This document shows, piece after piece, positions 1 to 64,000 of a stretch of 64,000 bases of DNA; within the stretch, counting starts at the first letter, position 1, and each line of letters opens with the position of its first letter. This stretch comes from Patescibacteria group bacterium (GTDB taxonomy: Bacteria > Patescibacteriota > Patescibacteriia > Patescibacteriales > JAQTRU01), in NCBI GenBank assembly GCA_028716725.1, contig JAQUPG010000006.1, positions 3,686 through 67,685 of the forward strand, in the 5' to 3' direction. The notes beneath the pieces were generated by a model. It ran no database searches. It was not told the origin of the DNA and saw nothing but the letters and a program-made list of their open reading frames with translations. The position numbers and the translations under genes were made by a program.

Positions 1-110
1 CTAAAATCATAAGCTTCGCGGGAGTTTAGCTCACTTACTAATTTATTAGCCTCTTCTTTAACCTCTGTAAAAAAATCTTTATTTCTTAATTGTTCTTCGC
101 TAAATTTCAT
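1..110 (-). CDS. hypothetical protein, N-terminal part only (gene runs off window start)
   Basis: ATG at 110-108 on the minus strand, 18 nt after the stop of the 899-aa gene. Frame MKFSEEQLRNKDFFTEVKEEANKLVSELNSREAYDF stays open to nt 1. Too short for the ORF track. Confidence 0.3.
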   Translation of the reverse strand, partial: MKFSEEQLRNKDFFTEVKEEANKLVSELNSREAYDF

Positions 111-128
111 AAGTATTAGATAATATTT

Positions 129-2828
129 TTACGGTTTTTTATTAAATAGCTTCTCTGCCTTCCCTACGGCTTGCTCGGCAAGATAAATCTTTTCGCCATA
201 CTTTATTAAATTTTCAGCTACTGCCCCATAGGATGAATGGGTGGATTTTGAGGGGTCTTTAGGGTCGGTAAACACAACTTCATCATACCCCATATCTTTT
301 AATTTTTTTACCCATTTCCTTAAGCTTTCTTTATCTTCATAGATATTCATGGCCGCATTGGCATTAAATCTTCCTCGAGCAATTTCATTATTCACCTCGT
401 CAATCCACTCAACAAAATTCATTTTTCCTAGCTCATTTAAAACAAATTTCCTCTTGATTTTCAGCTCCCCGTCTTCATCCGTATATTCTTCCTGAAGTTC
501 ATCACCCCAGCCGATTCTATTAGTTCGCCTTATTGATCCTTCCGGATCGGTTTTTCTGAATTCTCCCCTAGCCCTCTTTTTTTGCGTTAAATGATCCCTT
601 TGGTAAAGCATGCCATTTTTTAAGCCAATAGTTTCCGTATAATTCCAATGCCCTTTATCCTTAGCGATCGTGCTTACTTCCCTTTGTAGGGCGTAAGCCT
701 GCTGTTCGCTCATACCTAATCCCTCAATAAAGGCCTGATCAATTAAAGTATTAAGTCCTTCCGCTCCCTGAGTCAAAAATCGTCCTTTTTTAAATTTTAT
801 CTTCCCGTCTTCACCCATTACATCTTTTGTGCTTCGCCAATTCTGTATCATCTCATTTAAATGATAAACGCTGGCGGCATGAGTAAGAATCGCCGCACCT
901 GTACCCTGGTCATCGCTGGCAATAGCATTTTTTAGCATAGCGAATAATTCTTCCTCATTATCATTATCTCCTAATTTCTTTTTGCCTTCCGAGATTAAAG
1001 CTTCCCTCGCCCGATCAGCATAAAAAGTTTGAACTGGCTGTAGCCGATCTAACTTTTTTTCTAAACCGAATATTTCCTCCTCCCTTTCCGCTTTTTCCTT
1101 TTTAGTTACTTTATTCTTTTCCATATCCTCTATCCTCAACCTGCCCTTTTTCAATTCCTCTCCTAATGCCTTCACTCTCACCATATCCCCGGCCTTGTAA
1201 GCTTCTTTTATTTGTCTTTTTATTCCCGTTGAGCGTCCTGCTTCTATACTGGTTTCGCTATCAATTTCTTCCTGCGTAAAACCCGCCCTCTTCTTCTTTG
1301 TTTCAATTTCATCAAGCAATCTCTTCCTTTTTTCCGGAGAACTGCTTACTATATCCTCCGCTCTTTGAAACCCTTTGGCCCATAAAAATCCATGAGCCAA
1401 AGAACTTGTCAAATCTTCCGACACTCCTAAACCTTTAACTAAGCCAAGCATCCCGCCTTTCTTTAAGCCCTCGCTTGAAGCCACCATCCCTTTGGCTTCA
1501 TCCTCTTCTCCTTTTGCTTTCAAGGCCCTGCCGATTCCTTCAATCATTTTTGTCGGCCTCGTTTCTAAACCATACAGAGTGCTGGCCAAACCGGCGCCAA
1601 ACTTACCAAAGCGTCCGCCTCGAGAATCCCATTCTACTCTCTTGGTTATATTGCCTTCCGCATCTTTCTCCTCTACTACTCTTCGATTAGCAAAAAGTCC
1701 GGAAACTGCGCCGGATTTTAATTTTAGCGCCGCCCAATTTCCGCCGGTTTTAAGGCCCCAGCCCGCGGCTTTAGCCCCGCCGTTAGCAGCTTTAGCTATA
1801 AATCCGCCCATCTGCTGAGCCACCATCAGCCCGCCGACTAAAAGGCCAATAACAATAATAAATTTTTGTAAATTATTCTGGCAAAAAAACGCTCCGATGC
1901 CAGCGCATAATTCATCGTTACCAACCATATACATTTTTTCAGAGCTTTTACTGGCCGTAGTAAGAGCCAACCAGATAAAAAAGGCCAAAGCCGGGCCGAT
2001 TACCAATTGCTTGGTAAAATCTTCCCAAATTTGCCCGGTATATTTTTGGAGAGGCGGAAAGGCAAAACCTAAAAAAACAAACGGGGATAAAATCGTATAA
2101 ATCCAAAGCATTATCACCCTCATTACTAAAACGGCTAGCATGGCCGCGATAACAATTACGGTAATAATTGCCGCTATTACGCCCATTATTACGGCTAAAG
2201 AAGTTGCCCAGGGCGTAATACCATAGGACTTTAAATTAGCTTCTAAAGCTTCGCTAGTTGAAAGACTATGCCATAAATCCACCCTGAACATATCCATAAA
2301 CCATCCTCCGCCCTCTTTAAAGCTGCTGGCAAAAGTTAGCATTATAACCTGGGAGAAATCTATTAAAAGTCCAAAAATGGTTTTTGAAAAATTTATCAGA
2401 ACCGCCATTATTAACAATTTCGGCAACATTTTTTTTAAACTATAATTTTCTACCCGCAAAATCGTGGCAAAGGAAATAATTAACAAAATTAAGATAAAAA
2501 ACATGTTGCATAAATCCCTAACCATTACCCAGCCATCAATAACCGTCGGCACATCAATAATGTGGTTAAATTGGGCTACCCCTATTAAAATTTGGACTAA
2601 AAGAGTTAAAACTAATCCCAAAACTGCTGTTAATATATAAGCTATAACCCCCAATACTAAGGCTAAAGTAGTGCCCAAACCTCCGACTGCCAATGTCCCA
2701 GCCCATTGACCAGCAGTTTGGGCAAATACTAATCTGACTTTATAGAAAAGGATAAAAATAAAACAAAACAAAACTATGGCTAAAATAGTTTTTCTTTCTT
2801 TTTTAATTTTACTTAAAAACTTTTTCAT
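129..2828 (-). CDS. TrbL/VirB6-like polytopic membrane protein with ~560-aa charged soluble C-terminal domain
   Basis: 899-aa ORF. The N-terminal ~340 aa hold a signal-like segment plus about 7 hydrophobic helices; the first are Gly/Ala-rich (AGQWAGTLAVGGLGTTLALVLGVIAYILTAVLGLVL), as I recall for TrbL/VirB6. The C-terminal half is K/E/R-rich with no Walker A. The family call is recollection, not a search. Confidence 0.5.
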   Translation of the reverse strand: MKKFLSKIKKERKTILAIVLFCFIFILFYKVRLVFAQTAGQWAGTLAVGGLGTTLALVLGVIAYILTAVLGLVLTLLVQILIGVAQFNHIIDVPTVIDGWVMVRDLCNMFFILILLIISFATILRVENYSLKKMLPKLLIMAVLINFSKTIFGLLIDFSQVIMLTFASSFKEGGGWFMDMFRVDLWHSLSTSEALEANLKSYGITPWATSLAVIMGVIAAIITVIVIAAMLAVLVMRVIMLWIYTILSPFVFLGFAFPPLQKYTGQIWEDFTKQLVIGPALAFFIWLALTTASKSSEKMYMVGNDELCAGIGAFFCQNNLQKFIIVIGLLVGGLMVAQQMGGFIAKAANGGAKAAGWGLKTGGNWAALKLKSGAVSGLFANRRVVEEKDAEGNITKRVEWDSRGGRFGKFGAGLASTLYGLETRPTKMIEGIGRALKAKGEEDEAKGMVASSEGLKKGGMLGLVKGLGVSEDLTSSLAHGFLWAKGFQRAEDIVSSSPEKRKRLLDEIETKKKRAGFTQEEIDSETSIEAGRSTGIKRQIKEAYKAGDMVRVKALGEELKKGRLRIEDMEKNKVTKKEKAEREEEIFGLEKKLDRLQPVQTFYADRAREALISEGKKKLGDNDNEEELFAMLKNAIASDDQGTGAAILTHAASVYHLNEMIQNWRSTKDVMGEDGKIKFKKGRFLTQGAEGLNTLIDQAFIEGLGMSEQQAYALQREVSTIAKDKGHWNYTETIGLKNGMLYQRDHLTQKKRARGEFRKTDPEGSIRRTNRIGWGDELQEEYTDEDGELKIKRKFVLNELGKMNFVEWIDEVNNEIARGRFNANAAMNIYEDKESLRKWVKKLKDMGYDEVVFTDPKDPSKSTHSSYGAVAENLIKYGEKIYLAEQAVGKAEKLFNKKP

Positions 2829-2832
2829 TTTT

Positions 2833-3843
2833 TTAGGCTCCCTTTAATAAATCAAATAAAGCCTTGGCTGCTCCCCAACTCAAGCCCGTCAAACCCCCGA
2901 CAACATCTAAAACATCTTTGGCTTTTTCTATTAAGTTCCCTCTCCTAAAATCAACAATCATAACAATTAGAGCTAACTCCGTGGCAATAATAGCTAAAAC
3001 AATCAAATCTAAAATTAACAACCCTATCACCTCAACGATTCCAAAAGCGGTGCCGCCTATATTTTTAGCGCTGCTCTCGCCGGCCACAATTTTCGGCATC
3101 CATTCTTCCCCCAACTTGCAAAAGAGATCGGGAAATACCCATCTTAAAAAAACGTGCATATTTATATAAATCAAGGTCAGACCAAAACTGTCAATTAAAT
3201 TCCCCCAAGCGGCTTTCAGCAACCGATTCGTTCCTTGCTTAACCGGGTCCATCACTTTCTTCTCTATTTCTTCCTTGGCCCTTCTCTTTAAATTCGCCTG
3301 CATTTTTAACCTATTAATCCTCTTCCCCCAACTCTCTTCGCCTTCTTGATCTTCTTCACCTTCCGGACTTTTTTTCGCTTCCCCTTCCTTTTCTCCGTCT
3401 TTTTCTTTATTCTTTTCTTCTTTATTTTCCTCTTCCTGCCCGGCCATTAACCGGCTATCTAAATCACCGGCCGCGCCCATTGGCTTGCCCCCGGCAGCTT
3501 TAGCGGAAGGGGGCTGTCCGCCGGCAAAAGCCGTTGGTCCGGCGCCAGACCCTCCTCTCCCCGACTGGCCAGGCCCGGAATTATCTCCACCGGCCTGGCT
3601 GCGGCGGCTAGCCGGGAGCGGCCTTTCCGGCCTAACTGGCCGGCCCAGATTATCTCTGCTCGACCCGTCTGCCGTTTTTCTGTCTCTCCCCATGCCGCCC
3701 ACTCCGCTGGCTAAACTCATTAAATCATCAAGTGAATTGTTTCCCCCATTTCTTCTCTCTTGTCGTAATTTACTAGCCGCTGAAGCTTCATCTTCTTGAT
3801 TATCCAATTTTCTTTTATCATCAATTGTGGCTGGCTCAGGCAT
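2833..3843 (-). CDS. membrane protein with long disordered G/P/S/E/K-rich N-terminal region and two C-terminal TM helices
   Basis: 336-aa ORF whose stop lies 4 nt before the VirB6-like start. Low-complexity N-terminal 180 aa. Hydrophobic segments LIDSFGLTLIYINMHVFL and FGIVEVIGLLILDLIVLAIIATELALIVMIV. Confidence 0.7.
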   Translation of the reverse strand: MPEPATIDDKRKLDNQEDEASAASKLRQERRNGGNNSLDDLMSLASGVGGMGRDRKTADGSSRDNLGRPVRPERPLPASRRSQAGGDNSGPGQSGRGGSGAGPTAFAGGQPPSAKAAGGKPMGAAGDLDSRLMAGQEEENKEEKNKEKDGEKEGEAKKSPEGEEDQEGEESWGKRINRLKMQANLKRRAKEEIEKKVMDPVKQGTNRLLKAAWGNLIDSFGLTLIYINMHVFLRWVFPDLFCKLGEEWMPKIVAGESSAKNIGGTAFGIVEVIGLLILDLIVLAIIATELALIVMIVDFRRGNLIEKAKDVLDVVGGLTGLSWGAAKALFDLLKGA

Positions 3844-3890
3844 AAAACTTAACTAAAGCTAGAATTATAAAATAAGATAGTTCGTTGCAT

Positions 3891-3912
3891 GTTATGCGTT
3901 ACGTGTTATGCG
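3891..3912. repeat. GTTATGC heptamer words in spacer
   Basis: gttatgc gttacgt gttatgc directly downstream of the giant gene stop. The same heptamer is arrayed at 31475-31509. Confidence 0.8.
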
Positions 3913-3917
3913 GCTAG

Positions 3918-6900
3918 TTACTTTTCCTTTACTTTTATCGTGCCGGAGAATGGCTCACTGTCGGTATAGCCCCAATTGTCTTTTATGGCCACTGTTGGCT
4001 GGATTAAACAATAGCCCGTATCTCCTTCGGCGCCGCAAGTTATGCTTGTGCCGGTTTTGCCTGCTTTATTCCTTAAATCCCAATAACTGTATAAATGATA
4101 AACCGAGTGCGGAGTTTTTTCGTCCGGCCGGTGGTTCATCTCCACTCCGGAAACAACCGTAGTCCCCCCATCGCCCCAATTAACTTCATATCTTACTAAT
4201 GGCAATTGATTAACATCAACTGCCGTATTAAAGGTTAAATTGGCAAAACCATTTTTAATAATCGTAGTTTCACCTGTCTCCACATTATTAACTTTTACGT
4301 GACCTATATTCGGATTTGAACCGTCAATCGGCGTCCAATTAGCAAACCCGCTGTCAGGAATATACCGGCCCGCGCCTTCGCAAGTGCCAATCTGGCACTC
4401 GCCCACGGAATCAGCCGTAGTACAATCCGTATTAGTGCTGCAAATTTTTGTTTTTGAGGGATCATTGCTGCATTGACTGCAGGGCTTAATTTCCGCTTCT
4501 AATCTTGAACATGGCTGCCCGCCATTCTGCCCGCCGACACAGGCATATAATCCGTCACCCGTGTTTTCTATACATTGAGGATCGCCGGTATCAAGCCCAC
4601 AGCATCTTTTCCCGTTATTTATTTTATAAACCTTCACACAAAAATCATCGGTTACAACACACCCATCTTTAATGCCATTCGTATCAGGAGCGCATTCGAT
4701 TCCCGGATTTTCACCCCCGATACATTTTTCCGAAAGACAAGTCCCCGGGCCAACATCCTTACATTTCCCAGAAAATGGCGTGCAATGGCCGGGATTCATT
4801 GGGCAATCAGCGCTTACAGTGCAATCTTGGCCGATCCTACTTCCCCCATCGCAATACCGCAGGCATGTGCCGCTGCCTGCCGAACAAGGACTATTATCAT
4901 AACAGCTTATGCTATTATCATTGGAACATACGCCTTGGGGACAGGAGAAATCGCCTTCACAACTGGAAGCGTTATGAATATCACAAGAATTGCCATCTAA
5001 ATCACCATTTACGCATCTATAGGTTTGGCATGGGGCATCCCGGTCATCGGCTTCCATATCACAAAAAACATTAATATTATCACATCTCCATATTGGACAA
5101 TCGCCATCAACAGAACAATTTTGTTCGTGTTTATTTGAATCACTACTGCATACCTTTTTACATATTCCACCGTAGCAACAATTAGTGCCAGAACCAGCGG
5201 TTGTTTTTACGGTTGAATTGCATTTGTATTCTCCGGTGAAATTGCAATCATCCGGAGTGCCAGTGCCTTCTATGTCGCAAGTGGCGCCACTATTTGAGCA
5301 TTTACCCCCTATGCAGAAACTAAGAGGAGCGCAACAAAGCGACCCGCTAGCTGTTCCGCCGCACGTATACGCATCTGCTTCTTCATTATATCGGCAGTTT
5401 TCCGCAGGGCAAACGGGATTTCCATCTAACGGCGGAAAGCATTCTTGACCCTCGTTTCCCGATTGGTCATCACAAGAATAAAATTTATCTCCGGTCTGGG
5501 CGCAATAACCGCCGCCGGTACAAGTCTGCTTCACGGTGCAGGCTTGCTCGTTTAAACTGCAGACTCCGTCGCTTAACCTATAACGACCATAACTTTGGGC
5601 AAAAAGTTTCTTCAATTCACCTTCATAATAAATATTCGGCGGGTTAGTATCTGCATCAATATATAACTGCCCCATCCTGGACGAATTTTTATCCTGACTA
5701 TAATAAAGCGGCTGGATGCCCTCGTCGTTTTTAGTGTCCCATTCATAGGGATTGGCGGCCGGTTCGGGGTAAACGATTGTACCAAACGGCGAAGCATCGC
5801 TGCTGTAATCCGCTTTATCAAAATAACCGGAAATGCCCTGATTAATATTAACGGTAAAACCGCTCTTTCCACCAGACAAAAGCGACTGGTAAACCTTGTT
5901 TTCCCCGGCCGCGGAAACCGTCTGGATGAACTCTTGACAAACCGGCGCGATATTGATAATTGCCCGGCAAACAATCGTTTTGTCCTTAACATCTGCGTCG
6001 CCCGCCCAAATTTTCTGAACCCCAGGATTGCGCGTGGAATCATCAACATAAGTCGGCTTTCCCCACTTCAAATTGTCTTGATAGCCATAATCGAGCTCAT
6101 TGATACCCTTACCGGTCTCGACCGACGGAATCTCCTGAGGACCGAAATAATACCCTTTATTTAGTGTGGTATTAGGAATTTCGGCGCAACTCCAGCCGTA
6201 TTTGTCATCAATTGAAGTAGGCATCGGTTCCATATAAGCGGAATTAGCGGCCTCGATTAAAGCTTCTACATAACCATCCCCCGCCGGCCTATTGTAAGCT
6301 TTTAAAACAACAACATGCTTGCCAGGCGCAAACTTTTTCGTTGTTACCCCCCGCCTATAATCTCTACTCGTCCCGCCGTGAACCAAATCGCCATTATCAC
6401 CATTTTCTTTAACGCCGTCAATATAAAGCCAGAATTGATCATCGGCTATCGCTTTATATTTTAACTCTATTCCATCGGTTAAGCCGGTGCAATAATACAA
6501 GGGAAATTTTCCTTTATAGCCGGCACCTTCTTCAATGCCTTCACCTTTGACTTTATCAACCGGATACCAAAGCAGACAGGAATCGGTTGAGCCAGGACGC
6601 CGGTCGTATTCCAAACAATAGCCGGTTAAGCCCTTTTGGGTTACTCCGGAATTATCCACATAGCTGCAGGACAATGAGTCTTCCTTCGGATAAAGCCGGC
6701 AAGATTGCGAGGAATAAGTATTTTGTTTTATTTCCAGAGCCGGTTTTATTTTTATATCATCAAAATAAGCTAACCCGCCGAAAGCGGATGAAGTAACAAT
6801 TAATTTACCCGAAATTAAACCGGAAAGATTATCTAATTTTTTCTCAACATAACCGTCGTTCCCCGGCCCGACAATTAACGACCACCTATCATCGGATGTT

Positions 6901-9900
6901 TTCAGGCCGACAGTCCCGCCCGATAAACTCATAGTATTAATATAGGCGCTAACAACGTAAACCTTTGATTCAAAATTAATTTCCTCGCTGGCGATTGAGG
7001 TTCCGGAACTCATCTTTAAAATATTTCTGCCTTCGGGCGGAGAAAATCCTAAGGCGGCTTTAGCTTCGGCCGCATCAGTTATTACCTTAAATTTACTTTC
7101 ATCCCAGATGCCGCCGCCGGCATTGCTCCAGCCGACCGGATAACCGTTGCCACCCGCCATCTCAAACCCGCCGTTAGATAAACTGATTATATCGCCGACC
7201 TGTTCCATCTCTCCCAGAGGATAATAATTATTGCCCAAATCCCCGCCCTCATAGCCGAACTTTGAATAGCCGGTTAAATTGCTGATGAGGTTGGGATCAT
7301 CGCCGTCTTTAAATATCTGCTCGGCTTTATCACCTGTAGAAGCAATAAAGTTGCCGCAATTGCCATTATCGTCAAAGCTATTGCAAAGCCCGATGTCAAA
7401 ACAAACATTATTGCCGTTTTTATCCTTAATATAACTACGGCAAGCCAGCCACTGGTCGCAGACTCTATTGGGCGAAACTTTTACCGGCGAACCGTTGGCA
7501 TTGTTTTCTCCGCTTAAGCTTTTCTGCGGTGAAACGCCGTTCTTATCGTCAATGGTCAGATTCGCATCAAAATTCAACCCGGCTAAACCACTCCCGCTAT
7601 TCTGAGTGCGCTCATTAAGCAAAATACATCCCTGCTCAAAATCAACCAGGCCTTTGCAGGTGGTCTTATCTAATTCCTGCTTTAACCTATATTCAACTAT
7701 GGCTTTTTTAAGATTTAACTCTCCTGTAATGGTGCAATCGTTCCGACCGGAAGAATTGTTAAAAAATATAACTAAACCATTGCCAGAAACAGCCACTGAA
7801 CTTGCGGGACTATCTAAGGTATTATCTTCTTTCAATAAACGTAAAGACTGACTAGAACAATTTTTTATCGAATTGGTTCCAGCTCCTATCCCTTTTAATA
7901 TATAAAGAGTAGACGGCTCAAGACTTACTTGATCCTTATCTTTATAACTAGCACCCGTGGCTGGTTTGCTTATCGGGTCAATATATTCGCTGCAGCCTCC
8001 TTGGGCTGCCGGGCAGGTTCCGGCCCAGCCGCCTTCCGGCTGATAAACAGTCTGGCCCTCCCCGCCATAACCAAAAGTTTTTAAATCACTAGCCGGGCAG
8101 GGAGTATCTTGAGTTTCCAGCTGGCAAGTTTTATAACATTTTTTATTAAGGCATAGGTTGCTGCTGCCACAATCTTCATTTTTAACGCAGGTAGTTGGAC
8201 TATCTACTAAACAATCTTGATTTTTTAAACAAATTTTTCCGTCGTTGTCGCCGCATCTTTTTACTTTTTTCTTATACCAGCCCCAGCCGGTTTCGCTAGC
8301 TCCGGCAATTTGGCGCCATTCGCAAACCATATCGCCCGGGTCCTTGAAGAAAGAATTGCCATTTCCTACTCCCCAGGCCTGGCAGCCTTCCCCTTCCTTA
8401 TCGCATAAAATCTCGTGGTATTTGTCCGGATTATTTTTCAGATAAACATCGCCGTAAACTATTTCCTCCCCATATCTATAGGGCGAGCCGAAACGGCTGC
8501 AGCCCTTTTCCGCCTTATTGCATTGCTTGGTTTTGTCATAAACCACGTAAGTAAGACTATCCGCGGCTATTGTCACGACCGGATCAGTGGCCGAAGCCGA
8601 AGTTCCGGCTTCACTGGAATTTTGAGTGTCAATCATTAATTCGCAGCCCACGGCCGACTCCTGGCATAACCCGCTGAAGTTATGGAGATAATGCGTATTT
8701 TTCGCCCTGTCCTTATACTGGCCGCAGCCCAGCATATAAAGAGGGAAAGCATTGCCGTTTATATCCTGGTTGCAGGAAGCGGGCGTTGTCCATGAATTTT
8801 TTATAAGGTAATAACGGTCGATTATTTCCGTTAATCTTATATCGTCAATAAAGAAATTCCCGTTAGCCGCTATCGTTAAGCTTTCATCGGCGCCGGCCTC
8901 ATGGTTAAGTTTGGCTAAATTGAATTTATATAATTTCCATTCGCTGGTTAAAGCATCGGTTAAAACAACTTCTTCTGTCCCATTGCTGCCAGCGAGACTG
9001 ATTGAGTTAAATTTAGTCGCCCCGTCCTCTTTGGCAATAAAGCTTAAAACATAAGACCTTCCTTTCTGGACAGAAGCACCAACGGTCTTAGCGGTGGAAT
9101 TGCCGGTTGTTCTTAAAGAGTTCCCGCCGACAGTTAAGGCCTCGCTGGCAATGCCGCCCGTCCAGTCCTGGGTATTGCCCGGAAAATCATTGTTCAAAAT
9201 AATTCTCATGTTGCTGCCGCGGTTGCCGCTATATTCCCGGCAACCGGATTGAAAGGCCCCGCAGCTTTTGCCTTCGCCCGGAATAGCCATATAAACGGTT
9301 GAGTCGTCAGTCCGGCGATAAGCATGGCAATTATCGCTGCAGGAAATTGTCCTGGTATATAAATGATAAGAAACTTCGCCAGCTTTATTATAAAATTGGC
9401 GGCAGTCCGGATTATAATTCGGGTCAGTAGCAGGCAGATTATATTTTGTGGCATCGCATTCCGAGCTGTCAGCTGAAGTTACTTTGGGGTCATCGCCCTC
9501 TTTTTGCAAGTTAAAAACCTTTAACTGATAACCGCTTTCATCGCTTCCTTCCCAGGTATAAAATTCGGCGCAGGTTGAATCCGGTTTTATACATTGCCTT
9601 AAATAAGTATAATATTCTTTGCCTTCCCCGCCCTTGGCCACTTCGTCTAAATTAGTAAATTCATCGCAGCCAACCGCGTCAGCACTGCAAGTTTTAGCTT
9701 CACCGGGGATAAGATATTCTACAAAACTGGAAGCAAAATTAGTTTCAGCCTGGACATAAGTGTCAAAGCCGTCGCATTCCTGCAGGCAATAATCGCTAAT
9801 CGTAGTTTTAGCCGGAATGCTTATGCCGTCCGCCACTCCCGTATAGGCCTCGCAGCCGACATCAGCCGGCCGGCAGGTGCCTACAAACTTATTGCAAAGG

Positions 9901-12554
9901 GCGGGCGGGTCGGTTTGATCGCAACCCATATAGGCCGGAGCCAATTTTTCATAAACGACATTGACCGCTCCGTATTCTTTATAAGCTGTGGCTTTAAGCC
10001 CGATTTCAAATTGGATATTGTCAACATAAAATTCGACTTCGCCTGGCCCGTATCCATAAATATAAAATTCATTAGCCCCAATACTCTCATCGTTGTTTAA
10101 AGTTACAGCTATTCTCCCCCAACTTCCTTTCTCGGTTAATCCTTTCTCTCCCCAATCCGTGTCATTATTACCAATCGCTACCACTATTTGGCCTCCTTTT
10201 ACTAAATAAACATCTGCACTCAAAGTATAGGAAACTCCCGGCTCCATCATAAATCCTTTCGGGGTTATAGACACTTCGTTATAGTAGCTGGAAGAATGGT
10301 CATAGGAATACAAACCGCCCCTACCGCTTCCCATTGTGATATGTAGAATTTTTCCGGATCTACCCGGCGCATTATCTATAATTTGAGCCTGTAAATCAGT
10401 CCCCCCTTCCTGATATAACGGCCAATTATTAAGTTTAACCTCGCTTCCAGAAATGGAAGTAACGGAAACACTGTCGCCAACGGTATTATCTTCAAATCCG
10501 GAATTAACAACTAAATTGGTGCCTAGGCCGGATTTTGTCCTGATAAACTCGTGGCAACCCTCGTTTTCCTGCTTGCATCCCTCAACGCTTTGGTTGAAGT
10601 AAATCGAATCGGAACTGATCCAATCAACGGCATTGGTGCCGGAATCGTAGCTGGTAAAGGATGTGGCGTATCCTTTGCAACCGGCATTGTCTGGAGAACA
10701 ACCGCTATAATCCAAAGTGTTTTCCAAATAAGAAACGGTTTTCCCGTTTTGCCCGCGGAAAGTCTGGCAGGTATTATATTTAGGTTCGCAGGCCGCGGCC
10801 CCAAAATTCCAGGCCCGGCGCTCCTCTGTACAGTAGCCATAAGCTTCGCAGGAACCGTCTTGCCTTTCTTTAATGCAGCTTTGTTCGTCTGCGCAATAAT
10901 CATCGCTGCGGGCAACCGATCTTTCTTTGCCCCCCTCGCCGCCGTCAGCTATCTCGTCAGAAGTTATTTCCGGGCCGTAGCCTTCTTTGGCGCAAAAATT
11001 CTGCGGCGCCTTCAGAACCCAATTCGGGTCAACCAGACCGCGGCACCATCTCTCCCCGCCATCATCGTTATACCCGCGATAATTGTCGGTCGGGTCAAAG
11101 CAGGCAATCATTTTTCCTAAAATGGCATCTTTTAATTTGTCTTGATGGGAATGAATATATTCCGCCGCCAATTCCCAGCCAACCGGGATAATCCTGTATT
11201 TTCTTAAAATTATCATTGACCGGTAGGGATAACCCTGATTATAAACCGGCTCCATCGCCCCGGAACCACCGGACCTAAAGCCGAAAGGCCAGTCTTTCAG
11301 ATATCCCAAACTTATTGCCTCCCCCACCGTCTTTCTCTCTTCTATGGCCTGCCTGAAGCCCTCATCAATAACGCAATCGGTCGGTCCGGCTTTGCTTGGG
11401 GCAGGGCATGTTGATAGTTCGGCTAAAATATCATAATCCGCCCTGGTATTAAATCTGGGCTCTAATAATTGCCTTAAAGAATCATTGGCACCGGAAGTGG
11501 GGCTGGCTTCAAAATTAGCCAAGTTATTATAGTCAAAAGGGGAAGAGGCTGGCCCGACTTTTTCTCCCAGCTTCATCATTTTGGCATTAAAGGCGGCAAT
11601 CGCCAATTGGTTTATAAATATTTTAGAAGCGTCAACTAAGGCGTTGTTTGTAAACTTGCCAATATTGCTTAAAATATTCGCGCTGGATACCTCAAAAGAA
11701 GTCTTCGCCCAGCTGGGCAGGCTTTTTAAATTACCGGCTATGTCGGTCGGGTCAAGCCAGCCCCCGTTTGCCTGCAATTTTAATCCCTCTTCATCTAAAG
11801 TAGTTTTTGCCTTGTCCATCATTCCCGTTTGTAAAGTCAGGGCAATGCCCAAATCATTCCCCGCCGGATTAAATGATTGCTGGAAAATTTTTAAAAAGTC
11901 CGGCTGGCTCATAGCGGCCAATCTTTCATATTCGTTCTTCCAGTTATTTTTCATTTTTGACCAGGTACAATCCGGCTCTTTGGGCCGGTTCATATCCACC
12001 AAGCCCAGGCCTATTTTCATTTTAATATCAAGTTTCGGCTCGCATAAATTAAACTTAACATAACCGTTGTTTTGCCCTAAATCCTCTATAAACTGCCCCT
12101 TGGCCCTGTCTTCCATATTGCTTAGATATGTCTCCCAATTTTCCTTTATAAACAAAGAGCCCTGGCCTTTATTGCCCGTTGCCAGTCTGTTGGCGGCGTC
12201 ATAAGCCAATTTATTCAAAGTTGAGGTTATGGAATCCTGCAAAATCGAAGATCCGCTCTTAAGCGCAGCCTCTTTTGTCTTAGCCCATGACTTTTCCCAT
12301 TGAGACATTGCATCCCATTTTTCCTGCGCTGCCAGTCTGTCCGCCTCTGCCTTCTTTGCGTCTGCCTGCTGTAACGTTGTTTGCGTTTGTATTAATGCAT
12401 CTGTTGCCGGGGCAACAACTGTCATCTGCGCATAAACCGGTTCGGTTTTAAAAGAAAAAGAGGCAAATAAAAGCAAAAATATAATAATAAAACCAACAAT
12501 AAATAAAGATTTCGTTTTATTATATTTATTTACCTTTTTCTTTGGGGAAATCAT
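3918..12554 (-). CDS. giant secreted/surface protein (2878 aa), multi-domain, cysteine-rich, adhesin-like
   Basis: Uninterrupted 8.6 kb ORF with N-terminal signal anchor KSLFIVGFIIIFLLLFASFSF..VYA. Three beta-sandwich CBM4/9-like modules start N(S/N/G)(G/D)F(E/P) and end (V/I/F)DxI(Q/R/K): approx nt 10000-10520, 8830-9210 and 6750-7200. PA14-like stretch AIADDQFWLYIDG at approx 6250-6500. A ~395-aa block with 54 Cys by my count lies at approx 4370-5580. C-terminal PKD-like domain (YEVNWGDGG...HSVYHLYSY...AIKDNWGYT) at approx 3921-4310. Confidence 0.9.
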   Translation of the reverse strand: MISPKKKVNKYNKTKSLFIVGFIIIFLLLFASFSFKTEPVYAQMTVVAPATDALIQTQTTLQQADAKKAEADRLAAQEKWDAMSQWEKSWAKTKEAALKSGSSILQDSITSTLNKLAYDAANRLATGNKGQGSLFIKENWETYLSNMEDRAKGQFIEDLGQNNGYVKFNLCEPKLDIKMKIGLGLVDMNRPKEPDCTWSKMKNNWKNEYERLAAMSQPDFLKIFQQSFNPAGNDLGIALTLQTGMMDKAKTTLDEEGLKLQANGGWLDPTDIAGNLKSLPSWAKTSFEVSSANILSNIGKFTNNALVDASKIFINQLAIAAFNAKMMKLGEKVGPASSPFDYNNLANFEASPTSGANDSLRQLLEPRFNTRADYDILAELSTCPAPSKAGPTDCVIDEGFRQAIEERKTVGEAISLGYLKDWPFGFRSGGSGAMEPVYNQGYPYRSMIILRKYRIIPVGWELAAEYIHSHQDKLKDAILGKMIACFDPTDNYRGYNDDGGERWCRGLVDPNWVLKAPQNFCAKEGYGPEITSDEIADGGEGGKERSVARSDDYCADEQSCIKERQDGSCEAYGYCTEERRAWNFGAAACEPKYNTCQTFRGQNGKTVSYLENTLDYSGCSPDNAGCKGYATSFTSYDSGTNAVDWISSDSIYFNQSVEGCKQENEGCHEFIRTKSGLGTNLVVNSGFEDNTVGDSVSVTSISGSEVKLNNWPLYQEGGTDLQAQIIDNAPGRSGKILHITMGSGRGGLYSYDHSSSYYNEVSITPKGFMMEPGVSYTLSADVYLVKGGQIVVAIGNNDTDWGEKGLTEKGSWGRIAVTLNNDESIGANEFYIYGYGPGEVEFYVDNIQFEIGLKATAYKEYGAVNVVYEKLAPAYMGCDQTDPPALCNKFVGTCRPADVGCEAYTGVADGISIPAKTTISDYCLQECDGFDTYVQAETNFASSFVEYLIPGEAKTCSADAVGCDEFTNLDEVAKGGEGKEYYTYLRQCIKPDSTCAEFYTWEGSDESGYQLKVFNLQKEGDDPKVTSADSSECDATKYNLPATDPNYNPDCRQFYNKAGEVSYHLYTRTISCSDNCHAYRRTDDSTVYMAIPGEGKSCGAFQSGCREYSGNRGSNMRIILNNDFPGNTQDWTGGIASEALTVGGNSLRTTGNSTAKTVGASVQKGRSYVLSFIAKEDGATKFNSISLAGSNGTEEVVLTDALTSEWKLYKFNLAKLNHEAGADESLTIAANGNFFIDDIRLTEIIDRYYLIKNSWTTPASCNQDINGNAFPLYMLGCGQYKDRAKNTHYLHNFSGLCQESAVGCELMIDTQNSSEAGTSASATDPVVTIAADSLTYVVYDKTKQCNKAEKGCSRFGSPYRYGEEIVYGDVYLKNNPDKYHEILCDKEGEGCQAWGVGNGNSFFKDPGDMVCEWRQIAGASETGWGWYKKKVKRCGDNDGKICLKNQDCLVDSPTTCVKNEDCGSSNLCLNKKCYKTCQLETQDTPCPASDLKTFGYGGEGQTVYQPEGGWAGTCPAAQGGCSEYIDPISKPATGASYKDKDQVSLEPSTLYILKGIGAGTNSIKNCSSQSLRLLKEDNTLDSPASSVAVSGNGLVIFFNNSSGRNDCTITGELNLKKAIVEYRLKQELDKTTCKGLVDFEQGCILLNERTQNSGSGLAGLNFDANLTIDDKNGVSPQKSLSGENNANGSPVKVSPNRVCDQWLACRSYIKDKNGNNVCFDIGLCNSFDDNGNCGNFIASTGDKAEQIFKDGDDPNLISNLTGYSKFGYEGGDLGNNYYPLGEMEQVGDIISLSNGGFEMAGGNGYPVGWSNAGGGIWDESKFKVITDAAEAKAALGFSPPEGRNILKMSSGTSIASEEINFESKVYVVSAYINTMSLSGGTVGLKTSDDRWSLIVGPGNDGYVEKKLDNLSGLISGKLIVTSSAFGGLAYFDDIKIKPALEIKQNTYSSQSCRLYPKEDSLSCSYVDNSGVTQKGLTGYCLEYDRRPGSTDSCLLWYPVDKVKGEGIEEGAGYKGKFPLYYCTGLTDGIELKYKAIADDQFWLYIDGVKENGDNGDLVHGGTSRDYRRGVTTKKFAPGKHVVVLKAYNRPAGDGYVEALIEAANSAYMEPMPTSIDDKYGWSCAEIPNTTLNKGYYFGPQEIPSVETGKGINELDYGYQDNLKWGKPTYVDDSTRNPGVQKIWAGDADVKDKTIVCRAIINIAPVCQEFIQTVSAAGENKVYQSLLSGGKSGFTVNINQGISGYFDKADYSSDASPFGTIVYPEPAANPYEWDTKNDEGIQPLYYSQDKNSSRMGQLYIDADTNPPNIYYEGELKKLFAQSYGRYRLSDGVCSLNEQACTVKQTCTGGGYCAQTGDKFYSCDDQSGNEGQECFPPLDGNPVCPAENCRYNEEADAYTCGGTASGSLCCAPLSFCIGGKCSNSGATCDIEGTGTPDDCNFTGEYKCNSTVKTTAGSGTNCCYGGICKKVCSSDSNKHEQNCSVDGDCPIWRCDNINVFCDMEADDRDAPCQTYRCVNGDLDGNSCDIHNASSCEGDFSCPQGVCSNDNSISCYDNSPCSAGSGTCLRYCDGGSRIGQDCTVSADCPMNPGHCTPFSGKCKDVGPGTCLSEKCIGGENPGIECAPDTNGIKDGCVVTDDFCVKVYKINNGKRCCGLDTGDPQCIENTGDGLYACVGGQNGGQPCSRLEAEIKPCSQCSNDPSKTKICSTNTDCTTADSVGECQIGTCEGAGRYIPDSGFANWTPIDGSNPNIGHVKVNNVETGETTIIKNGFANLTFNTAVDVNQLPLVRYEVNWGDGGTTVVSGVEMNHRPDEKTPHSVYHLYSYWDLRNKAGKTGTSITCGAEGDTGYCLIQPTVAIKDNWGYTDSEPFSGTIKVKEK

Positions 12555-12582
12555 ATTATTATTTAATAAATTTCTAATTACT

Positions 12583-12711
12583 CTAATTTCTAAGAGGAAT
12601 AGTTATATTATTTTTAGGGATTTTTTTGGCAAACTTAATAATATTTTCACCAAATTTCGCGGTTCTTTCTTCCAAATTATATTTAGAGCTGTTAGTTTGA
12701 TTATTAGACAT
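12583..12711 (-). pseudogene. truncated four-helix-bundle (23S rRNA IVS / Avd-like family) gene fragment, 42 codons
   Basis: Minus-strand ORF MSNNQTNSSKYNLEERTAKFGENIIKFAKKIPKNNITIPLRN* matches the N-terminal helix pattern (dLEERt.kFa..ii.f.kklPk) that I recall for this family, then stops. Bracketed by an 11-bp inverted repeat ctaatttctaa (12583-12593) / ttagaaattag (12730-12740). Confidence 0.4.
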
Positions 12712-12782
12712 TCGAGAATTGGGATTTATTTAGAAATTAGGTTAATTAGGTTAATTAAAAATTTACTAAGTTCTTATTGGCT

Positions 12783-13457
12783 CTACTGGCTTTGCAAAAT
12801 CTCCTGATAGCTGGCCATTAAATCCGCATCGCTTATTTCATTCAAAGTTTCCTGGTCCATCCCTGATTCCAAAAGCATTTTCCTCAAAGCCGAGGCATCG
12901 CTTTGCCCCTCAAGCATTTTTTGCAAATCTTCTTCCTGCACCGAAGCCGGCACGTCCAAAGTTGCGCCCGTATTCAAATCCGGGATGGCCTGGCCGGAAA
13001 CGGGCTCCTCTTCCGCTGTACCCGCGGCAGGGCTGGTATCAATTAAAGTCGAGCAATCCCGGCCAGCCGGGCAATTCGGGTCGGTTCCGGTCCCAATTTC
13101 TTCCTTATCAGAAATGCCGTCGCTGTCGCTGTCTTCCAAATAAGGGGAAGTTTCATAAACATTAAGTTCATCCCAGTCTGTCAGCCTGTCGCCGTCCGTA
13201 TCCATTGTTTTAAGGGATTCCTGGCAATCCGGACCTTCGCAAGTGGCGGTGCTCCCGGGCGCTTCAGCCAAATTATAGGAAAAAGGACCATTAAGGCTTT
13301 CTTTTAATTGGGCCATCCACATAATAATTACAACCACGGCCAAAACCCCCAAAACCGCCACGGCGACTTTTTGGTTTTTGCCCAAACTTTGCCTCGTCCC
13401 CGGGCCTTGTTCCGGCTCCCCCTCATTTTTTAAATCATCATCATTATAATAATCCAT
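12783..13457 (-). CDS. single-pass membrane protein with thrombospondin type-3-like Ca-binding Asp repeats
   Basis: 224-aa ORF. TM helix VAVAVLGVLAVVVIIMWMA, then DTDGDRLTDWDELNVYETSPYLEDSDSDGISDKEEIGTGTDPNCP (DxDxDG-type repeats). Confidence 0.75.
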   Translation of the reverse strand: MDYYNDDDLKNEGEPEQGPGTRQSLGKNQKVAVAVLGVLAVVVIIMWMAQLKESLNGPFSYNLAEAPGSTATCEGPDCQESLKTMDTDGDRLTDWDELNVYETSPYLEDSDSDGISDKEEIGTGTDPNCPAGRDCSTLIDTSPAAGTAEEEPVSGQAIPDLNTGATLDVPASVQEEDLQKMLEGQSDASALRKMLLESGMDQETLNEISDADLMASYQEILQSQ

Positions 13458-13606
13458 AAATATAAAATTAAAATAAGAAATTATACGAGAATATCTTAAA
13501 TCAGAAAATCACTCCTCTCGGAGGTTCCTCCATTTTTTGATTTTTTAATTTGTAGTCTTTTTTGTATTTTTTATTTTTATCATCCTCGCTATTATTATAA
13601 CACAAA

Positions 13607-14434
13607 TCAAATAAATTCTCCAAATAGTTTTACCCAGTCTTCCACTAACAGCTCTTGGGCCCTGATTTTGGGGTTAAAACCGGCTTCTTTTACCTTTTTT
13701 TCCGCTTCTGCCGAAGTTATATGAAAACCAGCCCCCAGATTATTTTTCAGCATTTTTCTCTTGGCGCTAAACCCGATTTTTACCATTCTAAAAAATTTCT
13801 CTTCATTTTGTACAGACGAACGGCCGTTCGTCTCAACAGCTAATTTTATTATAGCACTATCCACTTCCGGCTGGGGCCAAAAACAATTAGCCGGAACAAT
13901 ATCTATAATCTCCGGCCGGCTATAAAACTGGACGGAAACGGCCAATAGGCTCATTTTAGGGGGGCGGGCAACAATTCTTTCCGCCACTTCCTTTTGCAGC
14001 ATCAAAACCATCATCTCCGGCTTATTTTCCGCCGATAAAAACTTCCTTAGGAAGATAGAAGTTATATTGTACGGCAAGTTTGCCACCACTTTATAAATCC
14101 GAAATCCGAAATCCGAAATCCGAAATTTTAAAATATCACCATTTACCACTTCCACATTTTTTATCCCCTGCGACATTAAACCGGTTTGCAAAACTTCCGC
14201 TAATTTATCATCCAGTTCCACGGCCACAACTTTCTTCACGATTTTTGCCAGCCTCGTAGTTAAAAATCCCAAACCCGAACCAATTTCTAAAACGATATCA
14301 TCCGCCTTAAGATCAGCGGCCTTTACAATTTTTTCATAAACTTCTTCCTTGATTAAAAAATTCTGCCCGCGCGACCGGGCAGGCTTTATTTCGTACAATT
14401 GGCAAAGCTGTTTTGTCGTTTTTAACCAATCCAT
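13607..14434 (-). CDS. rsmA: 16S rRNA (adenine1518/1519-N6)-dimethyltransferase
   Basis: GQNFLI, SAM-binding VLEIGSGLGFLT, and ANLPYNITS motifs; 275 aa. Confidence 0.9.
   Translation of the reverse strand: MDWLKTTKQLCQLYEIKPARSRGQNFLIKEEVYEKIVKAADLKADDIVLEIGSGLGFLTTRLAKIVKKVVAVELDDKLAEVLQTGLMSQGIKNVEVVNGDILKFRISDFGFRIYKVVANLPYNITSIFLRKFLSAENKPEMMVLMLQKEVAERIVARPPKMSLLAVSVQFYSRPEIIDIVPANCFWPQPEVDSAIIKLAVETNGRSSVQNEEKFFRMVKIGFSAKRKMLKNNLGAGFHITSAEAEKKVKEAGFNPKIRAQELLVEDWVKLFGEFI
14098..14125. repeat. TCCGAAA x4 heptamer array inside rsmA
   Basis: Perfect tandem heptamers on the + strand, encoding ..FRISDFGFRIY.. on the minus strand. Confidence 0.9.
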
Positions 14435-14445
14435 ATATTAAAAAT

Positions 14446-14533
14446 TTCAAATGTCAAAATCCAAATGTCAAAAACGGCTTTGGGTTTTGAACTTTGGATT
14501 TTATTTGACATTTGAACTTTAGATTTTGGATTT
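14446..14533. repeat. spacer-filling imperfect palindrome built from A-tract words
   Basis: ttcaaatgtcaaaatccaaatgtcaaaa ... ttttgaactttggattttatttgacatttgaa, then ctttagattttggattt. Lies between the rsmA start and the MFS stop. Confidence 0.8.
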
Positions 14534-15755
14534 AGTCTATTATGCTTTCTCTTTTTATTATTTCTTCATCAGCTAAAAAATTCATAGACAGCGAAGCAAC
14601 CGCGGCTAAAACGAACATCCATTGAATATTAAAAAATGGCAGAAGAAGCAGAACAAAAATAAGCATAAAGCTCTTGCCGAACTGAACCGCCATTTCATGG
14701 ATAACGGTATATTCGTCAATATAATGGCCTTGGTCAGCCGTTCTCTCATAATTTAAAACGTCAAAAGGCGTCCGGGCAAAAATTCTGGCTAAATTATGAT
14801 AGGTTGAGGTGATAAAAATCTGAAAAGCGGTAGCGATAAAAATTTTAATAATCCAGCCTAAAGCGTAAAATATGCTGCCATACTTTAGCATCTTATTTTT
14901 GTTGCCCTTGTCGGCAAAACGGCCGACCGATAATTGCAAAAATATCGTTATGACAACAATTAAAGAAGATAAAGCCCCGACTTGAAAATAATTTCCGGAT
15001 AAAAGCTCCCAGATAAAAATCGGCCAAATAATAGTGCTAATTATGCTTTCCGCTCCGTCTCCGAAATAAGCCAGGACGGCTTTCCGGCGGCGGCGGGAAA
15101 AAAATTCTCTCCAGGTTTGTAAGTAACTCCAGGAAAAAATTTCTTTAGTTTTCGGCAAAGTGGCAAAAGGAATTAAGGATATAAAAAACGTTAAAATAGC
15201 GATTAAAAATAAAATGTCATAGCTGTAATGAGTTAAAATCCAGCCGGCCAGCAAAGGCATTACCGCCCCGATGGCGATTGTCGTTGCCCCCATTAAACCC
15301 AGTTGCTTTGCCCGGTTGCTTTTACTCGTAAATTTAGCCAAATCGGTATGGAGAGGAATCCAGTACATTAAACGGTTAAGGGTTAAGAAAAATACGGACA
15401 AAATTAGAAAAAAAATTATTTCTTTATAGCTCCACAACCATTCTGGCATTTTGGTGCCACGGTCAATAAGATAAAATATAAAATAAAAAGCTGCCCCCCA
15501 GACTATGCTTATCCTGAGCGACCGCCGTAATCCCACTTTATCTAAATATCTGGCCCCCCAGGCCACGGTTGCGCCATAAAGCAAATTCCCGATTAAGTAA
15601 TAATAAATAACCTTATTTAAATCAAAATTAAATAATTTGTATAAAAAAATAGGCAGAAATAATCCCAGCAAGCCGTCCGAAATCCATAAAACCATCCGAC
15701 CTGAATAAAGAGAAACAAACCCCTGGGAAATTCTGCCTTTAAAATATTTAAACAT
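14532..15755 (-). CDS. MFS-type transporter
   Basis: 407 aa with about 12 hydrophobic helices and a central charged loop (FFSRRRRKAV). General MFS look only. Confidence 0.6.
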   Translation of the reverse strand: MFKYFKGRISQGFVSLYSGRMVLWISDGLLGLFLPIFLYKLFNFDLNKVIYYYLIGNLLYGATVAWGARYLDKVGLRRSLRISIVWGAAFYFIFYLIDRGTKMPEWLWSYKEIIFFLILSVFFLTLNRLMYWIPLHTDLAKFTSKSNRAKQLGLMGATTIAIGAVMPLLAGWILTHYSYDILFLIAILTFFISLIPFATLPKTKEIFSWSYLQTWREFFSRRRRKAVLAYFGDGAESIISTIIWPIFIWELLSGNYFQVGALSSLIVVITIFLQLSVGRFADKGNKNKMLKYGSIFYALGWIIKIFIATAFQIFITSTYHNLARIFARTPFDVLNYERTADQGHYIDEYTVIHEMAVQFGKSFMLIFVLLLLPFFNIQWMFVLAAVASLSMNFLADEEIIKRESIID

Positions 15756-15891
15756 GAGTTTAAGTGCTTAGTTAAATAGTTAATTAGTTAAATGGGTTTC
15801 TATTTAAAAAACTAATAAACTAATTAACTATCTAACTAATCAACTACTATTTTATTAATTTTCAATTTTATAACTTTTGAACTTTATAAAC

Positions 15892-17103
15892 TCAATTTCC
15901 TATTATTACCGCGAGAGGCTTTAATTTAACAATTGGTTTGGCTAAATCCTTCTGATGCCCGATCACCTCTTCAATATTTTTATAAGCCTGCGGAGCTTCG
16001 TCAAATTTGCCGTGCCAGCGCCCGAATAAAACTCCGGCTATGGCTTTCTCCGCCTCTTTTTCCGAGATTTTTTTATTGGCTTCCCGCCGGCTCATCTGCC
16101 GACCGGCGCCATGGGAGCAGCTTTTAAAGCTTTCCGGATTGCCAAGCCCCTCAACAATAAAGCTTGGCGTACCCATACTCCCCGGCACGATTCCGAGTTG
16201 GCCGGCAAAAGCGGCTGTCGCGCCCTTGCGGTGAACTATTACCGACTGGCCGAAATGCTCTTCGCGCGCCGCATAATTATGATGAATGCCAACGCAAACT
16301 TCTTGTTCCTTGCTTTCCGAATTATGCTCTCTGTTAAAATTTATAAACTCATTTCCCGTAATATCAGAAAAAATTTCCATAAACCGCTTTATCATTAAAT
16401 CGCGGTTAGCTCTGGCAAATTCCAGGCAATAATTCATGGCCTGCCAATATTCCTTCCCCTCCTCCGAATCCAGGCCAAAAAAAGCTAAATCCTGGTTGGG
16501 CAAAGCCACGCTGTTTCGTTCGCAAAATTGCTGGGCTTTCCGGTGGTAAAAATTAGCCACTTTCAAGCCAAAATTGCGCGAGCCGCTATGAAGCATCAGC
16601 CAAATATTTCCTTCTCCTTTTATATCCCATTTTCCATCATCTATTTCCTGTAAAATTTCCAGGAAATGGTTGCCGCTGCCTAAAGTGCCGATTTGCTTGC
16701 GGGCCGAAGCCAGTTCCTGCTGGATAATGGGCACGTCCGGCGCCCTATCAAAACCTTCCCATTTTTGCGGTTTCCGGTGATGCTCAAATCCGACCGGAAT
16801 TTTCTTTCTCAACTCTCCTAAAATTTTTTTTAAAGTATTCTCTCCAATTTCTTTTAATAAAGATTTTACTGCCACCATACCGCAGCCGATATCAACGCCA
16901 ACCGCATTAGGAACGACAGCATCAATCGTTGCCAAAACTCCGCCAATCGGCATGCCATAGCCGACATGAGCGTCCGGCATAATGGCGATGTGGTGGAAAG
17001 CAACTGATAAATCCGCTAAATTTCTCGCCTGCTTTTCCGTTTCCGGCTCGATTTTATCCAGCCACATTTTTATAGGAATATTTTCCGAGTCAATTATCCG
17101 CAT
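15892..17103 (-). CDS. rtcB: RNA 3'-phosphate/2',3'-cyclic phosphate ligase RtcB
   Basis: PDAHVGYGMPIGGV, GSGNHF, HRKGAT, GSMGT and SCSHGAGR motifs; 403 aa. Confidence 0.9.
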   Translation of the reverse strand: MRIIDSENIPIKMWLDKIEPETEKQARNLADLSVAFHHIAIMPDAHVGYGMPIGGVLATIDAVVPNAVGVDIGCGMVAVKSLLKEIGENTLKKILGELRKKIPVGFEHHRKPQKWEGFDRAPDVPIIQQELASARKQIGTLGSGNHFLEILQEIDDGKWDIKGEGNIWLMLHSGSRNFGLKVANFYHRKAQQFCERNSVALPNQDLAFFGLDSEEGKEYWQAMNYCLEFARANRDLMIKRFMEIFSDITGNEFINFNREHNSESKEQEVCVGIHHNYAAREEHFGQSVIVHRKGATAAFAGQLGIVPGSMGTPSFIVEGLGNPESFKSCSHGAGRQMSRREANKKISEKEAEKAIAGVLFGRWHGKFDEAPQAYKNIEEVIGHQKDLAKPIVKLKPLAVIIGN

Positions 17104-17114
17104 TGTTAAATTAC

Positions 17115-17559
17115 TAAATTGTTAAATTGTTAATCTGGAATTGGTAAATTTAATAAGGGAATTTAATTCTTTTGGCAGTTTATCCAATTCGCAAAAAATG
17201 AAATTATATTCTCTGTCACTCAACAAATTCCGCACCCTAGATTTTTCATTCCAATCCAAAGATTCCTTAATCGACCCATAGCTATAGCGATAAAATTTTA
17301 TCTTATCTTTCTTACCATATCGGCCGAATCCTTCCGCGATATTAGCCGAAATTGAATCTACCGCCCTGACAAACTGCTTGCCAACCGTGTCTTTTTCAAA
17401 ATAATTCCAGCCAATTACAATTTTCCAAACGTAATTAGATAAGTTAAAGGAAATTCTATAAGCGGAAATGTTATTTAACTTTAAATAATTGATCCCCTCC
17501 ATAATCAATTTGCGATAGAAAAATATAGCAATGAAATAATTTAATAATTTAACAATTTA
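17115..17559. mobile_element. putative IR-bounded cassette carrying the four-helix-bundle gene
   Basis: Perfect 14-bp inverted repeat taaattgttaaatt (17115-17128) / aatttaacaattta (17546-17559) fills the whole rtcB-to-leuS spacer around the gene. Confidence 0.3.
17122..17502 (-). CDS. four-helix-bundle protein (23S rRNA intervening-sequence protein family)
   Basis: SISANIAEGFGRYGKKDKIKFYRYSYGSIKESLDW is the family core as I recall it. The track start at 17508 is TTG; the ATG at 17502 (MEGINYL) is preferred. Confidence 0.75.
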   Translation of the reverse strand: MEGINYLKLNNISAYRISFNLSNYVWKIVIGWNYFEKDTVGKQFVRAVDSISANIAEGFGRYGKKDKIKFYRYSYGSIKESLDWNEKSRVRNLLSDREYNFIFCELDKLPKELNSLIKFTNSRLTI

Positions 17560-20112
17560 TTTTACTACGATGTTAATCAATCTACCCTTCACAAATATTA
17601 TTTTTACCACCTCTTTCCCCTCTAACCACTTTTTAACTTTTTCGCTCTTCATTACTTCTTCTTTGGCTTCTTTTTCGGAAATATCAACCGCCACGGAAAT
17701 CGTATCGCGCAGTTTTCCGTTAACCTGCACGACTAAATTTATAGTTTCATCTTTTATTAATTTTTTATCATATTCCGGCCATTTCTCTTTGAAGATGCTC
17801 TCTTTATGCCCTAACTCATGCCATAGCTCTTCCGCCAAATGCGGGGCAAATGGAGATAATATTTTAAGAAATGATTCATACGCATTTAAATCTATCCTTT
17901 CGGTTTCTTCCATTTTATTCGCCAAAATCATCATTGTGCTGATAGCCGTATTGAGTTTAAATTCTTCAATATCTTCCCCCACCTTTTTAATGGTTTTATG
18001 AAGTAAATTGCTCAACCCATCAGCCATTTTCACTTTTTCAATTCTGGTTTTTAACTTTGCCACCTTTTCTAAAAATTTTCTCGCTCCAATCAATCCATTA
18101 GTGCTCCAGGCGCAGGCTCCCGAAAACGGCCCCATAAACATTTCATAAACCCGCATGGAATCAGCTCCGTATTTTTCCACGATTTCATCGGGATTTATGA
18201 CGTTTCCCCAGCGTTTGCTCATTTTCCGTCCGTCTTCGGCTAAAATCAGGCCGACATGCTGCAGGCGCGTAAACGGCTCGGGATAATTTACCGCGCCGAT
18301 ATCAAATAAAAATTTATGCCAAAAGCGGGCATAAATTAAATGCCGGGTGGCGTGCTCGGCTCCGCCCACGTAAAAATCAACCGGCGACCAATATTTTTCT
18401 TTTTTCTTATCAACCAGCGCTTTTTCATTTTTGGGGTCAATATATCTTAACCAGTACCAGGAAGACCCGGCCCATTGCGGCATGGTGTTGGTTTCGCGTT
18501 TTCCCGGCCCGCCGCATTTCGGGCATTTCGTATTCACCCATTCTTTAATGTTTGCCAAGGGAGATTCGCCCGTTCCGGTCGGCTCGTATTGCTTTACTTC
18601 CGGCAGTTTTACCGGCAAATCTTTTTCCGAAACCGCTACGGCGCCGCATTTTTTGCAATGGATGATCGGAATCGGCTCGCCCCAATATCTTTGGCGCGAA
18701 AATACCCAGTCCTTTAATTTATAATTAACGGCTTTTTTGCCGACTTTATTTTTCTCCAGCCACTCAATCATTTCTTCCTTGGCTTTTTCTGTTTCTAGAC
18801 CATCTAAAAATCCAGAATTAATATTGACTCCTTCGCCGGTATAACACTCTATTCCATCTTCGACTCTTTCACGGAATCGTTTGAAACTATCCTCTGGGGT
18901 TTTACTATCAACCCAATAGGCTATTGCCTCTCCTGTTAATTTTTTTGTTTTCTCTGTGCTTGAAGATGGTTTTAAAGCTGAATCATCCACACTTCTGTAC
19001 TTAACAACCAAATCATTAATACTTCTCGGACTCGTTACACATCTAATGCATATTTCGTATTCCCTCGCAAAATCAAAATCCCGTTTATCATGACCTGGCA
19101 CGGCCATAATTGCCCCAGTGCCATAACCCATTAAAACATAATCAGCAATCCAGACTGGAATTTTTTCCTGGTTAACCGGATTAATAGCGTAAGCGCCGGT
19201 AAAAACCCCTGTTTTTTCTTTAGCTAAATCCGTTCTTTCTAATTCGGATTTTTTAGCCGTTTTCTTTATATATTCCTCTACGTCTTTTTTCTGCTCAGGC
19301 GTTGTCAGTTTTTTTACTAGTGGATGCTCGGGCGACATTACGAAATAAGTCGCGCCAAAAAGTGTATCTGGACGAGTAGTAAAAACGTCAATTGAAAATT
19401 GAAAATTGAAAATTGAAAATTGAACAATTGCCCCTTCCGATCTCCCAATCCAATTTCTCTGCATTTCCTTAATTGATTCTTCCCAATCGGGCAATTTTTC
19501 CAGATCATTAAGCATCCTGTCGGCATAATCGGTAATTTTTAAAACCCATTGCCGCATTGGTTTTCTTTCAATATCAGAACCGCAGCGTTCGCATTTCCCA
19601 CCTTCCAAATCTTCATTAGATAAAACGGTTTTGCAGCTTGGGCACCAATTGACCGGCTCATTTGATTCGTAGGCTAAACCCTTTTTAAACATCTGTAAAA
19701 ATATCCACTGGGTCCATTTATAATACCCGGGGTCGGTCGTGTTAATCTCCCGCGCCCAGTCATAAGTAAAGCCGAGCTTTAAAAGCTGATTTTTAAACTT
19801 TTTAATATTTTCTTCCACGGCCTGGCGCGGGTGGACTTTATTTTCAATCGCATAATTTTCCGCCGGCAAACCAAAAGCGTCCCAGCCCATGGGATGAAGA
19901 ACATTATATTTCTGCATCATTTTCATCCGGGCAAAAACGTCCGTGGCAATATAACCCTTCGGATGCCCGACGTGCAAACCCGCTCCGGACGGGTAAGGAA
20001 ACATGTCTAAAATATAATATTTTTTCTTTTTCTTATCGTCTTTAGTCTTATAAAGCCCCGACTTCTCCCATTCCTTCTGCCATTTTCTCTCTATTTTTTT
20101 ATGGTCGTACAT
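17557..20112 (-). CDS. leuS: leucine--tRNA ligase
   Basis: HIGH-type PYPSGAGLHVGHPKGY, KMSKRWGN, TTRPDT and editing-domain layout; 851 aa. Confidence 0.95.
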   Translation of the reverse strand: MYDHKKIERKWQKEWEKSGLYKTKDDKKKKKYYILDMFPYPSGAGLHVGHPKGYIATDVFARMKMMQKYNVLHPMGWDAFGLPAENYAIENKVHPRQAVEENIKKFKNQLLKLGFTYDWAREINTTDPGYYKWTQWIFLQMFKKGLAYESNEPVNWCPSCKTVLSNEDLEGGKCERCGSDIERKPMRQWVLKITDYADRMLNDLEKLPDWEESIKEMQRNWIGRSEGAIVQFSIFNFQFSIDVFTTRPDTLFGATYFVMSPEHPLVKKLTTPEQKKDVEEYIKKTAKKSELERTDLAKEKTGVFTGAYAINPVNQEKIPVWIADYVLMGYGTGAIMAVPGHDKRDFDFAREYEICIRCVTSPRSINDLVVKYRSVDDSALKPSSSTEKTKKLTGEAIAYWVDSKTPEDSFKRFRERVEDGIECYTGEGVNINSGFLDGLETEKAKEEMIEWLEKNKVGKKAVNYKLKDWVFSRQRYWGEPIPIIHCKKCGAVAVSEKDLPVKLPEVKQYEPTGTGESPLANIKEWVNTKCPKCGGPGKRETNTMPQWAGSSWYWLRYIDPKNEKALVDKKKEKYWSPVDFYVGGAEHATRHLIYARFWHKFLFDIGAVNYPEPFTRLQHVGLILAEDGRKMSKRWGNVINPDEIVEKYGADSMRVYEMFMGPFSGACAWSTNGLIGARKFLEKVAKLKTRIEKVKMADGLSNLLHKTIKKVGEDIEEFKLNTAISTMMILANKMEETERIDLNAYESFLKILSPFAPHLAEELWHELGHKESIFKEKWPEYDKKLIKDETINLVVQVNGKLRDTISVAVDISEKEAKEEVMKSEKVKKWLEGKEVVKIIFVKGRLINIVVK
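19391..19425. repeat. ATTGAAA x4-5 heptamer array inside leuS
   Basis: attgaaa x4 then attgaac, encoding ..QFSIFNFQFSID.. just before the TTRPDT motif. Confidence 0.9.
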
Positions 20113-20170
20113 ATATAAAAAATTTAAAAATATCTATTAACACTTTATCCTAAAATCCCTTAAAAATCAA

Positions 20171-20197
20171 ATGCCCAGAGAACGAATCTCCGGGCAT
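20171..20197. terminator. hairpin with T-runs on both strands
   Basis: atgcccagaga-acgaa-tctccgggcat (one mismatch). Flanked by ttgattttta on the minus-strand reading and atttttgttt on the plus. Confidence 0.5.
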
Positions 20198-20223
20198 ATT
20201 TTTGTTTATTGCGCGTTTAACGG

Positions 20224-20352
20224 TCAGCCATGGCCGCCGGGGTCATCTTCCTCTTCAGGATTTTCTTCTTCGGGATCGATCACGGGCATCTCGTCCTGCG
20301 GAACCTCTTTGCCTGGACCAATGCCGCGTTCTTCGTCATCTGGACGGCACAT
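20224..20352 (-). CDS. possible 42-aa highly acidic peptide
   Basis: ATG at 20352 preceded by GAGGGGGGGAAAT (strong SD). Peptide MCRPDDEERGIGPGKEVPQDEMPVIDPEEENPEEEDDPGGHG. GC-elevated patch, followed by the hairpin at 20171-20197. No family recognised. Confidence 0.25.
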   Translation of the reverse strand: MCRPDDEERGIGPGKEVPQDEMPVIDPEEENPEEEDDPGGHG

Positions 20353-20461
20353 ATTTCCCCCCCTCGGGTTTTCCGTCATCCGGAGTTTGGACAGCAGGCT
20401 TTTTAAGTCTTGCTGCCGCATTCATCATATCGCACACAATAATATCCCTCTGTTTTTAGAA

Positions 20462-21211
20462 TTAAACTTCGATTCCAACCGGACAATGGTCAGAACCACT
20501 TATTCCATCAAGAATGAACGATTTTTTTATATTTTTTATCATCTTAGCAGAAACGCAGAAATAATCAATCCGCCAGCCGATATTTCTCTCCCGCACATTA
20601 AACCGATAACTCCACCAGGAGTACTGGACTTTATTTTTGTTAAAATAACGGAAAGTATCTATAAAACCGGAATTTAAAAATTCAGTCATCCAGTTTCTTT
20701 CTTCGTAAGTAAAGCCCGGGTTGCCGATATTATCTTTCGGCCGGGCCAAGTCAATTTCCTCGTGCGCCACGTTAAAATCACCGGCGACAATAAGGGGCTT
20801 CCCCTTTTCCAACTTTTTTAAATATTTTAAAAGCTTATTATTGAAATCTAATTTAAAATCAAGGCGCGACAATTCATGGTTGGCATTGGGAAAATAAATA
20901 TTGGCTAAATAAAAATTGCCGCAGTCCAAAACCTGAACCCGGCCTTCATTATCCCAATCCAAATAAGGTAAAATTTTTGCCGACAATCCTTCTTTGACTA
21001 AAATCGCCGTGCCGCTATAACCAGGACGCTCGGCCGGATGCCAATATTCTTTATAATCCCTAAAATCAAACTCCTCTTTTTCCCTGGCTACGTCGGAAAT
21101 TTTAATTTCCTGCAAACATAAAATATCCGGCTTTTGTTTTTTTAAAAAATCCAAAAAACCTTTGCGGGTAACCGCCCTGATGCCATTAACGTTCCAGGAT
21201 AATATTTCCAT
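20462..21211 (-). CDS. xth: exodeoxyribonuclease III (AP endonuclease family 1)
   Basis: SWNVNGIRA, CLQEIK, NVAHEEIDL and SDHCPV motifs; 249 aa. Confidence 0.9.
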   Translation of the reverse strand: MEILSWNVNGIRAVTRKGFLDFLKKQKPDILCLQEIKISDVAREKEEFDFRDYKEYWHPAERPGYSGTAILVKEGLSAKILPYLDWDNEGRVQVLDCGNFYLANIYFPNANHELSRLDFKLDFNNKLLKYLKKLEKGKPLIVAGDFNVAHEEIDLARPKDNIGNPGFTYEERNWMTEFLNSGFIDTFRYFNKNKVQYSWWSYRFNVRERNIGWRIDYFCVSAKMIKNIKKSFILDGISGSDHCPVGIEV

Positions 21212-21221
21212 AATTTATGAA

Positions 21222-22607
21222 TTAACTCTCTAATTCTTTCTTAACATATTTATTCTGCCACTCGGAAACTACCTTGTCTCTTGCCTGGTTCGTCGCCGCT
21301 ATTTTTATTGCTTCTACTGTCCCCTTCACTAATGCCATTAATCCTTTGCCTCTAGCTTTTCTTATGTGCTCTAAAGCATCAAATTTATGCTCCCCGGACA
21401 CGGCATCAAAAACGTCTGGGTCAATCACGGAGAAAAAATATTCCGGATTTTCCTCTGTCGGCAACTTTACAAAAACATTGCCGGTATTTATCACATTTCC
21501 TCTTGCTTCCTTAAAGCCGGCGTCAGAATCAGAAATGTCCAAAACAACGCCGTCTGTTTTTTTCATGGCTTCAAGGCGCCTTAAAAAAACCTTCCAGGCT
21601 TCTCTAAAGCCCGGATCATCCTTTTTTATTTCCGAAGGAAGCTCTTTCACGGTTTGGCCTTTAGCATAATCCTGGCGGACCATTCTTTTATAATTTCCTT
21701 CCTTATCTTTATAAATCGTCATGTCGTTAAAAACTATCCCGGTCTTTACATTCCCGCCTTCCGGCTGCTCGTGGTCTAAGCGCAAACTAATAGCATGCAT
21801 TTCCCGCATCAGCTTTAAGACCGAGGCGAAATCAACATCATGCCTTTCTTTTGTTATTTTAATAACCTGCGGCCTTAATTCTTTTCCTAAAAAAATACTG
21901 TTTTTATTTTCCGCTCCTTCGGATTTTACGGTCGCTTCTTGCCCGGCGACTTCATCAAGATAATTCTGGACATCCTCGGCGATTGTCGGAATGCCGAACA
22001 TCTCGACCATCACTTCTTCCATCCTTGTCCTGTCCGCCAAAGAAGCGCCTTTAAACTCTTTATAAAGTTCATCTAATACCGCAATCCTTTCTTTAATTTC
22101 CTCCGGCGAAATATTTTTATCAATGTAAAGCAGATTGTAGGGCTGCTTAGACTTGGCAATAAAATTCTCAAGTTTCCCTTCCCCTTCCCGGTGCTTTTCC
22201 AATAACTCGGCTCTAAGGCCTTCTACGGTCCCTGACTGGCTGGCGGCCAGAGCTTTCTCCAATAGATGCGGAGGAATATCTGTTTCCTCGGAAATTTCCA
22301 TCATTTCTCCATGCTTTTCCGCCTCAATTTCCTGGTCATAGCCAATAATCCGGGTAAATAACCCCAATAATTTTTCGCGCGTCTCCGGATTTTCTATTTC
22401 CTCAATATTTCTCTGCATGGCCTCCTTGGTTTCAGCACTTAAACCCTCTTGTTTTCTTTCGGAAACACTATCAATTATCTCCCGTATTTGCTCTATCTCC
22501 GGCATTGGCTCCCCGCTTTCCTCTTCGGGATTAGATCGTTCTCTCTCATTACTTTCATCTTTAACTTCGGTATCTCTATTTTTTATTCCTTCTTCCATAT
22601 TGCCCAT
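21222..22607 (-). CDS. hypothetical acidic protein, 461 aa
   Basis: Long ORF tightly packed between a small ORF and xth. Glu-rich helical N-terminal half and a mixed alpha/beta C-terminal half. No family recognised. Confidence 0.7.
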   Translation of the reverse strand: MGNMEEGIKNRDTEVKDESNERERSNPEEESGEPMPEIEQIREIIDSVSERKQEGLSAETKEAMQRNIEEIENPETREKLLGLFTRIIGYDQEIEAEKHGEMMEISEETDIPPHLLEKALAASQSGTVEGLRAELLEKHREGEGKLENFIAKSKQPYNLLYIDKNISPEEIKERIAVLDELYKEFKGASLADRTRMEEVMVEMFGIPTIAEDVQNYLDEVAGQEATVKSEGAENKNSIFLGKELRPQVIKITKERHDVDFASVLKLMREMHAISLRLDHEQPEGGNVKTGIVFNDMTIYKDKEGNYKRMVRQDYAKGQTVKELPSEIKKDDPGFREAWKVFLRRLEAMKKTDGVVLDISDSDAGFKEARGNVINTGNVFVKLPTEENPEYFFSVIDPDVFDAVSGEHKFDALEHIRKARGKGLMALVKGTVEAIKIAATNQARDKVVSEWQNKYVKKELES

Positions 22608-22608
22608 A

Positions 22609-22764
22609 TTAATTATTTTTATTAATTTCCTTTCTTATTTTCTCTATTTTTTCTTTATCAACAATATTAAAAAACTCTTTGACGAGCTTACTTTGTTTTG
22701 CCCTTAAATCATTGATTTTCCTGGCATGCTTCTCGGCTATTTGTTTTATTTTCGCCTTATCCAT
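22609..22764 (-). CDS. small coiled-coil protein (51 aa)
   Basis: MDKAKIKQIAEKHARKINDLRAKQSKLVKEFFNIVDKEKIEKIRKEINKNN. Its stop lies 1 nt before the next start. The track N-terminal extension is low-complexity. Confidence 0.5.
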   Translation of the reverse strand: MDKAKIKQIAEKHARKINDLRAKQSKLVKEFFNIVDKEKIEKIRKEINKNN

Positions 22765-22843
22765 AAAATTGTTAAAATAATTAAAATATTTAATACTAGA
22801 ATAATTACACATTTTCAACTATTTATCAAGTCAAAAATTAATA

Positions 22844-23293
22844 TTATATTTTAGTCTTATAAATCAGCCAATTCTTTTTTTCTTTAAACCGAACTAAAAC
22901 ATACTCACCCTTTAATTTTTTTCCCGCCAGATTGAATTTAAGACTCCCGCTTCCTAAACTGCCTTCAATTATCTTCCATTTTCCTTTATCCCAAACCTCT
23001 ACGGTTCCCGCCCCATATTCCCCTTTTGAGATAACGCCGGAAAAATTAATATAATCAACCGGATGGTCTTCCACCTGGACGGCTAGCCGTTTTATGCCTC
23101 TTTCTTCCGGCACGCCTTTAGGCACGGCCCAGGATTTTAATACCCCCTCCATTTCTAACCGAAAATCATAATGCAAGTTGCGAGCTTGGTGCTTCTGCAC
23201 GACAAAACGGAAAAGGTTGGTTTTTTTTATTTCCCCGCTGGGTTCCGAAGTTCTGCTAAACTCCCGCTTTTTTTGATAAGCGATAAGGCTCAT
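22844..23293 (-). CDS. stand-alone LigD-type 3'-phosphoesterase (PE) domain protein
   Basis: FVVQKHQARNLHYDFRLEMEGVLKSWAVPKGVP is the LigD N-terminal PE-domain core as I recall it. At 149 aa it has no ligase or polymerase domain. Confidence 0.8.
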   Translation of the reverse strand: MSLIAYQKKREFSRTSEPSGEIKKTNLFRFVVQKHQARNLHYDFRLEMEGVLKSWAVPKGVPEERGIKRLAVQVEDHPVDYINFSGVISKGEYGAGTVEVWDKGKWKIIEGSLGSGSLKFNLAGKKLKGEYVLVRFKEKKNWLIYKTKI

Positions 23294-23439
23294 TTTTTTA
23301 TTATTAATCTTTGTAAATTCCGCACGCTGGTGCCGCTTACTCTCATTTTCGGCCTTTTCCTTTTATCTACCCTTTTATACCTTTCTTCCACCCGTCTTTC
23401 CAGCTCCGCGTGCTTTTGGCTGTAATTTTGTTTATTCAT
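23290..23439 (-). CDS. possible 49-aa basic peptide overlapping the PE gene start (ATGA)
   Basis: MNKQNYSQKHAELERRVEERYKRVDKRKRPKMRVSGTSVRNLQRLIIKK*. Its TGA overlaps the ATG at 23293. Not in the ORF track. Confidence 0.3.
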   Translation of the reverse strand: MNKQNYSQKHAELERRVEERYKRVDKRKRPKMRVSGTSVRNLQRLIIKK

Positions 23440-23496
23440 AGAAAAAATGATATAATAAATCTATCTTTATCATAAATAAAATTTACTAATTTAGCA

Positions 23497-24195
23497 ATGG
23501 AAAACGGGCAAAAACATTGGTATGAAAAGTGGTGGGGAATTCTGCTGATTCTTTTTTTAACTTTAACCGCTATAGTTTTAGTGGCCCTGGGTTTTTATAT
23601 TGCCGACCTGACCGGAAGAATTAAGGGCGGAACAACGGCAAATGGGCAATTGCTGGCAGAAATTTCCGATTATAAAACAGCTAAAGCCAACCCGGTAATA
23701 ACCGGGGCTAATAATTACTGGCTAGGCTCGGCCAAGCCAAAAATAACGATTGTGGAGTTTGCCGACTTTGATTGCCAAAATTGTAAAAATTCCTTTCCTA
23801 ATATCCGCGAAATTAGCTTAAATTACAAAAATGATGTTAAAATAATATTCAGGGATTTTCCCGTCTACGAGAACTCAATAAACTTGGCTTTAGCCGGGCG
23901 CTGCGCCGGAGAACAAGGGCTGTTCTGGCTGATGCATGACAAGCTTTATGCCCGGCAGGGAAACTTTAGCCCGGAAGAATTGCCGAATTTTGCTAACCAA
24001 ATCGGAGCGGATGTTAACAAATTTAATAATTGCCTAAGCAACGAAAAATATTTAAGCGACATAAAAAAAGATTATGCGGACGGGCAGTCCATGGGAATAA
24101 CCGGCACGCCCACCTGGTTTATAAACGGCTATAGAATTGAGGGGGACATTCCCCATGATTTATTTATCCAGATAATTGAAGAGTTAATAAAATAA
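23497..24195 (+). CDS. membrane-anchored DsbA-family thiol:disulfide oxidoreductase
   Basis: N-terminal TM WWGILLILFLTLTAIVLVALGFYIA. Thioredoxin-fold CxxC (FADFDCQNCK) and GTPTWFING near the C-terminus. Confidence 0.8.
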   Translation: MENGQKHWYEKWWGILLILFLTLTAIVLVALGFYIADLTGRIKGGTTANGQLLAEISDYKTAKANPVITGANNYWLGSAKPKITIVEFADFDCQNCKNSFPNIREISLNYKNDVKIIFRDFPVYENSINLALAGRCAGEQGLFWLMHDKLYARQGNFSPEELPNFANQIGADVNKFNNCLSNEKYLSDIKKDYADGQSMGITGTPTWFINGYRIEGDIPHDLFIQIIEELIK

Positions 24196-24215
24196 TTCAA
24201 ATACTACAAATTTAT

Positions 24216-24644
24216 ATTCAAATGCTTCAAATTTAGTTATATGGAAAAAGTTGCCCATAAGGAATTATCCTATAAGATAACTGGGTTATTATTTAAAACG
24301 CATAAAGAATTAGACCGCTTTAGAAACGAAAAGCAATATGCCGATTATTTTGAAGAATTGCTAAAGCAAGCAGGAATAAAATATGTCCGTGAGTATAAAT
24401 TTGAAGATCAACAATATGGCCAAGGAAGAGTTAGATGTATATGTGATTTTATAATAGACGACAAAGTTATTTTGGAATTTAAAGCGAAAAATTTTATTAC
24501 CAAAGAAGATTATTATCAGACTAAAAGATATCTAATAACATTAAACTTACAATTAGCCATTATAGTTAATTTTAGACAGGTGAGATTGGCGCCGAAGAGA
24601 GTTTTAAATAGTAACTTCTTAAAAAATATTTGAAGCATTTGAAT
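24216..24644. mobile_element. putative IR-bounded cassette carrying the GxxExxY gene
   Basis: Perfect 17-bp inverted repeat attcaaatgcttcaaat (24216-24232) / atttgaagcatttgaat (24628-24644). The right arm contains the gene's stop codon. Imperfect extension on both sides ends in aattcaaat / atttgaatt. Confidence 0.35.
24241..24633 (+). CDS. GxxExxY-family protein (PD-(D/E)xK-like, IVS-associated family)
   Basis: 130 aa. NEKQYADYFEELLKQAGIKYVRE then CDFIIDDKVILEFKA and LAIIVNF match the family pattern as I recall it. Confidence 0.7.
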   Translation: MEKVAHKELSYKITGLLFKTHKELDRFRNEKQYADYFEELLKQAGIKYVREYKFEDQQYGQGRVRCICDFIIDDKVILEFKAKNFITKEDYYQTKRYLITLNLQLAIIVNFRQVRLAPKRVLNSNFLKNI

Positions 24645-24661
24645 GGTTAATTATTTGAATT

Positions 24662-25210
24662 ATGCAGATGAAACAAATTAGAATTCACGGCCGTGGCGGG
24701 CAGGGAGTGGTAACCGCCGCCGAACTAATCGCGATTGCCGCTTTTGCCGACGGGAAGGAGGCGCAAGCCTTCCCTTCTTTCGGCGTGGAAAGAACCGGCG
24801 CCCCGATTGAATCTTTTGCCCGGATTGACGATAAGCCGATCAGAATCAGGGAGCACATTTATAAGCCGGACGTTTTAATTGTCCAGGATCCGTCTCTGCT
24901 TAATACGGTTGATATTACCAAGGGGGCGGGAGCAAATACTTTGGTTATAATCAACACAACGAAAAATAAAAATGAACTTAAATTAAACCTGAAAGAAGAA
25001 AATATTTATGCCGTAGACGCCACTAAAATCGCCTTGGAAATAATCGGAAAAAATATTGTTAATACCGTAATCCTCGGGGCTTTTGCCCGCGCCACCGGGC
25101 TGGTCAGTTTGGACGGCCTGAAAAAAGCCATTACTCGAAAATTTACCGATAAGGGGAAAGATGTAATAGAAAAAAATATAAAGGCAGTAGTTAAAGCTTA
25201 TAACGCTTAA
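24662..25210 (+). CDS. porG: pyruvate/2-oxoacid:ferredoxin oxidoreductase, gamma subunit
   Basis: IRIHGRGGQGVVTAAELIA motif; 182 aa; first gene of a 4-subunit set. Confidence 0.85.
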   Translation: MQMKQIRIHGRGGQGVVTAAELIAIAAFADGKEAQAFPSFGVERTGAPIESFARIDDKPIRIREHIYKPDVLIVQDPSLLNTVDITKGAGANTLVIINTTKNKNELKLNLKEENIYAVDATKIALEIIGKNIVNTVILGAFARATGLVSLDGLKKAITRKFTDKGKDVIEKNIKAVVKAYNA

Positions 25211-25215
25211 TCTAT

Positions 25216-25482
25216 ATGAAAATAAACATTACCGCTAAACCGGGTTCAACTTTAAAAAATAAAACCGGCGGCTGGCGGACATTTAAACCGAAAACCGATT
25301 TCAATAAATGTATTGGTTGCGGCCTTTGCGCCCGGGTTTGCCCGGAGGGGATAATAGAAATGCTAAATAATAAAGAAGGGAAACTGAAACCTAAGACCGA
25401 TTATGACTATTGCAAAGGCTGCGGCGTCTGCGCCGCCGAATGCCCGGTTAAAGCCATCATTATGGAATTAGATAAAAAATAA
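25216..25482 (+). CDS. porD: PFOR delta subunit (2x[4Fe-4S] ferredoxin-like)
   Basis: CIGCGLCARVCP and CKGCGVCAAECP cluster motifs; 88 aa. Confidence 0.85.
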   Translation: MKINITAKPGSTLKNKTGGWRTFKPKTDFNKCIGCGLCARVCPEGIIEMLNNKEGKLKPKTDYDYCKGCGVCAAECPVKAIIMELDKK

Positions 25483-25612
25483 AAAAGATACCAATATACG
25501 AATGAGTGCGAATGATACGAATCTATACTAATTGACTTTAAAAAATATTGTCAGCATATTCGTATTTATTAGTATTATTAGCATTATTCGTATATTAGTA
25601 TCTTGTCATTTT

Positions 25613-26788
25613 ATGAAACAAATACTCGAAGGTTCCAGGGCCATCGCCCTGACAATAAAAAATATCAACCCGGCAGTCATTTCTGCTTACCCGATTACTC
25701 CCCAAACTCATATTGTCGAAGATCTGGCTAAATTTAAAGCTAACGGGGAGGCCGATTACGAATATGTTCGGGCGGAAAGCGAATTTGCCGCGGCTTCGAT
25801 TATAGAGGGCGCCAGCGCTACCGGCGTGCGGGTTTATTCGGCCACTTCTTCCCAGGGCCTGCTTTTAATGGCTGAGGTTATATTTAATATTGCCGGCATG
25901 CGCCTGCCAATAGTTATAACCTGCGCCAATCGGGCGGTGTCCGCGCCCATTAATATCTGGAACGACCAACAGGACGCTATGACCGTCAGGGACGCCGGCT
26001 GGATTATGTTTTTTGCCGAAAACCACCAGGAAGCGGTTGACCAGCATATTATCGCTTATAAAGTGGCGGAGAAATTAAATCTGCCGGTAATGGTTAATAT
26101 TGACGGCTTTGTTTTAACCCATACTTACGAGCCGGTGATTATACCCGAAGCTAAACAGATAAAAAAATATTTGCCGGACTATAAGCCTAAAGCCGGCCAG
26201 TTTTTAAATCCGGCTAACCCTGTTACCATGGGCGCTTTTGCCACTCCGGCCCATTACATGGAAATCCGCCAGGACCTGCACGATGACCTGACTTCCGGCT
26301 TAAAAGTAATTAATGAAGAATATAAAAAATATTATGAAATTTTCCGAAATCCGACATCCGAAATCCGACATCCGAAATCCGAAAATGGTCTAGTCGAATA
26401 CTACGGTCCGAAGAATCCAAAGACAATTTTAGTGGCTATGGGTTCGGTCATCGGCACTATGAAAGAAGTTGTTGACGAACATAATTCTTCTTTCCCGGGA
26501 GATAAAGTCGGCATATTAAAAGTAAAAACTTACCGGCCTTTCCCGGCCGAAGAGGTTATAAAAATTATAAAGCCGGCCAAATATGTCGCGGTTATTGATA
26601 AATCCATTTCCCTGGGCCAGATTGGCCCCTTAGCCAGCGACCTAAAAGCGGCTTGCCAAGGGAAAATTAAGGGTAAAATTCAGAGTTTCGTTGTTGGTTT
26701 GGGCGGACGGGACGTTACGAAGGAAATGATTAAAAAAATAATTAATGAAGTTAAAAAGAATGATGATGAAATAAAATTTATTGGTTAG
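25613..26788 (+). CDS. porA: PFOR alpha subunit
   Basis: MKQILEGSRAIAL..AYPITPQT..SEFAA motifs. The track start at 25532 adds 27 aa encoded by spacer repeat DNA, so the ATG at 25613 is preferred. Confidence 0.85.
   Translation: MKQILEGSRAIALTIKNINPAVISAYPITPQTHIVEDLAKFKANGEADYEYVRAESEFAAASIIEGASATGVRVYSATSSQGLLLMAEVIFNIAGMRLPIVITCANRAVSAPINIWNDQQDAMTVRDAGWIMFFAENHQEAVDQHIIAYKVAEKLNLPVMVNIDGFVLTHTYEPVIIPEAKQIKKYLPDYKPKAGQFLNPANPVTMGAFATPAHYMEIRQDLHDDLTSGLKVINEEYKKYYEIFRNPTSEIRHPKSENGLVEYYGPKNPKTILVAMGSVIGTMKEVVDEHNSSFPGDKVGILKVKTYRPFPAEEVIKIIKPAKYVAVIDKSISLGQIGPLASDLKAACQGKIKGKIQSFVVGLGGRDVTKEMIKKIINEVKKNDDEIKFIG
26343..26384. repeat. TCCGA(A/C)A x6 heptamer array inside porA
   Basis: 42 nt, in frame, encoding RNPTSEIRHPKSEN. 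Same heptamer and same + strand orientation as the array in rsmA. Confidence 0.9.
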
Positions 26789-26794
26789 TAGCCA

Positions 26795-26825
26795 CCCCCT
26801 TGATAAAGGGGGCCAGGGGGATTTT
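26795..26825 (+). repeat. C/G hairpin plus G-rich tail element (family A)
   Basis: ccccctt-gata-aaggggg followed by ccagggggatttt. Other copies at 47779, 56034, 62022, 43138 and 34633. Confidence 0.85.
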
Positions 26826-26850
26826 AAAAGTTAAACCTCCCCTACCCCTC

Positions 26851-26871
26851 CCTGCCTACCGGACAGGCAGG
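26851..26871. repeat. CCTGCCT hairpin
   Basis: cctgcct-accggac-aggcagg. A related cctgcctg-tcgg-caggcagg lies at 30503-30522, after porB. Confidence 0.7.
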
Positions 26872-26898
26872 CTTTCGAAGGAGGGCATACATAATAAT

Positions 26899-27924
26899 AT
26901 GAAACTTTCTAATTTAGTTAAAACTTCTAACGGGGTGAAAAAGCTTCCCAAAATTTTAACAATAACTTTTCTCTCCATTTTAATTTTCCAAATGGTTTGT
27001 TTGATTATTTTACTGACGATCCCTAAAAAAACCCAGGCGGCTGACATAAGATTCAACCCGCAGGTTGAAATTCCTGGCTTGGAAGAAGAAGTTCAAAAGG
27101 ATGGGGGGGGATACTATGTCGGCACAGAAACAGAAGTAATGAAAGATGGTAAAAAAGTGAAAACATTCAGCAGCGACCTCTTGGGGAAATACATCCAGGC
27201 AATTTACAATTACGCCATCGGCATTGTCGGAATTTTAGCCGCCGTGGTTTTGATGTTCGGGGGAGTAATCTGGCTTACGGCCGGCGGCAGCCCGGAAAAA
27301 GTTAATGAGGCTAAGGCCTGGATTGGCGCATCTCTTTCCGGCCTAGTTTTGGTTTTATGCTCTTATATGATTTTAAATACCATTAATCCGGATTTAGTCA
27401 GCTTTAAGCCGATAGAAGTGCAAACTATTGAAAAAATGCCTGTAATGGGTTGCTGCGAATATAAGGAATGTGATGATAATATTACGGAACCGGACTGCAG
27501 AAAAAAGGAGGGATATATTGCCTGGCGGGAAGGAAGTATTTATACTTGCAATGCTGAAAATAAATGCGAAAAATCATGTTTTTGGATAACCCTTAGAAAT
27601 GATGAATATTGCAGAAGTATCGGGTATGAAATGGAGGGAACCAGCGAAATGTGCGGGATAGGGCAATTTGGAGCAGCTGCTTACTCTACGGGGGGAGAAT
27701 TCAAATCCGTTTGCTGTTGCAGCCATGGGAAAGTGGCTAATCCTTGCGAAGGCAAAAAAAATGGGGACGAATGCACTACAAGCGGAGGAGATAAAGGATA
27801 TTGTATGCATAATGCGTGCCATACTTGCAAGCCGGCAGGCACTACTTGCACTCAGTGGTTATATGGAAATAAAGAATGCTGTAACGGAGATTGCCAAGGA
27901 TTAAAAGACCCTAAATGTAATTAA
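26899..27924 (+). CDS. VirB2/TrbC-like pilin-domain protein with 22-Cys C-terminal domain
   Basis: Signal anchor ILTITFLSILIFQMVCLIILLTIPKKTQA. Two-helix hairpin IYNYAIGIVGILAAVVLMFGGVIWLTAGGSPEKVNEAKAWIGASLSGLVLVLCSYMIL. C-terminal 160 aa contain 22 Cys. The track start at 26800 (TTG) lies in repeat DNA, so the ATG at 26899 is preferred. Confidence 0.7.
   Translation: MKLSNLVKTSNGVKKLPKILTITFLSILIFQMVCLIILLTIPKKTQAADIRFNPQVEIPGLEEEVQKDGGGYYVGTETEVMKDGKKVKTFSSDLLGKYIQAIYNYAIGIVGILAAVVLMFGGVIWLTAGGSPEKVNEAKAWIGASLSGLVLVLCSYMILNTINPDLVSFKPIEVQTIEKMPVMGCCEYKECDDNITEPDCRKKEGYIAWREGSIYTCNAENKCEKSCFWITLRNDEYCRSIGYEMEGTSEMCGIGQFGAAAYSTGGEFKSVCCCSHGKVANPCEGKKNGDECTTSGGDKGYCMHNACHTCKPAGTTCTQWLYGNKECCNGDCQGLKDPKCN
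27202..27400 (+). repeat. conserved pilin-hairpin coding block, copy 1
   Basis: Direct repeat of 28170-28368. By eye about nine of ten bases are identical, with most differences at third codon positions. Confidence 0.85.
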
Positions 27925-27935
27925 TAATTTAACAA

Positions 27936-28994
27936 ATGCCGAAAAAATTCCCAAAAATTTTTACTGTTATTTTTCTGCTTTTAATAATCCTGCAAACAGG
28001 CGCTTTTGTTTTTCCCATTTTATTTTATACCCCGGCAAAAGCGGCGGCCAAATGGGCTAACCCGGTAGACCAAATAAAAATACCCGGGCTAAAATTTTCC
28101 GAGCCAAAAGCCTGCCCGGATGACCCGTTAAAAACCTGCGTCCCCTGGATAGGAGAATATATCGGCGGCATTTACAATTACGCCATCGGCATTGTCGGGA
28201 TTTTGGCGGCCGTGGTTTTGATGTTCGGGGGAGTAATCTGGCTCACGGCCGGAGGCAGCCCGGATAAGGTTAATGAAGCCAAGGCCTGGATCGGCGCGTC
28301 TTTATCCGGCTTGGTTCTAGCTTTATGCTCTTACATGATTTTATACCAAATTAATCCTGACTTGGTTAAACTTAATCCTTTGAAAGTAAATGTCGTTACT
28401 GAAAAAAAGATAGAAGGTGCGGCTGCCCAAAAATGCCAATGGGGAGTTGGTTCATGGAATGAATTTTATGCAGATACTTGCAAAGATATGGCAAAAAAAG
28501 GAAATTGGGAAAATCCCAATACCTGGGAAGTAAAAACAGAAGAAAATTGCGAAGGGACTAAACCACAGGGAAACTATGTTCTCTGTTGCTGCCCTCCCTG
28601 TCCGGCAGAATGCCAAGCAGTAGGCTGTAATTACTGCGCGGCCTGCGAAAATTGTACAACTCTTACAATTCCCACAAAAAATGGTACACAACTAACTGCA
28701 CCTTTGGCCCAAAAACTAGCAAATGCTTTTAGCCAGAAAAATAACTGGCGAGTAACCGAAGCTTGGCCGCCAAGCCAGGGCCATGCCGATTCCTGCCATT
28801 ACAATGGCATGTGCGCTGACATTAATTTTTCTAACGGCTCTAAAGATCCAACCGAGGTAAAAGAATTATTCGACATATTAACCGCCGCCGGATTAAATGC
28901 AACATATGAATCCGATGATTGTAGCGCCTATACGGGAGTAACATGCGACAAAGGCTCGGCCTATACCAACGCCCAACATTTTCACGTAAAATAA
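27936..28994 (+). CDS. VirB2/TrbC-like pilin-domain protein with Cys-rich linker and LAS-type zinc peptidase-like C-terminal domain
   Basis: Carries the same hairpin as the upstream gene. The C-terminus has SCHYNGMCAD (H-x6-D) and a terminal HFH (H-x-H), which together form the LAS/peptidase M15-type zinc signature. 16 Cys after the hairpin. Confidence 0.7.
   Translation: MPKKFPKIFTVIFLLLIILQTGAFVFPILFYTPAKAAAKWANPVDQIKIPGLKFSEPKACPDDPLKTCVPWIGEYIGGIYNYAIGIVGILAAVVLMFGGVIWLTAGGSPDKVNEAKAWIGASLSGLVLALCSYMILYQINPDLVKLNPLKVNVVTEKKIEGAAAQKCQWGVGSWNEFYADTCKDMAKKGNWENPNTWEVKTEENCEGTKPQGNYVLCCCPPCPAECQAVGCNYCAACENCTTLTIPTKNGTQLTAPLAQKLANAFSQKNNWRVTEAWPPSQGHADSCHYNGMCADINFSNGSKDPTEVKELFDILTAAGLNATYESDDCSAYTGVTCDKGSAYTNAQHFHVK
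28170..28368 (+). repeat. conserved pilin-hairpin coding block, copy 2
   Basis: See 27202-27400. Confidence 0.85.
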
Positions 28995-28998
28995 CAAT

Positions 28999-29214
28999 AT
29001 GCTTTATTTTACCAAGTATGCGGAAAAAAAATTTGATATTTTAAACAAGCATAAAGTCTATTTTACCCGCGAGCAGATAGAAGAAACCTTAAAGTTGCCC
29101 GACAAAACGGGCAAAAGAGGAAAATATTTAACCGCCTCCGGGGACGGAATTAAGGTAATTTATAAAAAAGAAAATGAGTTAATAAAAATCATCACTTTTT
29201 TCCCTGAAAAATAA
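28999..29214 (+). CDS. DUF4258-like small protein (putative toxin component)
   Basis: 71 aa. FTKYAEKKFDIL...IKVIYKKENELIKIITFFP pattern. Its stop overlaps the next start (TAATG). Confidence 0.55.
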   Translation: MLYFTKYAEKKFDILNKHKVYFTREQIEETLKLPDKTGKRGKYLTASGDGIKVIYKKENELIKIITFFPEK

Positions 29215-29429
29215 TGCAATACGATAATGAGGCCAATTTAATAAGCTGGGAAATAACGGGAGGCAAAATCAGCCACGCCCGGGAATTCGGCAATTTTATA
29301 ATTCATTTTTCTCCGGCGGGTAAACCGATTTTAGTGGAAATTTTAGACGCTTCCAAATTCGTCGGGCAGCTTGATAAGATAAAAGTTGGGGATTTAAAAA
29401 ATATTGAAAAAACGATTCCGGCGAGTTAG
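29214..29429 (+). CDS. DUF2283-family small protein (putative antitoxin component)
   Basis: YDNEANLISWEI...GKPILVEILDASKFV matches the YDxEaDaLyi...GIEILdAS pattern. Confidence 0.65.
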   Translation: MQYDNEANLISWEITGGKISHAREFGNFIIHFSPAGKPILVEILDASKFVGQLDKIKVGDLKNIEKTIPAS

Positions 29430-29434
29430 CATCA

Positions 29435-29548
29435 TTAAGATTTAAGAATTAGGATTTAAGATTTACGAATAAAAAATGGCCACTTTGTAACTAAATAACC
29501 ACTTCAAAAATCCTTCTTAAATCTTAATTCATAAATCTTAAATCTTCT
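29435..29548. repeat. spacer-filling imperfect palindrome (TAAGATT words)
   Basis: ttaagatttaagaattaggatttaagatttacgaat ... ttcttaaatcttaattcataaatcttaaatcttc, upstream of porB. Confidence 0.8.
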
Positions 29549-29556
29549 ATACGGAT

Positions 29557-30489
29557 ATGTTAAAAAAAATAAAAGCTAGCCAAGGTTTAAATATCAAGGC
29601 AAGCAAATACCCCCTCTCCCCCGGCCACCGGGCTTGCGCCGGTTGCGGGCAGATGATTGCGGCCCGGACCGTAGCCGAGGCCTTGGGGCCTGACGTTATT
29701 ATCGCCAACGCGACAGGATGTTTAGAAGTTACGACTACGCCTTATCCGGAAAGCGCCTGGGGCATGCCCTGGATCCATTCTCTTTTTGAAAACGCTTCGG
29801 CCGTTGCTTCCGGAATTTTGGCCGCCCTAAAACAAAAAGGTGATAAAAAAACCAAGGTGATTGCCCAAGCCGGAGACGGCGGTACGTTTGACATTGGCAT
29901 CGGTTTAATTTCCGGCATGTGGGAAAGGGGCGAAAATATTTTATACATTTGCTACGACACCGAAGCTTATTCCAATACCGGCATCCAGGCGTCCGGCGCG
30001 ACTCCCTGGGCAGCCAATACCACGACCACCCCGGCCGGCATTGGCCCGACGATTGACGCCATTGGTTCGCACCAGAGAAAAAAAGACATGATTGCCATTG
30101 CCTTGGCGCACGGCCTGCCTTACGTTGCCCAGTCTACTTCCGGGTTTACCGAAGATATCGCCCGCAAAGTAAAAAAAGCCCTAGCCATACAAGGCCCGAG
30201 CTATATCCAAATTTTAACTCCTTGCGTCCCGGGTTGGAATATTGACCCCAGCCAAACCATAAAAACGGGAAAATTAGCGGCCCAAACCGGACTTTACCCT
30301 TTGCTGGAATATGAAAACGGCCAGCTGACAAACGTTTCTAAAATCCCGACGCCGGAGCCAAAAGTGGAAGAATATTTAAAACTACAAGGCAGATTTAAAC
30401 ATTTATTCAAGGACCAGAAAGGCAAAGAGCAAATTGAATATATCCAGAAACTGGCTAACCAAAATATTGCCAAGTATGGGTTAAAATAA
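29557..30489 (+). CDS. porB: PFOR beta subunit (TPP-binding)
   Basis: GHRACAGCG, GDGGTFDIG and TEAYSNTG motifs; 310 aa. Confidence 0.85.
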   Translation: MLKKIKASQGLNIKASKYPLSPGHRACAGCGQMIAARTVAEALGPDVIIANATGCLEVTTTPYPESAWGMPWIHSLFENASAVASGILAALKQKGDKKTKVIAQAGDGGTFDIGIGLISGMWERGENILYICYDTEAYSNTGIQASGATPWAANTTTTPAGIGPTIDAIGSHQRKKDMIAIALAHGLPYVAQSTSGFTEDIARKVKKALAIQGPSYIQILTPCVPGWNIDPSQTIKTGKLAAQTGLYPLLEYENGQLTNVSKIPTPEPKVEEYLKLQGRFKHLFKDQKGKEQIEYIQKLANQNIAKYGLK

Positions 30490-30530
30490 AAAATTAAAGA
30501 TACCTGCCTGTCGGCAGGCAGGAAAAATAA

Positions 30531-30560
30531 AAAACACGCTCATTATCAGGCGTGTTTTTT
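30531..30560. terminator. bidirectional rho-independent terminator
   Basis: A-run, stem aacacgc / gcgtgtt with a 10-nt loop, then T-run. Lies between the porB end and the tRNA-Val 3' end. Confidence 0.7.
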
Positions 30561-30561
30561 G

Positions 30562-30635
30562 TGGGCTTAAGAGGGCTCGAACCTCTGACCTTACGGATGT
30601 GAACCGTACGCTCTAACCAACTGAGCTATAAGCCC
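30562..30635 (-). tRNA. tRNA-Val (anticodon CAC)
   Basis: Minus strand reads GGGCTTATAGCTCAGTTGGTTAGAGCGTACGGTTCACATCCGTAAGGTCAGAGGTTCGAGCCCTCTTAAGCCCA. Full cloverleaf with 7-bp acceptor stem, GTTCGAGCC T-loop and anticodon loop TTCACAT. No encoded CCA. Confidence 0.9.
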
Positions 30636-30668
30636 AAACTATATGTGCAGACGCATAATCATGCGTCT

Positions 30669-31022
30669 CTACCTCCTTAATCCAACTCTGTTAAAACCTT
30701 CAAAATGTATATTTTCATCGTTAAACACTTCAACCACTTTATATTTGCCTTTTGTCCAGATCTCGTTATTCTCAACAAAATGAGTGGCTTCTAAAATTAT
30801 AATACTGGCTTTGGGCCTAGATAAATTTTCGCTGCCTTTAGTTTCAACCAAAGGAATTTCCCCAAATAACCAATAATTCCTTTGCTCTTTTTTAAGAAAA
30901 GGATAAATTTCCCCGATTTCTAAACTTTCCGGGATACATTCTTCTTTTTTGCGATTCCCGTTTTTATATTCCAAAATATTTCTTAATGCCAAATCCGGAT
31001 TAAATTCGACTTTTATGCCCAT
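30669..31022 (-). CDS. hypothetical protein (117 aa)
   Basis: Clean ORF between RNase H and tRNA-Val. No family recognised. An 8-bp hairpin agacgcat-aatc-atgcgtct follows it at about 30640-30663. Confidence 0.6.
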   Translation of the reverse strand: MGIKVEFNPDLALRNILEYKNGNRKKEECIPESLEIGEIYPFLKKEQRNYWLFGEIPLVETKGSENLSRPKASIIILEATHFVENNEIWTKGKYKVVEVFNDENIHFEGFNRVGLRR

Positions 31023-31060
31023 AAAATTATTTCAAATTCTTAATTCCTTATTCTTAATTC

Positions 31061-31471
31061 CTATTTTCCCCGATCCATCGCCTTATTTGCCAAGGCATCC
31101 GCTTCTTTATTTCTTTCCCGCGGCACATGGTGAAAACTAATTTTTTTAAAACCGATTTCTAAATTATAAACCTGCAAAAACAAAGGCGCTAAATCAGAAT
31201 TTTTAACTTTATATTCTCTCTTCAGCTGTTTAACGATCAACTCACTGTCTAAATAAAATTCCAGCTCCTCCCCCCCTAACTCTTTAGCTTTTTTTAGGGC
31301 CGCAATTACGGCTTTGTACTCGGCCTGGTTGTTGGTGGAGTGGCCTATATGTTCAGAAATTTCCGCCAGCTTTTTTTTATTCCCGTCATAAACCACTGCG
31401 CCAATACCGCCCGGCCCGGGATTGCCCCGCGCTCCGCCATCCGTATATATTGTAAGCCTCTTATAAGACAT
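31061..31471 (-). CDS. rnhA: ribonuclease HI family protein
   Basis: IYTDGGARGNPGPGG, NNQAEYKAVIAAL, DSELIVKQL and REKNKEADALAN-like motifs; 136 aa. Confidence 0.85.
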   Translation of the reverse strand: MSYKRLTIYTDGGARGNPGPGGIGAVVYDGNKKKLAEISEHIGHSTNNQAEYKAVIAALKKAKELGGEELEFYLDSELIVKQLKREYKVKNSDLAPLFLQVYNLEIGFKKISFHHVPRERNKEADALANKAMDRGK

Positions 31472-31474
31472 AAT

Positions 31475-31509
31475 CGTTATGCGTTATGCGTTATGCGTTA
31501 TGCGTTATG
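31475..31509. repeat. CGTTATG x5 heptamer array
   Basis: Perfect tandem array spanning the recJ stop codon and the spacer up to the RNase H start. Confidence 0.9.
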
Positions 31510-33249
31510 CGATTTAATATCCACCAGCTTCAACTGCACTTCGCTCCTCCCATTAAAATTATTGTTCTCTATATAATAAACTACGTCAACCTTATCACCA
31601 ATTTTAAATTTTTTCCATTCCTCGCTCCGGCCAAAAGCTACGGCCCAAAGCCCGTTAAAACGAAACTTTACATGCTGGCCGTCAATTCCCATATTTATTA
31701 TATCCTTAATTTGTGCTTTCCGGCTAATAAACTTCGGCCTCGGATTATCCTGGCCAAAAGGAGAAAATTTTTCTAAATTTTTTACCAAACCTTCATCAAT
31801 TTCTTCCAGTGCCAGTTCGGCCTCTATTTCCAGTTTCGGCCGAAGATCAGTTTTATTCAGTTTCCCTTCGGCAAGCTTTTTCATCTTATCAATAAAATTC
31901 TCTAAATTTTCTTCTTTCAAGGAAAAACCGCAGGCCGCCGGATGCCCGCCGTATTTTTCTAAAAATTCCCTTGCCTCTTCCAGGGCGGCAATAATATTAA
32001 ATTCGGGAATGCTCCGGCCAGAACCCTTATAGCCTTCCTGCCCCTTGGTTATTACCAAAACCGGCCGATAATATTTATCGCTAAGCTTTCCGGCCACCAA
32101 GCCGATTACGCCTTCGTTCCAAACCTCCGCTTCCTTTTCCTCCCGCAAAGGGCAAACTCCGATAATTATTTTTTCCCTTGCCCCGTTAGAAAGAGTGGAC
32201 TTTCTAACGGGGTCGGCTCCAACCTCAATTTTTTTCTCTATTTCCCCCATGATTTCTTCGGTAATTCTCTGGCGGTCTATATTCCGGTTATTGAGCCTCC
32301 TTGATAAAGTTTCGGCTTCTTCTTTATTTTTGGTTGTCAGCAATTCAAAGGCGGTATTAGCGTGCTCCATCCGGCCGGCCGCGTTAAGCCGCGGGGCAAT
32401 CTGGAAACCGATATTCCATTCTTCAATTTCGCCGTTTATCTGGGCTACTTTTATTAATTCCCCCAAACCCATTCTTTTATTCTTATTCACTACTTTTAAC
32501 CCCTCTTTCACTAAAATCCTGTTTTCGCCCAGTAAACTTACGCAGTCGGCGATTGTACCAATCGCGGCTAAATCAAGGGTTTGCTCCCTTAATTTTTCCT
32601 TTATTTCTTTCGGCAGTTTCGCCCGGCTTATTATGGCTTCGGCCAGTTTCGCCGCCACGCCGGCTCCGGCTAAATTTTTAAAGGGATAATTTTCTCCGGC
32701 GACATTCGGGTTAATTATTAAACAATCAGGCAAATCTTTTTCCTCCGGCGAGACATGATGGTCGGTAATAATAATATCAAGGCCGCTGGCTTTTGCATAT
32801 TCCACCTCATTTTTGTCCCGGATGCCGCCGTCAACGGTAATGATTAATTTTAGGTTATTTTTTATAAACTCATCAATCGCTTTTTTATTAAGGCCATAAC
32901 CTTCGCTGGCCCGGTCCGGTATGTAAATTTCAATTTTGGCTTTAAGAATCGTTAAAACCTGGGCTAAAATTGCGGTTGAAGTTACGCCGTCCGCATCATA
33001 ATCCCCATAAATCACAATTTTATCCTCGGCCTTGATGTGTTTGATTATTAAATCAACCGCCGTTGCCATATTATTAAACAAAAACGGATCAAAAAAATCT
33101 CCGGAAGAAGAATTAAAAAATTGTTCAATTTCTTTTTTATCTTTCAGGCCCCGATTAAAAAGCAACTGCAAAACAACCCGGCTAAACCCGGGGTTTTTAA
33201 TAATAAAGTCATTATCAATTTTCGGCCTTACCTGCCAGACCTTTTCCAT
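31498..33249 (-). CDS. recJ: single-stranded-DNA-specific exonuclease RecJ
   Basis: DHH-family motifs IYGDYDADGVTS, TVDGG and ITDHH; 583 aa. Confidence 0.9.
   Translation of the reverse strand: MEKVWQVRPKIDNDFIIKNPGFSRVVLQLLFNRGLKDKKEIEQFFNSSSGDFFDPFLFNNMATAVDLIIKHIKAEDKIVIYGDYDADGVTSTAILAQVLTILKAKIEIYIPDRASEGYGLNKKAIDEFIKNNLKLIITVDGGIRDKNEVEYAKASGLDIIITDHHVSPEEKDLPDCLIINPNVAGENYPFKNLAGAGVAAKLAEAIISRAKLPKEIKEKLREQTLDLAAIGTIADCVSLLGENRILVKEGLKVVNKNKRMGLGELIKVAQINGEIEEWNIGFQIAPRLNAAGRMEHANTAFELLTTKNKEEAETLSRRLNNRNIDRQRITEEIMGEIEKKIEVGADPVRKSTLSNGAREKIIIGVCPLREEKEAEVWNEGVIGLVAGKLSDKYYRPVLVITKGQEGYKGSGRSIPEFNIIAALEEAREFLEKYGGHPAACGFSLKEENLENFIDKMKKLAEGKLNKTDLRPKLEIEAELALEEIDEGLVKNLEKFSPFGQDNPRPKFISRKAQIKDIINMGIDGQHVKFRFNGLWAVAFGRSEEWKKFKIGDKVDVVYYIENNNFNGRSEVQLKLVDIKSHNA
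32181..32212. repeat. perfect 13-bp-arm hairpin inside recJ
   Basis: ccccgttagaaag-agtgga-ctttctaacgggg, encoding ..DPVRKSTLSNGA.. Confidence 0.85.
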
Positions 33250-33260
33250 ATTTTTTAAAA

Positions 33261-33359
33261 TTACATAAGCGCCAGGCCGATTGTCCAGATAACCATGGAA
33301 AGAATCATTAAAACCGATATTATCGTCCAGGCAATTTTTATTACCTTACGTTGTTTCAT
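33261..33359 (-). CDS. possible 32-aa single-TM peptide
   Basis: MKQRKVIKIAWTIISVLMILSMVIWTIGLALM* lies between the lepA stop and the recJ start. Basic N-terminus plus one hydrophobic helix. Not in the ORF track. Confidence 0.3.
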   Translation of the reverse strand: MKQRKVIKIAWTIISVLMILSMVIWTIGLALM

Positions 33360-33376
33360 ATGTTATCCTAAGAATC

Positions 33377-35206
33377 TTATCGTTTTAAAATTTTCACGAA
33401 TGCTTCCGGCGGAATTTCCACGCTCCCCTTGCCGGCGGCCATCATTTTCTTTTTGCCCTTTTTCTGCTTTTCCAGTAATTTTCTTTTCCGGCTGACGTCC
33501 CCGCCGTAAAGCTTGGCCGTCACGTCCTTGCGCATGGCGGAAAGCCTTTCCGCGGCAATGACTTTCCCGCCAATGGCGGCCTGCATTTTTAAGACAAACA
33601 TCTGCTTCGGCAAAGTTTCCTTTAAAGTTTCCACGATTTTTTTGCCTTCCCGAAAAGCTTCATCGCGATAAACGATCATGGACAGAGCTTCAACTATGTC
33701 TTCGGCCACTAGAATATCCATCTTCACCACATCGGCCGGGCGGTAATCCAGATAATCATAATTAATGGAAGCGTAGCCGGAGCTGATACTTTTTATCTTA
33801 TCATAAAAGTCGGTTAAAATCGCCGCCATGGGTATTTCATAATGGAGAATAACCGTGTCTTTTTCCAAATATTCCGTATTTTTATAAGCGCCCCTCTTGT
33901 CCTGCGCTAATTCCATGACCGCGCCTATATAATCTTTTGGGGTAACAATGTCCAAAGATACCCACGGCTCTTCCACCTGCTTTATTTCCGCCTGGTCCGG
34001 CAATTTTTGCGGAGTGCGGATAATTATTTCCTCGCCGTTTGTCTTATGGACTTTATAAGCCACGCTCGGCAAGGTTACGATTAAAGCCAGGTTATATTCC
34101 CGCCGCAGCCTTTCCTGAAAAATTTCTAAATGCAGAAGCCCGAGAAAACCGCACCGAAAACCAAAACCCAAAGCTTCGGAACTTTCCGGCTCATACGTCA
34201 GGGCGGCATCATTTAATTTTAATTTTTCCATGGCTTCCCGCAAGTCCTGAAAATCGCTGCCTTCCCTAGGGAAAACCCCGGCAAAAACCATGGGCTTCAC
34301 CTCTTTATAGCCATGCAAGGGCTCTAAACCGGACTCAACGGATTTAAGATTGGAAACCGTGTCGCCCACCCGGCACTCGCTGACATTTTTAAAACCGGTA
34401 ACAATATAACCAATTTCCCCGGCTTCCAGTTTCCCCGTGGATTTATACTCGGGCTTAAATATGCCGATATCCAGGGCCTCACTTCTGGCTTTTGTGGCCA
34501 TTAAATAAATTTTATCCCCCTTTTTTATTTCCCCGTCCATAACCCTGACATGCGCCACCACTCCCCGATATTCATCATAATTGGAATCAAAAATTAAAGC
34601 CCGCAGAATTTCAATACCTCTCCCCTTTTGTTCCCCTCCTCTAATTAGGGGAGGGGTTAGGGGTGAGGTCCCGGGTGCTGGCACGTGTTTAACCACCGCT
34701 TCTAAAATCTCCTCTACCCCCTGACCAGTTTTGCCAGAAGCTAAAATTATTTCTTTTTCATTACAGCCAATTAATTTTATAATTTCCCCTTTGGTTTTTC
34801 CGATATCGGCCGCGGGCAAATCTATTTTATTAACCACCGGAATGATTGCCAAATCCTGTTCCATGGCCAAAAAAAGATTAGCCAGAGTCTGGGCCTGAAT
34901 TCCTTGGGTCGCGTCCACTAATAAAACCGCTCCTTCCACCGCGGCTAACGAGCGGGAAACTTCATAGGAAAAATCAACATGGCCAGGAGTGTCTATCAAA
35001 TTCAAAACATAGCCATTATATTCCATAGTCACGGGCTGGAGCTTGATTGTTATTCCCCTTTCCCTTTCTATATCCATTCTGTCCAGAAACTGTTCTTTCA
35101 TTTTTCTTTTTTCAATCGTCCCGGTAATTTCCAGCATCCGATCCGCCAAAGTTGACTTGCCGTGGTCAATATGCGCGATAATGCAGAAATTTCTAATATT
35201 GGTCAT
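33377..35206 (-). CDS. lepA: elongation factor 4 (LepA)
   Basis: IIAHIDHGKSTL, DTPGHVDF and NKID G-motifs, plus the LepA C-terminal region; 609 aa. Confidence 0.95.
   Translation of the reverse strand: MTNIRNFCIIAHIDHGKSTLADRMLEITGTIEKRKMKEQFLDRMDIERERGITIKLQPVTMEYNGYVLNLIDTPGHVDFSYEVSRSLAAVEGAVLLVDATQGIQAQTLANLFLAMEQDLAIIPVVNKIDLPAADIGKTKGEIIKLIGCNEKEIILASGKTGQGVEEILEAVVKHVPAPGTSPLTPPLIRGGEQKGRGIEILRALIFDSNYDEYRGVVAHVRVMDGEIKKGDKIYLMATKARSEALDIGIFKPEYKSTGKLEAGEIGYIVTGFKNVSECRVGDTVSNLKSVESGLEPLHGYKEVKPMVFAGVFPREGSDFQDLREAMEKLKLNDAALTYEPESSEALGFGFRCGFLGLLHLEIFQERLRREYNLALIVTLPSVAYKVHKTNGEEIIIRTPQKLPDQAEIKQVEEPWVSLDIVTPKDYIGAVMELAQDKRGAYKNTEYLEKDTVILHYEIPMAAILTDFYDKIKSISSGYASINYDYLDYRPADVVKMDILVAEDIVEALSMIVYRDEAFREGKKIVETLKETLPKQMFVLKMQAAIGGKVIAAERLSAMRKDVTAKLYGGDVSRKRKLLEKQKKGKKKMMAAGKGSVEIPPEAFVKILKR
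34633..34669 (+). repeat. family A hairpin plus G-rich tail inside lepA
   Basis: cccctcctct-aatt-aggggagggg (10-bp stem with one G-T pair) plus ttaggggtgaggt. On the minus strand it encodes TSPLTPPLIRGGEQKGRG. Confidence 0.85.
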
Positions 35207-35361
35207 AAAAAATTAAAAAAATAAATCAGGATTATCCCTAATTTTAGCTTTTAGCTATTAGCTTTTAGCTTTCTTAATCTTATCTTTTTTTACCCTTTTG
35301 GTCAACTAACCTAAGCACGGACCCATGCGGACTAAATGCAGACTTAAGCGGACTGGCGCGG

Positions 35362-35392
35362 AATAAAACAGGGCGAACATCTCTGTCCGCCC
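35362..35392 (-). terminator. rho-independent terminator of dapB
   Basis: Minus strand GGGCGGAC-AGAGAT-GTTCGCCC followed by TGTTTTATTC. Confidence 0.6.
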
Positions 35393-35408
35393 CTTGTTAT
35401 CATACTGC

Positions 35409-36209
35409 TTACTTCAGGCCCAAAACATCCTGCATGTCGTAAAGTCCCGGATTCTGCTCCGGAGCCCACTCGGCCGCCCGAACGAAACCTTGAGCAAAAG
35501 CGTCGCGGGAAGAAACCCGATGAACCAGCTCAATCCGCTCTCCCGGACCGAAAAAGGTAACTGTGTGTTCACCCACCACATCGCTCGCGCGAAGAGAGTG
35601 GATGCCGATCTGGTCTTTCGGCCGAGGATAACCCATTCCATGCCGGCCATAGCAGGCGACATCTATCAGTTTCTGGCCTCGGACCCCGGCGACAATTTCC
35701 GCCAATCTATCGGCTGTGCCGCTGGGAGCATCCTTTTTCTGATCATGATGGATCTCAATGATTTCAACATCATATCCATCCCCCAGAATTGCCGTCATTT
35801 TGGCCACTAAGGCAAACATCGCGTTTGCCCCGACACTAAAATTCGGCGCCAAAACGATGGGAATCCACTCGGCAGCCAAATCGAGATAATGTCTGGCTTC
35901 ATCATCCAGACCAGTCGAGCCAATCACCATCGGCTTTATACAACTTACAGCCAATTTCGCATTAGCCATAAATGCTTCCTGACCGCTTACGTCAATGACA
36001 ACGTCAGACGAAGCAATAACCGAGGGCAGGTCATCAGAGTCCGAAGGAGTAAAAGAAATCTTCGTCCCTGGAATCGGAAAACCTGAAATCTTCGCTGGTT
36101 TTTCAATTGCCCCGACCAACTCGATTCCGTCTGTTTCATTGATCGCCGGGATAATTCGGCTACCCATTCTGCCAGCCCCGCCAATCACGGTTACTTTTAC
36201 AGTTTTCAC
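35409..36209 (-). CDS. dapB: 4-hydroxy-tetrahydrodipicolinate reductase
   Basis: N-terminal VIGGAGRMG Rossmann motif, EIHHDQKKDAPSGTA signature and APNFSVGAN. GTG start preceded by AAGGGAG. Visibly higher GC than its neighbours. Confidence 0.85.
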   Translation of the reverse strand: MKTVKVTVIGGAGRMGSRIIPAINETDGIELVGAIEKPAKISGFPIPGTKISFTPSDSDDLPSVIASSDVVIDVSGQEAFMANAKLAVSCIKPMVIGSTGLDDEARHYLDLAAEWIPIVLAPNFSVGANAMFALVAKMTAILGDGYDVEIIEIHHDQKKDAPSGTADRLAEIVAGVRGQKLIDVACYGRHGMGYPRPKDQIGIHSLRASDVVGEHTVTFFGPGERIELVHRVSSRDAFAQGFVRAAEWAPEQNPGLYDMQDVLGLK

Positions 36210-36315
36210 GGTACTTCTCCCTTCTTAAAGTAGTTATTGTTAGTGGGCAACTTCAAAAAGAACATCAAATAAAATTATCATAACTTTAAAAATAAGTCAA
36301 CCCGTCGTAATGGGT

Positions 36316-36359
36316 TTAAAAAAGGAGCTCAGCTCCGAAGCTTCGGAGCTGAGCTCCTT
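36316..36359 (-). terminator. 38-nt perfect palindrome terminator
   Basis: aaggagctcagctccgaag/cttcggagctgagctcctt (36322-36359), followed on the minus strand by TTTTTAAA. Confidence 0.7.
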
Positions 36360-36374
36360 ATCTCTATATAAAAT

Positions 36375-37136
36375 CTATTCCACTTGCAGCGGCCCCACTT
36401 TTTCCATTTCAAATTTTTTCTGTTCATTAATATTATTGGTTGTATAATCTAAAAGAATAAATTCTTTTTTTAATATTTTATTTTCTCTGTCAAACTCCGC
36501 TGCGATAAATTTGTTTTTATATTCTTCCAAGATAACTAATTCTGGGTCTGATTTATATACTAAAAAATATTCACGTTTTGCATCTTTATACCCCTTCTCA
36601 CAAATAGGAAAAAGAAGAAAAATTATTAAAAAAATAAGAAGTGGTTTTAATTCTAGTAAAGTAAATACCTCTTCCATTTTTGGTAAATTGCATATATTCA
36701 TAATATTAAGAACCACGAAGGGACTTGCTAGCAACGCTATTATACCTATTGCTGACATATTAACATTGTTAGTAACAAAAAAATCAAAAATTTTCCCCGA
36801 TAAGATTATATATGAAATAATTATTAAAAAAACAGATGAAATATAGCTGGATATTTTTTTAGGATATTTTTTAACAATTATAAACGCCGCCGAGATAAAA
36901 AGCCCCATTAATACGACGATAAAAAAAACAAATACAACATAAAAAGTAGAATATAAAATCCTGTTTATATCAACCTCTATAAACATTAAAGGAATAGAAA
37001 GGGTACGAAAATATATAAATTTATACAAATAACTTACAAAGAATCCCGCAAAAGTTAGTAATGCAACAATAAAAGTTGCTTCACCTAAAAAGGTAATCCC
37101 TAATTTTGATTTATTTTTCATTTCTCCCTCTGACAT
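36375..37136 (-). CDS. hypothetical polytopic membrane protein, extremely AT-rich gene
   Basis: 253 aa with about 6 hydrophobic helices rich in I/F/L/K/N. Far more AT-rich than the surrounding genes. Confidence 0.65.
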   Translation of the reverse strand: MSEGEMKNKSKLGITFLGEATFIVALLTFAGFFVSYLYKFIYFRTLSIPLMFIEVDINRILYSTFYVVFVFFIVVLMGLFISAAFIIVKKYPKKISSYISSVFLIIISYIILSGKIFDFFVTNNVNMSAIGIIALLASPFVVLNIMNICNLPKMEEVFTLLELKPLLIFLIIFLLFPICEKGYKDAKREYFLVYKSDPELVILEEYKNKFIAAEFDRENKILKKEFILLDYTTNNINEQKKFEMEKVGPLQVE

Positions 37137-37203
37137 ATTACCAAAACTTATAAATATAAAATAAAATTGTAAATTAAAAAATTTGTAAATTTGAAAATTT
37201 CCC

Positions 37204-38856
37204 CTAGATTCCCCTGGCTTCTCCCTGGTCTTCGGTCGTCACTTTCTTTAAAGGCTGGCGGCAAAGCTTGCATTTAATCGGCGTCCAGACAGCCATAAAT
37301 TCTTCGCTTCGGAGAAGCGAGCAAACGGCCGCGTAAATGAACATGCCGGCTAATCCGGCGACCAACCCCTGGGTTAAAACTCCCCAGAATTTAGTCATAT
37401 CAATAAACGGCCAAATCAATAATTTCATGCCCTGGACCGTAATCCCGCAAGCCACCCCGGCTGCCGAGAACTTTATCACGGACACCAAAATTTTTATCTC
37501 GTCCATCTGGCCAAGAGAAAAACGCAGGGCCAGCCAAAGGAGAATAAAATTAAGAATGGAGGAAAGGGAAAAAGCTAAAGCCAAACCGGCTACGCCCATT
37601 CGGCTGGAAAGCCATAAAGATAAGACGACATTAATAAGGGCGGAAAATAAACCAATGAAAAACGGGGTTTTAGAATCATGCCGGGCGTAAAATACCCGGA
37701 CTAAAAGCGGCAGAGAGGCCTGGGCAAAAAGGGATAGGCAGAAAAAAGCTAAGGTATTCATGGTTAAAATCGTATCCTCCCAGTCAAACCGCCCGGTCCC
37801 AAAAATAACGCGGATAACCTGAGCGCGCAAAGTTATAAGTAAAACCGTAGACGGAACGATAAAAAATAAAATTTGGCGCAGGGTTGAGGAAAAACCGGCA
37901 ACCAAATCTTTTTTGGAAAAAGCCGCGGCGGAAAGAGCGGGAAAAGCGGCAATGGCAAAAGAGATGCCGAAAATGCCGATCGGAAAAGACTGCAAATTAT
38001 TGGCTAAATTAAAAACCGCCAAAGAGCCGACCGCCAAAGTTGAAGCAATAATTGTAATCACGACTAAATTTATCTGGGAAATGGCCAAACTCATCGTCCG
38101 CGGCACCATCATGGCGCCTATTTTTTTTAAATCGGAATCTTTAAAATCAATTTTTAACCTGTGCCGGAAACCCAGGGCAATCGTGGTTGGAAGCTGGATA
38201 AGCATATGGAGAGAAGCTCCTAAAACCACGCCCCAGGCCAGGCCGTAAATCCCCCAAGCCGGAACAAAATACAAAGCGCCGATGATAATCCCGACATTAT
38301 ACATTATCGGCGCCAGAGAATAGACAAAAAATCTTTTAAATGACTGCAGAATCCCGCCTAAAACCGCCGAGATGCCCAAGAACAAAGGGGAAAGAAACAT
38401 TATTCTGGTTAAGGCCACGGTTAAGGCCTGCTTTTCCGGAGAAAATCCGGGAGTGATTAGTTCGGTCAGGCCCGGAGAAAAAATAATTCCTAAACCGCAA
38501 AGAACCAAAAGCCCCAAAACTAAAATGTTTAAAATATTGCTCGCCAGCGTCCAGGCCTTTTTATTTTCTTCGCCAGCAAAAAAACCGGTAATCTTATCCA
38601 GCGGATTTTTAAGGAGGCCGACAAAAATAGGAATAAAGCCTGCCGATAAAGCCCCCAGGACCAATAAATTAAAAATTGAATCCGGAATCCGGAAAGCGGC
38701 GTAATAAACGTCTAAAGTGTCACCGGCTCCGAATTCGCCGGCTAAAATCCTGTCGCGGAAAACGCCTAAAAAACGGCTGACCAATGAGGAGGCCCCCACC
38801 AGTCCCGCCGCTACGGTTATATTATTGATTTGCCCGTTAAACAAGCGTTTGATCAT
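37204..38856 (-). CDS. murJ: lipid II flippase MurJ
   Basis: SLVSRFLGVFRDRILAGEFGAGDTLDVYYAAFRIPD N-terminal signature and about 14 TM helices; 550 aa. Confidence 0.85.
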   Translation of the reverse strand: MIKRLFNGQINNITVAAGLVGASSLVSRFLGVFRDRILAGEFGAGDTLDVYYAAFRIPDSIFNLLVLGALSAGFIPIFVGLLKNPLDKITGFFAGEENKKAWTLASNILNILVLGLLVLCGLGIIFSPGLTELITPGFSPEKQALTVALTRIMFLSPLFLGISAVLGGILQSFKRFFVYSLAPIMYNVGIIIGALYFVPAWGIYGLAWGVVLGASLHMLIQLPTTIALGFRHRLKIDFKDSDLKKIGAMMVPRTMSLAISQINLVVITIIASTLAVGSLAVFNLANNLQSFPIGIFGISFAIAAFPALSAAAFSKKDLVAGFSSTLRQILFFIVPSTVLLITLRAQVIRVIFGTGRFDWEDTILTMNTLAFFCLSLFAQASLPLLVRVFYARHDSKTPFFIGLFSALINVVLSLWLSSRMGVAGLALAFSLSSILNFILLWLALRFSLGQMDEIKILVSVIKFSAAGVACGITVQGMKLLIWPFIDMTKFWGVLTQGLVAGLAGMFIYAAVCSLLRSEEFMAVWTPIKCKLCRQPLKKVTTEDQGEARGI

Positions 38857-38857
38857 A

Positions 38858-40885
38858 CTAAATTATAATTCTAACATCAGTCGCTACCGCCCCTTTTCTT
38901 TTTATGAACAAAGGATTGATGTCCACCTCTTTTATTCCCGGATTTTCCCGCGCCAGTCTGGCGATATTGACAATCGCTTGGGCTAAACTTTTTATGTCAT
39001 AGCCGAAATGACCCCGCGCTCCTTTCAAAATCGGATAAATTTTTAATTTTTTAATCATAGCTTGAGCCCGGATGTAATCAACGTCATCAACTTCCAAGGC
39101 AATGTCCTGCCAAACTTCAGTATAAATTCCACCCGTGCCAACCATTATAATCGGGCCGAAAAATTCATCCCGCTTAAACCCGACTATCATCTCAAATCCG
39201 TCTTTTATCATTTCCTGGGTTACAATATAATTTTCTCCCCTGTCTCTAAAAGACTTAAAAATTTTTTCCGCCTGCCTGACGTCAGCTATATTTAAAACTA
39301 AACTATTTTTGTCGGTTTTATGAATTATCTTCGGGCCGACCATCTTCAGGGCAACTGGATATTTTAATTTTTTTAAATCGCTTTTTCCTTTCACCGCCGT
39401 AGTGCCAATCGCCGGAATTTTATATTTTTTAAGGATTTTAAAAGATTTTAAATAATCCATTTGTTCGTCTTTCATGCCCCTATTCTGTACAAGCTGATTT
39501 TTACTTAACGAATATGGTTTTAAATTTTTAATCTTCATTTGGTGATTAAAGAATTTCCCAAAAATTTTTATAGCCTGCTCCGGGTAGGCAAAATTAACAA
39601 TATTATTTTGCCTTAATATTTTTCTTGCTTTGCTTAGAGACTCGCCGCCGATAAAACTCGTACAGATTAATTTTTCCTGGTATCTTTTGCCTAACTGGCC
39701 GATTACCTTAGCTGTTGCTTCGGCTTCGGTCGCTGTCTGCGGGGTAAGAAGAATAAAAATATTATAAACGTTTTTTTCTCCTAAAATAAGTTTTAAAGCT
39801 TTCTCATACCGCTTAGCCCCGGCATCGCCTAAAATATCCAAAGGATTAGCCGGGTTCGGAACTTCCGGCAAGCTCTTTTTTAATTTTTTCGCCAGTTCAG
39901 GAGAGAATTTTCCCAAGGCCAGATTATTCTCTTCCAATAAATCCGCCGTCATAACCAGGGGGCCGCCGGCATTGGAAACTATATATAAATCTCCATTCTC
40001 CGACTTTGTCTTCTCCTGCCAGATTTTTATTAAACTGAACATCTCCTCTAAATTGGAAATGTTTATGGCTCCGGCTCTTTCTAGGCCAGTTTCCACGGCC
40101 CGGTAAGAACCGGCCAAAGACCCTGTATGGGATAAAGCCGCGACAGAGCCGGTTTTGGTTTTACCGGCTTTTAAAATCGCCACTGGCTTGCGTTTAGCTA
40201 AACGCGAAACTATTTCCATGAGCCGCCCCCCTTCTTCAATTTCTTCCAGGTAAGCCACAATAAATCTAGTGTTCTTGTCACGGGCTAAAAATTCAAAAAA
40301 ATCATTTTCTTTAAGGCCCACCTTATTGCCCAAACTGATAAAATAGGAAAAGCCGATATTTTTATTATGCAGCCAGTCCAGGACCGCGCTGCCGATCGCC
40401 CCGGACTGGGAAATAAAAGCGAGCCCTCCGGTTCTTAATTTGGCCCGGGCAAAAGTAAGGTTAAGCCGGCAGGCACTGCATATCAATCCTAAGCAATTCG
40501 GGCCCAAAAGATTAAGCTTGTACTTGGAAATCAATTTTTTCAGCTCCTCTTCCCTCATCTTCCCCTCGGCTCCGGCCTCGGCAAAACCCGAACTGATGAT
40601 AATAATATTTCTGATTTTTTTAAAAGCGCAATTTTTTACTTCTTCCAAAACAAAAACAGCCGGAATAACAATAACCGCCAGGTCCACTCTCGCTTTAATA
40701 TCCCTGACGCTTGGATAAGCTTTAAGCCCGGCAATATTTTTTTCTTTCAGGTTAACTGGATAAATTTTTCCTTTAAAGCCGCCCGCTTTTAAATTGGAAA
40801 GGATCTGCCAGCCCAGCTTCTTTTTATTATTGGAAGCGCCAATTAAAGCAATTGATTTAGGCGCTAAAAATGATTTCGACACCAT
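38858..40885 (-). CDS. ADP-forming acetyl-CoA synthetase (acetate--CoA ligase family, fused alpha/beta)
   Basis: N-terminal CoA-binding domain (PKSIALIGAS..YPVN), succinyl-CoA-synthetase-like middle (SQSGAIG, SHTGSLAG) and C-terminal ATP-grasp; 675 aa. Confidence 0.8.
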   Translation of the reverse strand: MVSKSFLAPKSIALIGASNNKKKLGWQILSNLKAGGFKGKIYPVNLKEKNIAGLKAYPSVRDIKARVDLAVIVIPAVFVLEEVKNCAFKKIRNIIIISSGFAEAGAEGKMREEELKKLISKYKLNLLGPNCLGLICSACRLNLTFARAKLRTGGLAFISQSGAIGSAVLDWLHNKNIGFSYFISLGNKVGLKENDFFEFLARDKNTRFIVAYLEEIEEGGRLMEIVSRLAKRKPVAILKAGKTKTGSVAALSHTGSLAGSYRAVETGLERAGAINISNLEEMFSLIKIWQEKTKSENGDLYIVSNAGGPLVMTADLLEENNLALGKFSPELAKKLKKSLPEVPNPANPLDILGDAGAKRYEKALKLILGEKNVYNIFILLTPQTATEAEATAKVIGQLGKRYQEKLICTSFIGGESLSKARKILRQNNIVNFAYPEQAIKIFGKFFNHQMKIKNLKPYSLSKNQLVQNRGMKDEQMDYLKSFKILKKYKIPAIGTTAVKGKSDLKKLKYPVALKMVGPKIIHKTDKNSLVLNIADVRQAEKIFKSFRDRGENYIVTQEMIKDGFEMIVGFKRDEFFGPIIMVGTGGIYTEVWQDIALEVDDVDYIRAQAMIKKLKIYPILKGARGHFGYDIKSLAQAIVNIARLARENPGIKEVDINPLFIKRKGAVATDVRIII

Positions 40886-40896
40886 AAAAATGAAGA

Positions 40897-41088
40897 TTAT
40901 TTTTTTATTTCTTCTTTGCCTGTAACTAATACAATTATACCAGCAAAGAGCCAGCTGAGCAAAACCCAGTTTAAATTAAGATAAGCCAAAACTATATTTG
41001 GCCAAGCCAGTTCTAAAACAACAAAAATTACCAAAGCGCCGGTTAAGGCGTAAAATAATTCTTTAAAGATTAGATTAATTTTTTTCAT
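40897..41088 (-). CDS. small two-TM membrane protein (63 aa)
   Basis: MKKINLIFKELFYALTGALVIFVVLELAW...WLFAGIIVLVTG. The track N-terminal extension is encoded by the hairpin at 41105-41133. Confidence 0.45.
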   Translation of the reverse strand: MKKINLIFKELFYALTGALVIFVVLELAWPNIVLAYLNLNWVLLSWLFAGIIVLVTGKEEIKK

Positions 41089-41104
41089 AATAAATAATCC
41101 ACAT

Positions 41105-41133
41105 GTAGAGACGGGACATTGTCCTGTCTCTAC
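41105..41133. repeat. hairpin element
   Basis: gtagagacgggac-att-gtcctgtctctac (13-bp arms, one G-T pair) in a divergent spacer. Confidence 0.8.
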
Positions 41134-41147
41134 CACGAAAAATAACA

Positions 41148-41176
41148 TTGACAAGAAAAAAATTTTTTGCTAACTT
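41148..41176 (+). promoter_or_regulatory. possible sigma70-like promoter
   Basis: TTGACA (41148-41153), 17-nt spacer, TAACTT. Lies upstream of the SD-led small ORF pair. The -10 box is weak. Confidence 0.3.
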
Positions 41177-41217
41177 CTACTTATATTTTACACCAAAAAA
41201 TCCTAAAGGGAGGGAAA

Positions 41218-41412
41218 ATGGCAACTGGCCAAATCTGGGGCAAAATACCAGAGACAATTCTTTTGGAAGATTTCACTGATGCGAATTCAGGAATCACGCT
41301 TACTGCGGAGACAATTCTGCAAACGCGCGGTTTTTCCGGCAGCCACTATCAGTGTTTAGTCGGCGATCGCAAGTTCGTTTGGGTGCCGAAAAATATAACA
41401 AAAACGGAATAG
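41218..41412 (+). CDS. small protein (64 aa), paralog of the next ORF
   Basis: ATG preceded by AAAGGGAGGGAAA. C-terminus TRGFSGSHYQCLVGDRKFVWVPKNITKTE. Confidence 0.5.
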   Translation: MATGQIWGKIPETILLEDFTDANSGITLTAETILQTRGFSGSHYQCLVGDRKFVWVPKNITKTE

Positions 41413-41431
41413 ACTAAAACGGGGGAAATGA

Positions 41432-41614
41432 ATGAGCTCAACATTAGTAGTCCTAACAGAAGAACACTATGATGCAGGCACTGATACCACTATACCGCCA
41501 AACGTTTCATTTGTAGTAAAAGGCACAAGAGGAACGGGGAATGACAAAGAACTTTGTTGCGGCGGAGGCGGAATAGAATTCTGGGTTCCGGAAAGTAAAA
41601 CAAAACCGGCATAA
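41432..41614 (+). CDS. small protein (60 aa), paralog of the previous ORF
   Basis: ATG preceded by ACGGGGGAAATGA. C-terminus TRGTGNDKELCCGGGGIEFWVPESKTKPA. Confidence 0.5.
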   Translation: MSSTLVVLTEEHYDAGTDTTIPPNVSFVVKGTRGTGNDKELCCGGGGIEFWVPESKTKPA

Positions 41615-41645
41615 AACTATCGCCTATTTGGCGAAAAACATTCGG

Positions 41646-41676
41646 GGTCGACTTCAATAGTCGGCCTTTTTTATTT
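41646..41676 (+). terminator. rho-independent terminator
   Basis: ggtcgact-tcaat-agtcggcc (one G-T pair) followed by ttttttatttttt. Confidence 0.65.
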
Positions 41677-43128
41677 TTTAAAAATCTCGTTTAATTTCTC
41701 CCTTAAAGTTTTGCCCTCCAGCTCTAATTTTATTTCTTTAATTTCTATACTATCATCAATTTCATCATCGGCTTTAAGGCCTGGAATAGAAATTATAAAA
41801 CTATCTTTATTCCATTCGCGATAAGCATTATTCAGATCAAATTCAGCTTGGGCTGTTTTCCAGCCGTCTTTTTCTTCCGGAATTCTGTAGCCAGCTAAAA
41901 TATAGTTTATGCCGATTGGGTTAGCGGAAAAGCTTTCGTCCACTTTTTTAAAATTCGGGTCCAGTAAATTTCCCTGGTTAAAGCTAAAAACTCCGCTGCC
42001 GGATAAAATTACATCTCCCTTGGCAATTTTTATTTCGCTAACTTTATTTTCGAACATCAAGCTAAATTGCCGGTAAGTGGAGCTGATTTCCAATTCTTTA
42101 TCACCTACTTTAATATTTTGTAAACTGCCCGGATTTATAGTCTGGGCGTTGATCAGCTGGCTGTCAGTATAAAGAGAAATATTTTTGTCATTTTCATTTT
42201 CCAGCCAGATTCTGTTTAAAAAAGCCACTCTACTTTGGCTGGTAGTTATTTTTTTGGTAATGACATCGTCGTTGGCGCGCAGCTCTACTTTATAAACCCC
42301 TTCGGGCAGATTGCTTTCAAAAAAATTCAGGCTTCTCACCTCTTTCATCTCGCCGTTATCGGTTTTTACGCCGTCATCGTCCAAATGCCGGCTGGTGATC
42401 AGCTGGTCGCCGTAATATAAATTAACATCAACGGCGTCGCTGTCTTTATTCTGGTTTAAATCCAAGAAGGTAAAAGTAAAATCTAAGTCTTCATTCTTAA
42501 GATAAGTATAAAATTGATAAGTGCCGCGCAAAGAGTAATTAATTTCCTGCTTAACCTTACCGGCTTCATAATTCTTAATTAAAAATTCTTTTTTAAAATC
42601 ATAATTATACAAAGCGATTTCCTCGGCTGGCGGCAAATTAGCTAAAAAGTTTTCAATTGTGTCATATTTTTTTTCTCTCTGGAGTAACATCACGCCGTCT
42701 TTTTCTACTACATTCCAGATTAAAGCCAGTTGATCAATGATTTTATTTTCTATGGGCTGCAATTGGTAGCGCCAAATAATTTTGTCCATTAACACTCCGG
42801 CTTCTACCAAAGGCCGCTCGCTTTCATTTTTGTATTCTAAAGTAAGTTTAGCTTTATTAAATTTTCTTGGCGTGCGCAAGGAAAAATAAACCGGGTCCCC
42901 GATTATTTTCTGGCTTCCATCTTCTATGGGTTCCTCTCTTTCCTCCGGGGTTAATTGCCCGATGAATTTATTGGCTCCGGCCAGCTGATAATCACCATTG
43001 GTAAAATCATAAAAATAAGTGATTTTCCCGCTTGGCACAATCGCCAGATACAAAAAAAAGACCACGGCCAAAGCTAAAACCAACCATAAAAATATCCTTA
43101 ATTTAACTATCCCGCTTATTTTTTTCAT
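41671..43128 (-). CDS. membrane-anchored hypothetical protein (485 aa)
   Basis: N-terminal TM LRIFLWLVLALAVVFFLYLAIV, then a beta-rich extracytoplasmic region. No family recognised. Confidence 0.75.
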   Translation of the reverse strand: MKKISGIVKLRIFLWLVLALAVVFFLYLAIVPSGKITYFYDFTNGDYQLAGANKFIGQLTPEEREEPIEDGSQKIIGDPVYFSLRTPRKFNKAKLTLEYKNESERPLVEAGVLMDKIIWRYQLQPIENKIIDQLALIWNVVEKDGVMLLQREKKYDTIENFLANLPPAEEIALYNYDFKKEFLIKNYEAGKVKQEINYSLRGTYQFYTYLKNEDLDFTFTFLDLNQNKDSDAVDVNLYYGDQLITSRHLDDDGVKTDNGEMKEVRSLNFFESNLPEGVYKVELRANDDVITKKITTSQSRVAFLNRIWLENENDKNISLYTDSQLINAQTINPGSLQNIKVGDKELEISSTYRQFSLMFENKVSEIKIAKGDVILSGSGVFSFNQGNLLDPNFKKVDESFSANPIGINYILAGYRIPEEKDGWKTAQAEFDLNNAYREWNKDSFIISIPGLKADDEIDDSIEIKEIKLELEGKTLREKLNEIFKK

Positions 43129-43137
43129 AAACTTCTA

Positions 43138-43170
43138 CCCCGCCCTTCGCGAAGGGCGGGGTGAGGTATT
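43138..43170 (+). repeat. family A-like hairpin plus tail
   Basis: ccccgccctt-cgcg-aagggcgggg plus tgaggtatt. Confidence 0.8.
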
Positions 43171-43254
43171 CTTGCTAAAACCCCTGATTATTTATATAAT
43201 TCAAGTACGATTTATATAATCTATTTTACCTTATTTTAGAGAAAAAATAAACCT

Positions 43255-43725
43255 ATGATTACAATCAGAAAAGCCAAGGTGAAAGACTTGCCCAAGACAG
43301 CAAAATTAGGAGCCGCTCTCCTTAAACACCATAAAAAATTTGATAAATATTTTTCGCCGGCAGAGGGCATAGAAAAAATTTATAAAAAATTCTTTAAAAA
43401 AAACATTTATTCCCCCAAGGGCTTATTGTTAATCGCGGAAGAAAAAGGAAAAATTATCGGCTACGCGCTCGCGACAATCAGAAAAAGACCATCTGTTTTT
43501 AAATTTCGTAGAATAGGAAATATTGATGACGTCTATATAATCCCGGCTTACCGGCGCTTAAGGATAGCAAAACAATTCTTAGAAAAAATATTCCAATGGT
43601 TTAAAATAAAAAAAATAAAAGACATAGAAATGCAAGTCCATATTAAAAACGAAATCGGCAAAGCCGCTTGGAGTAAATATGGATTTAAAGCTTTCACAGA
43701 ACGGAGAAGGTTAAAACTTAAATAA
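43255..43725 (+). CDS. GNAT-family N-acetyltransferase
   Basis: 156 aa. IGYALATIR..DDVYIIPAYRRLRIAKQFLEKI..WSKYGF is a typical GNAT core. Confidence 0.8.
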   Translation: MITIRKAKVKDLPKTAKLGAALLKHHKKFDKYFSPAEGIEKIYKKFFKKNIYSPKGLLLIAEEKGKIIGYALATIRKRPSVFKFRRIGNIDDVYIIPAYRRLRIAKQFLEKIFQWFKIKKIKDIEMQVHIKNEIGKAAWSKYGFKAFTERRRLKLK

Positions 43726-43773
43726 AAACATTTTTCGCCTCGTCGCAATCTCTTTAAGTAAACAATGTTAAAT

Positions 43774-43870
43774 GTCATTGCGAGGAGCGTAGCGACGAAG
43801 CAATCTCTGGTAAAGCGGAAAGTGCTCGGGACCTGAGATTGCTTCGCTCCTTACAGTCGCTCGCAATGAC
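43774..43870. repeat. family B (GTCATTGCGAG...) large inverted repeat
   Basis: gtcattgcgaggagcgtagcgacgaagcaatctc (43774-43807) vs gagattgcttcgctccttacagtcgctcgcaatgac (43835-43870). Partial copy cgcctcgtcgcaatctc at 43736-43752. Confidence 0.85.
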
Positions 43871-43913
43871 AAAAAAATAAAAGAGAAAAAGATAAAAAAA
43901 GTGAAGGAAAGAT

Positions 43914-44399
43914 ATGGAAACTAAATTTATTCCTAATAATTTTAAACTTCCAAAAATATTAAAAACTGAAAAATTTATTTTAAGGATGCTAACCGCTGAT
44001 GACGTTGCTAAAGACTATGAAGCGGTTATGGCAAGCCTTAAACGTCTTAAAGGCGTCTTCGGCCCGGAAAATCCCTGGCCGGAAGAGAGCCTAACTTTTA
44101 AGCAGGACTTAGAGGATCTTAAATGGCATGAAAAAGAATTTAAAAAACGCTCATCTTTCGCTTACACCGTAATGAATCCGGATGAAAGCCGATGTCTAGG
44201 TTGTGTTTATATTCTGCCGTCGGACAATAGACAGTATGACGCTATGATTGTTCTTTGGGTTAGAAAAAGTGAATTGGCCAATAGTTTAGACGAGAAGTTA
44301 TTTTCTGTTGTTCAAGATTGGTTGGACAAAAAATGGCCGTTTAAAACAGTCGCCTATCCGGGCAGAAAAATTACCTGGGATAAATTTCTAAATGACTAA
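43914..44399 (+). CDS. GNAT-like acetyltransferase family protein (tentative)
   Basis: 161 aa. FILRMLTADDVAKDYEAVMAS...FAYTVMNPDESRCLGCVYILP resembles a GNAT subfamily as I recall it. Confidence 0.5.
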   Translation: METKFIPNNFKLPKILKTEKFILRMLTADDVAKDYEAVMASLKRLKGVFGPENPWPEESLTFKQDLEDLKWHEKEFKKRSSFAYTVMNPDESRCLGCVYILPSDNRQYDAMIVLWVRKSELANSLDEKLFSVVQDWLDKKWPFKTVAYPGRKITWDKFLND

Positions 44400-44405
44400 T
44401 TAATT

Positions 44406-44939
44406 ATGATAAAAATAACTTATTTTGTTCATGGCACAACTACGGATAATGAAAAAAATCTTTCAACCGGCTGGCAGCCGGGAGAGTTATCAGAGTTGGG
44501 AATTAAGCAGGCCAAAGAGCTTGGCAATTTAGTATCTAAAAAATTTGATGCTTTTTTCTGCTCTGATTTAAAACGGGCTGTTGATTCGGCTAATCTCGGA
44601 TTTGGCAATAAATATAAAATTATTCAGGATAAAAGATTAAGAGAATGCAATTACGGAAATTTCAACGGCGGGACGGAAGAAAAAATAGATTATAAGAAAT
44701 ATATTGATATGCCTTTTCCTAACGGCGAAAGCTTAAAAGACGTGGAAAAAAGAATAAGAGATTTTTTAAATTTTTTAAAAGAAGGTTATAATAATAAGCA
44801 CATCGCCATTATGGCCCATAAGGCCCCGCAACTGGCTTTAGAAGTTATTTTAAACAATAAGACCTGGGAACAAGCGATTAAAAAAGACTGGCGAAATACT
44901 AAATCCTGGCAACCGGGGTGGGAATATGAGATAAAATAA
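44406..44939 (+). CDS. histidine phosphatase (phosphoglycerate mutase-like) family protein
   Basis: ITYFVHGTTTDN at the position of the RHGxxxxN motif, CSDLKRA, and MAHKAPQLAL (second His); 177 aa. Confidence 0.65.
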   Translation: MIKITYFVHGTTTDNEKNLSTGWQPGELSELGIKQAKELGNLVSKKFDAFFCSDLKRAVDSANLGFGNKYKIIQDKRLRECNYGNFNGGTEEKIDYKKYIDMPFPNGESLKDVEKRIRDFLNFLKEGYNNKHIAIMAHKAPQLALEVILNNKTWEQAIKKDWRNTKSWQPGWEYEIK

Positions 44940-44940
44940 A

Positions 44941-44977
44941 AGGGGGCCGACAAAGATTAAAACATCTTCATGGCCCC
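44941..44977 (-). terminator. possible terminator of the 143-aa gene
   Basis: Minus strand GGGGCC, 23-nt loop, GGCCCC, then CTTTTATTTTATC. The large loop makes this weak. Confidence 0.35.
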
Positions 44978-45002
44978 AAAAATACAACGAGCAGAATCAC
45001 TT

Positions 45003-45434
45003 TTAACCACCGGCAACTCGACGAACGGTATCCGCGATGTCCCGAAAACCATTGTCGTAACCAACAAAGTGGACTCGGGCTTTCTTAACCCGCGCGTCGT
45101 GGTCATGCACCACTCCACGGCGCAAATCCTGAGTCGAGATAAGTACGATTGGAATCTCGAGCCCTTGCTTACGCAGCATCTCGGCCCGGAGCAGACCAGT
45201 TGAAAAATTTCTGTCAGCCTGGCGATAACCAAGCTCATGACAACCTGCAAGCATGTGAAGCACGACGACCTTAAATGGTTGGCCGGATACTGACAAAAGC
45301 TGTTTCGCAAAGGGGAAATTATCCCCGCCGACACAGACTATGGCCATATCACTGTTCTCTCGCAAATGCCCGAGAATTGCCGCCGCCAGCCAACCTTCAT
45401 CATAACTGACGTAAAGTACTCCGATTTCTTTCAT
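45003..45434 (-). CDS. hypothetical alpha/beta protein (143 aa) in a GC-elevated islet
   Basis: ATG preceded by GAGAGGAGAAAGGC (SD). Alternating beta/alpha pattern (IGVLYVSY, IVCVGG, FKVVVLHM, IPIVLIS). No family recognised. The overlapping ORF 44957-45334 was judged spurious. Confidence 0.6.
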   Translation of the reverse strand: MKEIGVLYVSYDEGWLAAAILGHLRENSDMAIVCVGGDNFPFAKQLLSVSGQPFKVVVLHMLAGCHELGYRQADRNFSTGLLRAEMLRKQGLEIPIVLISTQDLRRGVVHDHDARVKKARVHFVGYDNGFRDIADTVRRVAGG

Positions 45435-45545
45435 GCCTTTCTCCTCTCGATTTTTTCTGCACCTATAGTCTGCTTACCCGAATAAAATATACTAACATAT
45501 ATAAAAAATTTGTCAAAAATAATAAAATCCGTACATTAACTTGCC

Positions 45546-45613
45546 TCGTCGCAGTCTATAACAAAGGACCGCGACGAAAATTACGGCCACAGTCCCTGCA
45601 AGGAGACTGTGGC
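45546..45613. repeat. paired hairpins (family B-related)
   Basis: tcgtcgc, 18 nt, gcgacga, then gccacagtc-cctgcaagga-gactgtggc. Confidence 0.75.
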
Positions 45614-45697
45614 TAGGCGGAAATTAAAAAATTAATAATTCTTATTTTGCATTTTGAAATATCATTTTAGTTTTTACCTTTTATTTTTTAGTTTTTT

Positions 45698-46339
45698 ATG
45701 TACTTTCTCGATCTCCTCGGCACCTTGGCTTTCGCCATCGGCGGCGCTTATAAAGCCAGGTCGAAAAAATTAAATATTTTCGGCGTAATTTTCTTGGGCG
45801 CAATTACGGCTGTGGGCGGCGGAACCTTCAGGGATTTAATTATCGGCCGCACCCCGCTTTTTTACTTGCGCGACCGGAATTACCTTGCCGTCTGCCTGAT
45901 CGCCGGATTGGCCACTTATCTTCTGCCGGCTTTTTTCAAAAAAAGATACTCGGTTTTCCGCCTGATTGATTCAATCGGCTTAGCAACTTTTGTTATTATC
46001 GGAGTTTCAATAAGTTTCAATCATCTTTTCACCAATCTCCATTTTCCCAATATCATCTCTGCCCTGGCCTGCATTTTTTTAGGCATGCTTACCGGCGTAG
46101 GCGGCGGGGTCTTAAGAGACGCGATTATGGGCGATACGCCGTTTGCCTTAAAAAACGGATCCAATTACGTTTCCAGCGCCTTCTGGGGAGCCACACTTTT
46201 TTATTTTCTGATGTTTTTTAATAATCTCCTGGCGGTTCTTGTTTCCATGGCCGCCACTCTGATTTTGCGGGAATTTTTCTCTCCGTTCGGAATTTACAAA
46301 AAAAGAAAAACATTTTTTAAAAAACAGATAAATTATTAA
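45698..46339 (+). CDS. trimeric intracellular cation channel (TRIC/UPF0126) family protein
   Basis: Duplicated GGG motif helices (GAITAVGGGTFRDLIIG and GMLTGVGGGVLRDAIMG); 213 aa. Confidence 0.8.
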   Translation: MYFLDLLGTLAFAIGGAYKARSKKLNIFGVIFLGAITAVGGGTFRDLIIGRTPLFYLRDRNYLAVCLIAGLATYLLPAFFKKRYSVFRLIDSIGLATFVIIGVSISFNHLFTNLHFPNIISALACIFLGMLTGVGGGVLRDAIMGDTPFALKNGSNYVSSAFWGATLFYFLMFFNNLLAVLVSMAATLILREFFSPFGIYKKRKTFFKKQINY

Positions 46340-46363
46340 ACAATTTTTAGTTCATAAAAACGC

Positions 46364-47248
46364 ATGTCCTGGATACTATTTTCAATTTTAGCCGCTTTTA
46401 TTTGGGCGATTGTCAATACGGTTGACAAATACGTTTTGACTAAATGGGTTAAAGAACCAATAATCCCGGTTATGATTATGGGCATAGTCGGTTTAATAGC
46501 TAGCTTCATTATTTTTTTAGTCCAGGGTTTTCCTTATTTATCACCCATAAATATTGCCCTAGCTTTTATTGCTGGAATCTTTTATATTTTAGCAAATTCA
46601 TTTTATTTTAGAGCGGCTAAATTAGAAGAGATTTCCCGGGTCGCCCCCTTATTTAATTTAGCTCCAATTTTTGTCCTGATCCTGGCCGCAATTTTCTTAG
46701 GAGAAATTTTTTCGCCCATAAAATATTTGGGCATTTTTTCATTAGTGATGGGCGCCATCTTAATTTCTTCTAAAAATTATCTGAAATTTAGTTTTAAAAA
46801 ACCTTTTTGGTTAATGATGGCTTCAGTTATAAGTTTTGCCATAACTCTTGTTATCACAAAGTATCTTCTGAATTCGGCTGATTATTGGACGATATTTGCT
46901 TATATAAGACTGGGGACGATAGGGGCTTTAATTCCAATATTTTATTTCCACTTCGGGAAACTGGCATCAATCGTAAAAGAACATGGTAAAAAAATTGTTG
47001 GTTTAATATCAATAAACGAAACCTTAAACATATTCGGAATTTTACTCTTTACTATCGCTGCCGCCTCCGGCTATATAACACTAGTGGAGTCTTTGGCTTC
47101 GGCTGAATCCTTTTTCCTTTTACTAATAACTATAATCATAAGTATTTTTTATCCCAAAGTGTTAAGAGAAGATATCAAAAAATCAACGGTGCTGTTAAAA
47201 TTCATTGCCCTTATTCTTATATTCATTGGCGTAGTTTTAATCTCTTAA
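46364..47248 (+). CDS. EamA/DMT-family transporter
   Basis: 294 aa, 10 predicted TM helices in two halves, typical EamA look. Confidence 0.7.
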   Translation: MSWILFSILAAFIWAIVNTVDKYVLTKWVKEPIIPVMIMGIVGLIASFIIFLVQGFPYLSPINIALAFIAGIFYILANSFYFRAAKLEEISRVAPLFNLAPIFVLILAAIFLGEIFSPIKYLGIFSLVMGAILISSKNYLKFSFKKPFWLMMASVISFAITLVITKYLLNSADYWTIFAYIRLGTIGALIPIFYFHFGKLASIVKEHGKKIVGLISINETLNIFGILLFTIAAASGYITLVESLASAESFFLLLITIIISIFYPKVLREDIKKSTVLLKFIALILIFIGVVLIS

Positions 47249-47297
47249 TAGATTAGGCAAAAAATATTAAGAAACAAATAAATTATTAAAAAAATTC

Positions 47298-47771
47298 ATG
47301 AAACATTCTATAAAAAAGGGCTTTAGTTTCGGTCTAACTTCCGGAGTAATTACGACTTTGGGCCTGATTATCGGCCTGGATTCAGCCACCGGCTCTTCTT
47401 TGGTTGTTATCGGCGGCATTTTAACCATTGCCATTGCCGATGCTTTGTCCGATGCTTTAGGCATGCACATTTCCGAAGAGTCGGAAAACTGCCACACCAC
47501 CAAAGAAGTCTGGACAGCCACGGCCTCCACTTTTCTCACTAAATTCTTTTTTGCCCTCACTTTTATTATCCCGGTTCTTATTTTTACCCTGCCCAACGCC
47601 ATAATCGCGAGCGTTATCTGGGGCCTAATTCTTATAACCACTTTTAGTTTTTTTATGGCCAGAGAACAGAAAGTAAAACCCCACCAGATAATTATTGAGC
47701 ATCTTTCCATTACAATTTTAGTCATCTTTATAACCCATTTTGTCGGCGATTTTATCAGAATCTTTTTCTAA
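47298..47771 (+). CDS. VIT1/CCC1-like membrane protein (C-terminal membrane domain type)
   Basis: GLTSGVITTLGLIIGL and IGGILTIAIADALSDALGMHISEES resemble VIT-family helices. The antisense ORF 47267-47725 is rejected. Confidence 0.6.
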   Translation: MKHSIKKGFSFGLTSGVITTLGLIIGLDSATGSSLVVIGGILTIAIADALSDALGMHISEESENCHTTKEVWTATASTFLTKFFFALTFIIPVLIFTLPNAIIASVIWGLILITTFSFFMAREQKVKPHQIIIEHLSITILVIFITHFVGDFIRIFF

Positions 47772-47778
47772 GCTAACA

Positions 47779-47809
47779 CCCCCTTTCGAAAAGGGGGTTG
47801 GGGGGATTT
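47779..47809 (+). repeat. family A hairpin plus G-rich tail
   Basis: cccccttt-cga-aaaggggg plus ttggggggattt. Confidence 0.85.
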
Positions 47810-48032
47810 CATAGTTAGCCAAATTCCTAATCCTCTAAATCCCCTTTATTCCGCCGACGCTTCCTCCTCCACTAAAGTTTCGGGGGACAAAAAAAGCTAT
47901 GGCGGACAAGCAAGGGGACTTTCCGCTAACAAAAACACCCCGGATTATCCGAGGCGTTTTTTATTTTATTATTTTATTTTTATATTATTTTACTTGCCTC
48001 GCCGTAGCCTTGGCGAAGGCGGGTCATTCAAT

Positions 48033-51000
48033 TTATTTTTCGTATTCAACTCTTTTCTTTCTTCCTTTAAATCCGGTGCCGGCCGGAATTAAGCAGCCGA
48101 TAATAACATTTTCCTTCAGACCTTCGAGATAATCAATCTTGCCGTTAACCGCAGCTTCTATTAAAACCCTTGGGGTTTCCTGAAAGGAAGCGGCGGACAG
48201 GAAGCTGTCGGTCGTTAAAGAAGCTTTGGTAATGCCCAAAAGCAGCCGGTCGGTTTTGGCAAAAATTTTTACTTTGTCATTGGCCCGGCGCAAGACTTTT
48301 TCTTCCACTATTTCCCCGGAAAGAAGGTTGGCGTCGCCCGACTCTTTTATCAGGTGGCGGGAAAACATCTGCCGGGCGATTATTTCCACGTGCTTGTCGT
48401 TTAACGGCTGGCCCTGGGAAGAATAAACGTATTGGATTTCTTTAATAATGTATTTCTGCGTTTCCAGGCGGCCGCGTAATTTATAGAGCTGGTGCAAATC
48501 CAGGCTGCCCTCGGTCAACTGGTCGCCCTTTTTAACTTCGTCCCCGTCCTTTGCCCAGATCATCGTCCCCTTGGGGATCATAAACTCCCTGACCTTGTCA
48601 ACTTCGGTAAAGACCTTTATATATTTGGATTCAATTTTTACCTTGCCGTCGCCTTTGGCTTTAACTTTTTTCCCGCCGGCCGAGAATAAATCATCCCCTT
48701 TCTTAACTTCCCCGCCGTCTTTAACTAAAATTTTTAATTTGTCTTTCTTGCCTTTAGTTTTGCCTTCTTCCGGCTTACTTTCGCTGCCGGCTTCGGAGAA
48801 ATAATATTTTTCCGCTTCCGCGCCCTTATAATGAATATTTAAAATTTTAACCTGGGGGTTAGGAACCATAATTTCCTTGCCGTTTTCGTCCTTAATCGCT
48901 TTCTGGGCCGCCTCTATTTTTATCTTTCCGGAAACGTCAGCCATAATCGCTTTTCTTTTCGGCGGGCGGGCTTCAAAAATCTCTTCCACTCTCGGCAGAC
49001 CCTGGGTAATATCTTCGTGCCCGGCCACGCCTCCCGTATGGAAAGTTCTCATAGTAAGCTGGGTTCCCGGCTCGCCGATTGACTGGGCGGCAATAATGCC
49101 GACCGCCGTGCCCAAAACCACCGGCTTGTTGTAGCCCAAATCATAGCCGTAGCATTTGGCGCAGACGCCTTTGGCCATCCGGCAGGACAAAACCGACCTT
49201 ACGTAAAGTTCCTCGATATTCTCTTTTTTTAATTTTTCCACTATATCTTCGGACAAAAGCTCGCCGGCTTTAACCAGAACTTTCCCGGTTTTGGTTTTAA
49301 TATCCTTAGCCAGGAAGCGGCCGATAATTCTTTTGAAAAAATCCTCGCCCATTCCCTCTTCGCTTTCTTTCTTGGTAATAATCGTGCCTTCGGTGTCCCC
49401 GCAATCTTCTTCGGCAATAATAACGTCCTGGGCCACGTCAACCAGGCGGCGGGTAAGATAACCGGCGTTAGCGGTGCGCAGAGCCGTATCCGACAAGCCT
49501 TTGCGCACGCCATGGGTGGAAATAAAATATTCCAGGACGCCGAAACCTTTTTTAAAATTACCTTTAACCGGCAATTCGATAATATCCCCGGAAGGGGAAG
49601 TCACAAGGCCTTTCATGCCAAGAATCTGGACCGGCTGGGCCCAGGAACCGCGGGCTCCGGATTCAATCATGGAATAAACCGGGCCGTATTTGGGCAGGCC
49701 TTCTTTGCAGATGACCGCTATTTGCTCTTTAACGCCGGTCCAAAGTTCAATAATTTTGCTGTAACGCTCGCTTTCAGTTAAAAGCCCTTCCTCAAACTGC
49801 TCCTGAATAATTTCCACCTGCTCATTGGCTTTAGTAATCAATTCATCCTTCTTGGGCAGGTCGGGCAAATCTCCCATTCCCCAGGAAAGTCCGCTCTTGG
49901 TAATAAATTCCAAACTCTTATTTTTTAATTCATCAATAACTCTGACCGTTGTTTCCTCCCCGTATAAGCGCAGGCAGTCTTTTATCAGGTTCTTCAGCTC
50001 TCCTTTGCCGATAACTTTATTCATAAAACGCAGTTTTTCCGGAAGCAGACTATTAAAAATTATCCGGCCGATAGTCGTTCTGGTAAGCGCCCCGTCGCTG
50101 CCCAGCCTGACTCTGATCGGCTCATTAAGAAGAATATGTTCAGTTTCATAAGCCAGCTCCGCTTCGGCTTCATCGGAAAAATTTTTAAGATCCTTGTCTG
50201 ATTTTTCCTGATTTACTTCTCCGGTCATATAGTAAGCGCCCCAGACAATATCCTGGTTAGGTGTTACGACCGGGTCCCCGGTAGCGGGCTTTAATAAGTT
50301 GTGGGAGGAAAGCATAATGTCTTTGGCTTCGGCCAAAGCTTCCACGGTTAAAGGCACGTGGACAGCCATCTGGTCCCCGTCAAAGTCGGCATTAAAGGCG
50401 CTGCAGACTAAAGGATGGATCTGAATCGCCTTGCCTTCAATCAGAACCGGCTTAAAGGCCTGGATGCCCAGACGGTGCAAAGTCGGCGCCCGGTTCAGGA
50501 GAACATAAGATTTCTTCACGATTTCTTCTAAAATATCCCAGACTTCGTCATAGCCGGCTTCTATATACCGGGAAGCGCTCCGGACATTATGGACAACTTC
50601 TCTTTTTATAAGCTTGCTGATGATAAAAGGCTTAAATAATTCTAAGGCCATAATTTTCGGCAAACCGCACTGGTCAAGGTTTAATTTCGGGTTAACCACA
50701 ATAACGCTCCGACCGGAGTAGTCAATTCTTTTGCCTAATAAATTCTGGCGGAAACGGCCCTGTTTTCCTTTTAAGGAATCGGCCAAAGATTTAAGCTGCC
50801 GTTTCTGCCCGGTCGAAGCGACCACGGTTTTTGAATGCCGGGCGGAGTTGTCAATCAGGGCGTCAACCGCTTCCTGAAGCATTCTTTTTTCGTTGCGGCA
50901 GATAACTTCCGGCGCGTTCAAACCGACTAATTGCTTAAGCCGGTTATTGCGGTTAATCACCCGGCGGTATAAATCATTTAAATCAGAAGCGGCAAAGCGG

Positions 51001-51995
51001 CCTCCGTCTAAAGCCACCATCGGCCTTAGGTCCGGCGGAATAACCGGCACGGTTGTTAAAATCATCCATTCCGGCCGGATATTGTTGGCGGCCAGGCTCT
51101 TTAAGAGCTTTAAGCGTTTGATTATTTTATCCCTTTTTGAATCAATCGTAGTTTTTAAATTTTCGTCCAGCTCCTTTATGCTTTTGGCCAAATCAATTCT
51201 TCCCAGGAGTTTCCTGACCGCTTCGGCCCCGATGCCGGCTTCAAAAATATGCCCGTACTTTAAGCTTAGATTCTGGTAAGTGTCTTCCGAAATAATAAGC
51301 AGGGGCTTTAATTCTTTAAGCTCTTTTCCGGCCTGGCCGAAAGCATTGTCCAGCTTAGCCATCTTTTCTTCCTTGACCGAAGCCAGGGCTTCCACTTCGG
51401 AAGAAATTTCTTTATCAATTTCCGCTTCCTTTTTCCCGGCCTGCAGGAGTTTTCCTTTCCGGTTCTTTATCTCAATCGCCTGCCGGCTGAAATCATTTTC
51501 AATTGATTTCTTTTTCTGCTTGTATTCCGTCTTTATCTGCTCCAGAGTAGCCGTCTTTAAGCTCTCGTCCACGTCCGTGACAATAAAGCTGGCAAAATAA
51601 ATTACCCGTTCCAGAGCCTGGATGCTTAAATTTAAAATCAGGCCGATCTTTGAAGAAATGCCCCGCAGAAACCAAATATGGGAGCAGGGGGAGAGCAGGT
51701 TAATATGGCCCATCCTTTCCCGCCGGACAATCGAGCGCGTCACTTCCACTCCGCATTTGTCGCAGATAATGCCTTTATAGCGAATTTTCTTATATTTTCC
51801 ACAGGAACATTCCCAGTCTTTGGCCGGCCCGAAAATTTTCTCGCAGAACAGTCCGTCCTTTTCCGGCTTTTGCGTCCTGTAATTTATCGTTTCCGGCCGG
51901 ATCACCTCGCCAAATGACCACGCCGAAATTACTTCCGGCGAAGCCAGTTTAAGCTTGATGGCGTCAAAATCAGTTGTCCTTATGGGATTAAGCAT
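48033..51995 (-). CDS. rpoC: DNA-directed RNA polymerase subunit beta'
   Basis: Zn-finger [23 protein letters not shown], catalytic [12 protein letters not shown], and trigger-loop/bridge-helix regions; 1320 aa. Confidence 0.97.
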
Positions 51996-52016
51996 AATAT
52001 TTAATAATTTCTAATT

Positions 52017-55000
52017 TTATTTTTTATATATGTTCTTTTCGCTTCTTTCGTGCCTTTCCTTGCTGTCACCGTCATTATTAATGTTATCTTCCCCTTTCCT
52101 GTCTCCGCCCAATAATTCCACGTCCAGGCACAGGCCTTTTAATTCTCTGACTAAAACGTTAAAAGATTCCGGGACGTTCAGCTTATTTATAACTTCGCCC
52201 TTAATAATAGACTCATAGGCTTTGCTCCGGCCCGGGACATCGTCCGATTTAATGGTTAAAATTTCCTGCAAAATATGGGCGGCGCCATAGCCTTCCAGGG
52301 CCCAGACTTCCATTTCCCCGAAGCGCTGGCCGCCGAACTGGGCTTTCCCGCCCAAAGGCTGCTGGGTTATTAAAGAATAAGGGCCGATCGAGCGCTGGTG
52401 GATTTTATCTTCAACCATATGGTTAAGCTTTAATATATACATGATGCCGACGGCAATCCGGTGGTCATAAGGCTGGCCGGTTTTTCCGTCATACAAATGG
52501 ACCTTGCCGTCCTCGGGCAAGCCGGCGCGGGTAAGCTCTTTTTTTATTCTGGCTTCGCCAATGCCGTTTAAAGCCGGGGTCACGATGCGGTACCCGAGCT
52601 TCTTGGCGGCAAAGCCCATGTGGGTTTCTAAGAGCTGCCCCAGATTCATGCGGGAGATAATTCCCAAAGGTGATAAAATTATGTCAACCGGCGTCCCGTC
52701 TTCCATATAAGGCATGTCTTCAACCGGCACGATTTTGGAAATTACGCCTTTGTTGCCGTGGCGGCCGGCCATCTTGTCCCCGACCTGGATCTTCCTTAAA
52801 TTAGCCACGGAAATCTGAATTGATTTTAAAACCCCGGCCGAGAGCTTGTCGCCTTCTTCGCGGGAAAAAATCTTTATGTCAACGACTTTGCCGTGTTCTC
52901 CATGCTCAAGGTAAAGGGATGAATCGCGCACGTCTTTGGCTTTCTCCCCGAAAATCGCCCGAAGCAATTTCTCTTCGGCTGACAGCTCGGTTTCGCCTTT
53001 AGGCGTAATTTTTCCGACTAAAATATCGCCGGAAGAAACTTCGGCCCCGATGCGGATTATGCCTTCTTCATCAAGATTTTTGAGCTTCTCTTCCGAGATG
53101 TTGGGAATATCATTCGTCACCACTTCCGGCCCCAGCTTCGTGTCCCGGACGTCAATCGTGTAATTTTCAATATGGATTGAAGAATAAATGTCGTTTCTGA
53201 CCAGGCGCTCGGAAATGATAATCGCGTCTTCATAATTAAAGCCTTCCCAGGTCATAAAAGCCACCAAAGCATTTTTCCCCAAAGACAATTCGCCTTCGGC
53301 AATCGCCGGCCCGTCCGTAATAATCTGGTCCTTCTTTACCTTGTCGCCCACGGAAACAATCGGACGCTGGTTTATGCAGGTTGAGGAGTTTGACCGCAAA
53401 AATTTCGTTAATTCGTATTTCGTTATTTTATCTTTCTTGTTTTTTATTTCAATAACCGCGCCGTCCGCTTTTATAATTTCCCCGTCTTCCTCGGCAATAA
53501 TGACATGCCCGGAATCGCGGGCCGCCCGGGCTTCAATGCCCGTGCCCACAACCGGAGCTTCATTTTCAATCAAAGGCACGGCCTGGCGCTGCATGTTCGT
53601 TCCCATCAACGCCCTTTGCCCGTCGTTGTGTTCCATAAAAGGAATTAAGGAAGTGGCGATGGAAATAATCTGGTTGGCGGCCACCCCGAAGAAATCAATC
53701 TTGTCGACTTCATCGGTTGCCGGCTGGCCGAATCTTCTGACTTCGCATTTCTCAACCAGAAAATGCCCCTCGGCGTCAATCGGCGTCGTGGCGGCGGTCG
53801 TAATGTATTTTTCCTCCTGGAAAGAATCAAGATAAACGATTTCGCCCGTCACGACCGGCTTAAGCGGGATAAGAATCCGCTTATCAACTTTTCTGGCGAT
53901 TTCCTCGGCCTGGACTTTGCTTATCTTTTCCCCGGCCCGGGCAATCACCGCGCCCTTTTTGTCTTCTCCGACCCGGGTATATAAAATTTCTTTTTCTCCG
54001 CCCAAATCTTCTTCCGTTAATTCTTTTACTTCGGCAATATCAACCCTGGCAATCTGTCCGGCCGTAATTTTCTGGTCATTTTTCACGTCATGAAGGACCC
54101 GGTAATAAGGCGCTTCTAAAAATCCGTACTTGTTAAGTTTGGCATAACTGGCCAAATGCCCGACCAAACCGATGTTCGGGCCTTCCGGAGTCGCAATCGG
54201 GCAGATGCGGCCGTAATGTGTCGTATGCACGTCGCGGACGTCAAAACCGGCTCTTTCCCGGGTTAAGCCCCCGGGGCCCATGGCGGATAACCGGCGCTTA
54301 TGCTCAAGCTCGGCCAAAGGATTGGTCTGGTCCATAAACTGCGACAGCTGGGAAGACATAAAAAATTCCTTAACCACGGAAATAACCGGCCGGGCGTTAA
54401 TCAGCTTGTTCGGGGTTAAGCTCGTAATATCGGCCGTGCTCATCCGGTCTTTTATAATTCTTTCCATTCTAGCCAGCCCGACCCTGAACCGGTTCTGGAT
54501 TAATTCGCCGATGGCCCGGACGCGCCGATTGCCCAGGTGGTCAATATCGTCTTCCTGCTCGCCCGTTATATTTAACCTTATCACTTCTTTTATCACGGCC
54601 ACCAAATCCTCTTTCCTTAATATCCGGTTTTCTTTTTTATTCGGGACGTCAAAGCCGAACTTCCGGTTTAATTTGTAGCGCCCGACCCGGCCGAAATCAT
54701 ACCGGTCAAACCGGAAAAACATGGAATAGATTAATTGCCGGGCGTTGTCCGTGGCCGCCAAATCTCCCGGCCTGATTCTTTTGTAAACTTCCTGCAGGCC
54801 CTCGGCTTCGTTCTTGGCCGCGTCCCGGGAAATAGTCGCTTCCACATAGCTCATTATTTCTTCATTCGTAACTTTCTTATTAGATTCGTCCCTGCCCGGG
54901 ATGACAAAGCCTTCTTTGGTCGCAAACAATTGCTTTATCTTTTCGTCGCTGTCAAAGCCGAAAGAGCGCAGGAGCGAAGTGATGGCCACTTTTCTTTTCC

Positions 55001-55550
55001 GGTCGATCCTGACCCAGAGAACTTTATTAAGGTCGGTTTCGATTTCCAGCCAGGCGCCGCGGTTCGGGATAATCTTGGCTCCGTAGCATTTTTTTCCTTT
55101 TATAAAATCGGACGTGAAAATTACGCCGGCGCTCCGGATAAGCTGGGAAACAACCACCCTTTCAATCCCGTTAACGATAAAGGTTCCCCTTTTCGTCATT
55201 AAAGGAAAATCGCCCAAAAAAACTTCCTGGGTATTGGCCTCCCCTGTCCGTTTATTGGCCAAACGAGTTTTCACCCGAAGCGACGCTTCAAAAGTCGTGT
55301 TCTTGGCCTTGCTTTCCGTTTCGTTGAATTTCGGCTCGTCCAGATAATAATCTTCAAAATACAATTCAAGGTCGCGGCCGATAAAATCCGTGACCGGAGA
55401 AATTTCGTCAAAAAGTTCGGCCAGGCCTTCTTCCAGAAACCAATTATAAGAATCCTTCTGGATCTCAATCAGGTCGGGCATGGGCATGGTTTCCCGGAGG
55501 CCGTCCGCGTCCCTATCAATTTTTATGTTTTGCGCCTTAGAGTTGGGCAT
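52017..55550 (-). CDS. rpoB: DNA-directed RNA polymerase subunit beta
   Basis: Rifampicin-cluster region [30 protein letters not shown]-like, plus [13 protein letters not shown] and [14 protein letters not shown]; 1177 aa. Confidence 0.97.
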   Translation of the reverse strand: [1177 protein letters not shown]

Positions 55551-55700
55551 ATGATAAATCTATTGATAATGATTTTAAGACAACAAAAAACCTCAAGGCC
55601 TTAGGGCTTTGAGTTTAAAAAGCTATTTAATTAAGTTAGAAAGGAAAAAATAAATCACCTTTGGGGAAAGAGTTTATAAATTAAGAAGCATGGGGATTTA

Positions 55701-55765
55701 CCCCGCACCTTTTAGGAAAGATACGGGGGTGTACATATAAGTAACAGATTTAAAAAGGTGCGGGG
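55701..55765. repeat. 13-bp-arm inverted repeat in rpoB upstream region
   Basis: ccccgcacctttt (55701-55713) / aaaaggtgcgggg (55753-55765) with a 39-nt loop. Confidence 0.8.
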
Positions 55766-56033
55766 TTTATAAATGGCAAAGGAGAAAAACGGAATAGAGA
55801 ATAAAACAAAAAAACGGCTAAACAAGCGCAAACAGAGACGCAAATATTTCCGTTTTTATAACGTTTTGTATATGACTAGTATTAGTTTATTACTTGTTCT
55901 TATACTAACAGCTAAGAAAAAATATGTCAAGCGGATAAGCAAAATAATTAAAATAAATCAAATCCCTTAATTTTTTCTTTATTTTTAGCTAAAATCTAAT
56001 TTTTCCTAAAAAGTTATCCACAGGACATCGTCT

Positions 56034-56084
56034 CCCCCTTGATAAAGGGGGTTGGGGGGATTTAAAGGGGGACGAGGGGGATTT
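56034..56084 (+). repeat. family A hairpin with duplicated G-rich tail
   Basis: ccccctt-gata-aaggggg, ttggggggattt, then aaagggggacgagggggattt. The hairpin is identical to the copy at 26795. Confidence 0.85.
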
Positions 56085-56532
56085 ATTCTCCCCCTTCTTT
56101 TTCTTTTGTAAAATATTCCTTAGCGCCAACCAGCACCTTCATCGCCCGCATTATGTTAAACAATTCATTGGATCTCGCATTTTCATCAAAGTCATTTAAA
56201 TAACCTTTTTCATATATATAATTTACTCTATGCAAAGCATACCTGAGCGAAGTCAGCATATCAAAAACATCTTTTCTCTCGCACTTTTTAGCTAAATCAG
56301 AAATTTCCTCTACTTCGGCAAACATTTTTTCCACTCTTTCTTGGGTAAAAATTTTATCAGAATTAAGATACAAATCTTTAAATTCAACTTTCTTGGTAGC
56401 TTCTTTCAACCCGCCGCAAATTTCTTCCATAAATACAAACAGCCTTTCCAGCCTTTCCTCAACTTCTTTTTCCATATCATCCTCTTTTCTCTCCTTAAAC
56501 CCTCCTGTATTATCGGCATTTTCTCCAAACAT
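56083..56532 (-). CDS. hypothetical helical protein (149 aa)
   Basis: Clean ORF, acidic and helical. Its 3' end overlaps the family A repeat. No family recognised. Confidence 0.55.
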   Translation of the reverse strand: MFGENADNTGGFKERKEDDMEKEVEERLERLFVFMEEICGGLKEATKKVEFKDLYLNSDKIFTQERVEKMFAEVEEISDLAKKCERKDVFDMLTSLRYALHRVNYIYEKGYLNDFDENARSNELFNIMRAMKVLVGAKEYFTKEKEGGE

Positions 56533-56603
56533 ATATTTTTAATCAATTACGAATTATGAATTATCAATTGTTAATTGCCAATTGGATTTACTCGCGCTCC
56601 TGG

Positions 56604-57551
56604 CTAGGGCCTAAAGCGGCGGTAGATTTTTTTAGCGATCCAGTAAACGAGCCAGATTATAAAACCGTAAATTACGAGCATGGGCAGAACCACGATTATA
56701 AAAGCAATCAGGCCGTCAATAAAGCCCTGGCCGTTGGCTAAAAATTGCTTGACCGAAAGTTTTACTTTTTCCCAAGGCCGCCAGTCCTGGCTCACGGCCG
56801 CGATTTCCACGTCTTCGCTTATCTCGGTGGTGATGGTTGACATGTCGGTTTGGGAATTAAGATAGCGCATCTGGCCCTGCAATTGCTCAATTTCACCGCG
56901 CACCCGCGCCACTTCCTTGGTAACGGCTAAAACATCTTCGATTTTACCGGAACGGGAAAGTATTGCCACGAAGGAGGCTTCTTCGGCCTGCGTATTTTTT
57001 AATCTCGCTTCCAGATCAATGTACTCGGCCGTTATATCCTGGGCGTTGCTGGCTTCAGATACGACTTGGGTCGCGACTTTTTTAATCTCGGCAAAAGCCT
57101 TGTCAAAATTATCATAAGGCACGCGGATCGTGATATAGCCGGATTTTACTCCCGCGCCCGATTCGTAAAAACTGGAGTTGGAAACTTCCCCTTTATTTAG
57201 CTTCGCAATATTGGCTATGCTTTCCGCCGCGGTTTCCGCCTTTTCCACCCTTAAATCCAGGCTTCCGGTTTTAATAATTTTTTTATCAACCGTAGCCATA
57301 ACTCCCGGAGCCGCTTTTGGCGCGACTGAATTACTATCCGCGGCGTATTCTTCGGAATAAGAACTTTGGCTGGGTGTTGGCATGCCTCCCCGGGACATGC
57401 CTTTTTCCACCAGGCCCATGCTTGAATTGCCGGATATATTATCGCCCGTAATTTGGCCGACAGCGCCGAAAAGAATCAGGAGGCCGACAAATAAAACAAA
57501 AATAACCAGAATAATAATGCCGATAATTTTTAGAATTTTTTTGATTGGCAT
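56604..57551 (-). CDS. DUF4349-like protein with N- and C-terminal TM anchors
   Basis: 315 aa. N-terminal TM, GSLDLRVEK segment, coiled-coil region (YIDLEARLKNTQAEE), C-terminal TM pair. Layout as I recall for DUF4349. Confidence 0.55.
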   Translation of the reverse strand: MPIKKILKIIGIIILVIFVLFVGLLILFGAVGQITGDNISGNSSMGLVEKGMSRGGMPTPSQSSYSEEYAADSNSVAPKAAPGVMATVDKKIIKTGSLDLRVEKAETAAESIANIAKLNKGEVSNSSFYESGAGVKSGYITIRVPYDNFDKAFAEIKKVATQVVSEASNAQDITAEYIDLEARLKNTQAEEASFVAILSRSGKIEDVLAVTKEVARVRGEIEQLQGQMRYLNSQTDMSTITTEISEDVEIAAVSQDWRPWEKVKLSVKQFLANGQGFIDGLIAFIIVVLPMLVIYGFIIWLVYWIAKKIYRRFRP

Positions 57552-57574
57552 AGGTTTTAGATTTAAAAATTAGT

Positions 57575-58195
57575 TTATTTAATATATTGATCAAAATCTT
57601 TAATAGTAGTGACAATAATTTCTACATTGTTATTAAATTTAATTTTATTTTGTGGGATATTAACAACAGTTTTATAACCAAAAACAAGCATGGGTTTGAC
57701 GAATTTATTTGGGTTCTCTCCGAATTTTAAATTTCTCACTAATTTACAATGTTTTAGTAAAGCAATCAAAATATCAGTGTTATCAAAACCATTTATGTAT
57801 AGTGAACCATTATTAAACATTACGTTACCCGCCCAATTTTTTGCTTCCACTCCATAATACGAGTTACCTTTTGTGATTAAAAAATCCAGATCGCCATAGA
57901 CAGTCTCTATGTGTTGGACGTATTTAATCCATAATTTTTTTAGTTTATTCTCTATTTGTGTTTCCAAATTAAGCCCCTTCCCATAAGAATCTTGCCTGTT
58001 TATACAATATTCGATAATAAAAAGAACAAATACCCCAACGGCGCCCAGCACCAACCCTACAACAAAATTTGACAAGTTATTATTAAAAAAGAAATATCTT
58101 CCTGCAAAATAAGCGAAAAGAATTAAAATAACTACAATAACATATCTGTATAATTCATAATTCCTGATTTTACTTTTTAGATAATTATTCGGCAT
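57575..58195 (-). CDS. membrane-anchored NERD (nuclease-related) domain protein
   Basis: Two N-terminal TM helices, then GKGLNLETQIENKLKKL...YGDLDFLIT...YGVEAKNWAG (D..D/ExK-type NERD core). Confidence 0.6.
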   Translation of the reverse strand: MPNNYLKSKIRNYELYRYVIVVILILFAYFAGRYFFFNNNLSNFVVGLVLGAVGVFVLFIIEYCINRQDSYGKGLNLETQIENKLKKLWIKYVQHIETVYGDLDFLITKGNSYYGVEAKNWAGNVMFNNGSLYINGFDNTDILIALLKHCKLVRNLKFGENPNKFVKPMLVFGYKTVVNIPQNKIKFNNNVEIIVTTIKDFDQYIK

Positions 58196-58200
58196 GAAAT

Positions 58201-58443
58201 TTATTTTTTTATAATCTTAAGCTTTTCCGCCCGGGATAATTTTTTTATTCGGCATTCTTCCTTTTGCGCCAGAGATTTATTTTTTTTCTTAACAGAATAA
58301 ACTAATTTTACCGGCCGCCGGCCTTTCGTATATTTAGCTCCCAAAACTGAATCATTATGCTCCTTTATTCTGCGTTTAAGGTTGGTTGTTACGCCAGTAT
58401 AAAAACTCTTGTCCTTGCATTGCACTATATATACATACCACAT
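58201..58443 (-). CDS. GIY-YIG nuclease family protein (UPF0213-like)
   Basis: WYVYIVQCKDKSFYTGVTTNLKRRIKEHN; 80 aa. Confidence 0.85.
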   Translation of the reverse strand: MWYVYIVQCKDKSFYTGVTTNLKRRIKEHNDSVLGAKYTKGRRPVKLVYSVKKKNKSLAQKEECRIKKLSRAEKLKIIKK

Positions 58444-58458
58444 TATATTTATATATAA

Positions 58459-58695
58459 TTAAACCGGGCAATCGCAATCCTTATGTTTTAAAATTATTTT
58501 TTGCTCTTGCTTGGTGTTTATAAAGGGTTTGGTCAGATTGGCGGCCAGAAAAAACAGGGTAATAACAATATAGGTTAAAACCGCGACTAAAATCTTGCGG
58601 GCCAAGCTCGTTTCCCAGGCCTTGTCCGCTTCCACGCGCTTGTTGCGCTCTTTTATCTTTTTTATCTCGTTTTTTAACTCTTGTAATTCATCCAT
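58459..58695 (-). CDS. small coiled-coil/TM protein (78 aa)
   Basis: MDELQELKNEIKKIKERNKRVEADKAWETS, then TM ILVAVLTYIVITLFFLAA. Confidence 0.55.
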   Translation of the reverse strand: MDELQELKNEIKKIKERNKRVEADKAWETSLARKILVAVLTYIVITLFFLAANLTKPFINTKQEQKIILKHKDCDCPV

Positions 58696-58842
58696 AAAAA
58701 TAGGTTAAATTATACCCTAATTTTCCCACTTTTGGCCTCAAAAGTCAATTTGACAAGGAATTAGTAATTAGGAAGTTCATAGGTCCTAAGCTCCTCTAAC
58801 AGGGGCTTAGGACCTTTTGGGTTTACCTTTCGAAAGGGGGCA

Positions 58843-58882
58843 AATAAAATAAAAAAGCCCTGTACCGCATAGCGCAGGGCTT
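58843..58882 (-). terminator. rho-independent terminator of the Zn-ribbon gene
   Basis: Minus strand AGCCCTG-12 nt-CAGGGCT followed by TTTTTTATTTTATTT. Confidence 0.7.
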
Positions 58883-58915
58883 CAAGTCTTTCTCCTTGGG
58901 TGTTATTACCATCCT

Positions 58916-59338
58916 TTAGTAAGATGGGCGCATTAGAGCGCCGCAACGTCGGCATTTTATAACTGTTGAATGGCCACAATCATCTGTGTAGATTGTTTCT
59001 TTTGGGTTTGGATAATTGCCGCAGTTACAGCATTCTCCGTCTCTGTCTTTGGCCCAGGGCAAATCCCAATAATTGATGCCTTTATCTTTTTGCGGCGGAC
59101 CTGGCCGGAACCTTCCCTGGCTGGCAGACGGAAAAGCGCCAGCCAGGCCTCTGGCCACACTTCCCTGCTTCGGGATCTTTTTCGCTCCCGGCACTTCCTG
59201 CGGCCGGCCGCCGGTATCGGTAAAGTGTAGGATGCCGCCGATCCAGGCCATTTTCCTGTGGGGATATTCTTTTTCCCATTTTTTCAACTCATTTTTTCTG
59301 TCCGCCACTTCTGATCCGGCTGACCTTGCTTTACCCAT
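58916..59338 (-). CDS. hypothetical protein with C-terminal CxxC...CxxC zinc-ribbon-like motif (140 aa), GC-elevated islet
   Basis: ATG at 59338 preceded by AAGGAGGTTTGCC. C-terminus ECCNCGNYPNPKETIYTDDCGHSTVIKCRRCG. The track start at 59413 lacks an SD. Confidence 0.6.
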   Translation of the reverse strand: MGKARSAGSEVADRKNELKKWEKEYPHRKMAWIGGILHFTDTGGRPQEVPGAKKIPKQGSVARGLAGAFPSASQGRFRPGPPQKDKGINYWDLPWAKDRDGECCNCGNYPNPKETIYTDDCGHSTVIKCRRCGALMRPSY

Positions 59339-59487
59339 GGCAAACCTCCTTTGATGATGGTTTTCTTTGAATTTTGTTTTTATCTTACTATTTTTAAAAA
59401 GAAAGTCAAACAAAAAAACCGCCTCGTTCGGCGGAGCTCACGACAGGCTTTTTAGGCGGAATTTTAATAAAATATATGGGTCAAGTG

Positions 59488-60861
59488 TTAAATGTTACGA
59501 GTTAATAGTTCTTTCGCCGTTTCCCTGTCATCCCACTTAATTTTTTTCCCATCCGCTACGCAGATTGCCTGCTCGCTTCCTTTTCCGGTTATTAAAACAA
59601 TATCGTTTTCTTTAGCTAAAGATAAAGCCTTTTTGATGGCTTCGCGCCGGTCTAAAATTTTAAAGACTTCTTTTTTTGTTTTAACGCCCTTAGCCACTTC
59701 GTCAATAATTACTTGCGGATCTTCGTCATACGGGTCCTCGTTCGTTATTATAATATAATCCGCATTTCTTCCGGCTAAAGCGCCTAATTTCGGACGGCGG
59801 GCTTTGTCCCGCCCGCCGCCGGTTGAACCGAGAACGTGAATAATTTTAGAATGCGGGATTAATTCTATGGTTTCATAAAGTTTGGCAACCGCTTTAGGCT
59901 CAAAAGCATAGTCCACGACTACGGTAAAATTCTGGCCCTGATCAATTTTTTCCAATCTCCCGGGCACGCCCGCGATATTTTCAAGGCCTTCTTTAATTTT
60001 TTTGATATCAATTCCCTCGGACAAGCCGAGGCAAACCGCCACCATGGCGTTAACAGCGTTAAAATCTCCCAGAAGTTTTAAATTTATCTTTGCCTTATTT
60101 ACGGAAAAACTCATGCCCTTGTTATTTGCTTCCACTTCCCCGTATTTTATTTCTTCCACTCCGGCCAGGCCCAAATTTTTATTTTTAACATACGCCATTT
60201 TTTCTTCGGCCCAAAAACTTAAAAAATATTTGGCTTCCTTGTCGTCGCCATTGGCGATAATTCTTTTTTTCACCTGGTTTAATTCTATTTTTTTAATCCC
60301 CGAATCGGAAAGGCAGACGCATTTGCCATTATTAACGTATTTACTTTTGCCTCTTTTTAAATGCTTGAATAATTTTCCTTTTGCTTCTTTATAGTTTAAA
60401 AAGGAGCCGTGGGATTCTATGTGCTCGGGATAAAGACCGGTAAAAATTAAAGTGTCGTAATTTATGAAGCAATGCCTAAATTGCTTTATCCCCTCCGAAG
60501 TCGTTTCCACCAAAGCGTATTGGCAGTTATTTTTTACCATCGCCCGCAAAATCTTCTGGGTGAAAAACCGGCCCGGCATAGTCATCTTTTTGTCGTTCAG
60601 CCATTCTTTGTTCCCGTCGGAAAACATGGCCGTGGAAGTAAAACCGGTTTTATAGCCGGCCGCCGTTAGCATCTTGGCGATTAAATAAAGACTGGTGGTT
60701 TTGCCGGTCGTACCGGTAATGCCGATTACAATCAATTTCTCGCTTGGCCAGCGGTAAATTAAAGCCGCGAGCCAGCTTAAAATAAAATGATAACCCGGCT
60801 GGAGGGCTTTAAATATTTTAACGGGAATGTATCTTTTTATAATATTTAATAGTTTCTCCAT
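59488..60861 (-). CDS. murE: Mur ligase family protein (MurE-like UDP-MurNAc-dipeptide ligase)
   Basis: IGITGTTGKTTS P-loop, Mur ligase middle and C-terminal domains (GSTGGGRDK). The first 15 track residues are encoded by family B repeat DNA, so the ATG at 60861 is preferred. The amino acid added is not determinable here. Confidence 0.75.
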   Translation of the reverse strand: MEKLLNIIKRYIPVKIFKALQPGYHFILSWLAALIYRWPSEKLIVIGITGTTGKTTSLYLIAKMLTAAGYKTGFTSTAMFSDGNKEWLNDKKMTMPGRFFTQKILRAMVKNNCQYALVETTSEGIKQFRHCFINYDTLIFTGLYPEHIESHGSFLNYKEAKGKLFKHLKRGKSKYVNNGKCVCLSDSGIKKIELNQVKKRIIANGDDKEAKYFLSFWAEEKMAYVKNKNLGLAGVEEIKYGEVEANNKGMSFSVNKAKINLKLLGDFNAVNAMVAVCLGLSEGIDIKKIKEGLENIAGVPGRLEKIDQGQNFTVVVDYAFEPKAVAKLYETIELIPHSKIIHVLGSTGGGRDKARRPKLGALAGRNADYIIITNEDPYDEDPQVIIDEVAKGVKTKKEVFKILDRREAIKKALSLAKENDIVLITGKGSEQAICVADGKKIKWDDRETAKELLTRNI

Positions 60862-60900
60862 AAAAATCTTTTTGTCATTGTGAGGAGGCACCTTTTCCTC

Positions 60901-60940
60901 TGTCATTGCGAGCCCCGAAGATTCGGGGCTCGCAATGACA
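60901..60940. repeat. family B perfect palindrome
   Basis: tgtcattgcgagccccgaa-ga-ttcggggctcgcaatgaca. A partial copy gtcattgtgaggagg lies at 60874-60888. Confidence 0.9.
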
Positions 60941-60943
60941 TTC

Positions 60944-61957
60944 TTAAAACGTTCTTCTCACTTTCCTGACCATCTTATAAACGCTGTACCAGCCGGAATC
61001 AAAGATTAAATCAAAAGTCCCGGGATAATTTATTTCTCTTCCCGAAAAGCCATTTTTAAATCTCGTTACCCCCGGCCATTTCTTTTCATCAATCCCGAAA
61101 AAATCATAATACTTATTGCCCTCTTTTTTTGCCAGTTTTATAATCTCCCATTGCAATAAGTAGGGCGCCATAACATTTCGGTCTTTATCGGACGAAGCGC
61201 CATGCATGTAAGTGGCTGTATCGCCGAAAAAAGAAACAATGGCGGTCGCGATATGCTTCCCGCAGTAATCGGCGAAAAATAATTTAATAAAATCTTTGCC
61301 CAGCTTCAGCATTTCCTTATAATAATCTATGCCATGCGACCGGAAATCGTCGCGGTCGCTCGTTTGGTTCATCAGCTCCCAGAACTTATCAAAATCTTCT
61401 AGTCCGGCCTCTATAATTTTTATTCCTTTCTTTTCCGCCAGCCGGATATTATACCTGGTCTTGGGATGCATCTTTTCCAGCAATTCGTTTTCGGATTTTG
61501 CCAGATCAAGCACTAAAGTTTTACTCGGCTGGACGTCCAGGGTTTTTTCTATCTGCCAGTTTCCTAAATTCAACTCTTTATCCGGCTCAAACCGCAAAAA
61601 CATCGCCCCCTCTTTCCTGGCCAGTTCCCTAATTTCATAAAACAACAATTCAGCAACTTGTTTGGAATTTTGGATTTGGTTATTTGAATTTGTTTGGAAT
61701 TTGGAATTTTGGATTTGGAATTTGCCCACGGGGCCGCGTGGGCAATAAAAATAATTCTTGCCCATAGGCAGAACTTTTTTTACGATCGTGGCCGCGGCTA
61801 TTAATTTTCCCCCTTCTTCCGCCCCCAAGCGAAAAACTTTGCCCGCTACTTTTTCCTGAAACTGGCCCCAGAGGAAGGACTGCAAAAACTGGCCGTGTTC
61901 CTGCCCGGTTAAAAAATCATTAAGCTTATTTTCTTCTTTTAGTTCAACTATTTCCAT
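60944..61957 (-). CDS. FemAB-family peptidoglycan interpeptide-bridge aminoacyltransferase
   Basis: FLQSFLWGQFQ, YCPRGPV and YDFFGI motifs with the typical two-GNAT-lobe length; 337 aa. Confidence 0.75.
   Translation of the reverse strand: MEIVELKEENKLNDFLTGQEHGQFLQSFLWGQFQEKVAGKVFRLGAEEGGKLIAAATIVKKVLPMGKNYFYCPRGPVGKFQIQNSKFQTNSNNQIQNSKQVAELLFYEIRELARKEGAMFLRFEPDKELNLGNWQIEKTLDVQPSKTLVLDLAKSENELLEKMHPKTRYNIRLAEKKGIKIIEAGLEDFDKFWELMNQTSDRDDFRSHGIDYYKEMLKLGKDFIKLFFADYCGKHIATAIVSFFGDTATYMHGASSDKDRNVMAPYLLQWEIIKLAKKEGNKYYDFFGIDEKKWPGVTRFKNGFSGREINYPGTFDLIFDSGWYSVYKMVRKVRRTF
61661..61724. repeat. TTGGAAT/TTGGATT word array inside the femAB-like gene
   Basis: tttggaattttggatttggttatttgaatttgtttggaatttggaattttggatttggaatttg, encoding KFQIQNSKFQTNSNNQIQNSK. 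Confidence 0.85.
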
Positions 61958-62021
61958 ATTTGTTATTATAACACATCGGATAAAAAGAAAAGAGAGCGGC
62001 TAATCCACCCCTTTCAAATTG

Positions 62022-62164
62022 CCCCCTTTCGTTAAAGGGGGTTAGGGGGATTTTTCTCCCCCTTGCTAAGGGGGAGGTAGGAGGGGGTAGGATGATTAGA
62101 GAAAAGAACAAAAAGAAGAACTCAACTCACCTCACCCCAACCCTCTCCTTAGCAAGGAGAGGGG
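62022..62164. repeat. cluster of three family A hairpin elements
   Basis: (1) cccccttt-cgtt-aaaggggg plus ttagggggattttt. (2) ctccccctt-gct-aagggggag plus gtaggagggggtagg. (3) In the opposite orientation, cctcaccccaa plus ccctctcctt-agc-aaggagaggg. Confidence 0.85.
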
Positions 62165-62230
62165 GAATAAAAAGAAAAGGAAGTGGAAAAACCACCCCCT
62201 AATTCATGCTTAATACTTCAGGCTTTATGC

Positions 62231-63130
62231 TTAATTCTTTTTCATCTTCTCCCAAACCACTAAGACCGGCGAAGCCACGAAGATTGAACTGTAGGTACCG
62301 ACAAAAACGCCGATCGACAAAGCCAGGACGAAATCATGGATCGTGCTTCCGCCCCAGAAAAGAATAGCGAATAAAACCAATAAAACCGTCAGGGAAGTAT
62401 TTACGGAACGGGCCATGGTCTGGTTGACACTGGTATTAACCGTGCCCTCGAAATCCTCTTCGCTTCTCGGCAAATTTTCCCTGATCCGGTCAAAAACTAC
62501 GATCGTGTCGTTTATGCTGTAGCCGAGCAGGGTTAAAAGTGCAGCGACAAAAGGCGTATTGATTTCCGTGCCGTAATAATGCCCTAAAACCGCGAAAACC
62601 CCCAGGGTAATTAAAACGTCATGGGCCAGGGCGATAATCGCCGCCAGGCCGTATTTCCAGGAAGCTACCGGTTTTGATATTTTTCGGAAAGCAAAAGCGA
62701 TATAGGCGATAATTATAATCAGGACGATAATAATAGCGTTAAAAGATTTGCTTTTTAATTCTTTGCCGACTGAAGGCCCGATTGAATCAAAACGCAATTC
62801 TTCGACCGTGTCTCCCTTCCCGGCGGCAAACTCGTTTAACTTTGAGAGAAGGGCCTGATGAGTTTCTTCAGAGTTCTCCTGGAACCGCAAAATAAAGATG
62901 CCGCCTTCCATCGGCTGGACGGTCAGGCTGCTTAAGCCGGTATCTTTCAAGGTCTCCTGAATTTCGGTGACAGCCGGCTGGTTATTGGAAAATTTAACTT
63001 CCAATAAGCTGCCGCCGGTAAAATCTATGCCAAATCTTAAGCCCCAGACAAACAGGGAAATAATCGCCATAGCGACCAGAGTTCCGGAAATGGACAGCCA
63101 GATTTTCCTTTTTTGGATAATTTTATACAT
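62231..63130 (-). CDS. secF: protein translocase subunit SecF
   Basis: GIDFTGGS, IGPSVG, YSINDTIVVFDRIRE; 299 aa. Confidence 0.9.
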   Translation of the reverse strand: MYKIIQKRKIWLSISGTLVAMAIISLFVWGLRFGIDFTGGSLLEVKFSNNQPAVTEIQETLKDTGLSSLTVQPMEGGIFILRFQENSEETHQALLSKLNEFAAGKGDTVEELRFDSIGPSVGKELKSKSFNAIIIVLIIIIAYIAFAFRKISKPVASWKYGLAAIIALAHDVLITLGVFAVLGHYYGTEINTPFVAALLTLLGYSINDTIVVFDRIRENLPRSEEDFEGTVNTSVNQTMARSVNTSLTVLLVLFAILFWGGSTIHDFVLALSIGVFVGTYSSIFVASPVLVVWEKMKKN

Positions 63131-63135
63131 AATAT

Positions 63136-64000
63136 TTATTTTATTTTTTCCTTATTGGCTTTAGCCCCCACCAGCCAGCTTCTCTTTTCCAGCCGCGGGC
63201 CGTTAACTAAAAGGAATAAATTTCTGGTCACGACAATCGCGGAAAACATGGAGACAACCACGCCGATAAACAAAGTTGTGCCGAATCCCTGGATTGTCCC
63301 CGTGCCGAAAGTCATTAAAATAAGGCAGACAAAAATCGTGGTTATGTTGCCGTCGCGGATCGAGGGCCAGGCCCGCCTGAATCCATCTTCAATCGCCATG
63401 GTCAAAGGGCGCCCGTTTCTTATTTCTTCTCTTATCCTTTCAAAAATCAGAATGTTAGCGTCAACCGCCATGCCGATGGACAGGATAAAGCCGGCGAAAC
63501 CGGCCAAGGTCAGGGTAACGGAATTGTAAGCGAAAGAAAACATCAATATGCCTATTAAAACGATCATGGCCGCCATGCCGGCGCCAAACATTCTTAATTC
63601 ATTAAACGTTATAATCGACAAGCTGCACATTAAAATAATTAAAATCAGCGAAAACCAAATCGGCATTGATTTAAAGAAAGCCAAAACCGACAAGCCATAA
63701 ACCACTAAAGACAGAACGGACAAAAGGCCGGGAACCCGGTAATAAAGAATCATAAAAATCGCCACGAAAATTAAGCCGATAATCCCGGCTTTTAAGCTGT
63801 TGGCGATTGACTGCTGCCCCAAACTGGCTCCCACCGTATTCTGGCTGGCTAAAGTTATCGGAACTGGCAGGGCACCGGCGTTCAATCTTTGCGCCAGTAA
63901 CTTCGCCTCTTTTATATTAAAATTGCCGGTAATGACCGCCTTGCCTCCGGTAATTTTTTCATTAACGGTCGGAGTGCTGATGGGATAATTGTCTAAAAAA
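63136..64000 (-). CDS. secD: protein translocase subunit SecD, C-terminal part (gene continues past window end)
   Basis: GALPVPI..VGASLG, LAGFAGFILSIGMAVDANILIFERIRE. The track start at 63885 is an internal TTG. I translated 63886-64000 by hand and the frame stays open (..ISTPTVNEKITGGKAVITGNFNIKEAKLLAQRL). Confidence 0.9.
   Translation of the reverse strand, partial: FLDNYPISTPTVNEKITGGKAVITGNFNIKEAKLLAQRLNAGALPVPITLASQNTVGASLGQQSIANSLKAGIIGLIFVAIFMILYYRVPGLLSVLSLVVYGLSVLAFFKSMPIWFSLILIILMCSLSIITFNELRMFGAGMAAMIVLIGILMFSFAYNSVTLTLAGFAGFILSIGMAVDANILIFERIREEIRNGRPLTMAIEDGFRRAWPSIRDGNITTIFVCLILMTFGTGTIQGFGTTLFIGVVVSMFSAIVVTRNLFLLVNGPRLEKRSWLVGAKANKEKIK

What the first reader, a model, noticed from the sequence alone, without database searches (positions are those of the whole stretch)
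3918..12554. Giant protein architecture: three CBM-like sandwiches, PA14-like stretch, 54-Cys block, C-terminal PKD-like domain
Read directly from the translation, three modules share start/end signatures. They are NSGFEDNTVG...EFYVDNIQFE, NNDFPGNTQDW...NFFIDDIRLTE and SNGGFEMAGGNGYPVGW...LAYFDDIKIKP. An ADDQFWLYIDG stretch resembles PA14. A ~395-aa region (nt ~4370-5580) contains 54 Cys by my count, arranged in short CxxxxC-type repeats. The last ~130 aa resemble PKD (WGDGG...H.Y...DNWG). Cys-rich linkers also separate the N-terminal modules. The combination suggests a glycan-binding, heavily disulfide-bonded extracellular fibre.
Basis: partly seen in the sequence, partly recalled or inferred. 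Interest (0 to 1): 0.55.

Follow-up and report, generated by a model that had tools for sequence, protein, structure and literature searches.

The report
Giant cysteine-rich lectin protein beside T4SS
This 2,878-residue gene encodes an exported, disulfide-rich protein with three sugar-binding-type modules, from a large uncharacterised family of ultra-small (Patescibacteria) bacteria that almost always sits at the head of their type IV secretion genes, making it a candidate for the missing host-contact part of that machine.

Summary
Window 3918-12554 (-) is one intact 2,878-aa ORF, every quoted motif is present, and aa 2325-2729 contain exactly 54 Cys.

- The three modules are homologous to each other and to CBM4/9/16/22 jelly-rolls.
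- The 'PA14-like' stretch matches no PA14 profile or solved structure. It is a cassette found only in the six closest relatives.
- The C-terminal domain models as a generic Ig-like sandwich. PKD membership is not shown.

The protein has a Sec-type signal peptide and no other hydrophobic segment. Of the 72 Cys outside the 54-Cys block, 61 are at least 90% conserved, and all of them lie in the linkers rather than in the CBM modules.

Relatives occur in 257 species-level genomes, and 1,624 representative clusters match the N-terminal domain. All are unnamed 'hypothetical' Patescibacteria proteins.

The gene lies in a conserved block: TSP3-repeat protein, giant gene, ~200-336-aa membrane protein, ~810-930-aa polytopic protein (weak VirB6-like call), then PrgI, a TraC-like gene and VirB4. 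In this genome VirB4 lies ~13 kb downstream on the same strand.

The best reading is a glycan-binding surface adhesin or spacer working with the Patescibacteria T4SS. That functional link is inferred from gene order only.

The parts
12429..12554 (-). Sec-type signal peptide, aa 1-42 (K-rich n-region, hydrophobic aa 17-35, VYA|Q cleavage-type site)
   Evidence: Read from the translation. It is the only hydrophobic segment in the protein. The same n/h/AxA-like layout is seen in relatives. Cleavage is inferred, not shown.
11058..12428 (-). Conserved N-terminal domain, aa 43-499, predicted mostly alpha-helical, no known relatives (motifs KFNLCEP, YPYRSMIILRKYRIIPVGWE)
   Evidence: Conserved in ~all 120 relatives. 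A profile of it finds 1,624 representative clusters, and the domain sits at aa ~50-500 of a giant protein in nearly all of the best 150. No Pfam hit and no PDB hit. The AF2 model has pLDDT 46.6 and is unusable. Foldseek gives nothing.
10506..11057 (-). Cys-rich linker L1, aa 500-683 (12 Cys, all at least 90% conserved; C-x6-GC hairpin motifs)
   Evidence: It shares a ~70-aa unit with L2 and L3 by hhalign (57-84% probability).
9999..10505 (-). CBM-like module 1, aa 684-852 (0 Cys)
   Evidence: Pfam CBM_4_9 E 2.4e-4, below the gathering score. hhalign to module 2 gives 97.8% probability, E 9e-13.
9201..9998 (-). Cys-rich linker L2, aa 853-1118 (16 Cys, 15 conserved)
8820..9200 (-). CBM-like module 2, aa 1119-1245 (0 Cys)
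   Evidence: Pfam CBM_4_9 E 2.5e-8, 34.8 bits against a cut-off of 25.9. The profile hits xylanase CBM22 4xup at 6e-5 and laminarinase CBM4 1gui at 1.2e-4. The whole-protein profile hits 4xup at 2e-7.
7185..8819 (-). Cys-rich linker region L3, aa 1246-1790 (29 Cys, 23 conserved)
   Evidence: No Pfam hit and no PDB hit.
6735..7184 (-). CBM-like module 3, aa 1791-1940 (0 Cys)
   Evidence: No Pfam hit. The profile hits the hyaluronate-lyase CBM 4d0q at 1.5e-4, CBM16 3oeb/2zey at 5e-4, and CBM4-2 3jxs/1k42. hhalign to modules 1 and 2 gives 92-93% probability.
6483..6734 (-). Conserved Cys-containing segment L4, aa 1941-2024
5958..6482 (-).
   Evidence: Present only in the 6 closest relatives. This slot is 7-309 aa long across the family. 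No PA14 hit in Pfam or PDB. The AF2 model is beta-rich here with pLDDT ~55-70.
5565..5957 (-). Conserved segment M, aa 2200-2330
   Evidence: Found in 91 of 120 relatives. No known relatives.
4368..5564 (-). Variable cassette V2, aa 2331-2729: the 54-Cys block
   Evidence: 54 Cys. Shared by only ~13-19 of 120 relatives. This slot is 20-573 aa long across the family and is Cys-rich in several lineages. No Pfam or NCBIfam hit. No DNA tandem repeat.
3918..4367 (-).
   Evidence: Present in ~105 of 120 relatives. AF2 pLDDT is ~80-89 with about 10 strands. Foldseek gives only weak generic Ig-like hits. The PDB profile search hits designed Ig at E 0.02. PKD_4 is hit by 1 of 22 relatives at E 0.077.
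12783..13457 (-). Upstream partner gene: 224-aa single-pass membrane protein with bacterial TSP3 (Ca-binding type) repeats
   Evidence: Pfam TSP3_bac E 6.5e-5. TM segment at aa 31-49. Directly upstream of the giant gene in 65 of 67 loci and in divergent loci.
2833..3843 (-). Downstream gene 1: 336 aa, disordered N-terminal half and hydrophobic C-terminal part, no Pfam hit
   Evidence: It starts 74 bp after the giant gene. A homologue lies downstream in 35 of 49 loci.
129..2828 (-). Downstream gene 2: 899 aa with ~7 hydrophobic segments in the first 340 aa plus a large hydrophilic C-terminal domain ('extended VirB6'-like layout)
   Evidence: It is 48% identical to the L002 809-aa protein, which carries a precomputed weak TrbL_3 hit. 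That hit was not reproduced in my own hmmscan. It lies downstream on the same strand in 39 of 43 loci.

Best explanation
The gene encodes a Sec-exported extracellular protein of about 2,835 mature residues.

Its conserved core has four parts:
- a family-specific, probably helical N-terminal domain;
- three repeats of [double C-x6-GC hairpin linker + CBM4/9/22-type jelly-roll];
- two further conserved segments (L4 and M);
- an Ig-like C-terminal sandwich.

Two slots near the C-terminal end accept lineage-specific cassettes. In this lineage they hold a beta-rich insert and a 54-Cys block.

The conserved cysteines, all in the linkers, most likely form disulfides that stiffen the chain into a long stalk presenting the lectin-type modules and the variable tip.

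The gene heads the conserved Patescibacteria T4SS locus. I infer that the protein works with that machine, and with the Cys-tailed VirB2-like pilins encoded in this window, as the host-contact adhesin or spacer. In this model it binds glycans of the host cell envelope and the variable cassettes tune host specificity.

Shown: the architecture, export signal, Cys conservation, CBM homology, family size and gene order.

Inferred: disulfide bonding, glycan binding, and any physical or functional coupling to the T4SS.
For: Export. There is a single N-terminal hydrophobic segment followed by a VYA|Q site, and no other TM segment.

Cysteines.
- 61 of the 72 Cys outside V2 are at least 90% conserved among 39 sequences at 40-69% identity.
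- All lie outside the CBM modules.
- 129 of 188 full-length relatives have an even Cys count, against 50% expected.
- A DsbA-like thioredoxin gene lies at 23497-24195.

CBM homology.

Family size.
- 369 clusters at 90% identity.
- 257 species genomes.
- 1,624 clusters at 50% identity match the N-domain profile.

Gene order across 82 loci, all on the same strand.
- TSP3 gene directly upstream in 65 of 67.
- Polytopic ~810-930-aa gene downstream in 39 of 43.
- One or more of the 515-aa, PrgI, TraC-like or VirB4 genes within the flank in 28 of 42.

Distant relative L002. The full series is giant, 206 aa, 809 aa (weak TrbL_3), 284 aa, 515 aa, PrgI (E 1.9e-13), TraC-like, VirB4.

This window's own genome (GCA_028712785.1). 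The order is giant, 336 aa, 899 aa, 308 aa, five metabolic genes, 496 aa, PrgI, TraC-like, VirB4, all on one strand.

Divergent members keep the block even with insertions.

Spacing in the window. The gaps are 74 bp and 4 bp, with no terminator-like site after the giant gene.

The window also encodes two T4SS_pilin proteins with Cys-rich tails.

Literature.
- The T4SS is essential for epibiotic growth in a cultivated relative (PMC10633639).
- No adhesin was detected for Patescibacteria T4SSs (PMC12102498).
Against: - The link to the T4SS rests on gene order alone. The unrelated housekeeping genes LeuRS and KsgA are nearly as conserved upstream (39 of 48 and 55 of 61), so part of the synteny may simply be inherited.
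- In 3-4 of 43 loci no VirB6-like gene follows within 9 kb.
- In this genome five metabolic genes separate the two halves of the cluster.
- The VirB6 call for the 899-aa protein rests on topology and one weak precomputed hit that I could not reproduce.
- No ligand-binding residues were analysed. CBM-type jelly-rolls can also bind proteins or act as spacers.
- About 80% of the protein has no detectable relative of known function, and both AF2 models were poor.
Confidence: 0.5

Rival explanations
1. It is a general cell-surface adhesin or envelope protein of these bacteria with no functional tie to the T4SS. Its position next to the T4SS genes would reflect slow genome rearrangement in small, syntenic CPR genomes.
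For: LeuRS and KsgA, which have nothing to do with secretion, are conserved upstream almost as often. PMC12102498 also notes KsgA near virB4. The cluster is broken by insertions in several genomes. Large Cys-rich exported proteins are common in CPR genomes without a stated T4SS link (PMC4736985).
Against: Several loci have lost LeuRS/KsgA upstream but keep the downstream membrane genes (L008, L022, L027, L031, L076). All genes of the block are on the same strand, tightly spaced, and encode membrane or exported proteins.
Confidence: 0.25
2. It is an enzyme. The conserved N-terminal domain would be an unrecognised glycan- or cell-wall-cleaving catalytic domain, and the CBM modules would target it to substrate. 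It would fill the role of the VirB1-type wall hydrolase that most Patescibacteria T4SS loci seem to lack.
For: CBM4/9/22 modules are typically appended to glycoside hydrolases, and all PDB hits are from such enzymes. The N-domain has invariant acidic and aromatic residues such as W415-E416 (window protein numbering: W460-E461) and D189 (D234). PMC12102498 reports few VirB1 homologues and says other glycosidases may fill the role.
Against: A 21-sequence profile of the N-domain has no similarity to any Pfam family or solved structure, including lysozymes, transglycosylases and glycoside hydrolases. A catalytic domain at the membrane-proximal end of a 2,800-aa stalk is an odd layout.
Confidence: 0.12
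3. It is a structural part of the secretion machine itself, comparable in role to CagY of the Helicobacter Cag system: a rigid disulfide-braced stalk or sheath spanning the cell wall and S-layer, rather than an adhesin.
For: The conserved core is long (aa ~100-2000) and highly conserved, including its Cys pattern, as expected for a structural part. It sits at the head of the locus.
Against: There is no homology to any T4SS component. There is no membrane anchor after signal-peptide cleavage. The lectin-type modules and hypervariable cassettes fit recognition better than scaffolding.
Confidence: 0.08

Closest known systems
CBM4/9/16/22 carbohydrate-binding modules (Pfam CBM_4_9, PF02018), e.g. 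xylanase CBM22 (PDB 4xup, 1dyo), laminarinase CBM4 (1gui), ManA CBM16 (2zey)
   Same: The three modules match these jelly-rolls by Pfam and by profile searches of PDB. They share the N-x-F-E...W start and the Y/F-I-D-D-I-x-L end.
   Different: Here they are not attached to any recognisable glycoside hydrolase. They sit between conserved Cys-hairpin linkers in a 2,878-aa protein. The ligand is unknown, and modules 1 and 3 fall below Pfam's threshold.
PrgB and other surface adhesins encoded at the head of Gram-positive conjugative T4SS operons (pCF10 prgA-prgB-prgC)
   Same: A large exported protein gene placed at the start of a monoderm-type (PrgI/VirB4) T4SS cluster. The proposed role is contact with the partner cell.
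   Different: There is no sequence similarity and no polymer-adhesin domain hit. There is no LPXTG sorting signal at the C-terminus. The protein is Cys-rich and about twice the size. PMC12102498 found no PrgB-like adhesin in Patescibacteria.
Large cysteine-rich exported proteins reported in CPR genomes (Peribacteria, PMC4736985)
   Same: Large size, signal peptide, several per cent Cys, proposed attachment role, and variation between lineages.
   Different: Homology to those proteins was not tested. This family has a fixed architecture and a fixed position next to T4SS genes, neither of which is described in that paper.
CagY of the Helicobacter pylori Cag T4SS (PMC10706595)
   Same: The largest protein of a T4SS locus. 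From my own knowledge, it has repeat regions containing conserved Cys.
   Different: CagY is a VirB10 homologue of a diderm system. No homology was detected here.

Membership tests
CBM_4_9 / CBM4-9-16-22 jelly-roll superfamily | Match to the family profile at or above the curated threshold | tested here: met
   Whole protein scores 34.8 bits against a cut-off of 25.9, with the best stretch at aa 1118-1212. Module 1 alone scores 21.9 bits, below the cut-off, and module 3 has no Pfam hit.
CBM_4_9 / CBM4-9-16-22 jelly-roll superfamily | Similarity of each module to solved CBM structures and to each other | tested here: met
   Module 2 profile hits 4xup at 6e-5 and 1gui at 1.2e-4. Module 3 profile hits 4d0q at 1.5e-4 and 3oeb at 5e-4. 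hhalign gives 97.8% for modules 1 and 2, 91.9% for 1 and 3, and 92.6% for 2 and 3.
CBM_4_9 / CBM4-9-16-22 jelly-roll superfamily | Binds a carbohydrate ligand through a cleft or face lined with aromatic residues | not testable with these tools
   No confident model of the modules was made. The invariant residues (W, Y, F, D at the module ends) look like core residues rather than binding residues.
PA14 domain (PF07691) | Match to the PA14 profile or to solved PA14 structures | tested here: not met
   No Pfam hit at E up to 10 for aa 1941-2200. None of 7 relatives hit PA14. The profile search of PDB gave only an S-layer protein at E 0.2 and a collagenase domain at E 3.2.
PA14 domain (PF07691) | PA14 beta-barrel fold | tested here: inconclusive
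   The AF2 model is beta-rich here but has pLDDT of only ~55-70. There is no PA14 structure among the top 50 Foldseek hits.
PKD domain (PF00801 / PF18911) | Match to a PKD profile or to solved PKD domains | tested here: not met
   No Pfam hit for aa 2720-2878. Only 1 of 22 relatives gives PKD_4, at E 0.077. The profile search of PDB gave only designed Ig domains at E 0.02.
PKD domain (PF00801 / PF18911) | Seven-strand Ig-like sandwich with the WDFGDG...HxY...D..G motif spacing | tested here: inconclusive
   The model has pLDDT 80-89 and is a sandwich of about 10 strands plus a helix. Foldseek gives only weak generic Ig-like hits with E at least 0.012 and no PKD. WGDGG, H.Y and DNWG are present but with much longer spacing and a Cys loop.
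T4SS-associated surface adhesin (PrgB type) | Encoded within or at the head of a VirB4-containing T4SS gene cluster | tested here: met
T4SS-associated surface adhesin (PrgB type) | Homology to PrgB/antigen I/II adhesin domains and an LPXTG wall anchor | tested here: not met
   No such Pfam or NCBIfam hit. The C-terminus is ...GTIKVKEK with no LPXTG or TM segment.
T4SS-associated surface adhesin (PrgB type) | Needed for mating-pair or host contact | not testable with these tools
   Requires genetics or microscopy in a cultivated member.
Sec-exported protein | N-terminal basic region, hydrophobic core and small-x-small cleavage site | tested here: met
   MISPKKKVNKYNKTKS / LFIVGFIIIFLLLFASFSF / KTEPVYA|Q. 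It is the only hydrophobic segment and the layout is conserved in relatives. No dedicated signal-peptide predictor was available.
Myxococcus cysteine-rich repeat and other named Cys-rich repeats | Match to the repeat profile | tested here: not met
   NCBIfam and Pfam gave no hit for the Cys block or the linkers. The only trace is Dumpy DPY at E 0.68.

The most novel reading that the evidence does not exclude
This family is the long-sought host-contact element of the Patescibacteria type IV secretion system in the Falkowbacteria/Parcubacteria-type lineages. In this reading it is a secreted, disulfide-braced stalk. Its novel N-terminal domain docks on the T4SS membrane proteins or on the Cys-tailed VirB2-like pilins. 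Its CBM modules and swappable C-terminal cassettes recognise host envelope glycans and set host range.
Probability: 0.35. Interest if true: 0.75.

Novelty: new variant of a known kind. Interest (0 to 1): 0.6.

Why it matters
- Patescibacteria make up a large share of bacterial diversity and live attached to other microbes.
- In the one genetically tractable member, the T4SS is essential for growth on the host (PMC10633639). What it contacts and how is unknown, and a 2025 survey found no adhesin for these systems (PMC12102498).
- A conserved, very large, lectin-bearing exported protein at the head of that locus gives a concrete candidate to test.
- Its variable cassettes offer a possible marker of host specificity.
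- About 80% of the protein, including a ~450-aa N-terminal domain present in more than 1,600 sequence clusters, has no known relative. The family is also a target for structure determination and for a new Pfam entry.

Tried and rejected
- AF2 of aa 46-690 with a 28-row alignment gave pLDDT 46.6. Its Foldseek search returned only E > 1 helical noise, so the N-domain fold remains unknown.
- AF2 of aa 1941-2878 gave pLDDT 54, and only the last ~135 residues are usable. Foldseek gave no hit at E <= 0.001.
- phmmer of the whole protein against PDB found nothing.
- The large-database search with the V1 ('PA14-like') alignment returned nothing, not even the six relatives the alignment was built from. 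I treat it as an uninformative null.
- The N-domain profile search of 1.84 billion representatives lists only the best 150, all from the same family. More distant relatives in other architectures could not be inspected.
- A self-BLAST of the Cys block for internal repeats returned no off-diagonal hits for the real sequence or for any of 40 shuffles, so the test as set up was uninformative. TRF found no DNA repeat there.
- The 336-aa downstream protein was compared with the window's T4SS pilin and shows no similarity.
- The weak TrbL_3 hit for the VirB6-like protein was not reproduced.
- Two Logan contigs carrying the gene are 100% identical to the window, so they give no strain-variation data.
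- Four literature searches and the held supplements of PMC12102498 gave no description of this family.
- An S-layer protein was considered and set aside because of the high Cys content. That rests on general knowledge and was not tested.
Full report
**Observation**

The region 3918-12554 is a single open reading frame on the minus strand, with an ATG start and 2,878 codons.

- The stretch nt 4370-5580 corresponds to aa 2325-2729 and contains exactly 54 cysteines.
- The protein as a whole has 126 Cys (4.4%).
- The cysteines in the block are irregularly spaced, mostly 5-11 residues apart. There is no DNA-level tandem repeat, so 'CxxxxC repeats' is only a loose description.

**Organism and source**

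- The neighbours are KsgA, an MFS transporter, RtcB, LeuRS, POR subunits, MurJ, LepA, RecJ and SecF, with G+C around 41%.
- An exact look-up places the window in contig JAQTQT010000001.1 (326 kb) of assembly GCA_028712785.1; the closest full-length relatives that carry a name are 'Patescibacteria group bacterium' MAGs.

**Anatomy**

The N-terminus has a lysine-rich start, one hydrophobic stretch (aa 17-35) and a VYA|Q site. This is the layout of a Sec signal peptide. There is no other hydrophobic segment and no LPXTG motif.

Coverage by 120 relatives divides the protein as follows:

- a conserved core, aa ~100-2000;
- a variable slot V1 (aa 2025-2199 here; 7-309 aa across the family);
- a conserved segment M (aa 2200-2330);
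- a second variable slot V2 (aa 2331-2729 here; 20-573 aa across the family);
- a conserved C-terminal domain (aa 2730-2878).

The 54-Cys block is V2 and is shared by roughly 13-19 of 120.

**The three modules**

- Pfam finds CBM_4_9 in module 2 above the gathering score, in module 1 below it, and nothing in module 3.
- Profile-profile comparison links all three at 92-98% probability.
- Profiles built from relatives hit solved CBM22, CBM4, CBM16 and hyaluronate-lyase CBM structures at E 6e-5 to 5e-4.
- A whole-protein profile hits only these CBMs in the entire PDB.

So 'three CBM-like sandwiches' stands.

**The linkers**

- All cysteines of the core lie in the linkers. The three CBM modules have none.
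- 61 of the 72 Cys outside V2 are at least 90% conserved among 39 sequences at 40-69% identity.
- The motif C-x6-G-C-x-E/D-Y/F recurs ten times.
- Linkers L1, L2 and L3 share a ~70-residue unit. The core is therefore three repeats of [Cys-hairpin linker + CBM].
- 129 of 188 full-length relatives have an even number of Cys.
- A DsbA-like gene lies in the window.

Both of the last two points fit disulfide pairing. Disulfide pairing is inferred, not shown.

**PA14 and PKD**

- For V1, no PA14 match appears in Pfam for this protein or any of seven relatives. None appears in a profile search of PDB or among Foldseek hits.
- The model in V1 is beta-rich but of low confidence.
- For the C-terminal domain, the model is reasonably confident (pLDDT 80-89). 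It is a sandwich of about ten strands.
- Foldseek gives only weak, generic Ig-like hits for that model (E at least 0.012).
- The sequence profile of the C-terminal domain finds only designed Ig domains.
- One relative in 22 touches PKD_4 at E 0.077.

'Ig-like sandwich' is fair. 'PKD' is not demonstrated.

**N-terminal domain**

- It is the most characteristic part of the family and has no Pfam or PDB relative.
- Its AF2 model was unusable.
- A profile of it finds 1,624 clusters among 1.84 billion representatives. In nearly all of the best 150 it lies at aa ~50-500 of a similar giant protein.

**Family and context**

- Relatives are 2,000-3,500 aa 'hypothetical proteins' from Patescibacteria, Falkowbacteria and Parcubacteria MAGs. 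They occur in 257 species-representative genomes.
- Some records carry other taxon labels, such as 'uncultured Gammaproteobacteria'. Many of those loci show the same LeuRS-KsgA-TSP3 flank as the Patescibacteria-labelled ones, so I suspect mislabelling; I did not check this.
- Across 82 loci, a ~220-aa TSP3-repeat membrane protein lies directly upstream in 65 of 67.
- A ~810-930-aa polytopic membrane protein lies downstream on the same strand in 39 of 43.
- Further T4SS genes fall within the available flank in 28 of 42.
- In a 40%-identical relative the series is giant, 206 aa, 809 aa (weak TrbL_3), 284 aa, 515 aa, PrgI, TraC-like, VirB4.
- In this window's own genome, beyond the left edge, the series is 308 aa, five metabolic genes, 496 aa, PrgI, TraC-like, VirB4, all on the giant gene's strand.
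- Two divergent members keep the block despite insertions.
- The window also holds two VirB2-type T4SS pilin genes with Cys-rich tails.

**Interpretation**

The protein is an exported, probably disulfide-braced stalk carrying lectin-type modules and a variable distal end.

Its fixed position at the head of the T4SS locus makes a role as that machine's host-contact adhesin or spacer the most likely one. Three published facts support this. T4SSs of monoderms rely on surface adhesins (PMC12102498). No adhesin has been found for Patescibacteria systems (PMC12102498). The T4SS is essential for epibiotic growth in a cultivated member (PMC10633639).

The weakness is that the link rests on gene order alone. 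The housekeeping genes LeuRS and KsgA are conserved nearby almost as often.

The rivals are:

- a surface adhesin unrelated to the T4SS;
- an enzyme whose novel N-domain cleaves wall or glycan polymers;
- a structural stalk of the machine.

**Novelty**

No paper in the searchable library describes this family. Large Cys-rich exported proteins in CPR bacteria and adhesins at T4SS loci are both known kinds. The specific architecture, the novel N-domain and linkers, and the T4SS-linked position are not described. I therefore rate it a new variant of a known kind, with moderate to good interest.

Noticed in passing
window 26800-27924 (+) and 27936-28994 (+): Two adjacent genes (374 and 352 aa) match Pfam T4SS_pilin (E 1.8e-10 and 2.9e-8). 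Each carries a long Cys-rich C-terminal tail (24 and 19 Cys). They are wedged between the pyruvate:ferredoxin oxidoreductase alpha gene (25532-26788) and the TPP-binding beta gene (29557-30489).
   Followed up: partly
window 23497-24195 (+): A DsbA-like thioredoxin (Thioredoxin_4 E 8e-25, DSBA E 3e-15) that could oxidise the many exported cysteines of the giant protein and the pilins.
   Followed up: no
window 12783-13457 (-): A 224-aa single-pass membrane protein with bacterial TSP3 (calcium-binding type) repeats. It is the most tightly linked neighbour of the giant gene (65 of 67 loci) and its role is unknown.
   Followed up: partly
L084 13690-19202 (source contig, beyond the window's left edge): Five metabolic genes (PfkB kinase, AdoHcy hydrolase, SAM synthetase, a CTP_transf_like protein, EamA/flavokinase) interrupt the T4SS cluster between the 308-aa gene and the 496-aa/PrgI/TraC-like/VirB4 genes. 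The distant relative L002 has no such insertion.
   Followed up: no
L001 12141-12524 and L002 17780-18208: A small PDDEXK_3 nuclease-family gene is inserted directly after the giant gene in some relatives but not in this window.
   Followed up: no
window 12466-12506: A 20-bp AT-rich tandem repeat (2.1 copies) lies inside the signal-peptide coding region. It probably just reflects the Ile/Phe/Leu-rich hydrophobic core.
   Followed up: no
window aa 1531-1640 of the giant protein (nt ~7635-7964): In the family consensus this part of linker L3 has a CBM-like start (N-x-D-F...D-G-W) and end (ELKKA-x-VDY). It may be a degenerate fourth module. hhalign against the three modules was not significant.
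   Followed up: partly
window 21222-22607 (-) and 36375-37136 (-): Two ORFs (461 and 253 aa) have no Pfam match.
   Followed up: no

Follow-up and report, generated by a model that had tools for sequence, protein, structure and literature searches.

A few Shine–Dalgarno-led expression cassettes among mostly SD-less genes in a Patescibacteria genome fragment

Translation starts in the window

The window analysed here, a 64,000-nt stretch of contig JAQUPG010000006.1 (GenBank assembly GCA_028716725.1), has a gene content typical of the CPR, and its rpoB product shares 75%, 74% and 68% identity with those of 'Patescibacteria group' MAGs and one single-cell genome, against 66% with that of Cand. 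Magasanikbacteria. On this reading the source is a small-genome Patescibacteria (CPR) bacterium close to Candidatus Magasanikbacteria. Positions −18 to −4 of 57 curated starts were scored for Shine–Dalgarno (SD) pairing against ACCUCCUUU. A strong SD (≤ −8.5 kcal/mol) precedes six of the 57 starts at a spacing of 4–7 nt, three more reach ≤ −6 kcal/mol, one of these, ahead of hyp485, being in fact a neighbouring hairpin's stem, and the remaining 48 score ≥ −5.7 kcal/mol, the majority above 0. Because only 1.5% of the 1,656 ATGs in the entire window attain −8.5 kcal/mol by chance, strong SDs are enriched about sevenfold at the curated starts (binomial p ~2e-4). Ten more genes from this genome, in the 10 kb next to the window, all lack an SD. 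With the same crude pipeline, the SD-led fraction is 0–0.32 in related CPR loci (most ≤ 0.2), 0.64 in Clostridium and 0.42 in Geobacillus.

The original prediction had divided these genes into an SD-less majority and six ORFs in five patches with strong SDs, a dichotomy that is real, and every motif and spacing quoted for the six ORFs is present in the sequence. Its description of the other leaders as A/T-only broadly holds for the SD-less class, where A/T makes up 80–90% of positions −20 to −1 and G is nearly missing from −9 to −1, but not for murE, where a GC hairpin stands before the start. Two genes proposed as partial exceptions do carry the quoted motifs, namely hyp899 (start 2828, minus strand, AAAGGGAG) and hyp161 (start 43914, plus strand, GAAGGAAAG); the 'VirB6-like' label of hyp899 is not confirmed, Pfam giving no match.

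Architecture and conservation of the SD-led units

The dapB cassette (35370–36300, minus strand; Pfam DapB_N and DapB_C) consists of a promoter, TTGACT-N15-TGATAATTT (36272–36300), the SD AAGGGAG (36217–36223) 7 nt before the GTG at 36209, an ORF spanning 35409–36209 and a hairpin with U-tract at 35370–35393. Its 5′ leader of ~55 nt, SD and GTG are kept in the related loci L091, L093, L094 and L096, the order ACS-murJ-dapB-lepA-recJ is common to four relatives, and the divergence of dapB at four-fold sites is in line with that of lepA, murJ and recJ. The orf64-orf60 unit (41148–41678, plus strand) is a two-gene operon encoding weak paralogues of each other, in which the promoter TTGACA-N15-TGCTAACTT (41148–41176) is followed by GGGAGGG (41208–41214) 3 nt before the ATG of orf64 (41218–41412), by GGGGGA (41421–41426) 5 nt before that of orf60 (41432–41614) and by a terminator hairpin at 41645–41667 with its U-tract. 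Just two other small members of this family were found among 1.84 billion representatives searched, and the operon, its promoter and both SDs are kept in L095 and L096. The operon of L096 occupies the identical slot between ACS and hyp485, and L095 retains the flanking hyp85 and hyp485 homologues.

The orf143 cassette (44943–45516, minus strand) has the promoter TTGACA-N14-TGTTAGTAT (45489–45516), a 5′ UTR of ~48 nt, the SD GAGAGGAG (45441–45448; AGGAG-6-ATG, with the ATG at 45434), an ORF spanning 45003–45434 and a terminator hairpin at 44943–44977 followed by a U-tract. Its AlphaFold model (pLDDT 82) is predicted to adopt a CheY/receiver-like fold. The homologues form three clusters only, at 47–68% identity on other CPR-like contigs and at different loci, and all four family members have this type of promoter and SD; in the window the cassette occupies a variable region, in a block missing from L011 or L096. 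For dapB, orf64/60 and orf143 alike, the closest relatives fall within the same CPR clade.

The two other units are best regarded as candidate genes. The orf140 cassette (58855–59409, minus strand) has a promoter-like element, TTGACT-16-TAAGAT (59382–59409), the strongest SD of the window (AAGGAGG, 59345–59351, ΔG −12.5) 6 nt before the ATG at 59338, an ORF spanning 58916–59338 with a Cys-rich C-terminus (CCNCG...CRRCG) and a terminator at 58855–58882 with a U-tract. It is an ORFan, the sole match in a search of 5.8 billion proteins being orf140 itself. Its GC has no periodicity by codon position (0.52/0.52/0.51), and it lies within a 3.9-kb block that the closest relative, L011, lacks between murE and rpoB. 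The weakest of the five units, between xth and leuS (20171–20366, minus strand), would encode a 41-aa acidic peptide (20227–20352), with the SD GAGGGGGGG (20357–20365, ΔG −11.5) 4 nt before the ATG at 20352 and a terminator hairpin at 20171–20197 followed by a U-tract. No consensus promoter is seen upstream of it, and its ORF is annotated as a 42-aa gene in GCA_028712785.1.

The pattern TTGAC[AT]-N13–15-TGnTAnnnT, a full-consensus promoter with an extended −10, occurs four times in the window against 0.07 expected, three copies preceding SD-led units and one preceding rpoB. The rpoB copy (55902–55930, within 55551–55930 on the minus strand) is followed by a leader of ~350 nt and an SD-less start of the native class at 55550 (tcttaaaatcattatcaatagatttatcat-ATG, ΔG +0.4); in L013, L016 and L017 a promoter of this type lies ~200 nt upstream of rpoB. 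Among the relatives (224 kb) there are 16 full-consensus promoters, of which 11 have an SD-led start ≤110 nt downstream, a twelfth precedes an SD-led 85-aa gene of L013, three precede rpoB and one is left unassigned. A stable hairpin and then a U- or T-rich tract close all five patches, as had been predicted, and such terminators also occur downstream of SD-less units. The original description of the patches as self-contained expression units was right, and for dapB, orf143 and orf64/60 it extends to a full-consensus promoter and a UTR of ~30–55 nt, a promoter–UTR–SD layout kept in the orthologues.

The SDs are conserved in 5/5 dapB, 4/4 orf143, 3/3 orf64 and 3/3 orf60 orthologues whose four-fold sites are 27–61% identical, and in one relative AAAGGAGGTGATC is complementary to the canonical 16S tail over 13 nt. 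Enrichment, the spacing of 4–7 nt and conservation in orthologues together argue that the SDs are functional and not chance strings. Since conserved SDs sit at the correct spacing, we infer that the anti-SD of the host is intact, still present and used, so that its ribosome would still recognise an SD.

Composition and origin of the cassettes

Mean GC is 0.463 in SD-led genes against 0.399 in SD-less genes (p=0.04), and compared with same-size windows four of the patches reach the 93rd–99th percentile, in keeping with the GC elevation claimed for them; the orf64/60 patch stands at the 63rd percentile only, yet above its own flanks. Stretches equally rich in GC lie inside SD-less genes (hyp336, rpoB, porB, the TSP3 protein and the giant gene). 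The rise is at GC1 and GC2 (p=0.015 and 0.03); third-base composition equals that of the core, GC3 of the SD-led genes in the window not being elevated (0.44 vs 0.43, p=0.72). Because their proteins are rich in Gly, Ala, Arg and Pro (0.31 against 0.235 in core proteins), residues that act through codon positions 1 and 2, the excess GC would reflect amino-acid make-up and not a foreign mutational bias. All six genes are nevertheless poorly fitted by core synonymous codon usage (bottom 12 of 56), as would also be expected of imported genes or of genes under another selective regime. SD and GC are likewise associated across 254 ORFs from 16 related CPR loci (p=2e-6), a statistic pooled across loci in which each orthologue is counted as a separate observation.

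The original prediction explained the patches as expression units acquired from SD-using, higher-GC donors. On that model the transfer would be horizontal and from outside the CPR, with donor SD, terminator and composition retained. The codon usage and GARP-rich proteins of the SD-led genes are consistent with this, as are the GC3 values 0.18–0.46 above the locus median in certain SD-led genes of relatives, the ORFan status of orf140 and the location of orf140 and orf143 in blocks absent from L011 or L096. In the Lawrence–Ochman model amelioration is slower at the first two codon positions than at the third, so that raised GC1 and GC2 with normal GC3 would fit old imports. The only SD-led gene with a foreign affinity is dapB. 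Its product scores 200–209 bits against the proteobacterial structures 5tej, 5tem and 4ywj and 170 bits against 1arz, the E. coli enzyme, compared with 64–118 bits against DapB of Firmicute, Actinobacterial or Thermotoga type; the top named non-CPR matches are Desulfuromonadales and other Deltaproteobacteria at ~50% identity. The nearest non-CPR relatives of rpoB, in contrast, are Chloroflexota, Bacillota and Actinomycetota, and an old transfer fits: dapB is of an ancient Proteobacteria type, and the clade probably received it at an early date from some Proteobacteria-like donor. Import is nevertheless unlikely as the general explanation. Whereas the prediction implied relatives outside the lineage of the core genes, three of the five patches (dapB, orf64/60 and orf143) have theirs in the CPR clade, every homologue of orf143 and orf64/60 lying on a CPR-type or syntenic contig with promoter and SD retained; dapB and orf64/60 are syntenic, dapB being co-inherited with its neighbours. 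As dapB keeps a GC of ~0.51 and a GC3 of ~0.5 in most of five genomes although 40–60% of four-fold sites have changed, its composition appears maintained and not a fading donor signal. The unraised GC3 in the window and the consensus that the cassette promoters share with the native rpoB promoter also speak against import. There is no integrase or tRNA-adjacent site, no flanking repeats or mobility genes surround the three patches examined, orf143, orf140 and orf64 have no viral-contig matches and the five small ORFs match no phage or defence protein family.

That the units are artefacts (chance ORFs, structured non-coding RNAs or chimeras, with chance G-rich runs in GC-richer DNA mistaken for SDs) is highly improbable and largely refuted already for three patches. 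SD-like strings are indeed somewhat commoner where local GC is higher (1.5–2.3% of ATGs at GC 0.4–0.6 against 0.5% at GC < 0.4), and orf140, with neither periodicity nor homologues, and the 41-aa peptide, which lacks conservation support, would suit such a view. Against it, dapB, orf143, orf64 and orf60 are conserved as proteins, orf143 has a confidently predicted fold, promoter, SD and spacing are kept across genomes, and no Rfam family is found in any of the five patches even at E≤1. Positions 40346–46228 are recovered in four independent assemblies at 99.98–100% identity, and these reproduce the borders of the orf64/60 and orf143 patches, for which the chimeric assembly that the prediction proposed to check is excluded.

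SD use in an SD-poor lineage

A close parallel in pattern is known from Bacteroidia, where Flavobacterium johnsoniae also combines genome-wide scarcity of SDs and A/U-rich leaders with rare, strong, conserved SDs and an anti-SD presumed to be retained (PMC7797042, PMC9976891, PMC13000453). By analogy the anti-SD might normally be masked on the 30S platform, which would account for the loss of SDs from most genes, and the cassettes might be co-regulated, being translated only by a sub-population or state of ribosomes with a free anti-SD. The unusually long SDs, with 9–13 nt of complementarity (orf140 and genes of L005), recall the extended SD of Flavobacteriales rpsU, and bS21 is reportedly often absent or enlarged in Parcubacteria, so that platform composition varies in CPR (PMC9297842). 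We nonetheless think such gating very unlikely here, as rpsU, rpsR, rpsF and the 16S gene all lie outside the window, which has no bearing on ribosome composition, dapB, a receiver-like protein and small uncharacterised proteins share no evident function, and simple constitutive SD use explains the pattern equally well. The phylum also differs, and this genome has several SD-led units, no ribosomal gene among them, instead of essentially one (rpsU); their promoters are the strongest, and each has a terminator of its own. Parcubacteria are likewise a CPR lineage with less dependence on SD pairing, and about half of their 16S genes reportedly have no detectable CCTCCT, which weighs against an intact anti-SD here; that report concerns the rRNA, mostly of a uL1-lacking subgroup (Tsurumaki et al., 2022; PMC9297842), while the conserved SDs here argue that an anti-SD is present and used. 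Horizontally acquired genomic islets and phage 'morons' resemble the cassettes as single-gene promoter–gene–terminator units of atypical codon usage in variable regions (orf143, orf140), but around the patches examined mobility genes and repeats are missing, no viral or plasmid relatives turned up, GC3 is ordinary, two units are syntenic and vertical and all detectable homologues belong to the same clade. The E. coli/Bacillus textbook model shares TTGACA, 17-nt spacing, TGnTAnnnT, an SD complementary to CCUCC at 4–7 nt and an intrinsic terminator; the full signal set is the rule there and the exception of a handful of units here.

The reading we favour, with a probability of about 0.55, is that an SD-poor lineage with a functional anti-SD keeps a few complete canonical expression cassettes. 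The default start signal would be an A/U-rich, G-depleted leader without SD pairing, and a small minority of transcription units would exploit the SD recognition that the ribosome retains, each a compact combination of a full-consensus sigma-70 promoter of the extended −10 type, a UTR of ~30–55 nt and a strong SD 4–7 nt from the ATG or GTG start with one or two short ORFs, closed by an intrinsic terminator. Such units would be highly expressed, and would be residents of the lineage maintained by selection, with vertical descent at a constant position for dapB and for the orf64/orf60 operon, and with orf143, a receiver-like small protein, apparently relocating as a whole cassette among genomes of the same clade. 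Their origins may be mixed, dapB deriving probably from the Proteobacteria-like donor and the small ORFs being clade-specific. The SD-led cassettes thus look like a second initiation mode of long-standing residents rather than fresh imports.

Start sites with and without a Shine–Dalgarno sequence

Pairing of positions −18 to −4 of 57 curated starts with the canonical 16S tail, ACCUCCUUU, gave a bimodal distribution of ΔG values. Six starts reach −8.6 to −12.5 kcal/mol, those of orf140 (58916–59338, minus strand), orf64 (41218–41412, plus strand), an acidic 41-aa peptide encoded between xth and leuS (20227–20352, minus strand), orf143 (45003–45434, minus strand), dapB (35409–36209, minus strand, with a GTG start) and orf60 (41432–41614, plus strand, in an operon with orf64). 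Three others lie at −6 to −8 (the hypothetical genes hyp899, hyp161 and hyp485, the 'match' of hyp485 being the stem of an adjacent hairpin), and the remaining 48 of the 57 are at −5.7 or weaker, the majority above 0. Upstream of their starts all six SD-led ORFs carry at least 5 nt complementary to CCUCC, the core of that tail, and every SD motif and spacing quoted in the original prediction is present in the sequence, the distance to the start being 3–7 nt from the quoted motif and 4–7 nt from the GGAGG-type core. Among all 1,656 ATGs of the window only 1.5% score −8.5 or better, so that six strong SDs among 57 starts represent an approximately sevenfold excess over chance (p ~2e-4). The SD-less leaders are 80–90% A/T, with G nearly missing at −9 to −1; the A/T-only leader described earlier for murE is not found. 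The murE ATG, the sole native start of the window to lack an A/T-rich leader, is directly preceded by a perfect 10-bp GC hairpin, GCGAGCCCCG-aatctt-CGGGGCTCGC (60907–60935, minus strand), with no U-tract.

The window (64 kb, GC 42%) encodes ~57 ORFs and one tRNA, with such CPR-typical content as two T4SS_pilin proteins, a 23S_rRNA_IVP protein, PDDEXK_3, DUF2283, rtcB, LigD_N and a giant protein of 2,878 aa, alongside rpoB, rpoC, leuS, lepA, recJ, murE, murJ, secD/F and a split por operon. Identical DNA has been deposited as the 'Patescibacteria group bacterium' MAGs GCA_028712785.1 and GCA_028713775.1, and the sequencing runs SRR22315506, SRR22315508 and SRR22315509 stem from this population. 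RpoB is 75%, 74% and 68% identical to that of other 'Patescibacteria group' genomes and 66% to that of a Candidatus Magasanikbacteria MAG, its nearest relatives outside CPR (45–55%) belonging to Chloroflexota, Bacillota and Actinomycetota. The pyruvate:ferredoxin oxidoreductase operon is interrupted (24662–30489), porG-porD-porA being set apart from porB by two T4SS_pilin-domain genes (26800–28994) and a pair of small ORFs that includes DUF2283.

Just outside the window, beyond its start, ten more genes of this genome likewise have no SD (0/10), and a low SD-led fraction with A/U-rich leaders, as in the SD-blind regime of the Bacteroidia type, was found over ~74–75 kb of this genome. By one crude pipeline the fraction of SD-led ORFs is 0.14 in the window and 0–0.32, mostly ≤0.2, in related CPR loci, whereas one locus of Clostridium gives 0.64 and one of Geobacillus 0.42. 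The whole lineage is SD-poor, and it starts nearly all of its genes without an SD. In one related locus (L094) lepA, which is SD-less in the window and in two other relatives (L091 and L093), presents the SD GAAAGGAGATTTT-ATG (7040–7081), indicating that the SD status of a core gene can switch within the clade.

Two explanations of the division among starts were considered. An SD might compensate for a structured start region, and this was rejected since folding energies over −30 to +30 are alike in both classes (p=0.28). The SD-less genes might equally be expressed from leaderless mRNAs; the motif TANNNT shows no positional peak before starts, and this idea too was set aside. Within coding sequences, SD-like strings are depleted to the same extent as reversed and complementary control motifs (0.67–0.73), which deprives their avoidance of value as a sign of an active anti-SD.

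Directly 5′ of many SD-less starts we observed tandem arrays of period 7–8 nt in 3–6 copies, each with its own unit (15769–15890, 17102–17133, 17535–17559, 24195–24235, 29435–29546, 31036–31062, 31475–31511, 35242–35272, 37162–37200 and 45665–45696); examples are CAUAACG (×5.3) before RNase H, UUAACAAU (×4) before rtcB, GCUAAAA (×4.4) before lepA and UUUUAGU (×4.6) before a glycine-transporter gene. Comparable arrays are seen in intergenic regions of relatives, and none was reported in the leaders of the SD-led cassettes. They may be slippage products or elements of the leaders. Period-7 arrays also occur within the coding sequences of rsmA (14095–14126, AAATCCG ×4.6), leuS (19390–19430, AATTGAA ×5.7) and porA (26343–26384, TCCGAAA ×6), those of porA and leuS at or close to domain boundaries. 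Such a period is not usual for coding sequence and suggests that heptamers are being actively duplicated in this genome.

Architecture and conservation of the SD-led units

The promoter pattern TTGAC[AT]-N13-15-TGnTAnnnT, comprising a full −35 box, spacing of the 17-nt class and an extended −10 box, occurs four times in the window when both strands are searched, against 0.07 expected. Three copies lie 30–60 nt 5′ of SD-led starts (orf64, orf143 and dapB), and the fourth, with a full-consensus extended −10 box (55902–55930, minus strand), is found ~350 nt 5′ of the rpoB ATG, implying a long rpoB leader; in three related loci (L013, L016 and L017) a promoter of the same type lies ~200 nt 5′ of rpoB. 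A 65-aa ORF (55773–55970, plus strand) antisense to the rpoB promoter and leader is probably spurious. Related loci totalling 224 kb contain 16 copies of the pattern: 11 have an SD-led start within 110 nt (orthologues of dapB, orf143 and orf64/60, and a 94-aa ORF in locus L015), a twelfth is just 5′ of an 85-aa ORF in L013, the SD of which comes from a separate scoring, three are 5′ of rpoB and one is unassigned. Each of the five patches closes with a stable hairpin and then a U-tract, as had been described, and good terminators are present after SD-less units too. The SD-led units thus bring together a strong promoter, UTR, SD, ORF and terminator in a complete canonical cassette, and their earlier characterization as self-contained expression units stands. 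In these few cassettes strong and functionally spaced SDs have been kept through substantial synonymous turnover, as observed for the orthologues of dapB (5/5 genomes), orf143 (4/4), orf64 (3/3) and orf60 (3/3).

DapB contains both Pfam domains. The gene order ACS-murJ-dapB-lepA-...-recJ-RNaseH is kept in three related genomes, and in a fourth dapB adjoins murJ and ACS. Under identical residues, the four-fold sites of dapB are 61, 58, 48 and 41% identical, which is similar to the 37–66% found for lepA, murJ and recJ in the same genomes and argues that dapB has been co-inherited with its neighbours; despite this turnover at four-fold sites its GC (0.50–0.54) and GC3 (0.44–0.55) are alike across five genomes. 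The dapB leader of ~55 nt (UUUUAUUUGAUGUUCUUUUUGAAG..., 36210–36271, minus strand) is conserved throughout its length in the alignment, and its nucleotide conservation across the five genomes exceeds that of the DapB protein (52–73%). A leaderless uORF at this position (MFFLK..., with a GTGA overlap) was rejected, as it is frameshifted in L094 and has lost its ATG in the related locus L096, so that the leader is conserved as nucleotides and not as coding sequence. It may represent a regulatory RNA or a protein-binding element.

The products of orf64 and orf60 are weak paralogues of each other, with only two other relatives, both small, among 1.84 billion representative proteins. L096, whose murJ is 83% identical, holds the orf64-orf60 operon in the same slot between ACS and hyp485, and the operon is also found in locus L095; these relatives have kept its promoter, its terminator and the SDs of both genes. 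The more distant locus L011 is without orf64/60 and presents murE-rpoB-rpoC-hyp485-ACS contiguously, which places orf140, orf143 and orf64/60 all within blocks missing from L011. In L096 restriction-modification-like genes occupy the place of the orf143 block. Homologues of orf143 form three clusters (47–68% identity, 51 invariant columns) at three different positions on contigs with CPR-type gene content, and in their alignments the UTR diverges, with the promoter and SD alone conserved. The 40346–46228 interval is reproduced at 99.98–100% identity in four independent assemblies, which excludes chimeric joins at the borders of orf64/60 and orf143 and answers the concern that these patches might be assembly chimeras.

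The predicted structure of the orf143 product (pLDDT 82, pTM 0.82) has a CheY/receiver-like, flavodoxin-like (βα)5 fold, for which the top Foldseek matches are the receivers of Spo0A, VraR, CheB and NarL (query-normalized TM-score 0.6–0.7). The protein has no Pfam match, and hence none to Response_reg, and reading by eye after strand 3, where the phospho-acceptor Asp is expected, reveals an invariant LHMLAGCHELG with no Asp; the modelled protein is therefore receiver-like by fold and not a demonstrable member of the REC family. One relative (L005, JGI Ga0265297_10001961) contains at 6000–10500 a cluster of small ORFs of GC 0.49–0.54 with very strong SDs, including AAAGGAGGTGATCAC, in which GC-rich SD-led ORFs, the orf143 homologue among them, alternate with AT-rich SD-less ORFs; a gene of the tyrosine recombinase/Xer-like kind is ~1 kb away from the cluster. 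The gene call just 5′ of the orf143 homologue starts elsewhere in a second sample, L006 (131 aa compared with 104 aa), and the SD-led 104-aa ORF is identical.

The orf140 product is an ORFan among 5.8 billion proteins, with no distant homologues found, and one assembly has a gene call for the 41-aa peptide. Both are candidate proteins; the other patches hold genuine genes, not artefacts.

Composition and origin of the patches

The original prediction placed these ORFs in five patches of higher GC. Four of the five fall within the top 1–7% of windows of the same size; orf64/60 falls outside this range, yet exceeds its own flanks. Equally GC-rich stretches occur in some SD-less genes (hyp336, rpoB, porB and the TSP3 protein). 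In a pool of 254 ORFs drawn from the window together with 15 related CPR loci, the 19 SD-led ORFs exceed the locus median GC by 0.077 (p=2e-6); the excess amounts to 0.085 for codon positions 1 and 2 (p=5e-8) and to 0.055 for position 3 (p=0.03), although these p-values overstate independence because orthologues are counted separately, the distinct families being dapB, orf143, orf60/64 and several singletons. The association of SD with GC generalizes beyond the window. Within the window, GC of the SD-led genes is raised at codon positions 1 (p=0.015) and 2 (p=0.03), with no rise in GC3 (0.44 compared with 0.43, p=0.72), the third-base composition equalling that of core genes; their proteins have a larger share of Gly, Ala, Arg and Pro (0.31 against 0.235) and fewer FYMINK residues. 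All six lie within the worst 12 of 56 genes in their fit to core synonymous codon usage (hypergeometric p ~3e-5). Core genes such as rpoB, rpoC, lepA and leuS shun GCA (0.06), CCA (0.08), ACA (0.10), TCA (0.09) and CGA (0.02) and favour TTA; both habits are missing from the SD-led genes and from low-GC accessory genes, which hints at a tRNA-pool or modification constraint on core genes alone. The patches therefore stand apart in composition, but not as a recent import from a GC-rich genome would.

The clearest GC3 outliers of the window are AT-rich accessory genes (NERD, PDDEXK_3, hyp253 and hyp69). These belong to a second compositional class, SD-less with GC 0.23–0.35 and GC3 0.22–0.36, that includes NERD (57575–58195), PDDEXK_3 (24241–24633), GIY-YIG (58201–58443) and genes at 36375–37136 and 22609–22818. 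Several have nuclease-type domains, and hyp253 and the murE-rpoB block with NERD and GIY-YIG are missing from the relatives compared. In L013, the single-cell genome AM-311-M06, a purD-like gene (2115–3467) has a GTG start after CAAGGAGGTGATTA and is a second SD-led, GTG-initiated biosynthetic gene besides dapB in an SD-poor CPR genome; the 85-aa ORF beside it (3661–3960) has a GC3 of 0.84 against a locus median of 0.37.

The patches had been proposed to be imports from SD-using, higher-GC donors, and three of the four defining features of recent horizontal acquisition fail. The nearest homologues of dapB, orf143 and orf64/60 all lie on CPR contigs of the same clade, and not in a lineage other than that of the core genes, and the next-nearest tier is foreign for dapB only, being of Proteobacteria type. 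In close relatives orf143 and orf140 are missing or lie at non-homologous positions, and dapB and orf64/60 are syntenic. GC3 is not atypical and synonymous codon choice is non-core, so that composition overall is mixed. No integrase is found among the Pfam annotations of window ORFs; scans of viral contigs (three), of PHROGs and of PADLOC gave no sign of a viral or defence origin; and within these searches no mobility signature, be it an integrase, a tRNA target, flanking repeats or a phage or plasmid relative, was detected. Transposon-like borders were rejected for the three patches examined, where merely short AT-rich repeats occur at chance level. That the patches might instead be structured RNA genes or leaders, such as a T-box before leuS, was likewise rejected: there is no Rfam match at gathering scores or at E<=1, and the 41-aa peptide contains no Leu residues.

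For dapB alone among the patches an old acquisition is plausible from sequence affinities. Its best matches outside the small CPR clade (~50%) carry the names Geoalkalibacter, Desulfuromonadaceae, Syntrophobacterales and Anaeromyxobacter, and against solved structures it scores 170–209 bits with DapB of the Proteobacteria type and 64–118 bits with the types represented by S. aureus, Thermotoga, M. tuberculosis and Corynebacterium. These affinities are unlike those of rpoB and fit a transfer older than the divergence of these genomes. The import proposal is thus reduced to at most an ancient origin of dapB, and an SD with raised GC in an AT-rich genome is not by itself evidence for recent import.

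Translation initiation in the lineage

In this SD-poor lineage a minority of genes is SD-led and conserved as such, and the dichotomy in SDs extends here to promoters, to conservation in relatives and to codon usage. CPR/Patescibacteria ribosomes lack several proteins and rRNA segments and, to our knowledge, their choice of start codon is essentially unstudied. No 16S 3′ end or rRNA gene is present in the window, in the CPR loci compared or in the 10 kb beyond the window start. The persistence of a G-rich motif in AT-rich leaders would be unexpected without selection, from which we infer that the 16S anti-SD is intact and used; in one relative a small gene is preceded by AAAGGAGGTGATC, the 13-nt complement of the canonical tail. 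The cassettes are probably also highly expressed, judging by promoters that match the consensus as well as that of rpoB. Tsurumaki et al. report that approximately half of Parcubacteria 16S genes are without a detectable CCTCCT (PMC9297842), which weighs against an intact anti-SD.

The closest parallel is that of the Bacteroidia, where sequestration of the 16S tail by bS21, bS18 and bS6 makes ribosomes SD-blind, and where rpsU is the one gene keeping a strong SD, for autoregulation (PMC7797042, PMC9976891, PMC13000453). The likeness is one of genomic pattern, and no genes for bS21, bS18 or bS6 lie within the window. Unlike that of the Bacteroidia, the SD-led set here comprises several units with no ribosomal gene and a strong promoter on each. 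One could envisage two separable channels, an SD-independent default for nearly all genes and a small SD-dependent regulon whose translation would be gated by how available the anti-SD of 16S is, a speculative reading to which we would give roughly one chance in ten. Such a regulon would comprise strong-promoter cassettes for clade-specific small proteins, and its gating would parallel the bS21-controlled SD recognition of Flavobacteriia, having evolved independently.

This locus and ~225 kb of relatives reveal a clade in which almost every gene, rpoB, rpoC, lepA and leuS among them, can do without SD pairing, which is nonetheless strictly conserved in a handful of complete 'textbook' cassettes. 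Neither regime should be taken for granted by gene callers or start-site models applied to genomes of this kind, and the cassettes provide natural promoter, SD and terminator parts of high strength for CPR genetic tools. A concrete question is thereby framed, namely whether CPR ribosomes recognize SDs constitutively or in a gated manner, as in the Bacteroidia; if recognition were gated, the cassettes would give an ultra-small symbiont a built-in expression system that can be switched.

What the first reader, a model, noticed from the sequence alone, without database searches (positions are those of the whole stretch)
34633..34669. Family A hairpin element translated in frame inside lepA
The element that elsewhere sits in spacers (C-rich arm, 4-nt loop, G-rich arm, then TTAGGGGTGAGG tail) lies inside EF4. 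There it encodes TSPLTPPLIRGGEQKGRG between ..VPAP and LRALIFDS. From memory, E. coli LepA has only about 7 residues at this junction between the G domain and domain II. This would be an insertion of roughly 15 aa made of repeat DNA in a universally conserved translation factor.
Basis: partly seen in the sequence, partly recalled or inferred. Interest (0 to 1): 0.6.

Follow-up and report, generated by a model that had tools for sequence, protein, structure and literature searches.

The report
Triplex-type DNA repeat translated inside lepA
A 54-base GC-rich palindromic repeat of a known, normally intergenic class (BoxC/PIT "intrastrand triplex" motifs) sits in frame inside the conserved translation factor EF4 of a Patescibacteria genome, adding a floppy 15-residue loop, and related genomes have put similar repeats at the same spot.

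Summary
Window 34633-34669 (+) is a 10-bp C-rich/G-rich hairpin with an AATT loop, followed by TTA and a second G-rich block. It lies inside lepA (33377-35206, minus strand) and is translated.

The full element is 54 nt (34616-34669), which is 18 codons (TSPLTPPLIRGGEQKGRG). The net gain is 15 residues over E. coli, Thermus and Aquifex EF4 and over the closest relatives (93% identical outside the linker), which all have a 7-residue linker. AlphaFold models the insert as low-confidence coil between the G domain and domain II.

The element fits the definition of a class II purine-motif intrastrand triplex repeat (BoxC / PIT / TM; Holder et al. 2015). In E. coli these repeats were reported as always intergenic. 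The window holds five more such motifs, all intergenic, and shuffled sequence gave none.

In other Patescibacteria lepA genes the same linker carries near-identical copies of this window's intergenic elements. It also carries at least two other hairpin families.

The best reading is a tolerated passenger insertion into a permissive surface linker, comparable to Rickettsia palindromic elements. I rate it a new variant of a known kind, of moderate interest.

The parts
33377..35206 (-). lepA (EF4), 609 aa, intact ORF that hosts the element
   Evidence: ORF listed. Pfam finds GTP_EFTU 3-176, EF-G_D2 from 202, EFG_C and LepA_C. E = 2.8e-208 to Aquifex LepA 2ywe. Exact match to an NCBI Patescibacteria EF4, P0001.
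34616..34669 (.). Full 54-nt quasi-palindromic element, equal to codons 180-197 (TSPLTPPLIRGGEQKGRG). It has four 10-nt blocks C2-C1-loop-G1-G2.
   Evidence: Sequence. RNA fold is -31.4 kcal/mol on the coding strand (z -2.8) and -36.0 on the + strand (z -3.3), with nested outer and inner stems.
34633..34669 (+). Class II purine-motif intrastrand triplex motif on the template strand of lepA: CCCCTCCTCT-aatt-AGGGGAGGGG-tta-GGGGTGAGGT
   Evidence: ITxF-like scan gives stem 10, 1 Watson-Crick mismatch (G.T) and 1 triad mismatch. 20 shuffles gave 0 motifs.
34607..34672 (-). Codons 179-200 (GTSPLTPPLIRGGEQKGRGIEI), the expanded G-domain/domain II linker
   Evidence: BLAST to the sister gene L001 breaks at window 34607-34667. 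See the DNA alignment. AF2 gives pLDDT <50 and coil for residues 181-197, between helix 164-174 and strand 202-211.
62129..62164 (-). Intergenic family member closest to the lepA copy. It shares the head ACCTCACCCC-AACCC.
   Evidence: It is 88-94% identical to the lepA inserts of L178 and L204.
62055..62089 (+). Intergenic triplex motif. Its core CTCCCCCTTGCTAAGGGGGAG is the same as the core of the lepA insert in L136/L206.
62022..62052 (+). Intergenic triplex motif with no mismatches
56033..56061 (+). Intergenic triplex motif
47779..47807 (+). Intergenic triplex motif between convergent gene ends
26795..26827 (+). Intergenic hairpin plus G-run copy. It is a looser member that fails my strict triad scan.
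   Evidence: The gene calls of L002 put the neighbouring gene starts and ends at window 26788 and 26899.

Best explanation
**What happened.** A copy of a short GC-rich palindromic repeat landed in the codons for the linker between the G domain and domain II of EF4. The repeat belongs to the BoxC / PIT / "TM" class. This class has a C-rich arm, a loop, a G-rich arm, a short loop and a second G-rich block. The last three parts let the single strand fold into a hairpin or a purine-motif intrastrand triplex.

**Why the gene survives.**
- The element is 54 nt (18 codons) and about 3 native codons were lost, so the frame is kept.
- The frame that is read has no stop.
- The linker is an unstructured surface connector.

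The gene therefore stays intact and the repeat is translated into a Pro-rich then Gly-rich disordered loop.

**What it does.** The insert is a tolerated passenger, not a functional module of EF4. At the DNA level the site behaves as such repeats do elsewhere, as a locally unstable and recombination-prone spot. This is why the same linker in related Patescibacteria shows many different repeat-derived inserts, nested indels and mosaic alleles.

**Shown:**
- presence of the element, its frame and its family architecture;
- absence from close relatives;
- disordered inter-domain position;
- recurrence at the same site in other lineages.

**Inferred:**
- passenger status;
- the way the element got in. 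No transposase is known for this class. Template switching or recombination is assumed.
- triplex formation in the cell.
For: - **Family fit.** The lepA copy meets the triplex-motif rules: stem 10, loops of 4 and 3 nt, 1 Watson-Crick and 1 triad mismatch. Five further motifs in the window are all intergenic, and shuffles gave 0.
- **The motif class is widespread.** The published TM_ECO pattern is CCCTCNCCC-N3-6-GGGNGAGGG-N3-GGGNGAGGG (PMC4666352). A scan with the element's head plus C-arm hit 122 sites in many phyla. Of these, 118 are class II triplex motifs and 95 are perfect, mostly CCCTCTCCC/GGGAGAGGG/GGGTGAGGG.
- **Derived state.** L123 and L001/P0002 are 93% identical outside the linker and have 7-aa linkers. 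BLAST breaks exactly at 34607-34667.
- **Permissive site.** Pfam domains end at 176 and restart at 202. AF2 models residues 181-197 as coil with pLDDT <50. Among 199 Patescibacteria LepAs the modal linker is 7 aa, and 55 have 13 aa or more.
- **Recurrence at the same linker.** Triplex-type inserts occur in L136/L206, L178, L204/L205, L207, L208 and L125.
- **Element better conserved than flanks.** The inserts match this window's intergenic copies at 88-94%, while the flanking lepA DNA is only 72-75% identical. This argues for separate acquisitions from a conserved repeat pool.
- **Not an assembly accident.** The gene is identical in a second MAG assembly, L002 (GCA_028713775.1).
- **No competing annotation.** There is no Rfam family and no terminator or promoter at the element.
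Against: - No near-identical second copy of the lepA variant exists in the 64-kb window.
- No target-site duplication or clean empty site can be read, because the closest empty allele is only 85% identical in DNA.
- Five inserts that share the ACC TCA/TCG head (window, L178, L204/L205, L207, L208) sit on the same strand and are read in the same frame (T-S-P/L...). L136/L206 share the strand but have a different head (H-P-L...). By my own frame count 5 of the 6 frames are open. This hints at shared descent, spread by recombination, or selection on the peptide, rather than fully independent passive insertions.
- Passenger status is an inference. No expression, proteomic or fitness data exist.
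Confidence: 0.78

Rival explanations
1. One ancient insertion in an ancestral Patescibacteria lepA was inherited vertically and lost many times by slippage. Alternatively it spread between alleles by homologous recombination. On this view there were not many separate insertions.
For: - Five inserts that share the ACC TCA/TCG head are on the same strand and in the same frame.
- Mosaic alleles exist. L206 equals L204 except for a patch of about 180 nt that carries the insert and is identical to L136. L178 and L203 are 98-100% identical on both sides of a patch that is only 61-79% identical.
- The literature links these motifs with deletions (PMC4666352).
Against: - The insert start differs by 0-4 codons after PAP, and the element variants differ between lineages.
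- Upstream lepA flanks of insert-bearing alleles are only 72-75% identical, while the elements are 88-94% identical to intergenic copies in this window.
- Closest relatives at 93-97% identity lack the insert.
- Other hairpin families occupy the same site.
Confidence: 0.15
2. The hairpin arose in place by expansion or slippage of the native Pro-x-Pro...Gly-Asp/Glu linker codons (CCN..CCN...GGN GAN). No repeat was imported.
For: - The native linker already reads PxP..G(D/E), a weak proto-palindrome.
- Some hairpin-bearing linkers are barely longer than baseline. L124 is only +2 aa.
Against: - The lepA element shares a 15-nt head and the full four-block plan with intergenic copies.
- Inserts in L178, L204, L207 and L136 are near-identical to this window's spacer copies.
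Confidence: 0.04
3. The insert is functional. It could be an adaptive flexible loop that changes how EF4 meets the ribosome. It could instead be an mRNA hairpin that pauses translation between the two domains.
For: - The mRNA hairpin is stable: -31.4 kcal/mol, z -2.8.
- It sits exactly at a domain boundary.
- The same site is used repeatedly, in the same frame.
Against: - The distribution is patchy, and insert-free sisters exist at 93-97% identity.
- Insert sequences, lengths and families are heterogeneous.
- The loop is modelled as disordered.
- PIT elements showed no promoter or terminator activity in E. coli (PMC4666352).
Confidence: 0.05
4. The insert is an assembly artefact: a repeat collapsed or joined wrongly into lepA in a metagenome-assembled genome.
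For: - The source is a MAG.
- Repeats shared between genomes can cause chimeric joins. L136 diverges from L206 right after the element.
Against: - The locus is identical in a second assembly over 15.2 kb.
- The insert is in frame and free of stops.
- Analogous inserts appear in independent NCBI, JGI, ENA and Logan assemblies.
Confidence: 0.03

Closest known systems
BoxC / PIT (potential intrastrand triplex) elements, also called TM_ECO motifs (Bachellier 1990s; Hoyne/Maher 2000; Holder et al. 2015, NAR, PMC4666352)
   Same: [quoted passage not shown]
- Multi-copy and GC-rich in an AT-richer genome.
- Often paired as palindromes.
- Associated with local variability.
- The window copy at 62129-62164 and the lepA inserts of L207 and L208 are almost the TM_ECO consensus.
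   Different: - In E. coli the motif is reported as always intergenic. Here it is translated inside an essential-type gene.
- The lepA copy has arms CCCCTCCTCT/AGGGGAGGGG, so it misses the strict CCCTCNCCC/GGGNGAGGG pattern.
- The host is Patescibacteria, which the cited paper does not discuss.
Rickettsia palindromic elements (RPEs; Ogata et al. 2000, as summarised in PMC10969869)
   Same: Palindromic repeats inserted in frame into unrelated protein-coding genes. They are translated, and they sit at positions compatible with the protein fold.
   Different: - RPEs are about 100-150 bp, AT-richer and specific to Rickettsia. This element is 54 bp, GC-rich and of the triplex class.
- Here one site in one gene is hit repeatedly across lineages. 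RPEs hit many genes within one genome.
MITEs / REP-type intergenic palindromes
   Same: Short, non-autonomous, multi-copy, hairpin-forming and mostly intergenic.
   Different: No terminal inverted repeats distinct from the body, no target-site duplication seen, and no associated transposase or RAYT known for this class.

Membership tests
Intrastrand triplex motif, class II G/C-rich (ITxF definition; BoxC/PIT/TM) | Three consecutive blocks (pyrimidine stem, purine stem, third purine-rich strand), stems of 6-15 nt, loops of 1-6 nt | tested here: met
   CCCCTCCTCT-aatt-AGGGGAGGGG-tta-GGGGTGAGGT, with stem 10 and loops of 4 and 3 nt. The definition is from PMC4666352.
Intrastrand triplex motif, class II G/C-rich (ITxF definition; BoxC/PIT/TM) | Watson-Crick pairing of blocks 1 and 2, and reverse-Hoogsteen-compatible triads (G*G:C, A*A:T, T*A:T) between blocks 3 and 2, with at most one mismatch | tested here: met
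   The lepA copy has one Watson-Crick mismatch (G.T) plus one triad mismatch. That meets my scan rule of at most one mismatch of each kind.
Intrastrand triplex motif, class II G/C-rich (ITxF definition; BoxC/PIT/TM) | Strict TM_ECO pattern CCCTCNCCC-N3-6-GGGNGAGGG-N3-GGGNGAGGG | tested here: not met
   The arms of the lepA copy are CCCCTCCTCT/AGGGGAGGGG. Copy 62129-62164 and the lepA inserts of L207 and L208 come within 1-2 bases of it.
Intrastrand triplex motif, class II G/C-rich (ITxF definition; BoxC/PIT/TM) | Multi-copy in the genome, above chance | tested here: met
   6 motifs in 64 kb against 0 in 20 shuffles. The whole genome was not scanned.
Intrastrand triplex motif, class II G/C-rich (ITxF definition; BoxC/PIT/TM) | Intergenic location (in E. 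coli MG1655: always) | tested here: not met
   The copy lies inside lepA codons 180-197. The other five window copies are intergenic.
Intrastrand triplex motif, class II G/C-rich (ITxF definition; BoxC/PIT/TM) | The single strand actually folds into a triplex (CD/NMR) | not testable with these tools
   Only hairpin energies could be computed.
In-frame palindromic repeat insertions of the RPE kind | A repeat that also exists in non-coding copies is inserted in frame, without a stop, in a conserved gene | tested here: met
In-frame palindromic repeat insertions of the RPE kind | The insertion falls in a surface or linker region compatible with the fold | tested here: met
   It lies between Pfam domains, 176 and 202. 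AF2 gives coil with pLDDT <50 for residues 181-197.
In-frame palindromic repeat insertions of the RPE kind | Size (about 100-150 bp) and sequence of an RPE family | tested here: not met
   The element is 54 nt and GC-rich. The RPE size is from PMC10969869. No sequence comparison with RPEs was run.
MITE | Target-site duplication flanking the element | tested here: inconclusive
   The filled versus empty alignment is only 85% identical and shows no clear duplication. The L178/L203 pair shows a replaced patch, not a clean insertion.
EF4 / LepA | GTP_EFTU, domain II, EFG_C and LepA_C architecture, full length | tested here: met
Canonical G-quadruplex motif (G3+ N1-7, four tracts) | Four G-tracts with loops of at most 7 nt | tested here: not met
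   GGGG-A-GGGG-TTA-GGGG is followed by a 9-nt gap before the next GGG (sequence). This is read by eye, not by a tool.

The most novel reading that the evidence does not exclude
The EF4 linker between the G domain and domain II may be a preferred landing and recombination site for GC-rich triplex and hairpin repeats in Patescibacteria.

- Five lineages carry ACC TCA/TCG-headed elements on the same strand and in the same reading frame, within 0-4 codons of each other. L136/L206 carry another triplex-type variant on the same strand.
- Alleles are mosaic around the insert.

This would imply one of two things. Either there is a targeted insertion mechanism, for example microhomology with the native CCN-CCN...GGN-GAN linker. 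Or there is selection for the Pro/Gly loop.

It would also provide filled and empty site pairs for working out how BoxC/PIT elements move. That question has been open since the 1990s.
Probability: 0.25. Interest if true: 0.75.

Novelty: new variant of a known kind. Interest (0 to 1): 0.55.

Why it matters
- **Reach of the repeat class.** BoxC/PIT/TM repeats were described as strictly intergenic in E. coli, and their function and way of spreading are unknown. This finding shows they can be written into a universally conserved translation GTPase and be translated.
- **A second system like RPEs.** It extends the "selfish DNA inside proteins" phenomenon, known mainly from Rickettsia, to the Candidate Phyla Radiation.
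- **A natural experiment.** It identifies one protein loop that repeatedly absorbs such DNA. That loop can be used to study how these elements insert, how they destabilise DNA, and how much junk a core protein can carry.
- **A practical warning.** Pro/Gly-rich inserts in CPR proteins can be repeat DNA rather than lineage-specific functional loops.

Tried and rejected
1. **Genome-wide pattern scan.** I scanned genome contigs with CCTCACCCCN{0,1}AACCCYYYCCYT to find other copies in the source genome. It did reveal the cross-phylum motif class.
2. **Peptide search for other in-frame copies.** A 60-aa concatenation of three insert peptides found no candidate.
3. **Rfam.** Only sub-threshold noise appeared over the region.
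4. **Terminator or promoter at the element.** None was found.
5. **G-quadruplex reading.** The lepA copy lacks a canonical four-tract motif, and the G-tract pattern is not consistent across copies. I rejected it in favour of the triplex-motif definition, which all copies meet.
6. **Literature on in-frame palindromic repeats in CPR/Patescibacteria.** Nothing relevant turned up in the library.
7. **Target-site duplication.** None can be read from the available filled and empty pairs.
8. **Intein, intron or frameshift site.** I did not pursue these. The insert is 54 nt, in frame, without stops, and has no catalytic motifs.
Full report
**1. The observation**

The sequence CCCCTCCTCT-AATT-AGGGGAGGGG-TTA-GGGGTGAGG lies at window 34633-34668 on the + strand. 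It is unique in the window, and no match was expected in 100 shuffles. It falls inside a 609-aa ORF on the minus strand, 33377-35206.

That ORF is a full-length EF4/LepA. Pfam finds GTP_EFTU (residues 3-176), EF-G_D2 (from 202), GTP_EFTU_D2, EFG_C and LepA_C. It matches Aquifex LepA 2ywe at E = 2.8e-208. It is identical to an NCBI protein named translation elongation factor 4 from a "Patescibacteria group bacterium" (P0001).

The element is translated on the minus strand as ..HVPAP-GTSPLTPPLIRGGEQKGRGIEI-LRALIFDS.. Solved EF4s have seven residues at this point: EGDPEGP in E. coli 3cb4/3deg, KGDPEAP in Thermus and KGDPQKP in Aquifex. HMMER opens a 15-residue gap in each of them.

**2. Anatomy**

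Window 34616-34669 is a four-block imperfect palindrome:
- ACCTCTCCCC, then tttgtt;
- CCCCTCCTCT, then aatt;
- AGGGGAGGGG, then tta;
- GGGGTGAGGT.

This is 54 nt, exactly codons 180-197 (TSPLTPPLIRGGEQKGRG). As RNA it folds into nested outer and inner stems. The energy is -31.4 kcal/mol on the coding strand (z -2.8) and -36.0 on the + strand (z -3.3).

**3. Family**

The last three blocks fit a class II purine-motif intrastrand triplex. The C-arm pairs with G-arm 1, with one G.T. G-arm 2 runs antiparallel to G-arm 1 with G*G, T*A and A*A triads, with one mismatch.

I wrote a scan with rules modelled on the published ITxF finder: stems of 8 nt or more, G/C-rich, at most 1 Watson-Crick mismatch and at most 1 triad mismatch, with slightly wider loops (3-8 and 1-7 nt) than ITxF's 1-6. 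It found six such motifs in the window and none in 20 block shuffles. They are:
- the lepA copy;
- 47779-47807 (+);
- 56033-56061 (+);
- 62022-52 (+);
- 62055-89 (+);
- 62129-62164 (-).

A looser copy lies at 26795-26827. All except the lepA copy are intergenic.

The copy at 62129-62164 shares the head ACCTCACCCC-AACCC with the lepA element. The exact 12-mer TTAGGGGTGAGG occurs only in lepA, so the family is real but loose at the sequence level.

**4. What is known about this class**

The hosts were Proteobacteria, Cyanobacteria, Chloroflexota, Planctomycetota, Bacteroidota, Patescibacteria and others. Of the 122 matches, 118 are class II triplex motifs and 95 are perfect. Most are CCCTCTCCC / GGGAGAGGG / GGGTGAGGG.

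This is the BoxC / PIT / TM_ECO element of Holder et al. 2015 (PMC4666352). Its published pattern is CCCTCNCCC-N3-6-GGGNGAGGG-N3-GGGNGAGGG. The paper reports the following:
- The oligonucleotide forms a stable triplex in vitro.
- Triplex formation was not detected in duplex DNA or in vivo.
- There is no promoter or terminator activity.
- The motif is associated with local sequence variability.
- In E. coli MG1655 the location is "always" intergenic.

About 4,700 of 5,426 complete E. coli genomes carry the motif, with no annotated feature under the listed matches.

The lepA copy meets the general definition but not the strict TM_ECO pattern.

**5. Is the insert derived?**

Yes. Outside the linker, the closest LepAs are 93% identical, and they have 7-residue linkers: L123 (QARNDMP) and L001/P0002 (ETGGDTR). 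At the DNA level (85% identity) the sister gene lacks the element. BLAST alignments break at window 34607-34667. The arithmetic is 18 codons gained and about 3 native codons lost, a net +15.

A second MAG assembly, L002 (GCA_028713775.1), is 100% identical over 15.2 kb including the insert.

**6. Structural context**

An AlphaFold2 model built on 76 homologues has mean pLDDT 73.8. It places residues 181-197 in coil with pLDDT <50, between the last G-domain helix (164-174) and the first strand of domain II (202-211). This agrees with the Pfam boundaries. I could not measure the distance of this linker from the ribosome in EF4-70S structures.

**7. Recurrence at the same site**

Among 199 Patescibacteria LepAs the modal linker is 7 aa (65 sequences), and 55 have 13 aa or more. 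DNA from 80 metagenome loci and 8 targeted look-ups shows repeat-derived inserts.

Triplex-type elements occur in these lepA genes:
- L136/L206. The core CTCCCCCTTAGCAAGGGGGAG is the reverse complement of the core of window copy 62055-89 (CTCCCCCTTGCTAAGGGGGAG).
- L178.
- L204/L205.
- L207, which is perfect (CCCTCTCCTT-tta-AAGGAGAGGG-ttg-GGGTGAGGTA).
- L208, also perfect.
- L125, in the opposite orientation.

A second palindrome family, GTAGAGACG...CGTCTCTAC, encodes the peptide VETxxxASL. It occupies the same linker in L124, L129, L149 (two copies) and L177.

L210 carries a near-copy of this window's intergenic hairpin at 43137-43162.

Insert-bearing LepAs usually have an insert-free nearest relative. 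Examples are L178 versus P0102 at 97% and P0066 versus P0091 at 90%.

The elements match this window's spacer copies at 88-94%, while the adjoining lepA DNA is only 72-75% identical between the same genes. This favours separate acquisitions from a conserved repeat pool over a single old insertion.

Against full independence, the five ACC TCA/TCG-headed inserts use the same strand and the same frame (ACC TCA CCC = T-S-P; L178 reads ACC TCG CTC = T-S-L), 0-4 codons after PAP. L136/L206 use the same strand but start CAC CCC CTC = H-P-L. By my own count five of the six frames are open.

**8. Instability at the site**

- L205 differs from L204 by a 24-nt insertion nested inside the element.
- L206 is 99% identical to L204 over the whole locus except for a patch of about 180 nt (lepA nt ~400-580). 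The patch carries a different element and is identical to L136.
- L136 shares the upstream 3.4 kb with both and then diverges to about 75% right after the element.
- L178 and L203 are 98-100% identical on both sides of a patch at the insert that is only 61-79% identical.

These patterns fit recombination with endpoints at the element. Assembly switching at a shared repeat cannot be excluded, although several independent assemblies show each haplotype.

**9. Mechanism and verdict**

The best-supported reading is a passenger insertion. A BoxC/PIT/TM-type palindrome entered a permissive inter-domain linker. It kept the frame and is translated into a disordered Pro/Gly loop. Selection tolerates it because the linker is unconstrained.

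I found no sign of a regulatory RNA, a terminator or a promoter.

How such elements move is unknown. In E. coli they were not found associated with transposons, phages or plasmids.

The closest analogy for the outcome is the Rickettsia palindromic elements (PMC10969869). For the element itself it is BoxC/PIT/TM.

An in-frame copy also sits in a FemAB-family gene of a Moranbacteria genome, L016 (..VTSPQPSPYKGEGV..). So the phenomenon is not limited to lepA.

I found no report of it in CPR/Patescibacteria in the searchable library.

Noticed in passing
L003-L122 (genome-contig hits): The motif CCCTCACCCCAACCCTCTCCC-loop-GGGAGAGGG is nearly identical in many unrelated phyla, including Dehalococcoidia, Nostoc, Planctomycetota, Enterobacter, Pseudomonas, Acinetobacter, Methylobacterium, Bacteroidota and Patescibacteria. 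118 of 122 matches are triplex motifs and 95 are perfect. This spread is wider than the 262 proteobacterial genomes in which the 2015 paper counted this exact pattern.
   Followed up: partly
L124, L129, L149, L177 (lepA linker); also P0003-P0009, P0059, P0097, P0100: A second palindrome family, GTAGAGACGnnnnnnnnCGTCTCTAC, encodes the peptide VETxxxASL. It occupies the same lepA linker in other Patescibacteria. L149 carries two copies and folds at z -8.
   Followed up: partly
L210 lepA linker; window 43137-43164: The lepA linker of L210 contains ACCCCGCCCTTCGCGAAGAGCGGGG. This is almost the window's intergenic hairpin ACCCCGCCCTTCGCGAAGGGCGGGGT, which is itself followed by TGAGGT, the same GGGGTGAGGT ending as the lepA element.
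   Followed up: partly
L204, L205, L206, L136; L178 vs L203: The lepA alleles are mosaic. A patch of about 180 nt carrying the insert is swapped between otherwise 99%-identical loci. One contig diverges to about 75% identity right after the element. This is either recombination at the repeat or assembly switching.
   Followed up: partly
L205 (lepA nt ~560): A 24-nt insertion (CAGCCCGACACCGGTCTGGCGGGT) is nested inside the triplex element, relative to the otherwise near-identical L204. It adds 8 residues.
   Followed up: no
L016 3555-3575, ORF 3461-4591: A triplex-type element is translated in frame (TSPQPSPYKGEG) near the N-terminus of a FemAB-family protein in a Candidatus Moranbacteria genome.
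   Followed up: partly
window 60901-60940: A perfect 18-bp hairpin TGTCATTGCGAGCCCCGA-agat-TCGGGGCTCGCAATGACA fills the 37-nt spacer between two minus-strand genes. It belongs to a different repeat family.
   Followed up: no
window 36322-36359 and 35409-36209: A 16-bp perfect hairpin (AAGGAGCTCAGCTCCG-aagctt-...) lies in the spacer upstream of dapB (minus strand), towards the 36375-37136 ORF. dapB is present here and in L207 but absent from the syntenic sister locus L001, which has small ORFs instead.
   Followed up: no
window 38541-38577 (murJ): The second assembly, L002, lacks 29 nt here. The deletion lies between two 8-nt direct repeats (TCGCCAGC). It shifts the frame of murJ, which is called as 437 aa instead of 550 aa.
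   Followed up: partly
window 14095-14134 and 26347-26400: Short tandem heptamer arrays (AAATCCG / ACATCCG) occur at two distant places.
   Followed up: no
window 27188-27419 and 28156-28387: A 232-nt direct repeat at 82% identity lies inside two adjacent T4SS-pilin-family genes, which are paralogues.
   Followed up: no
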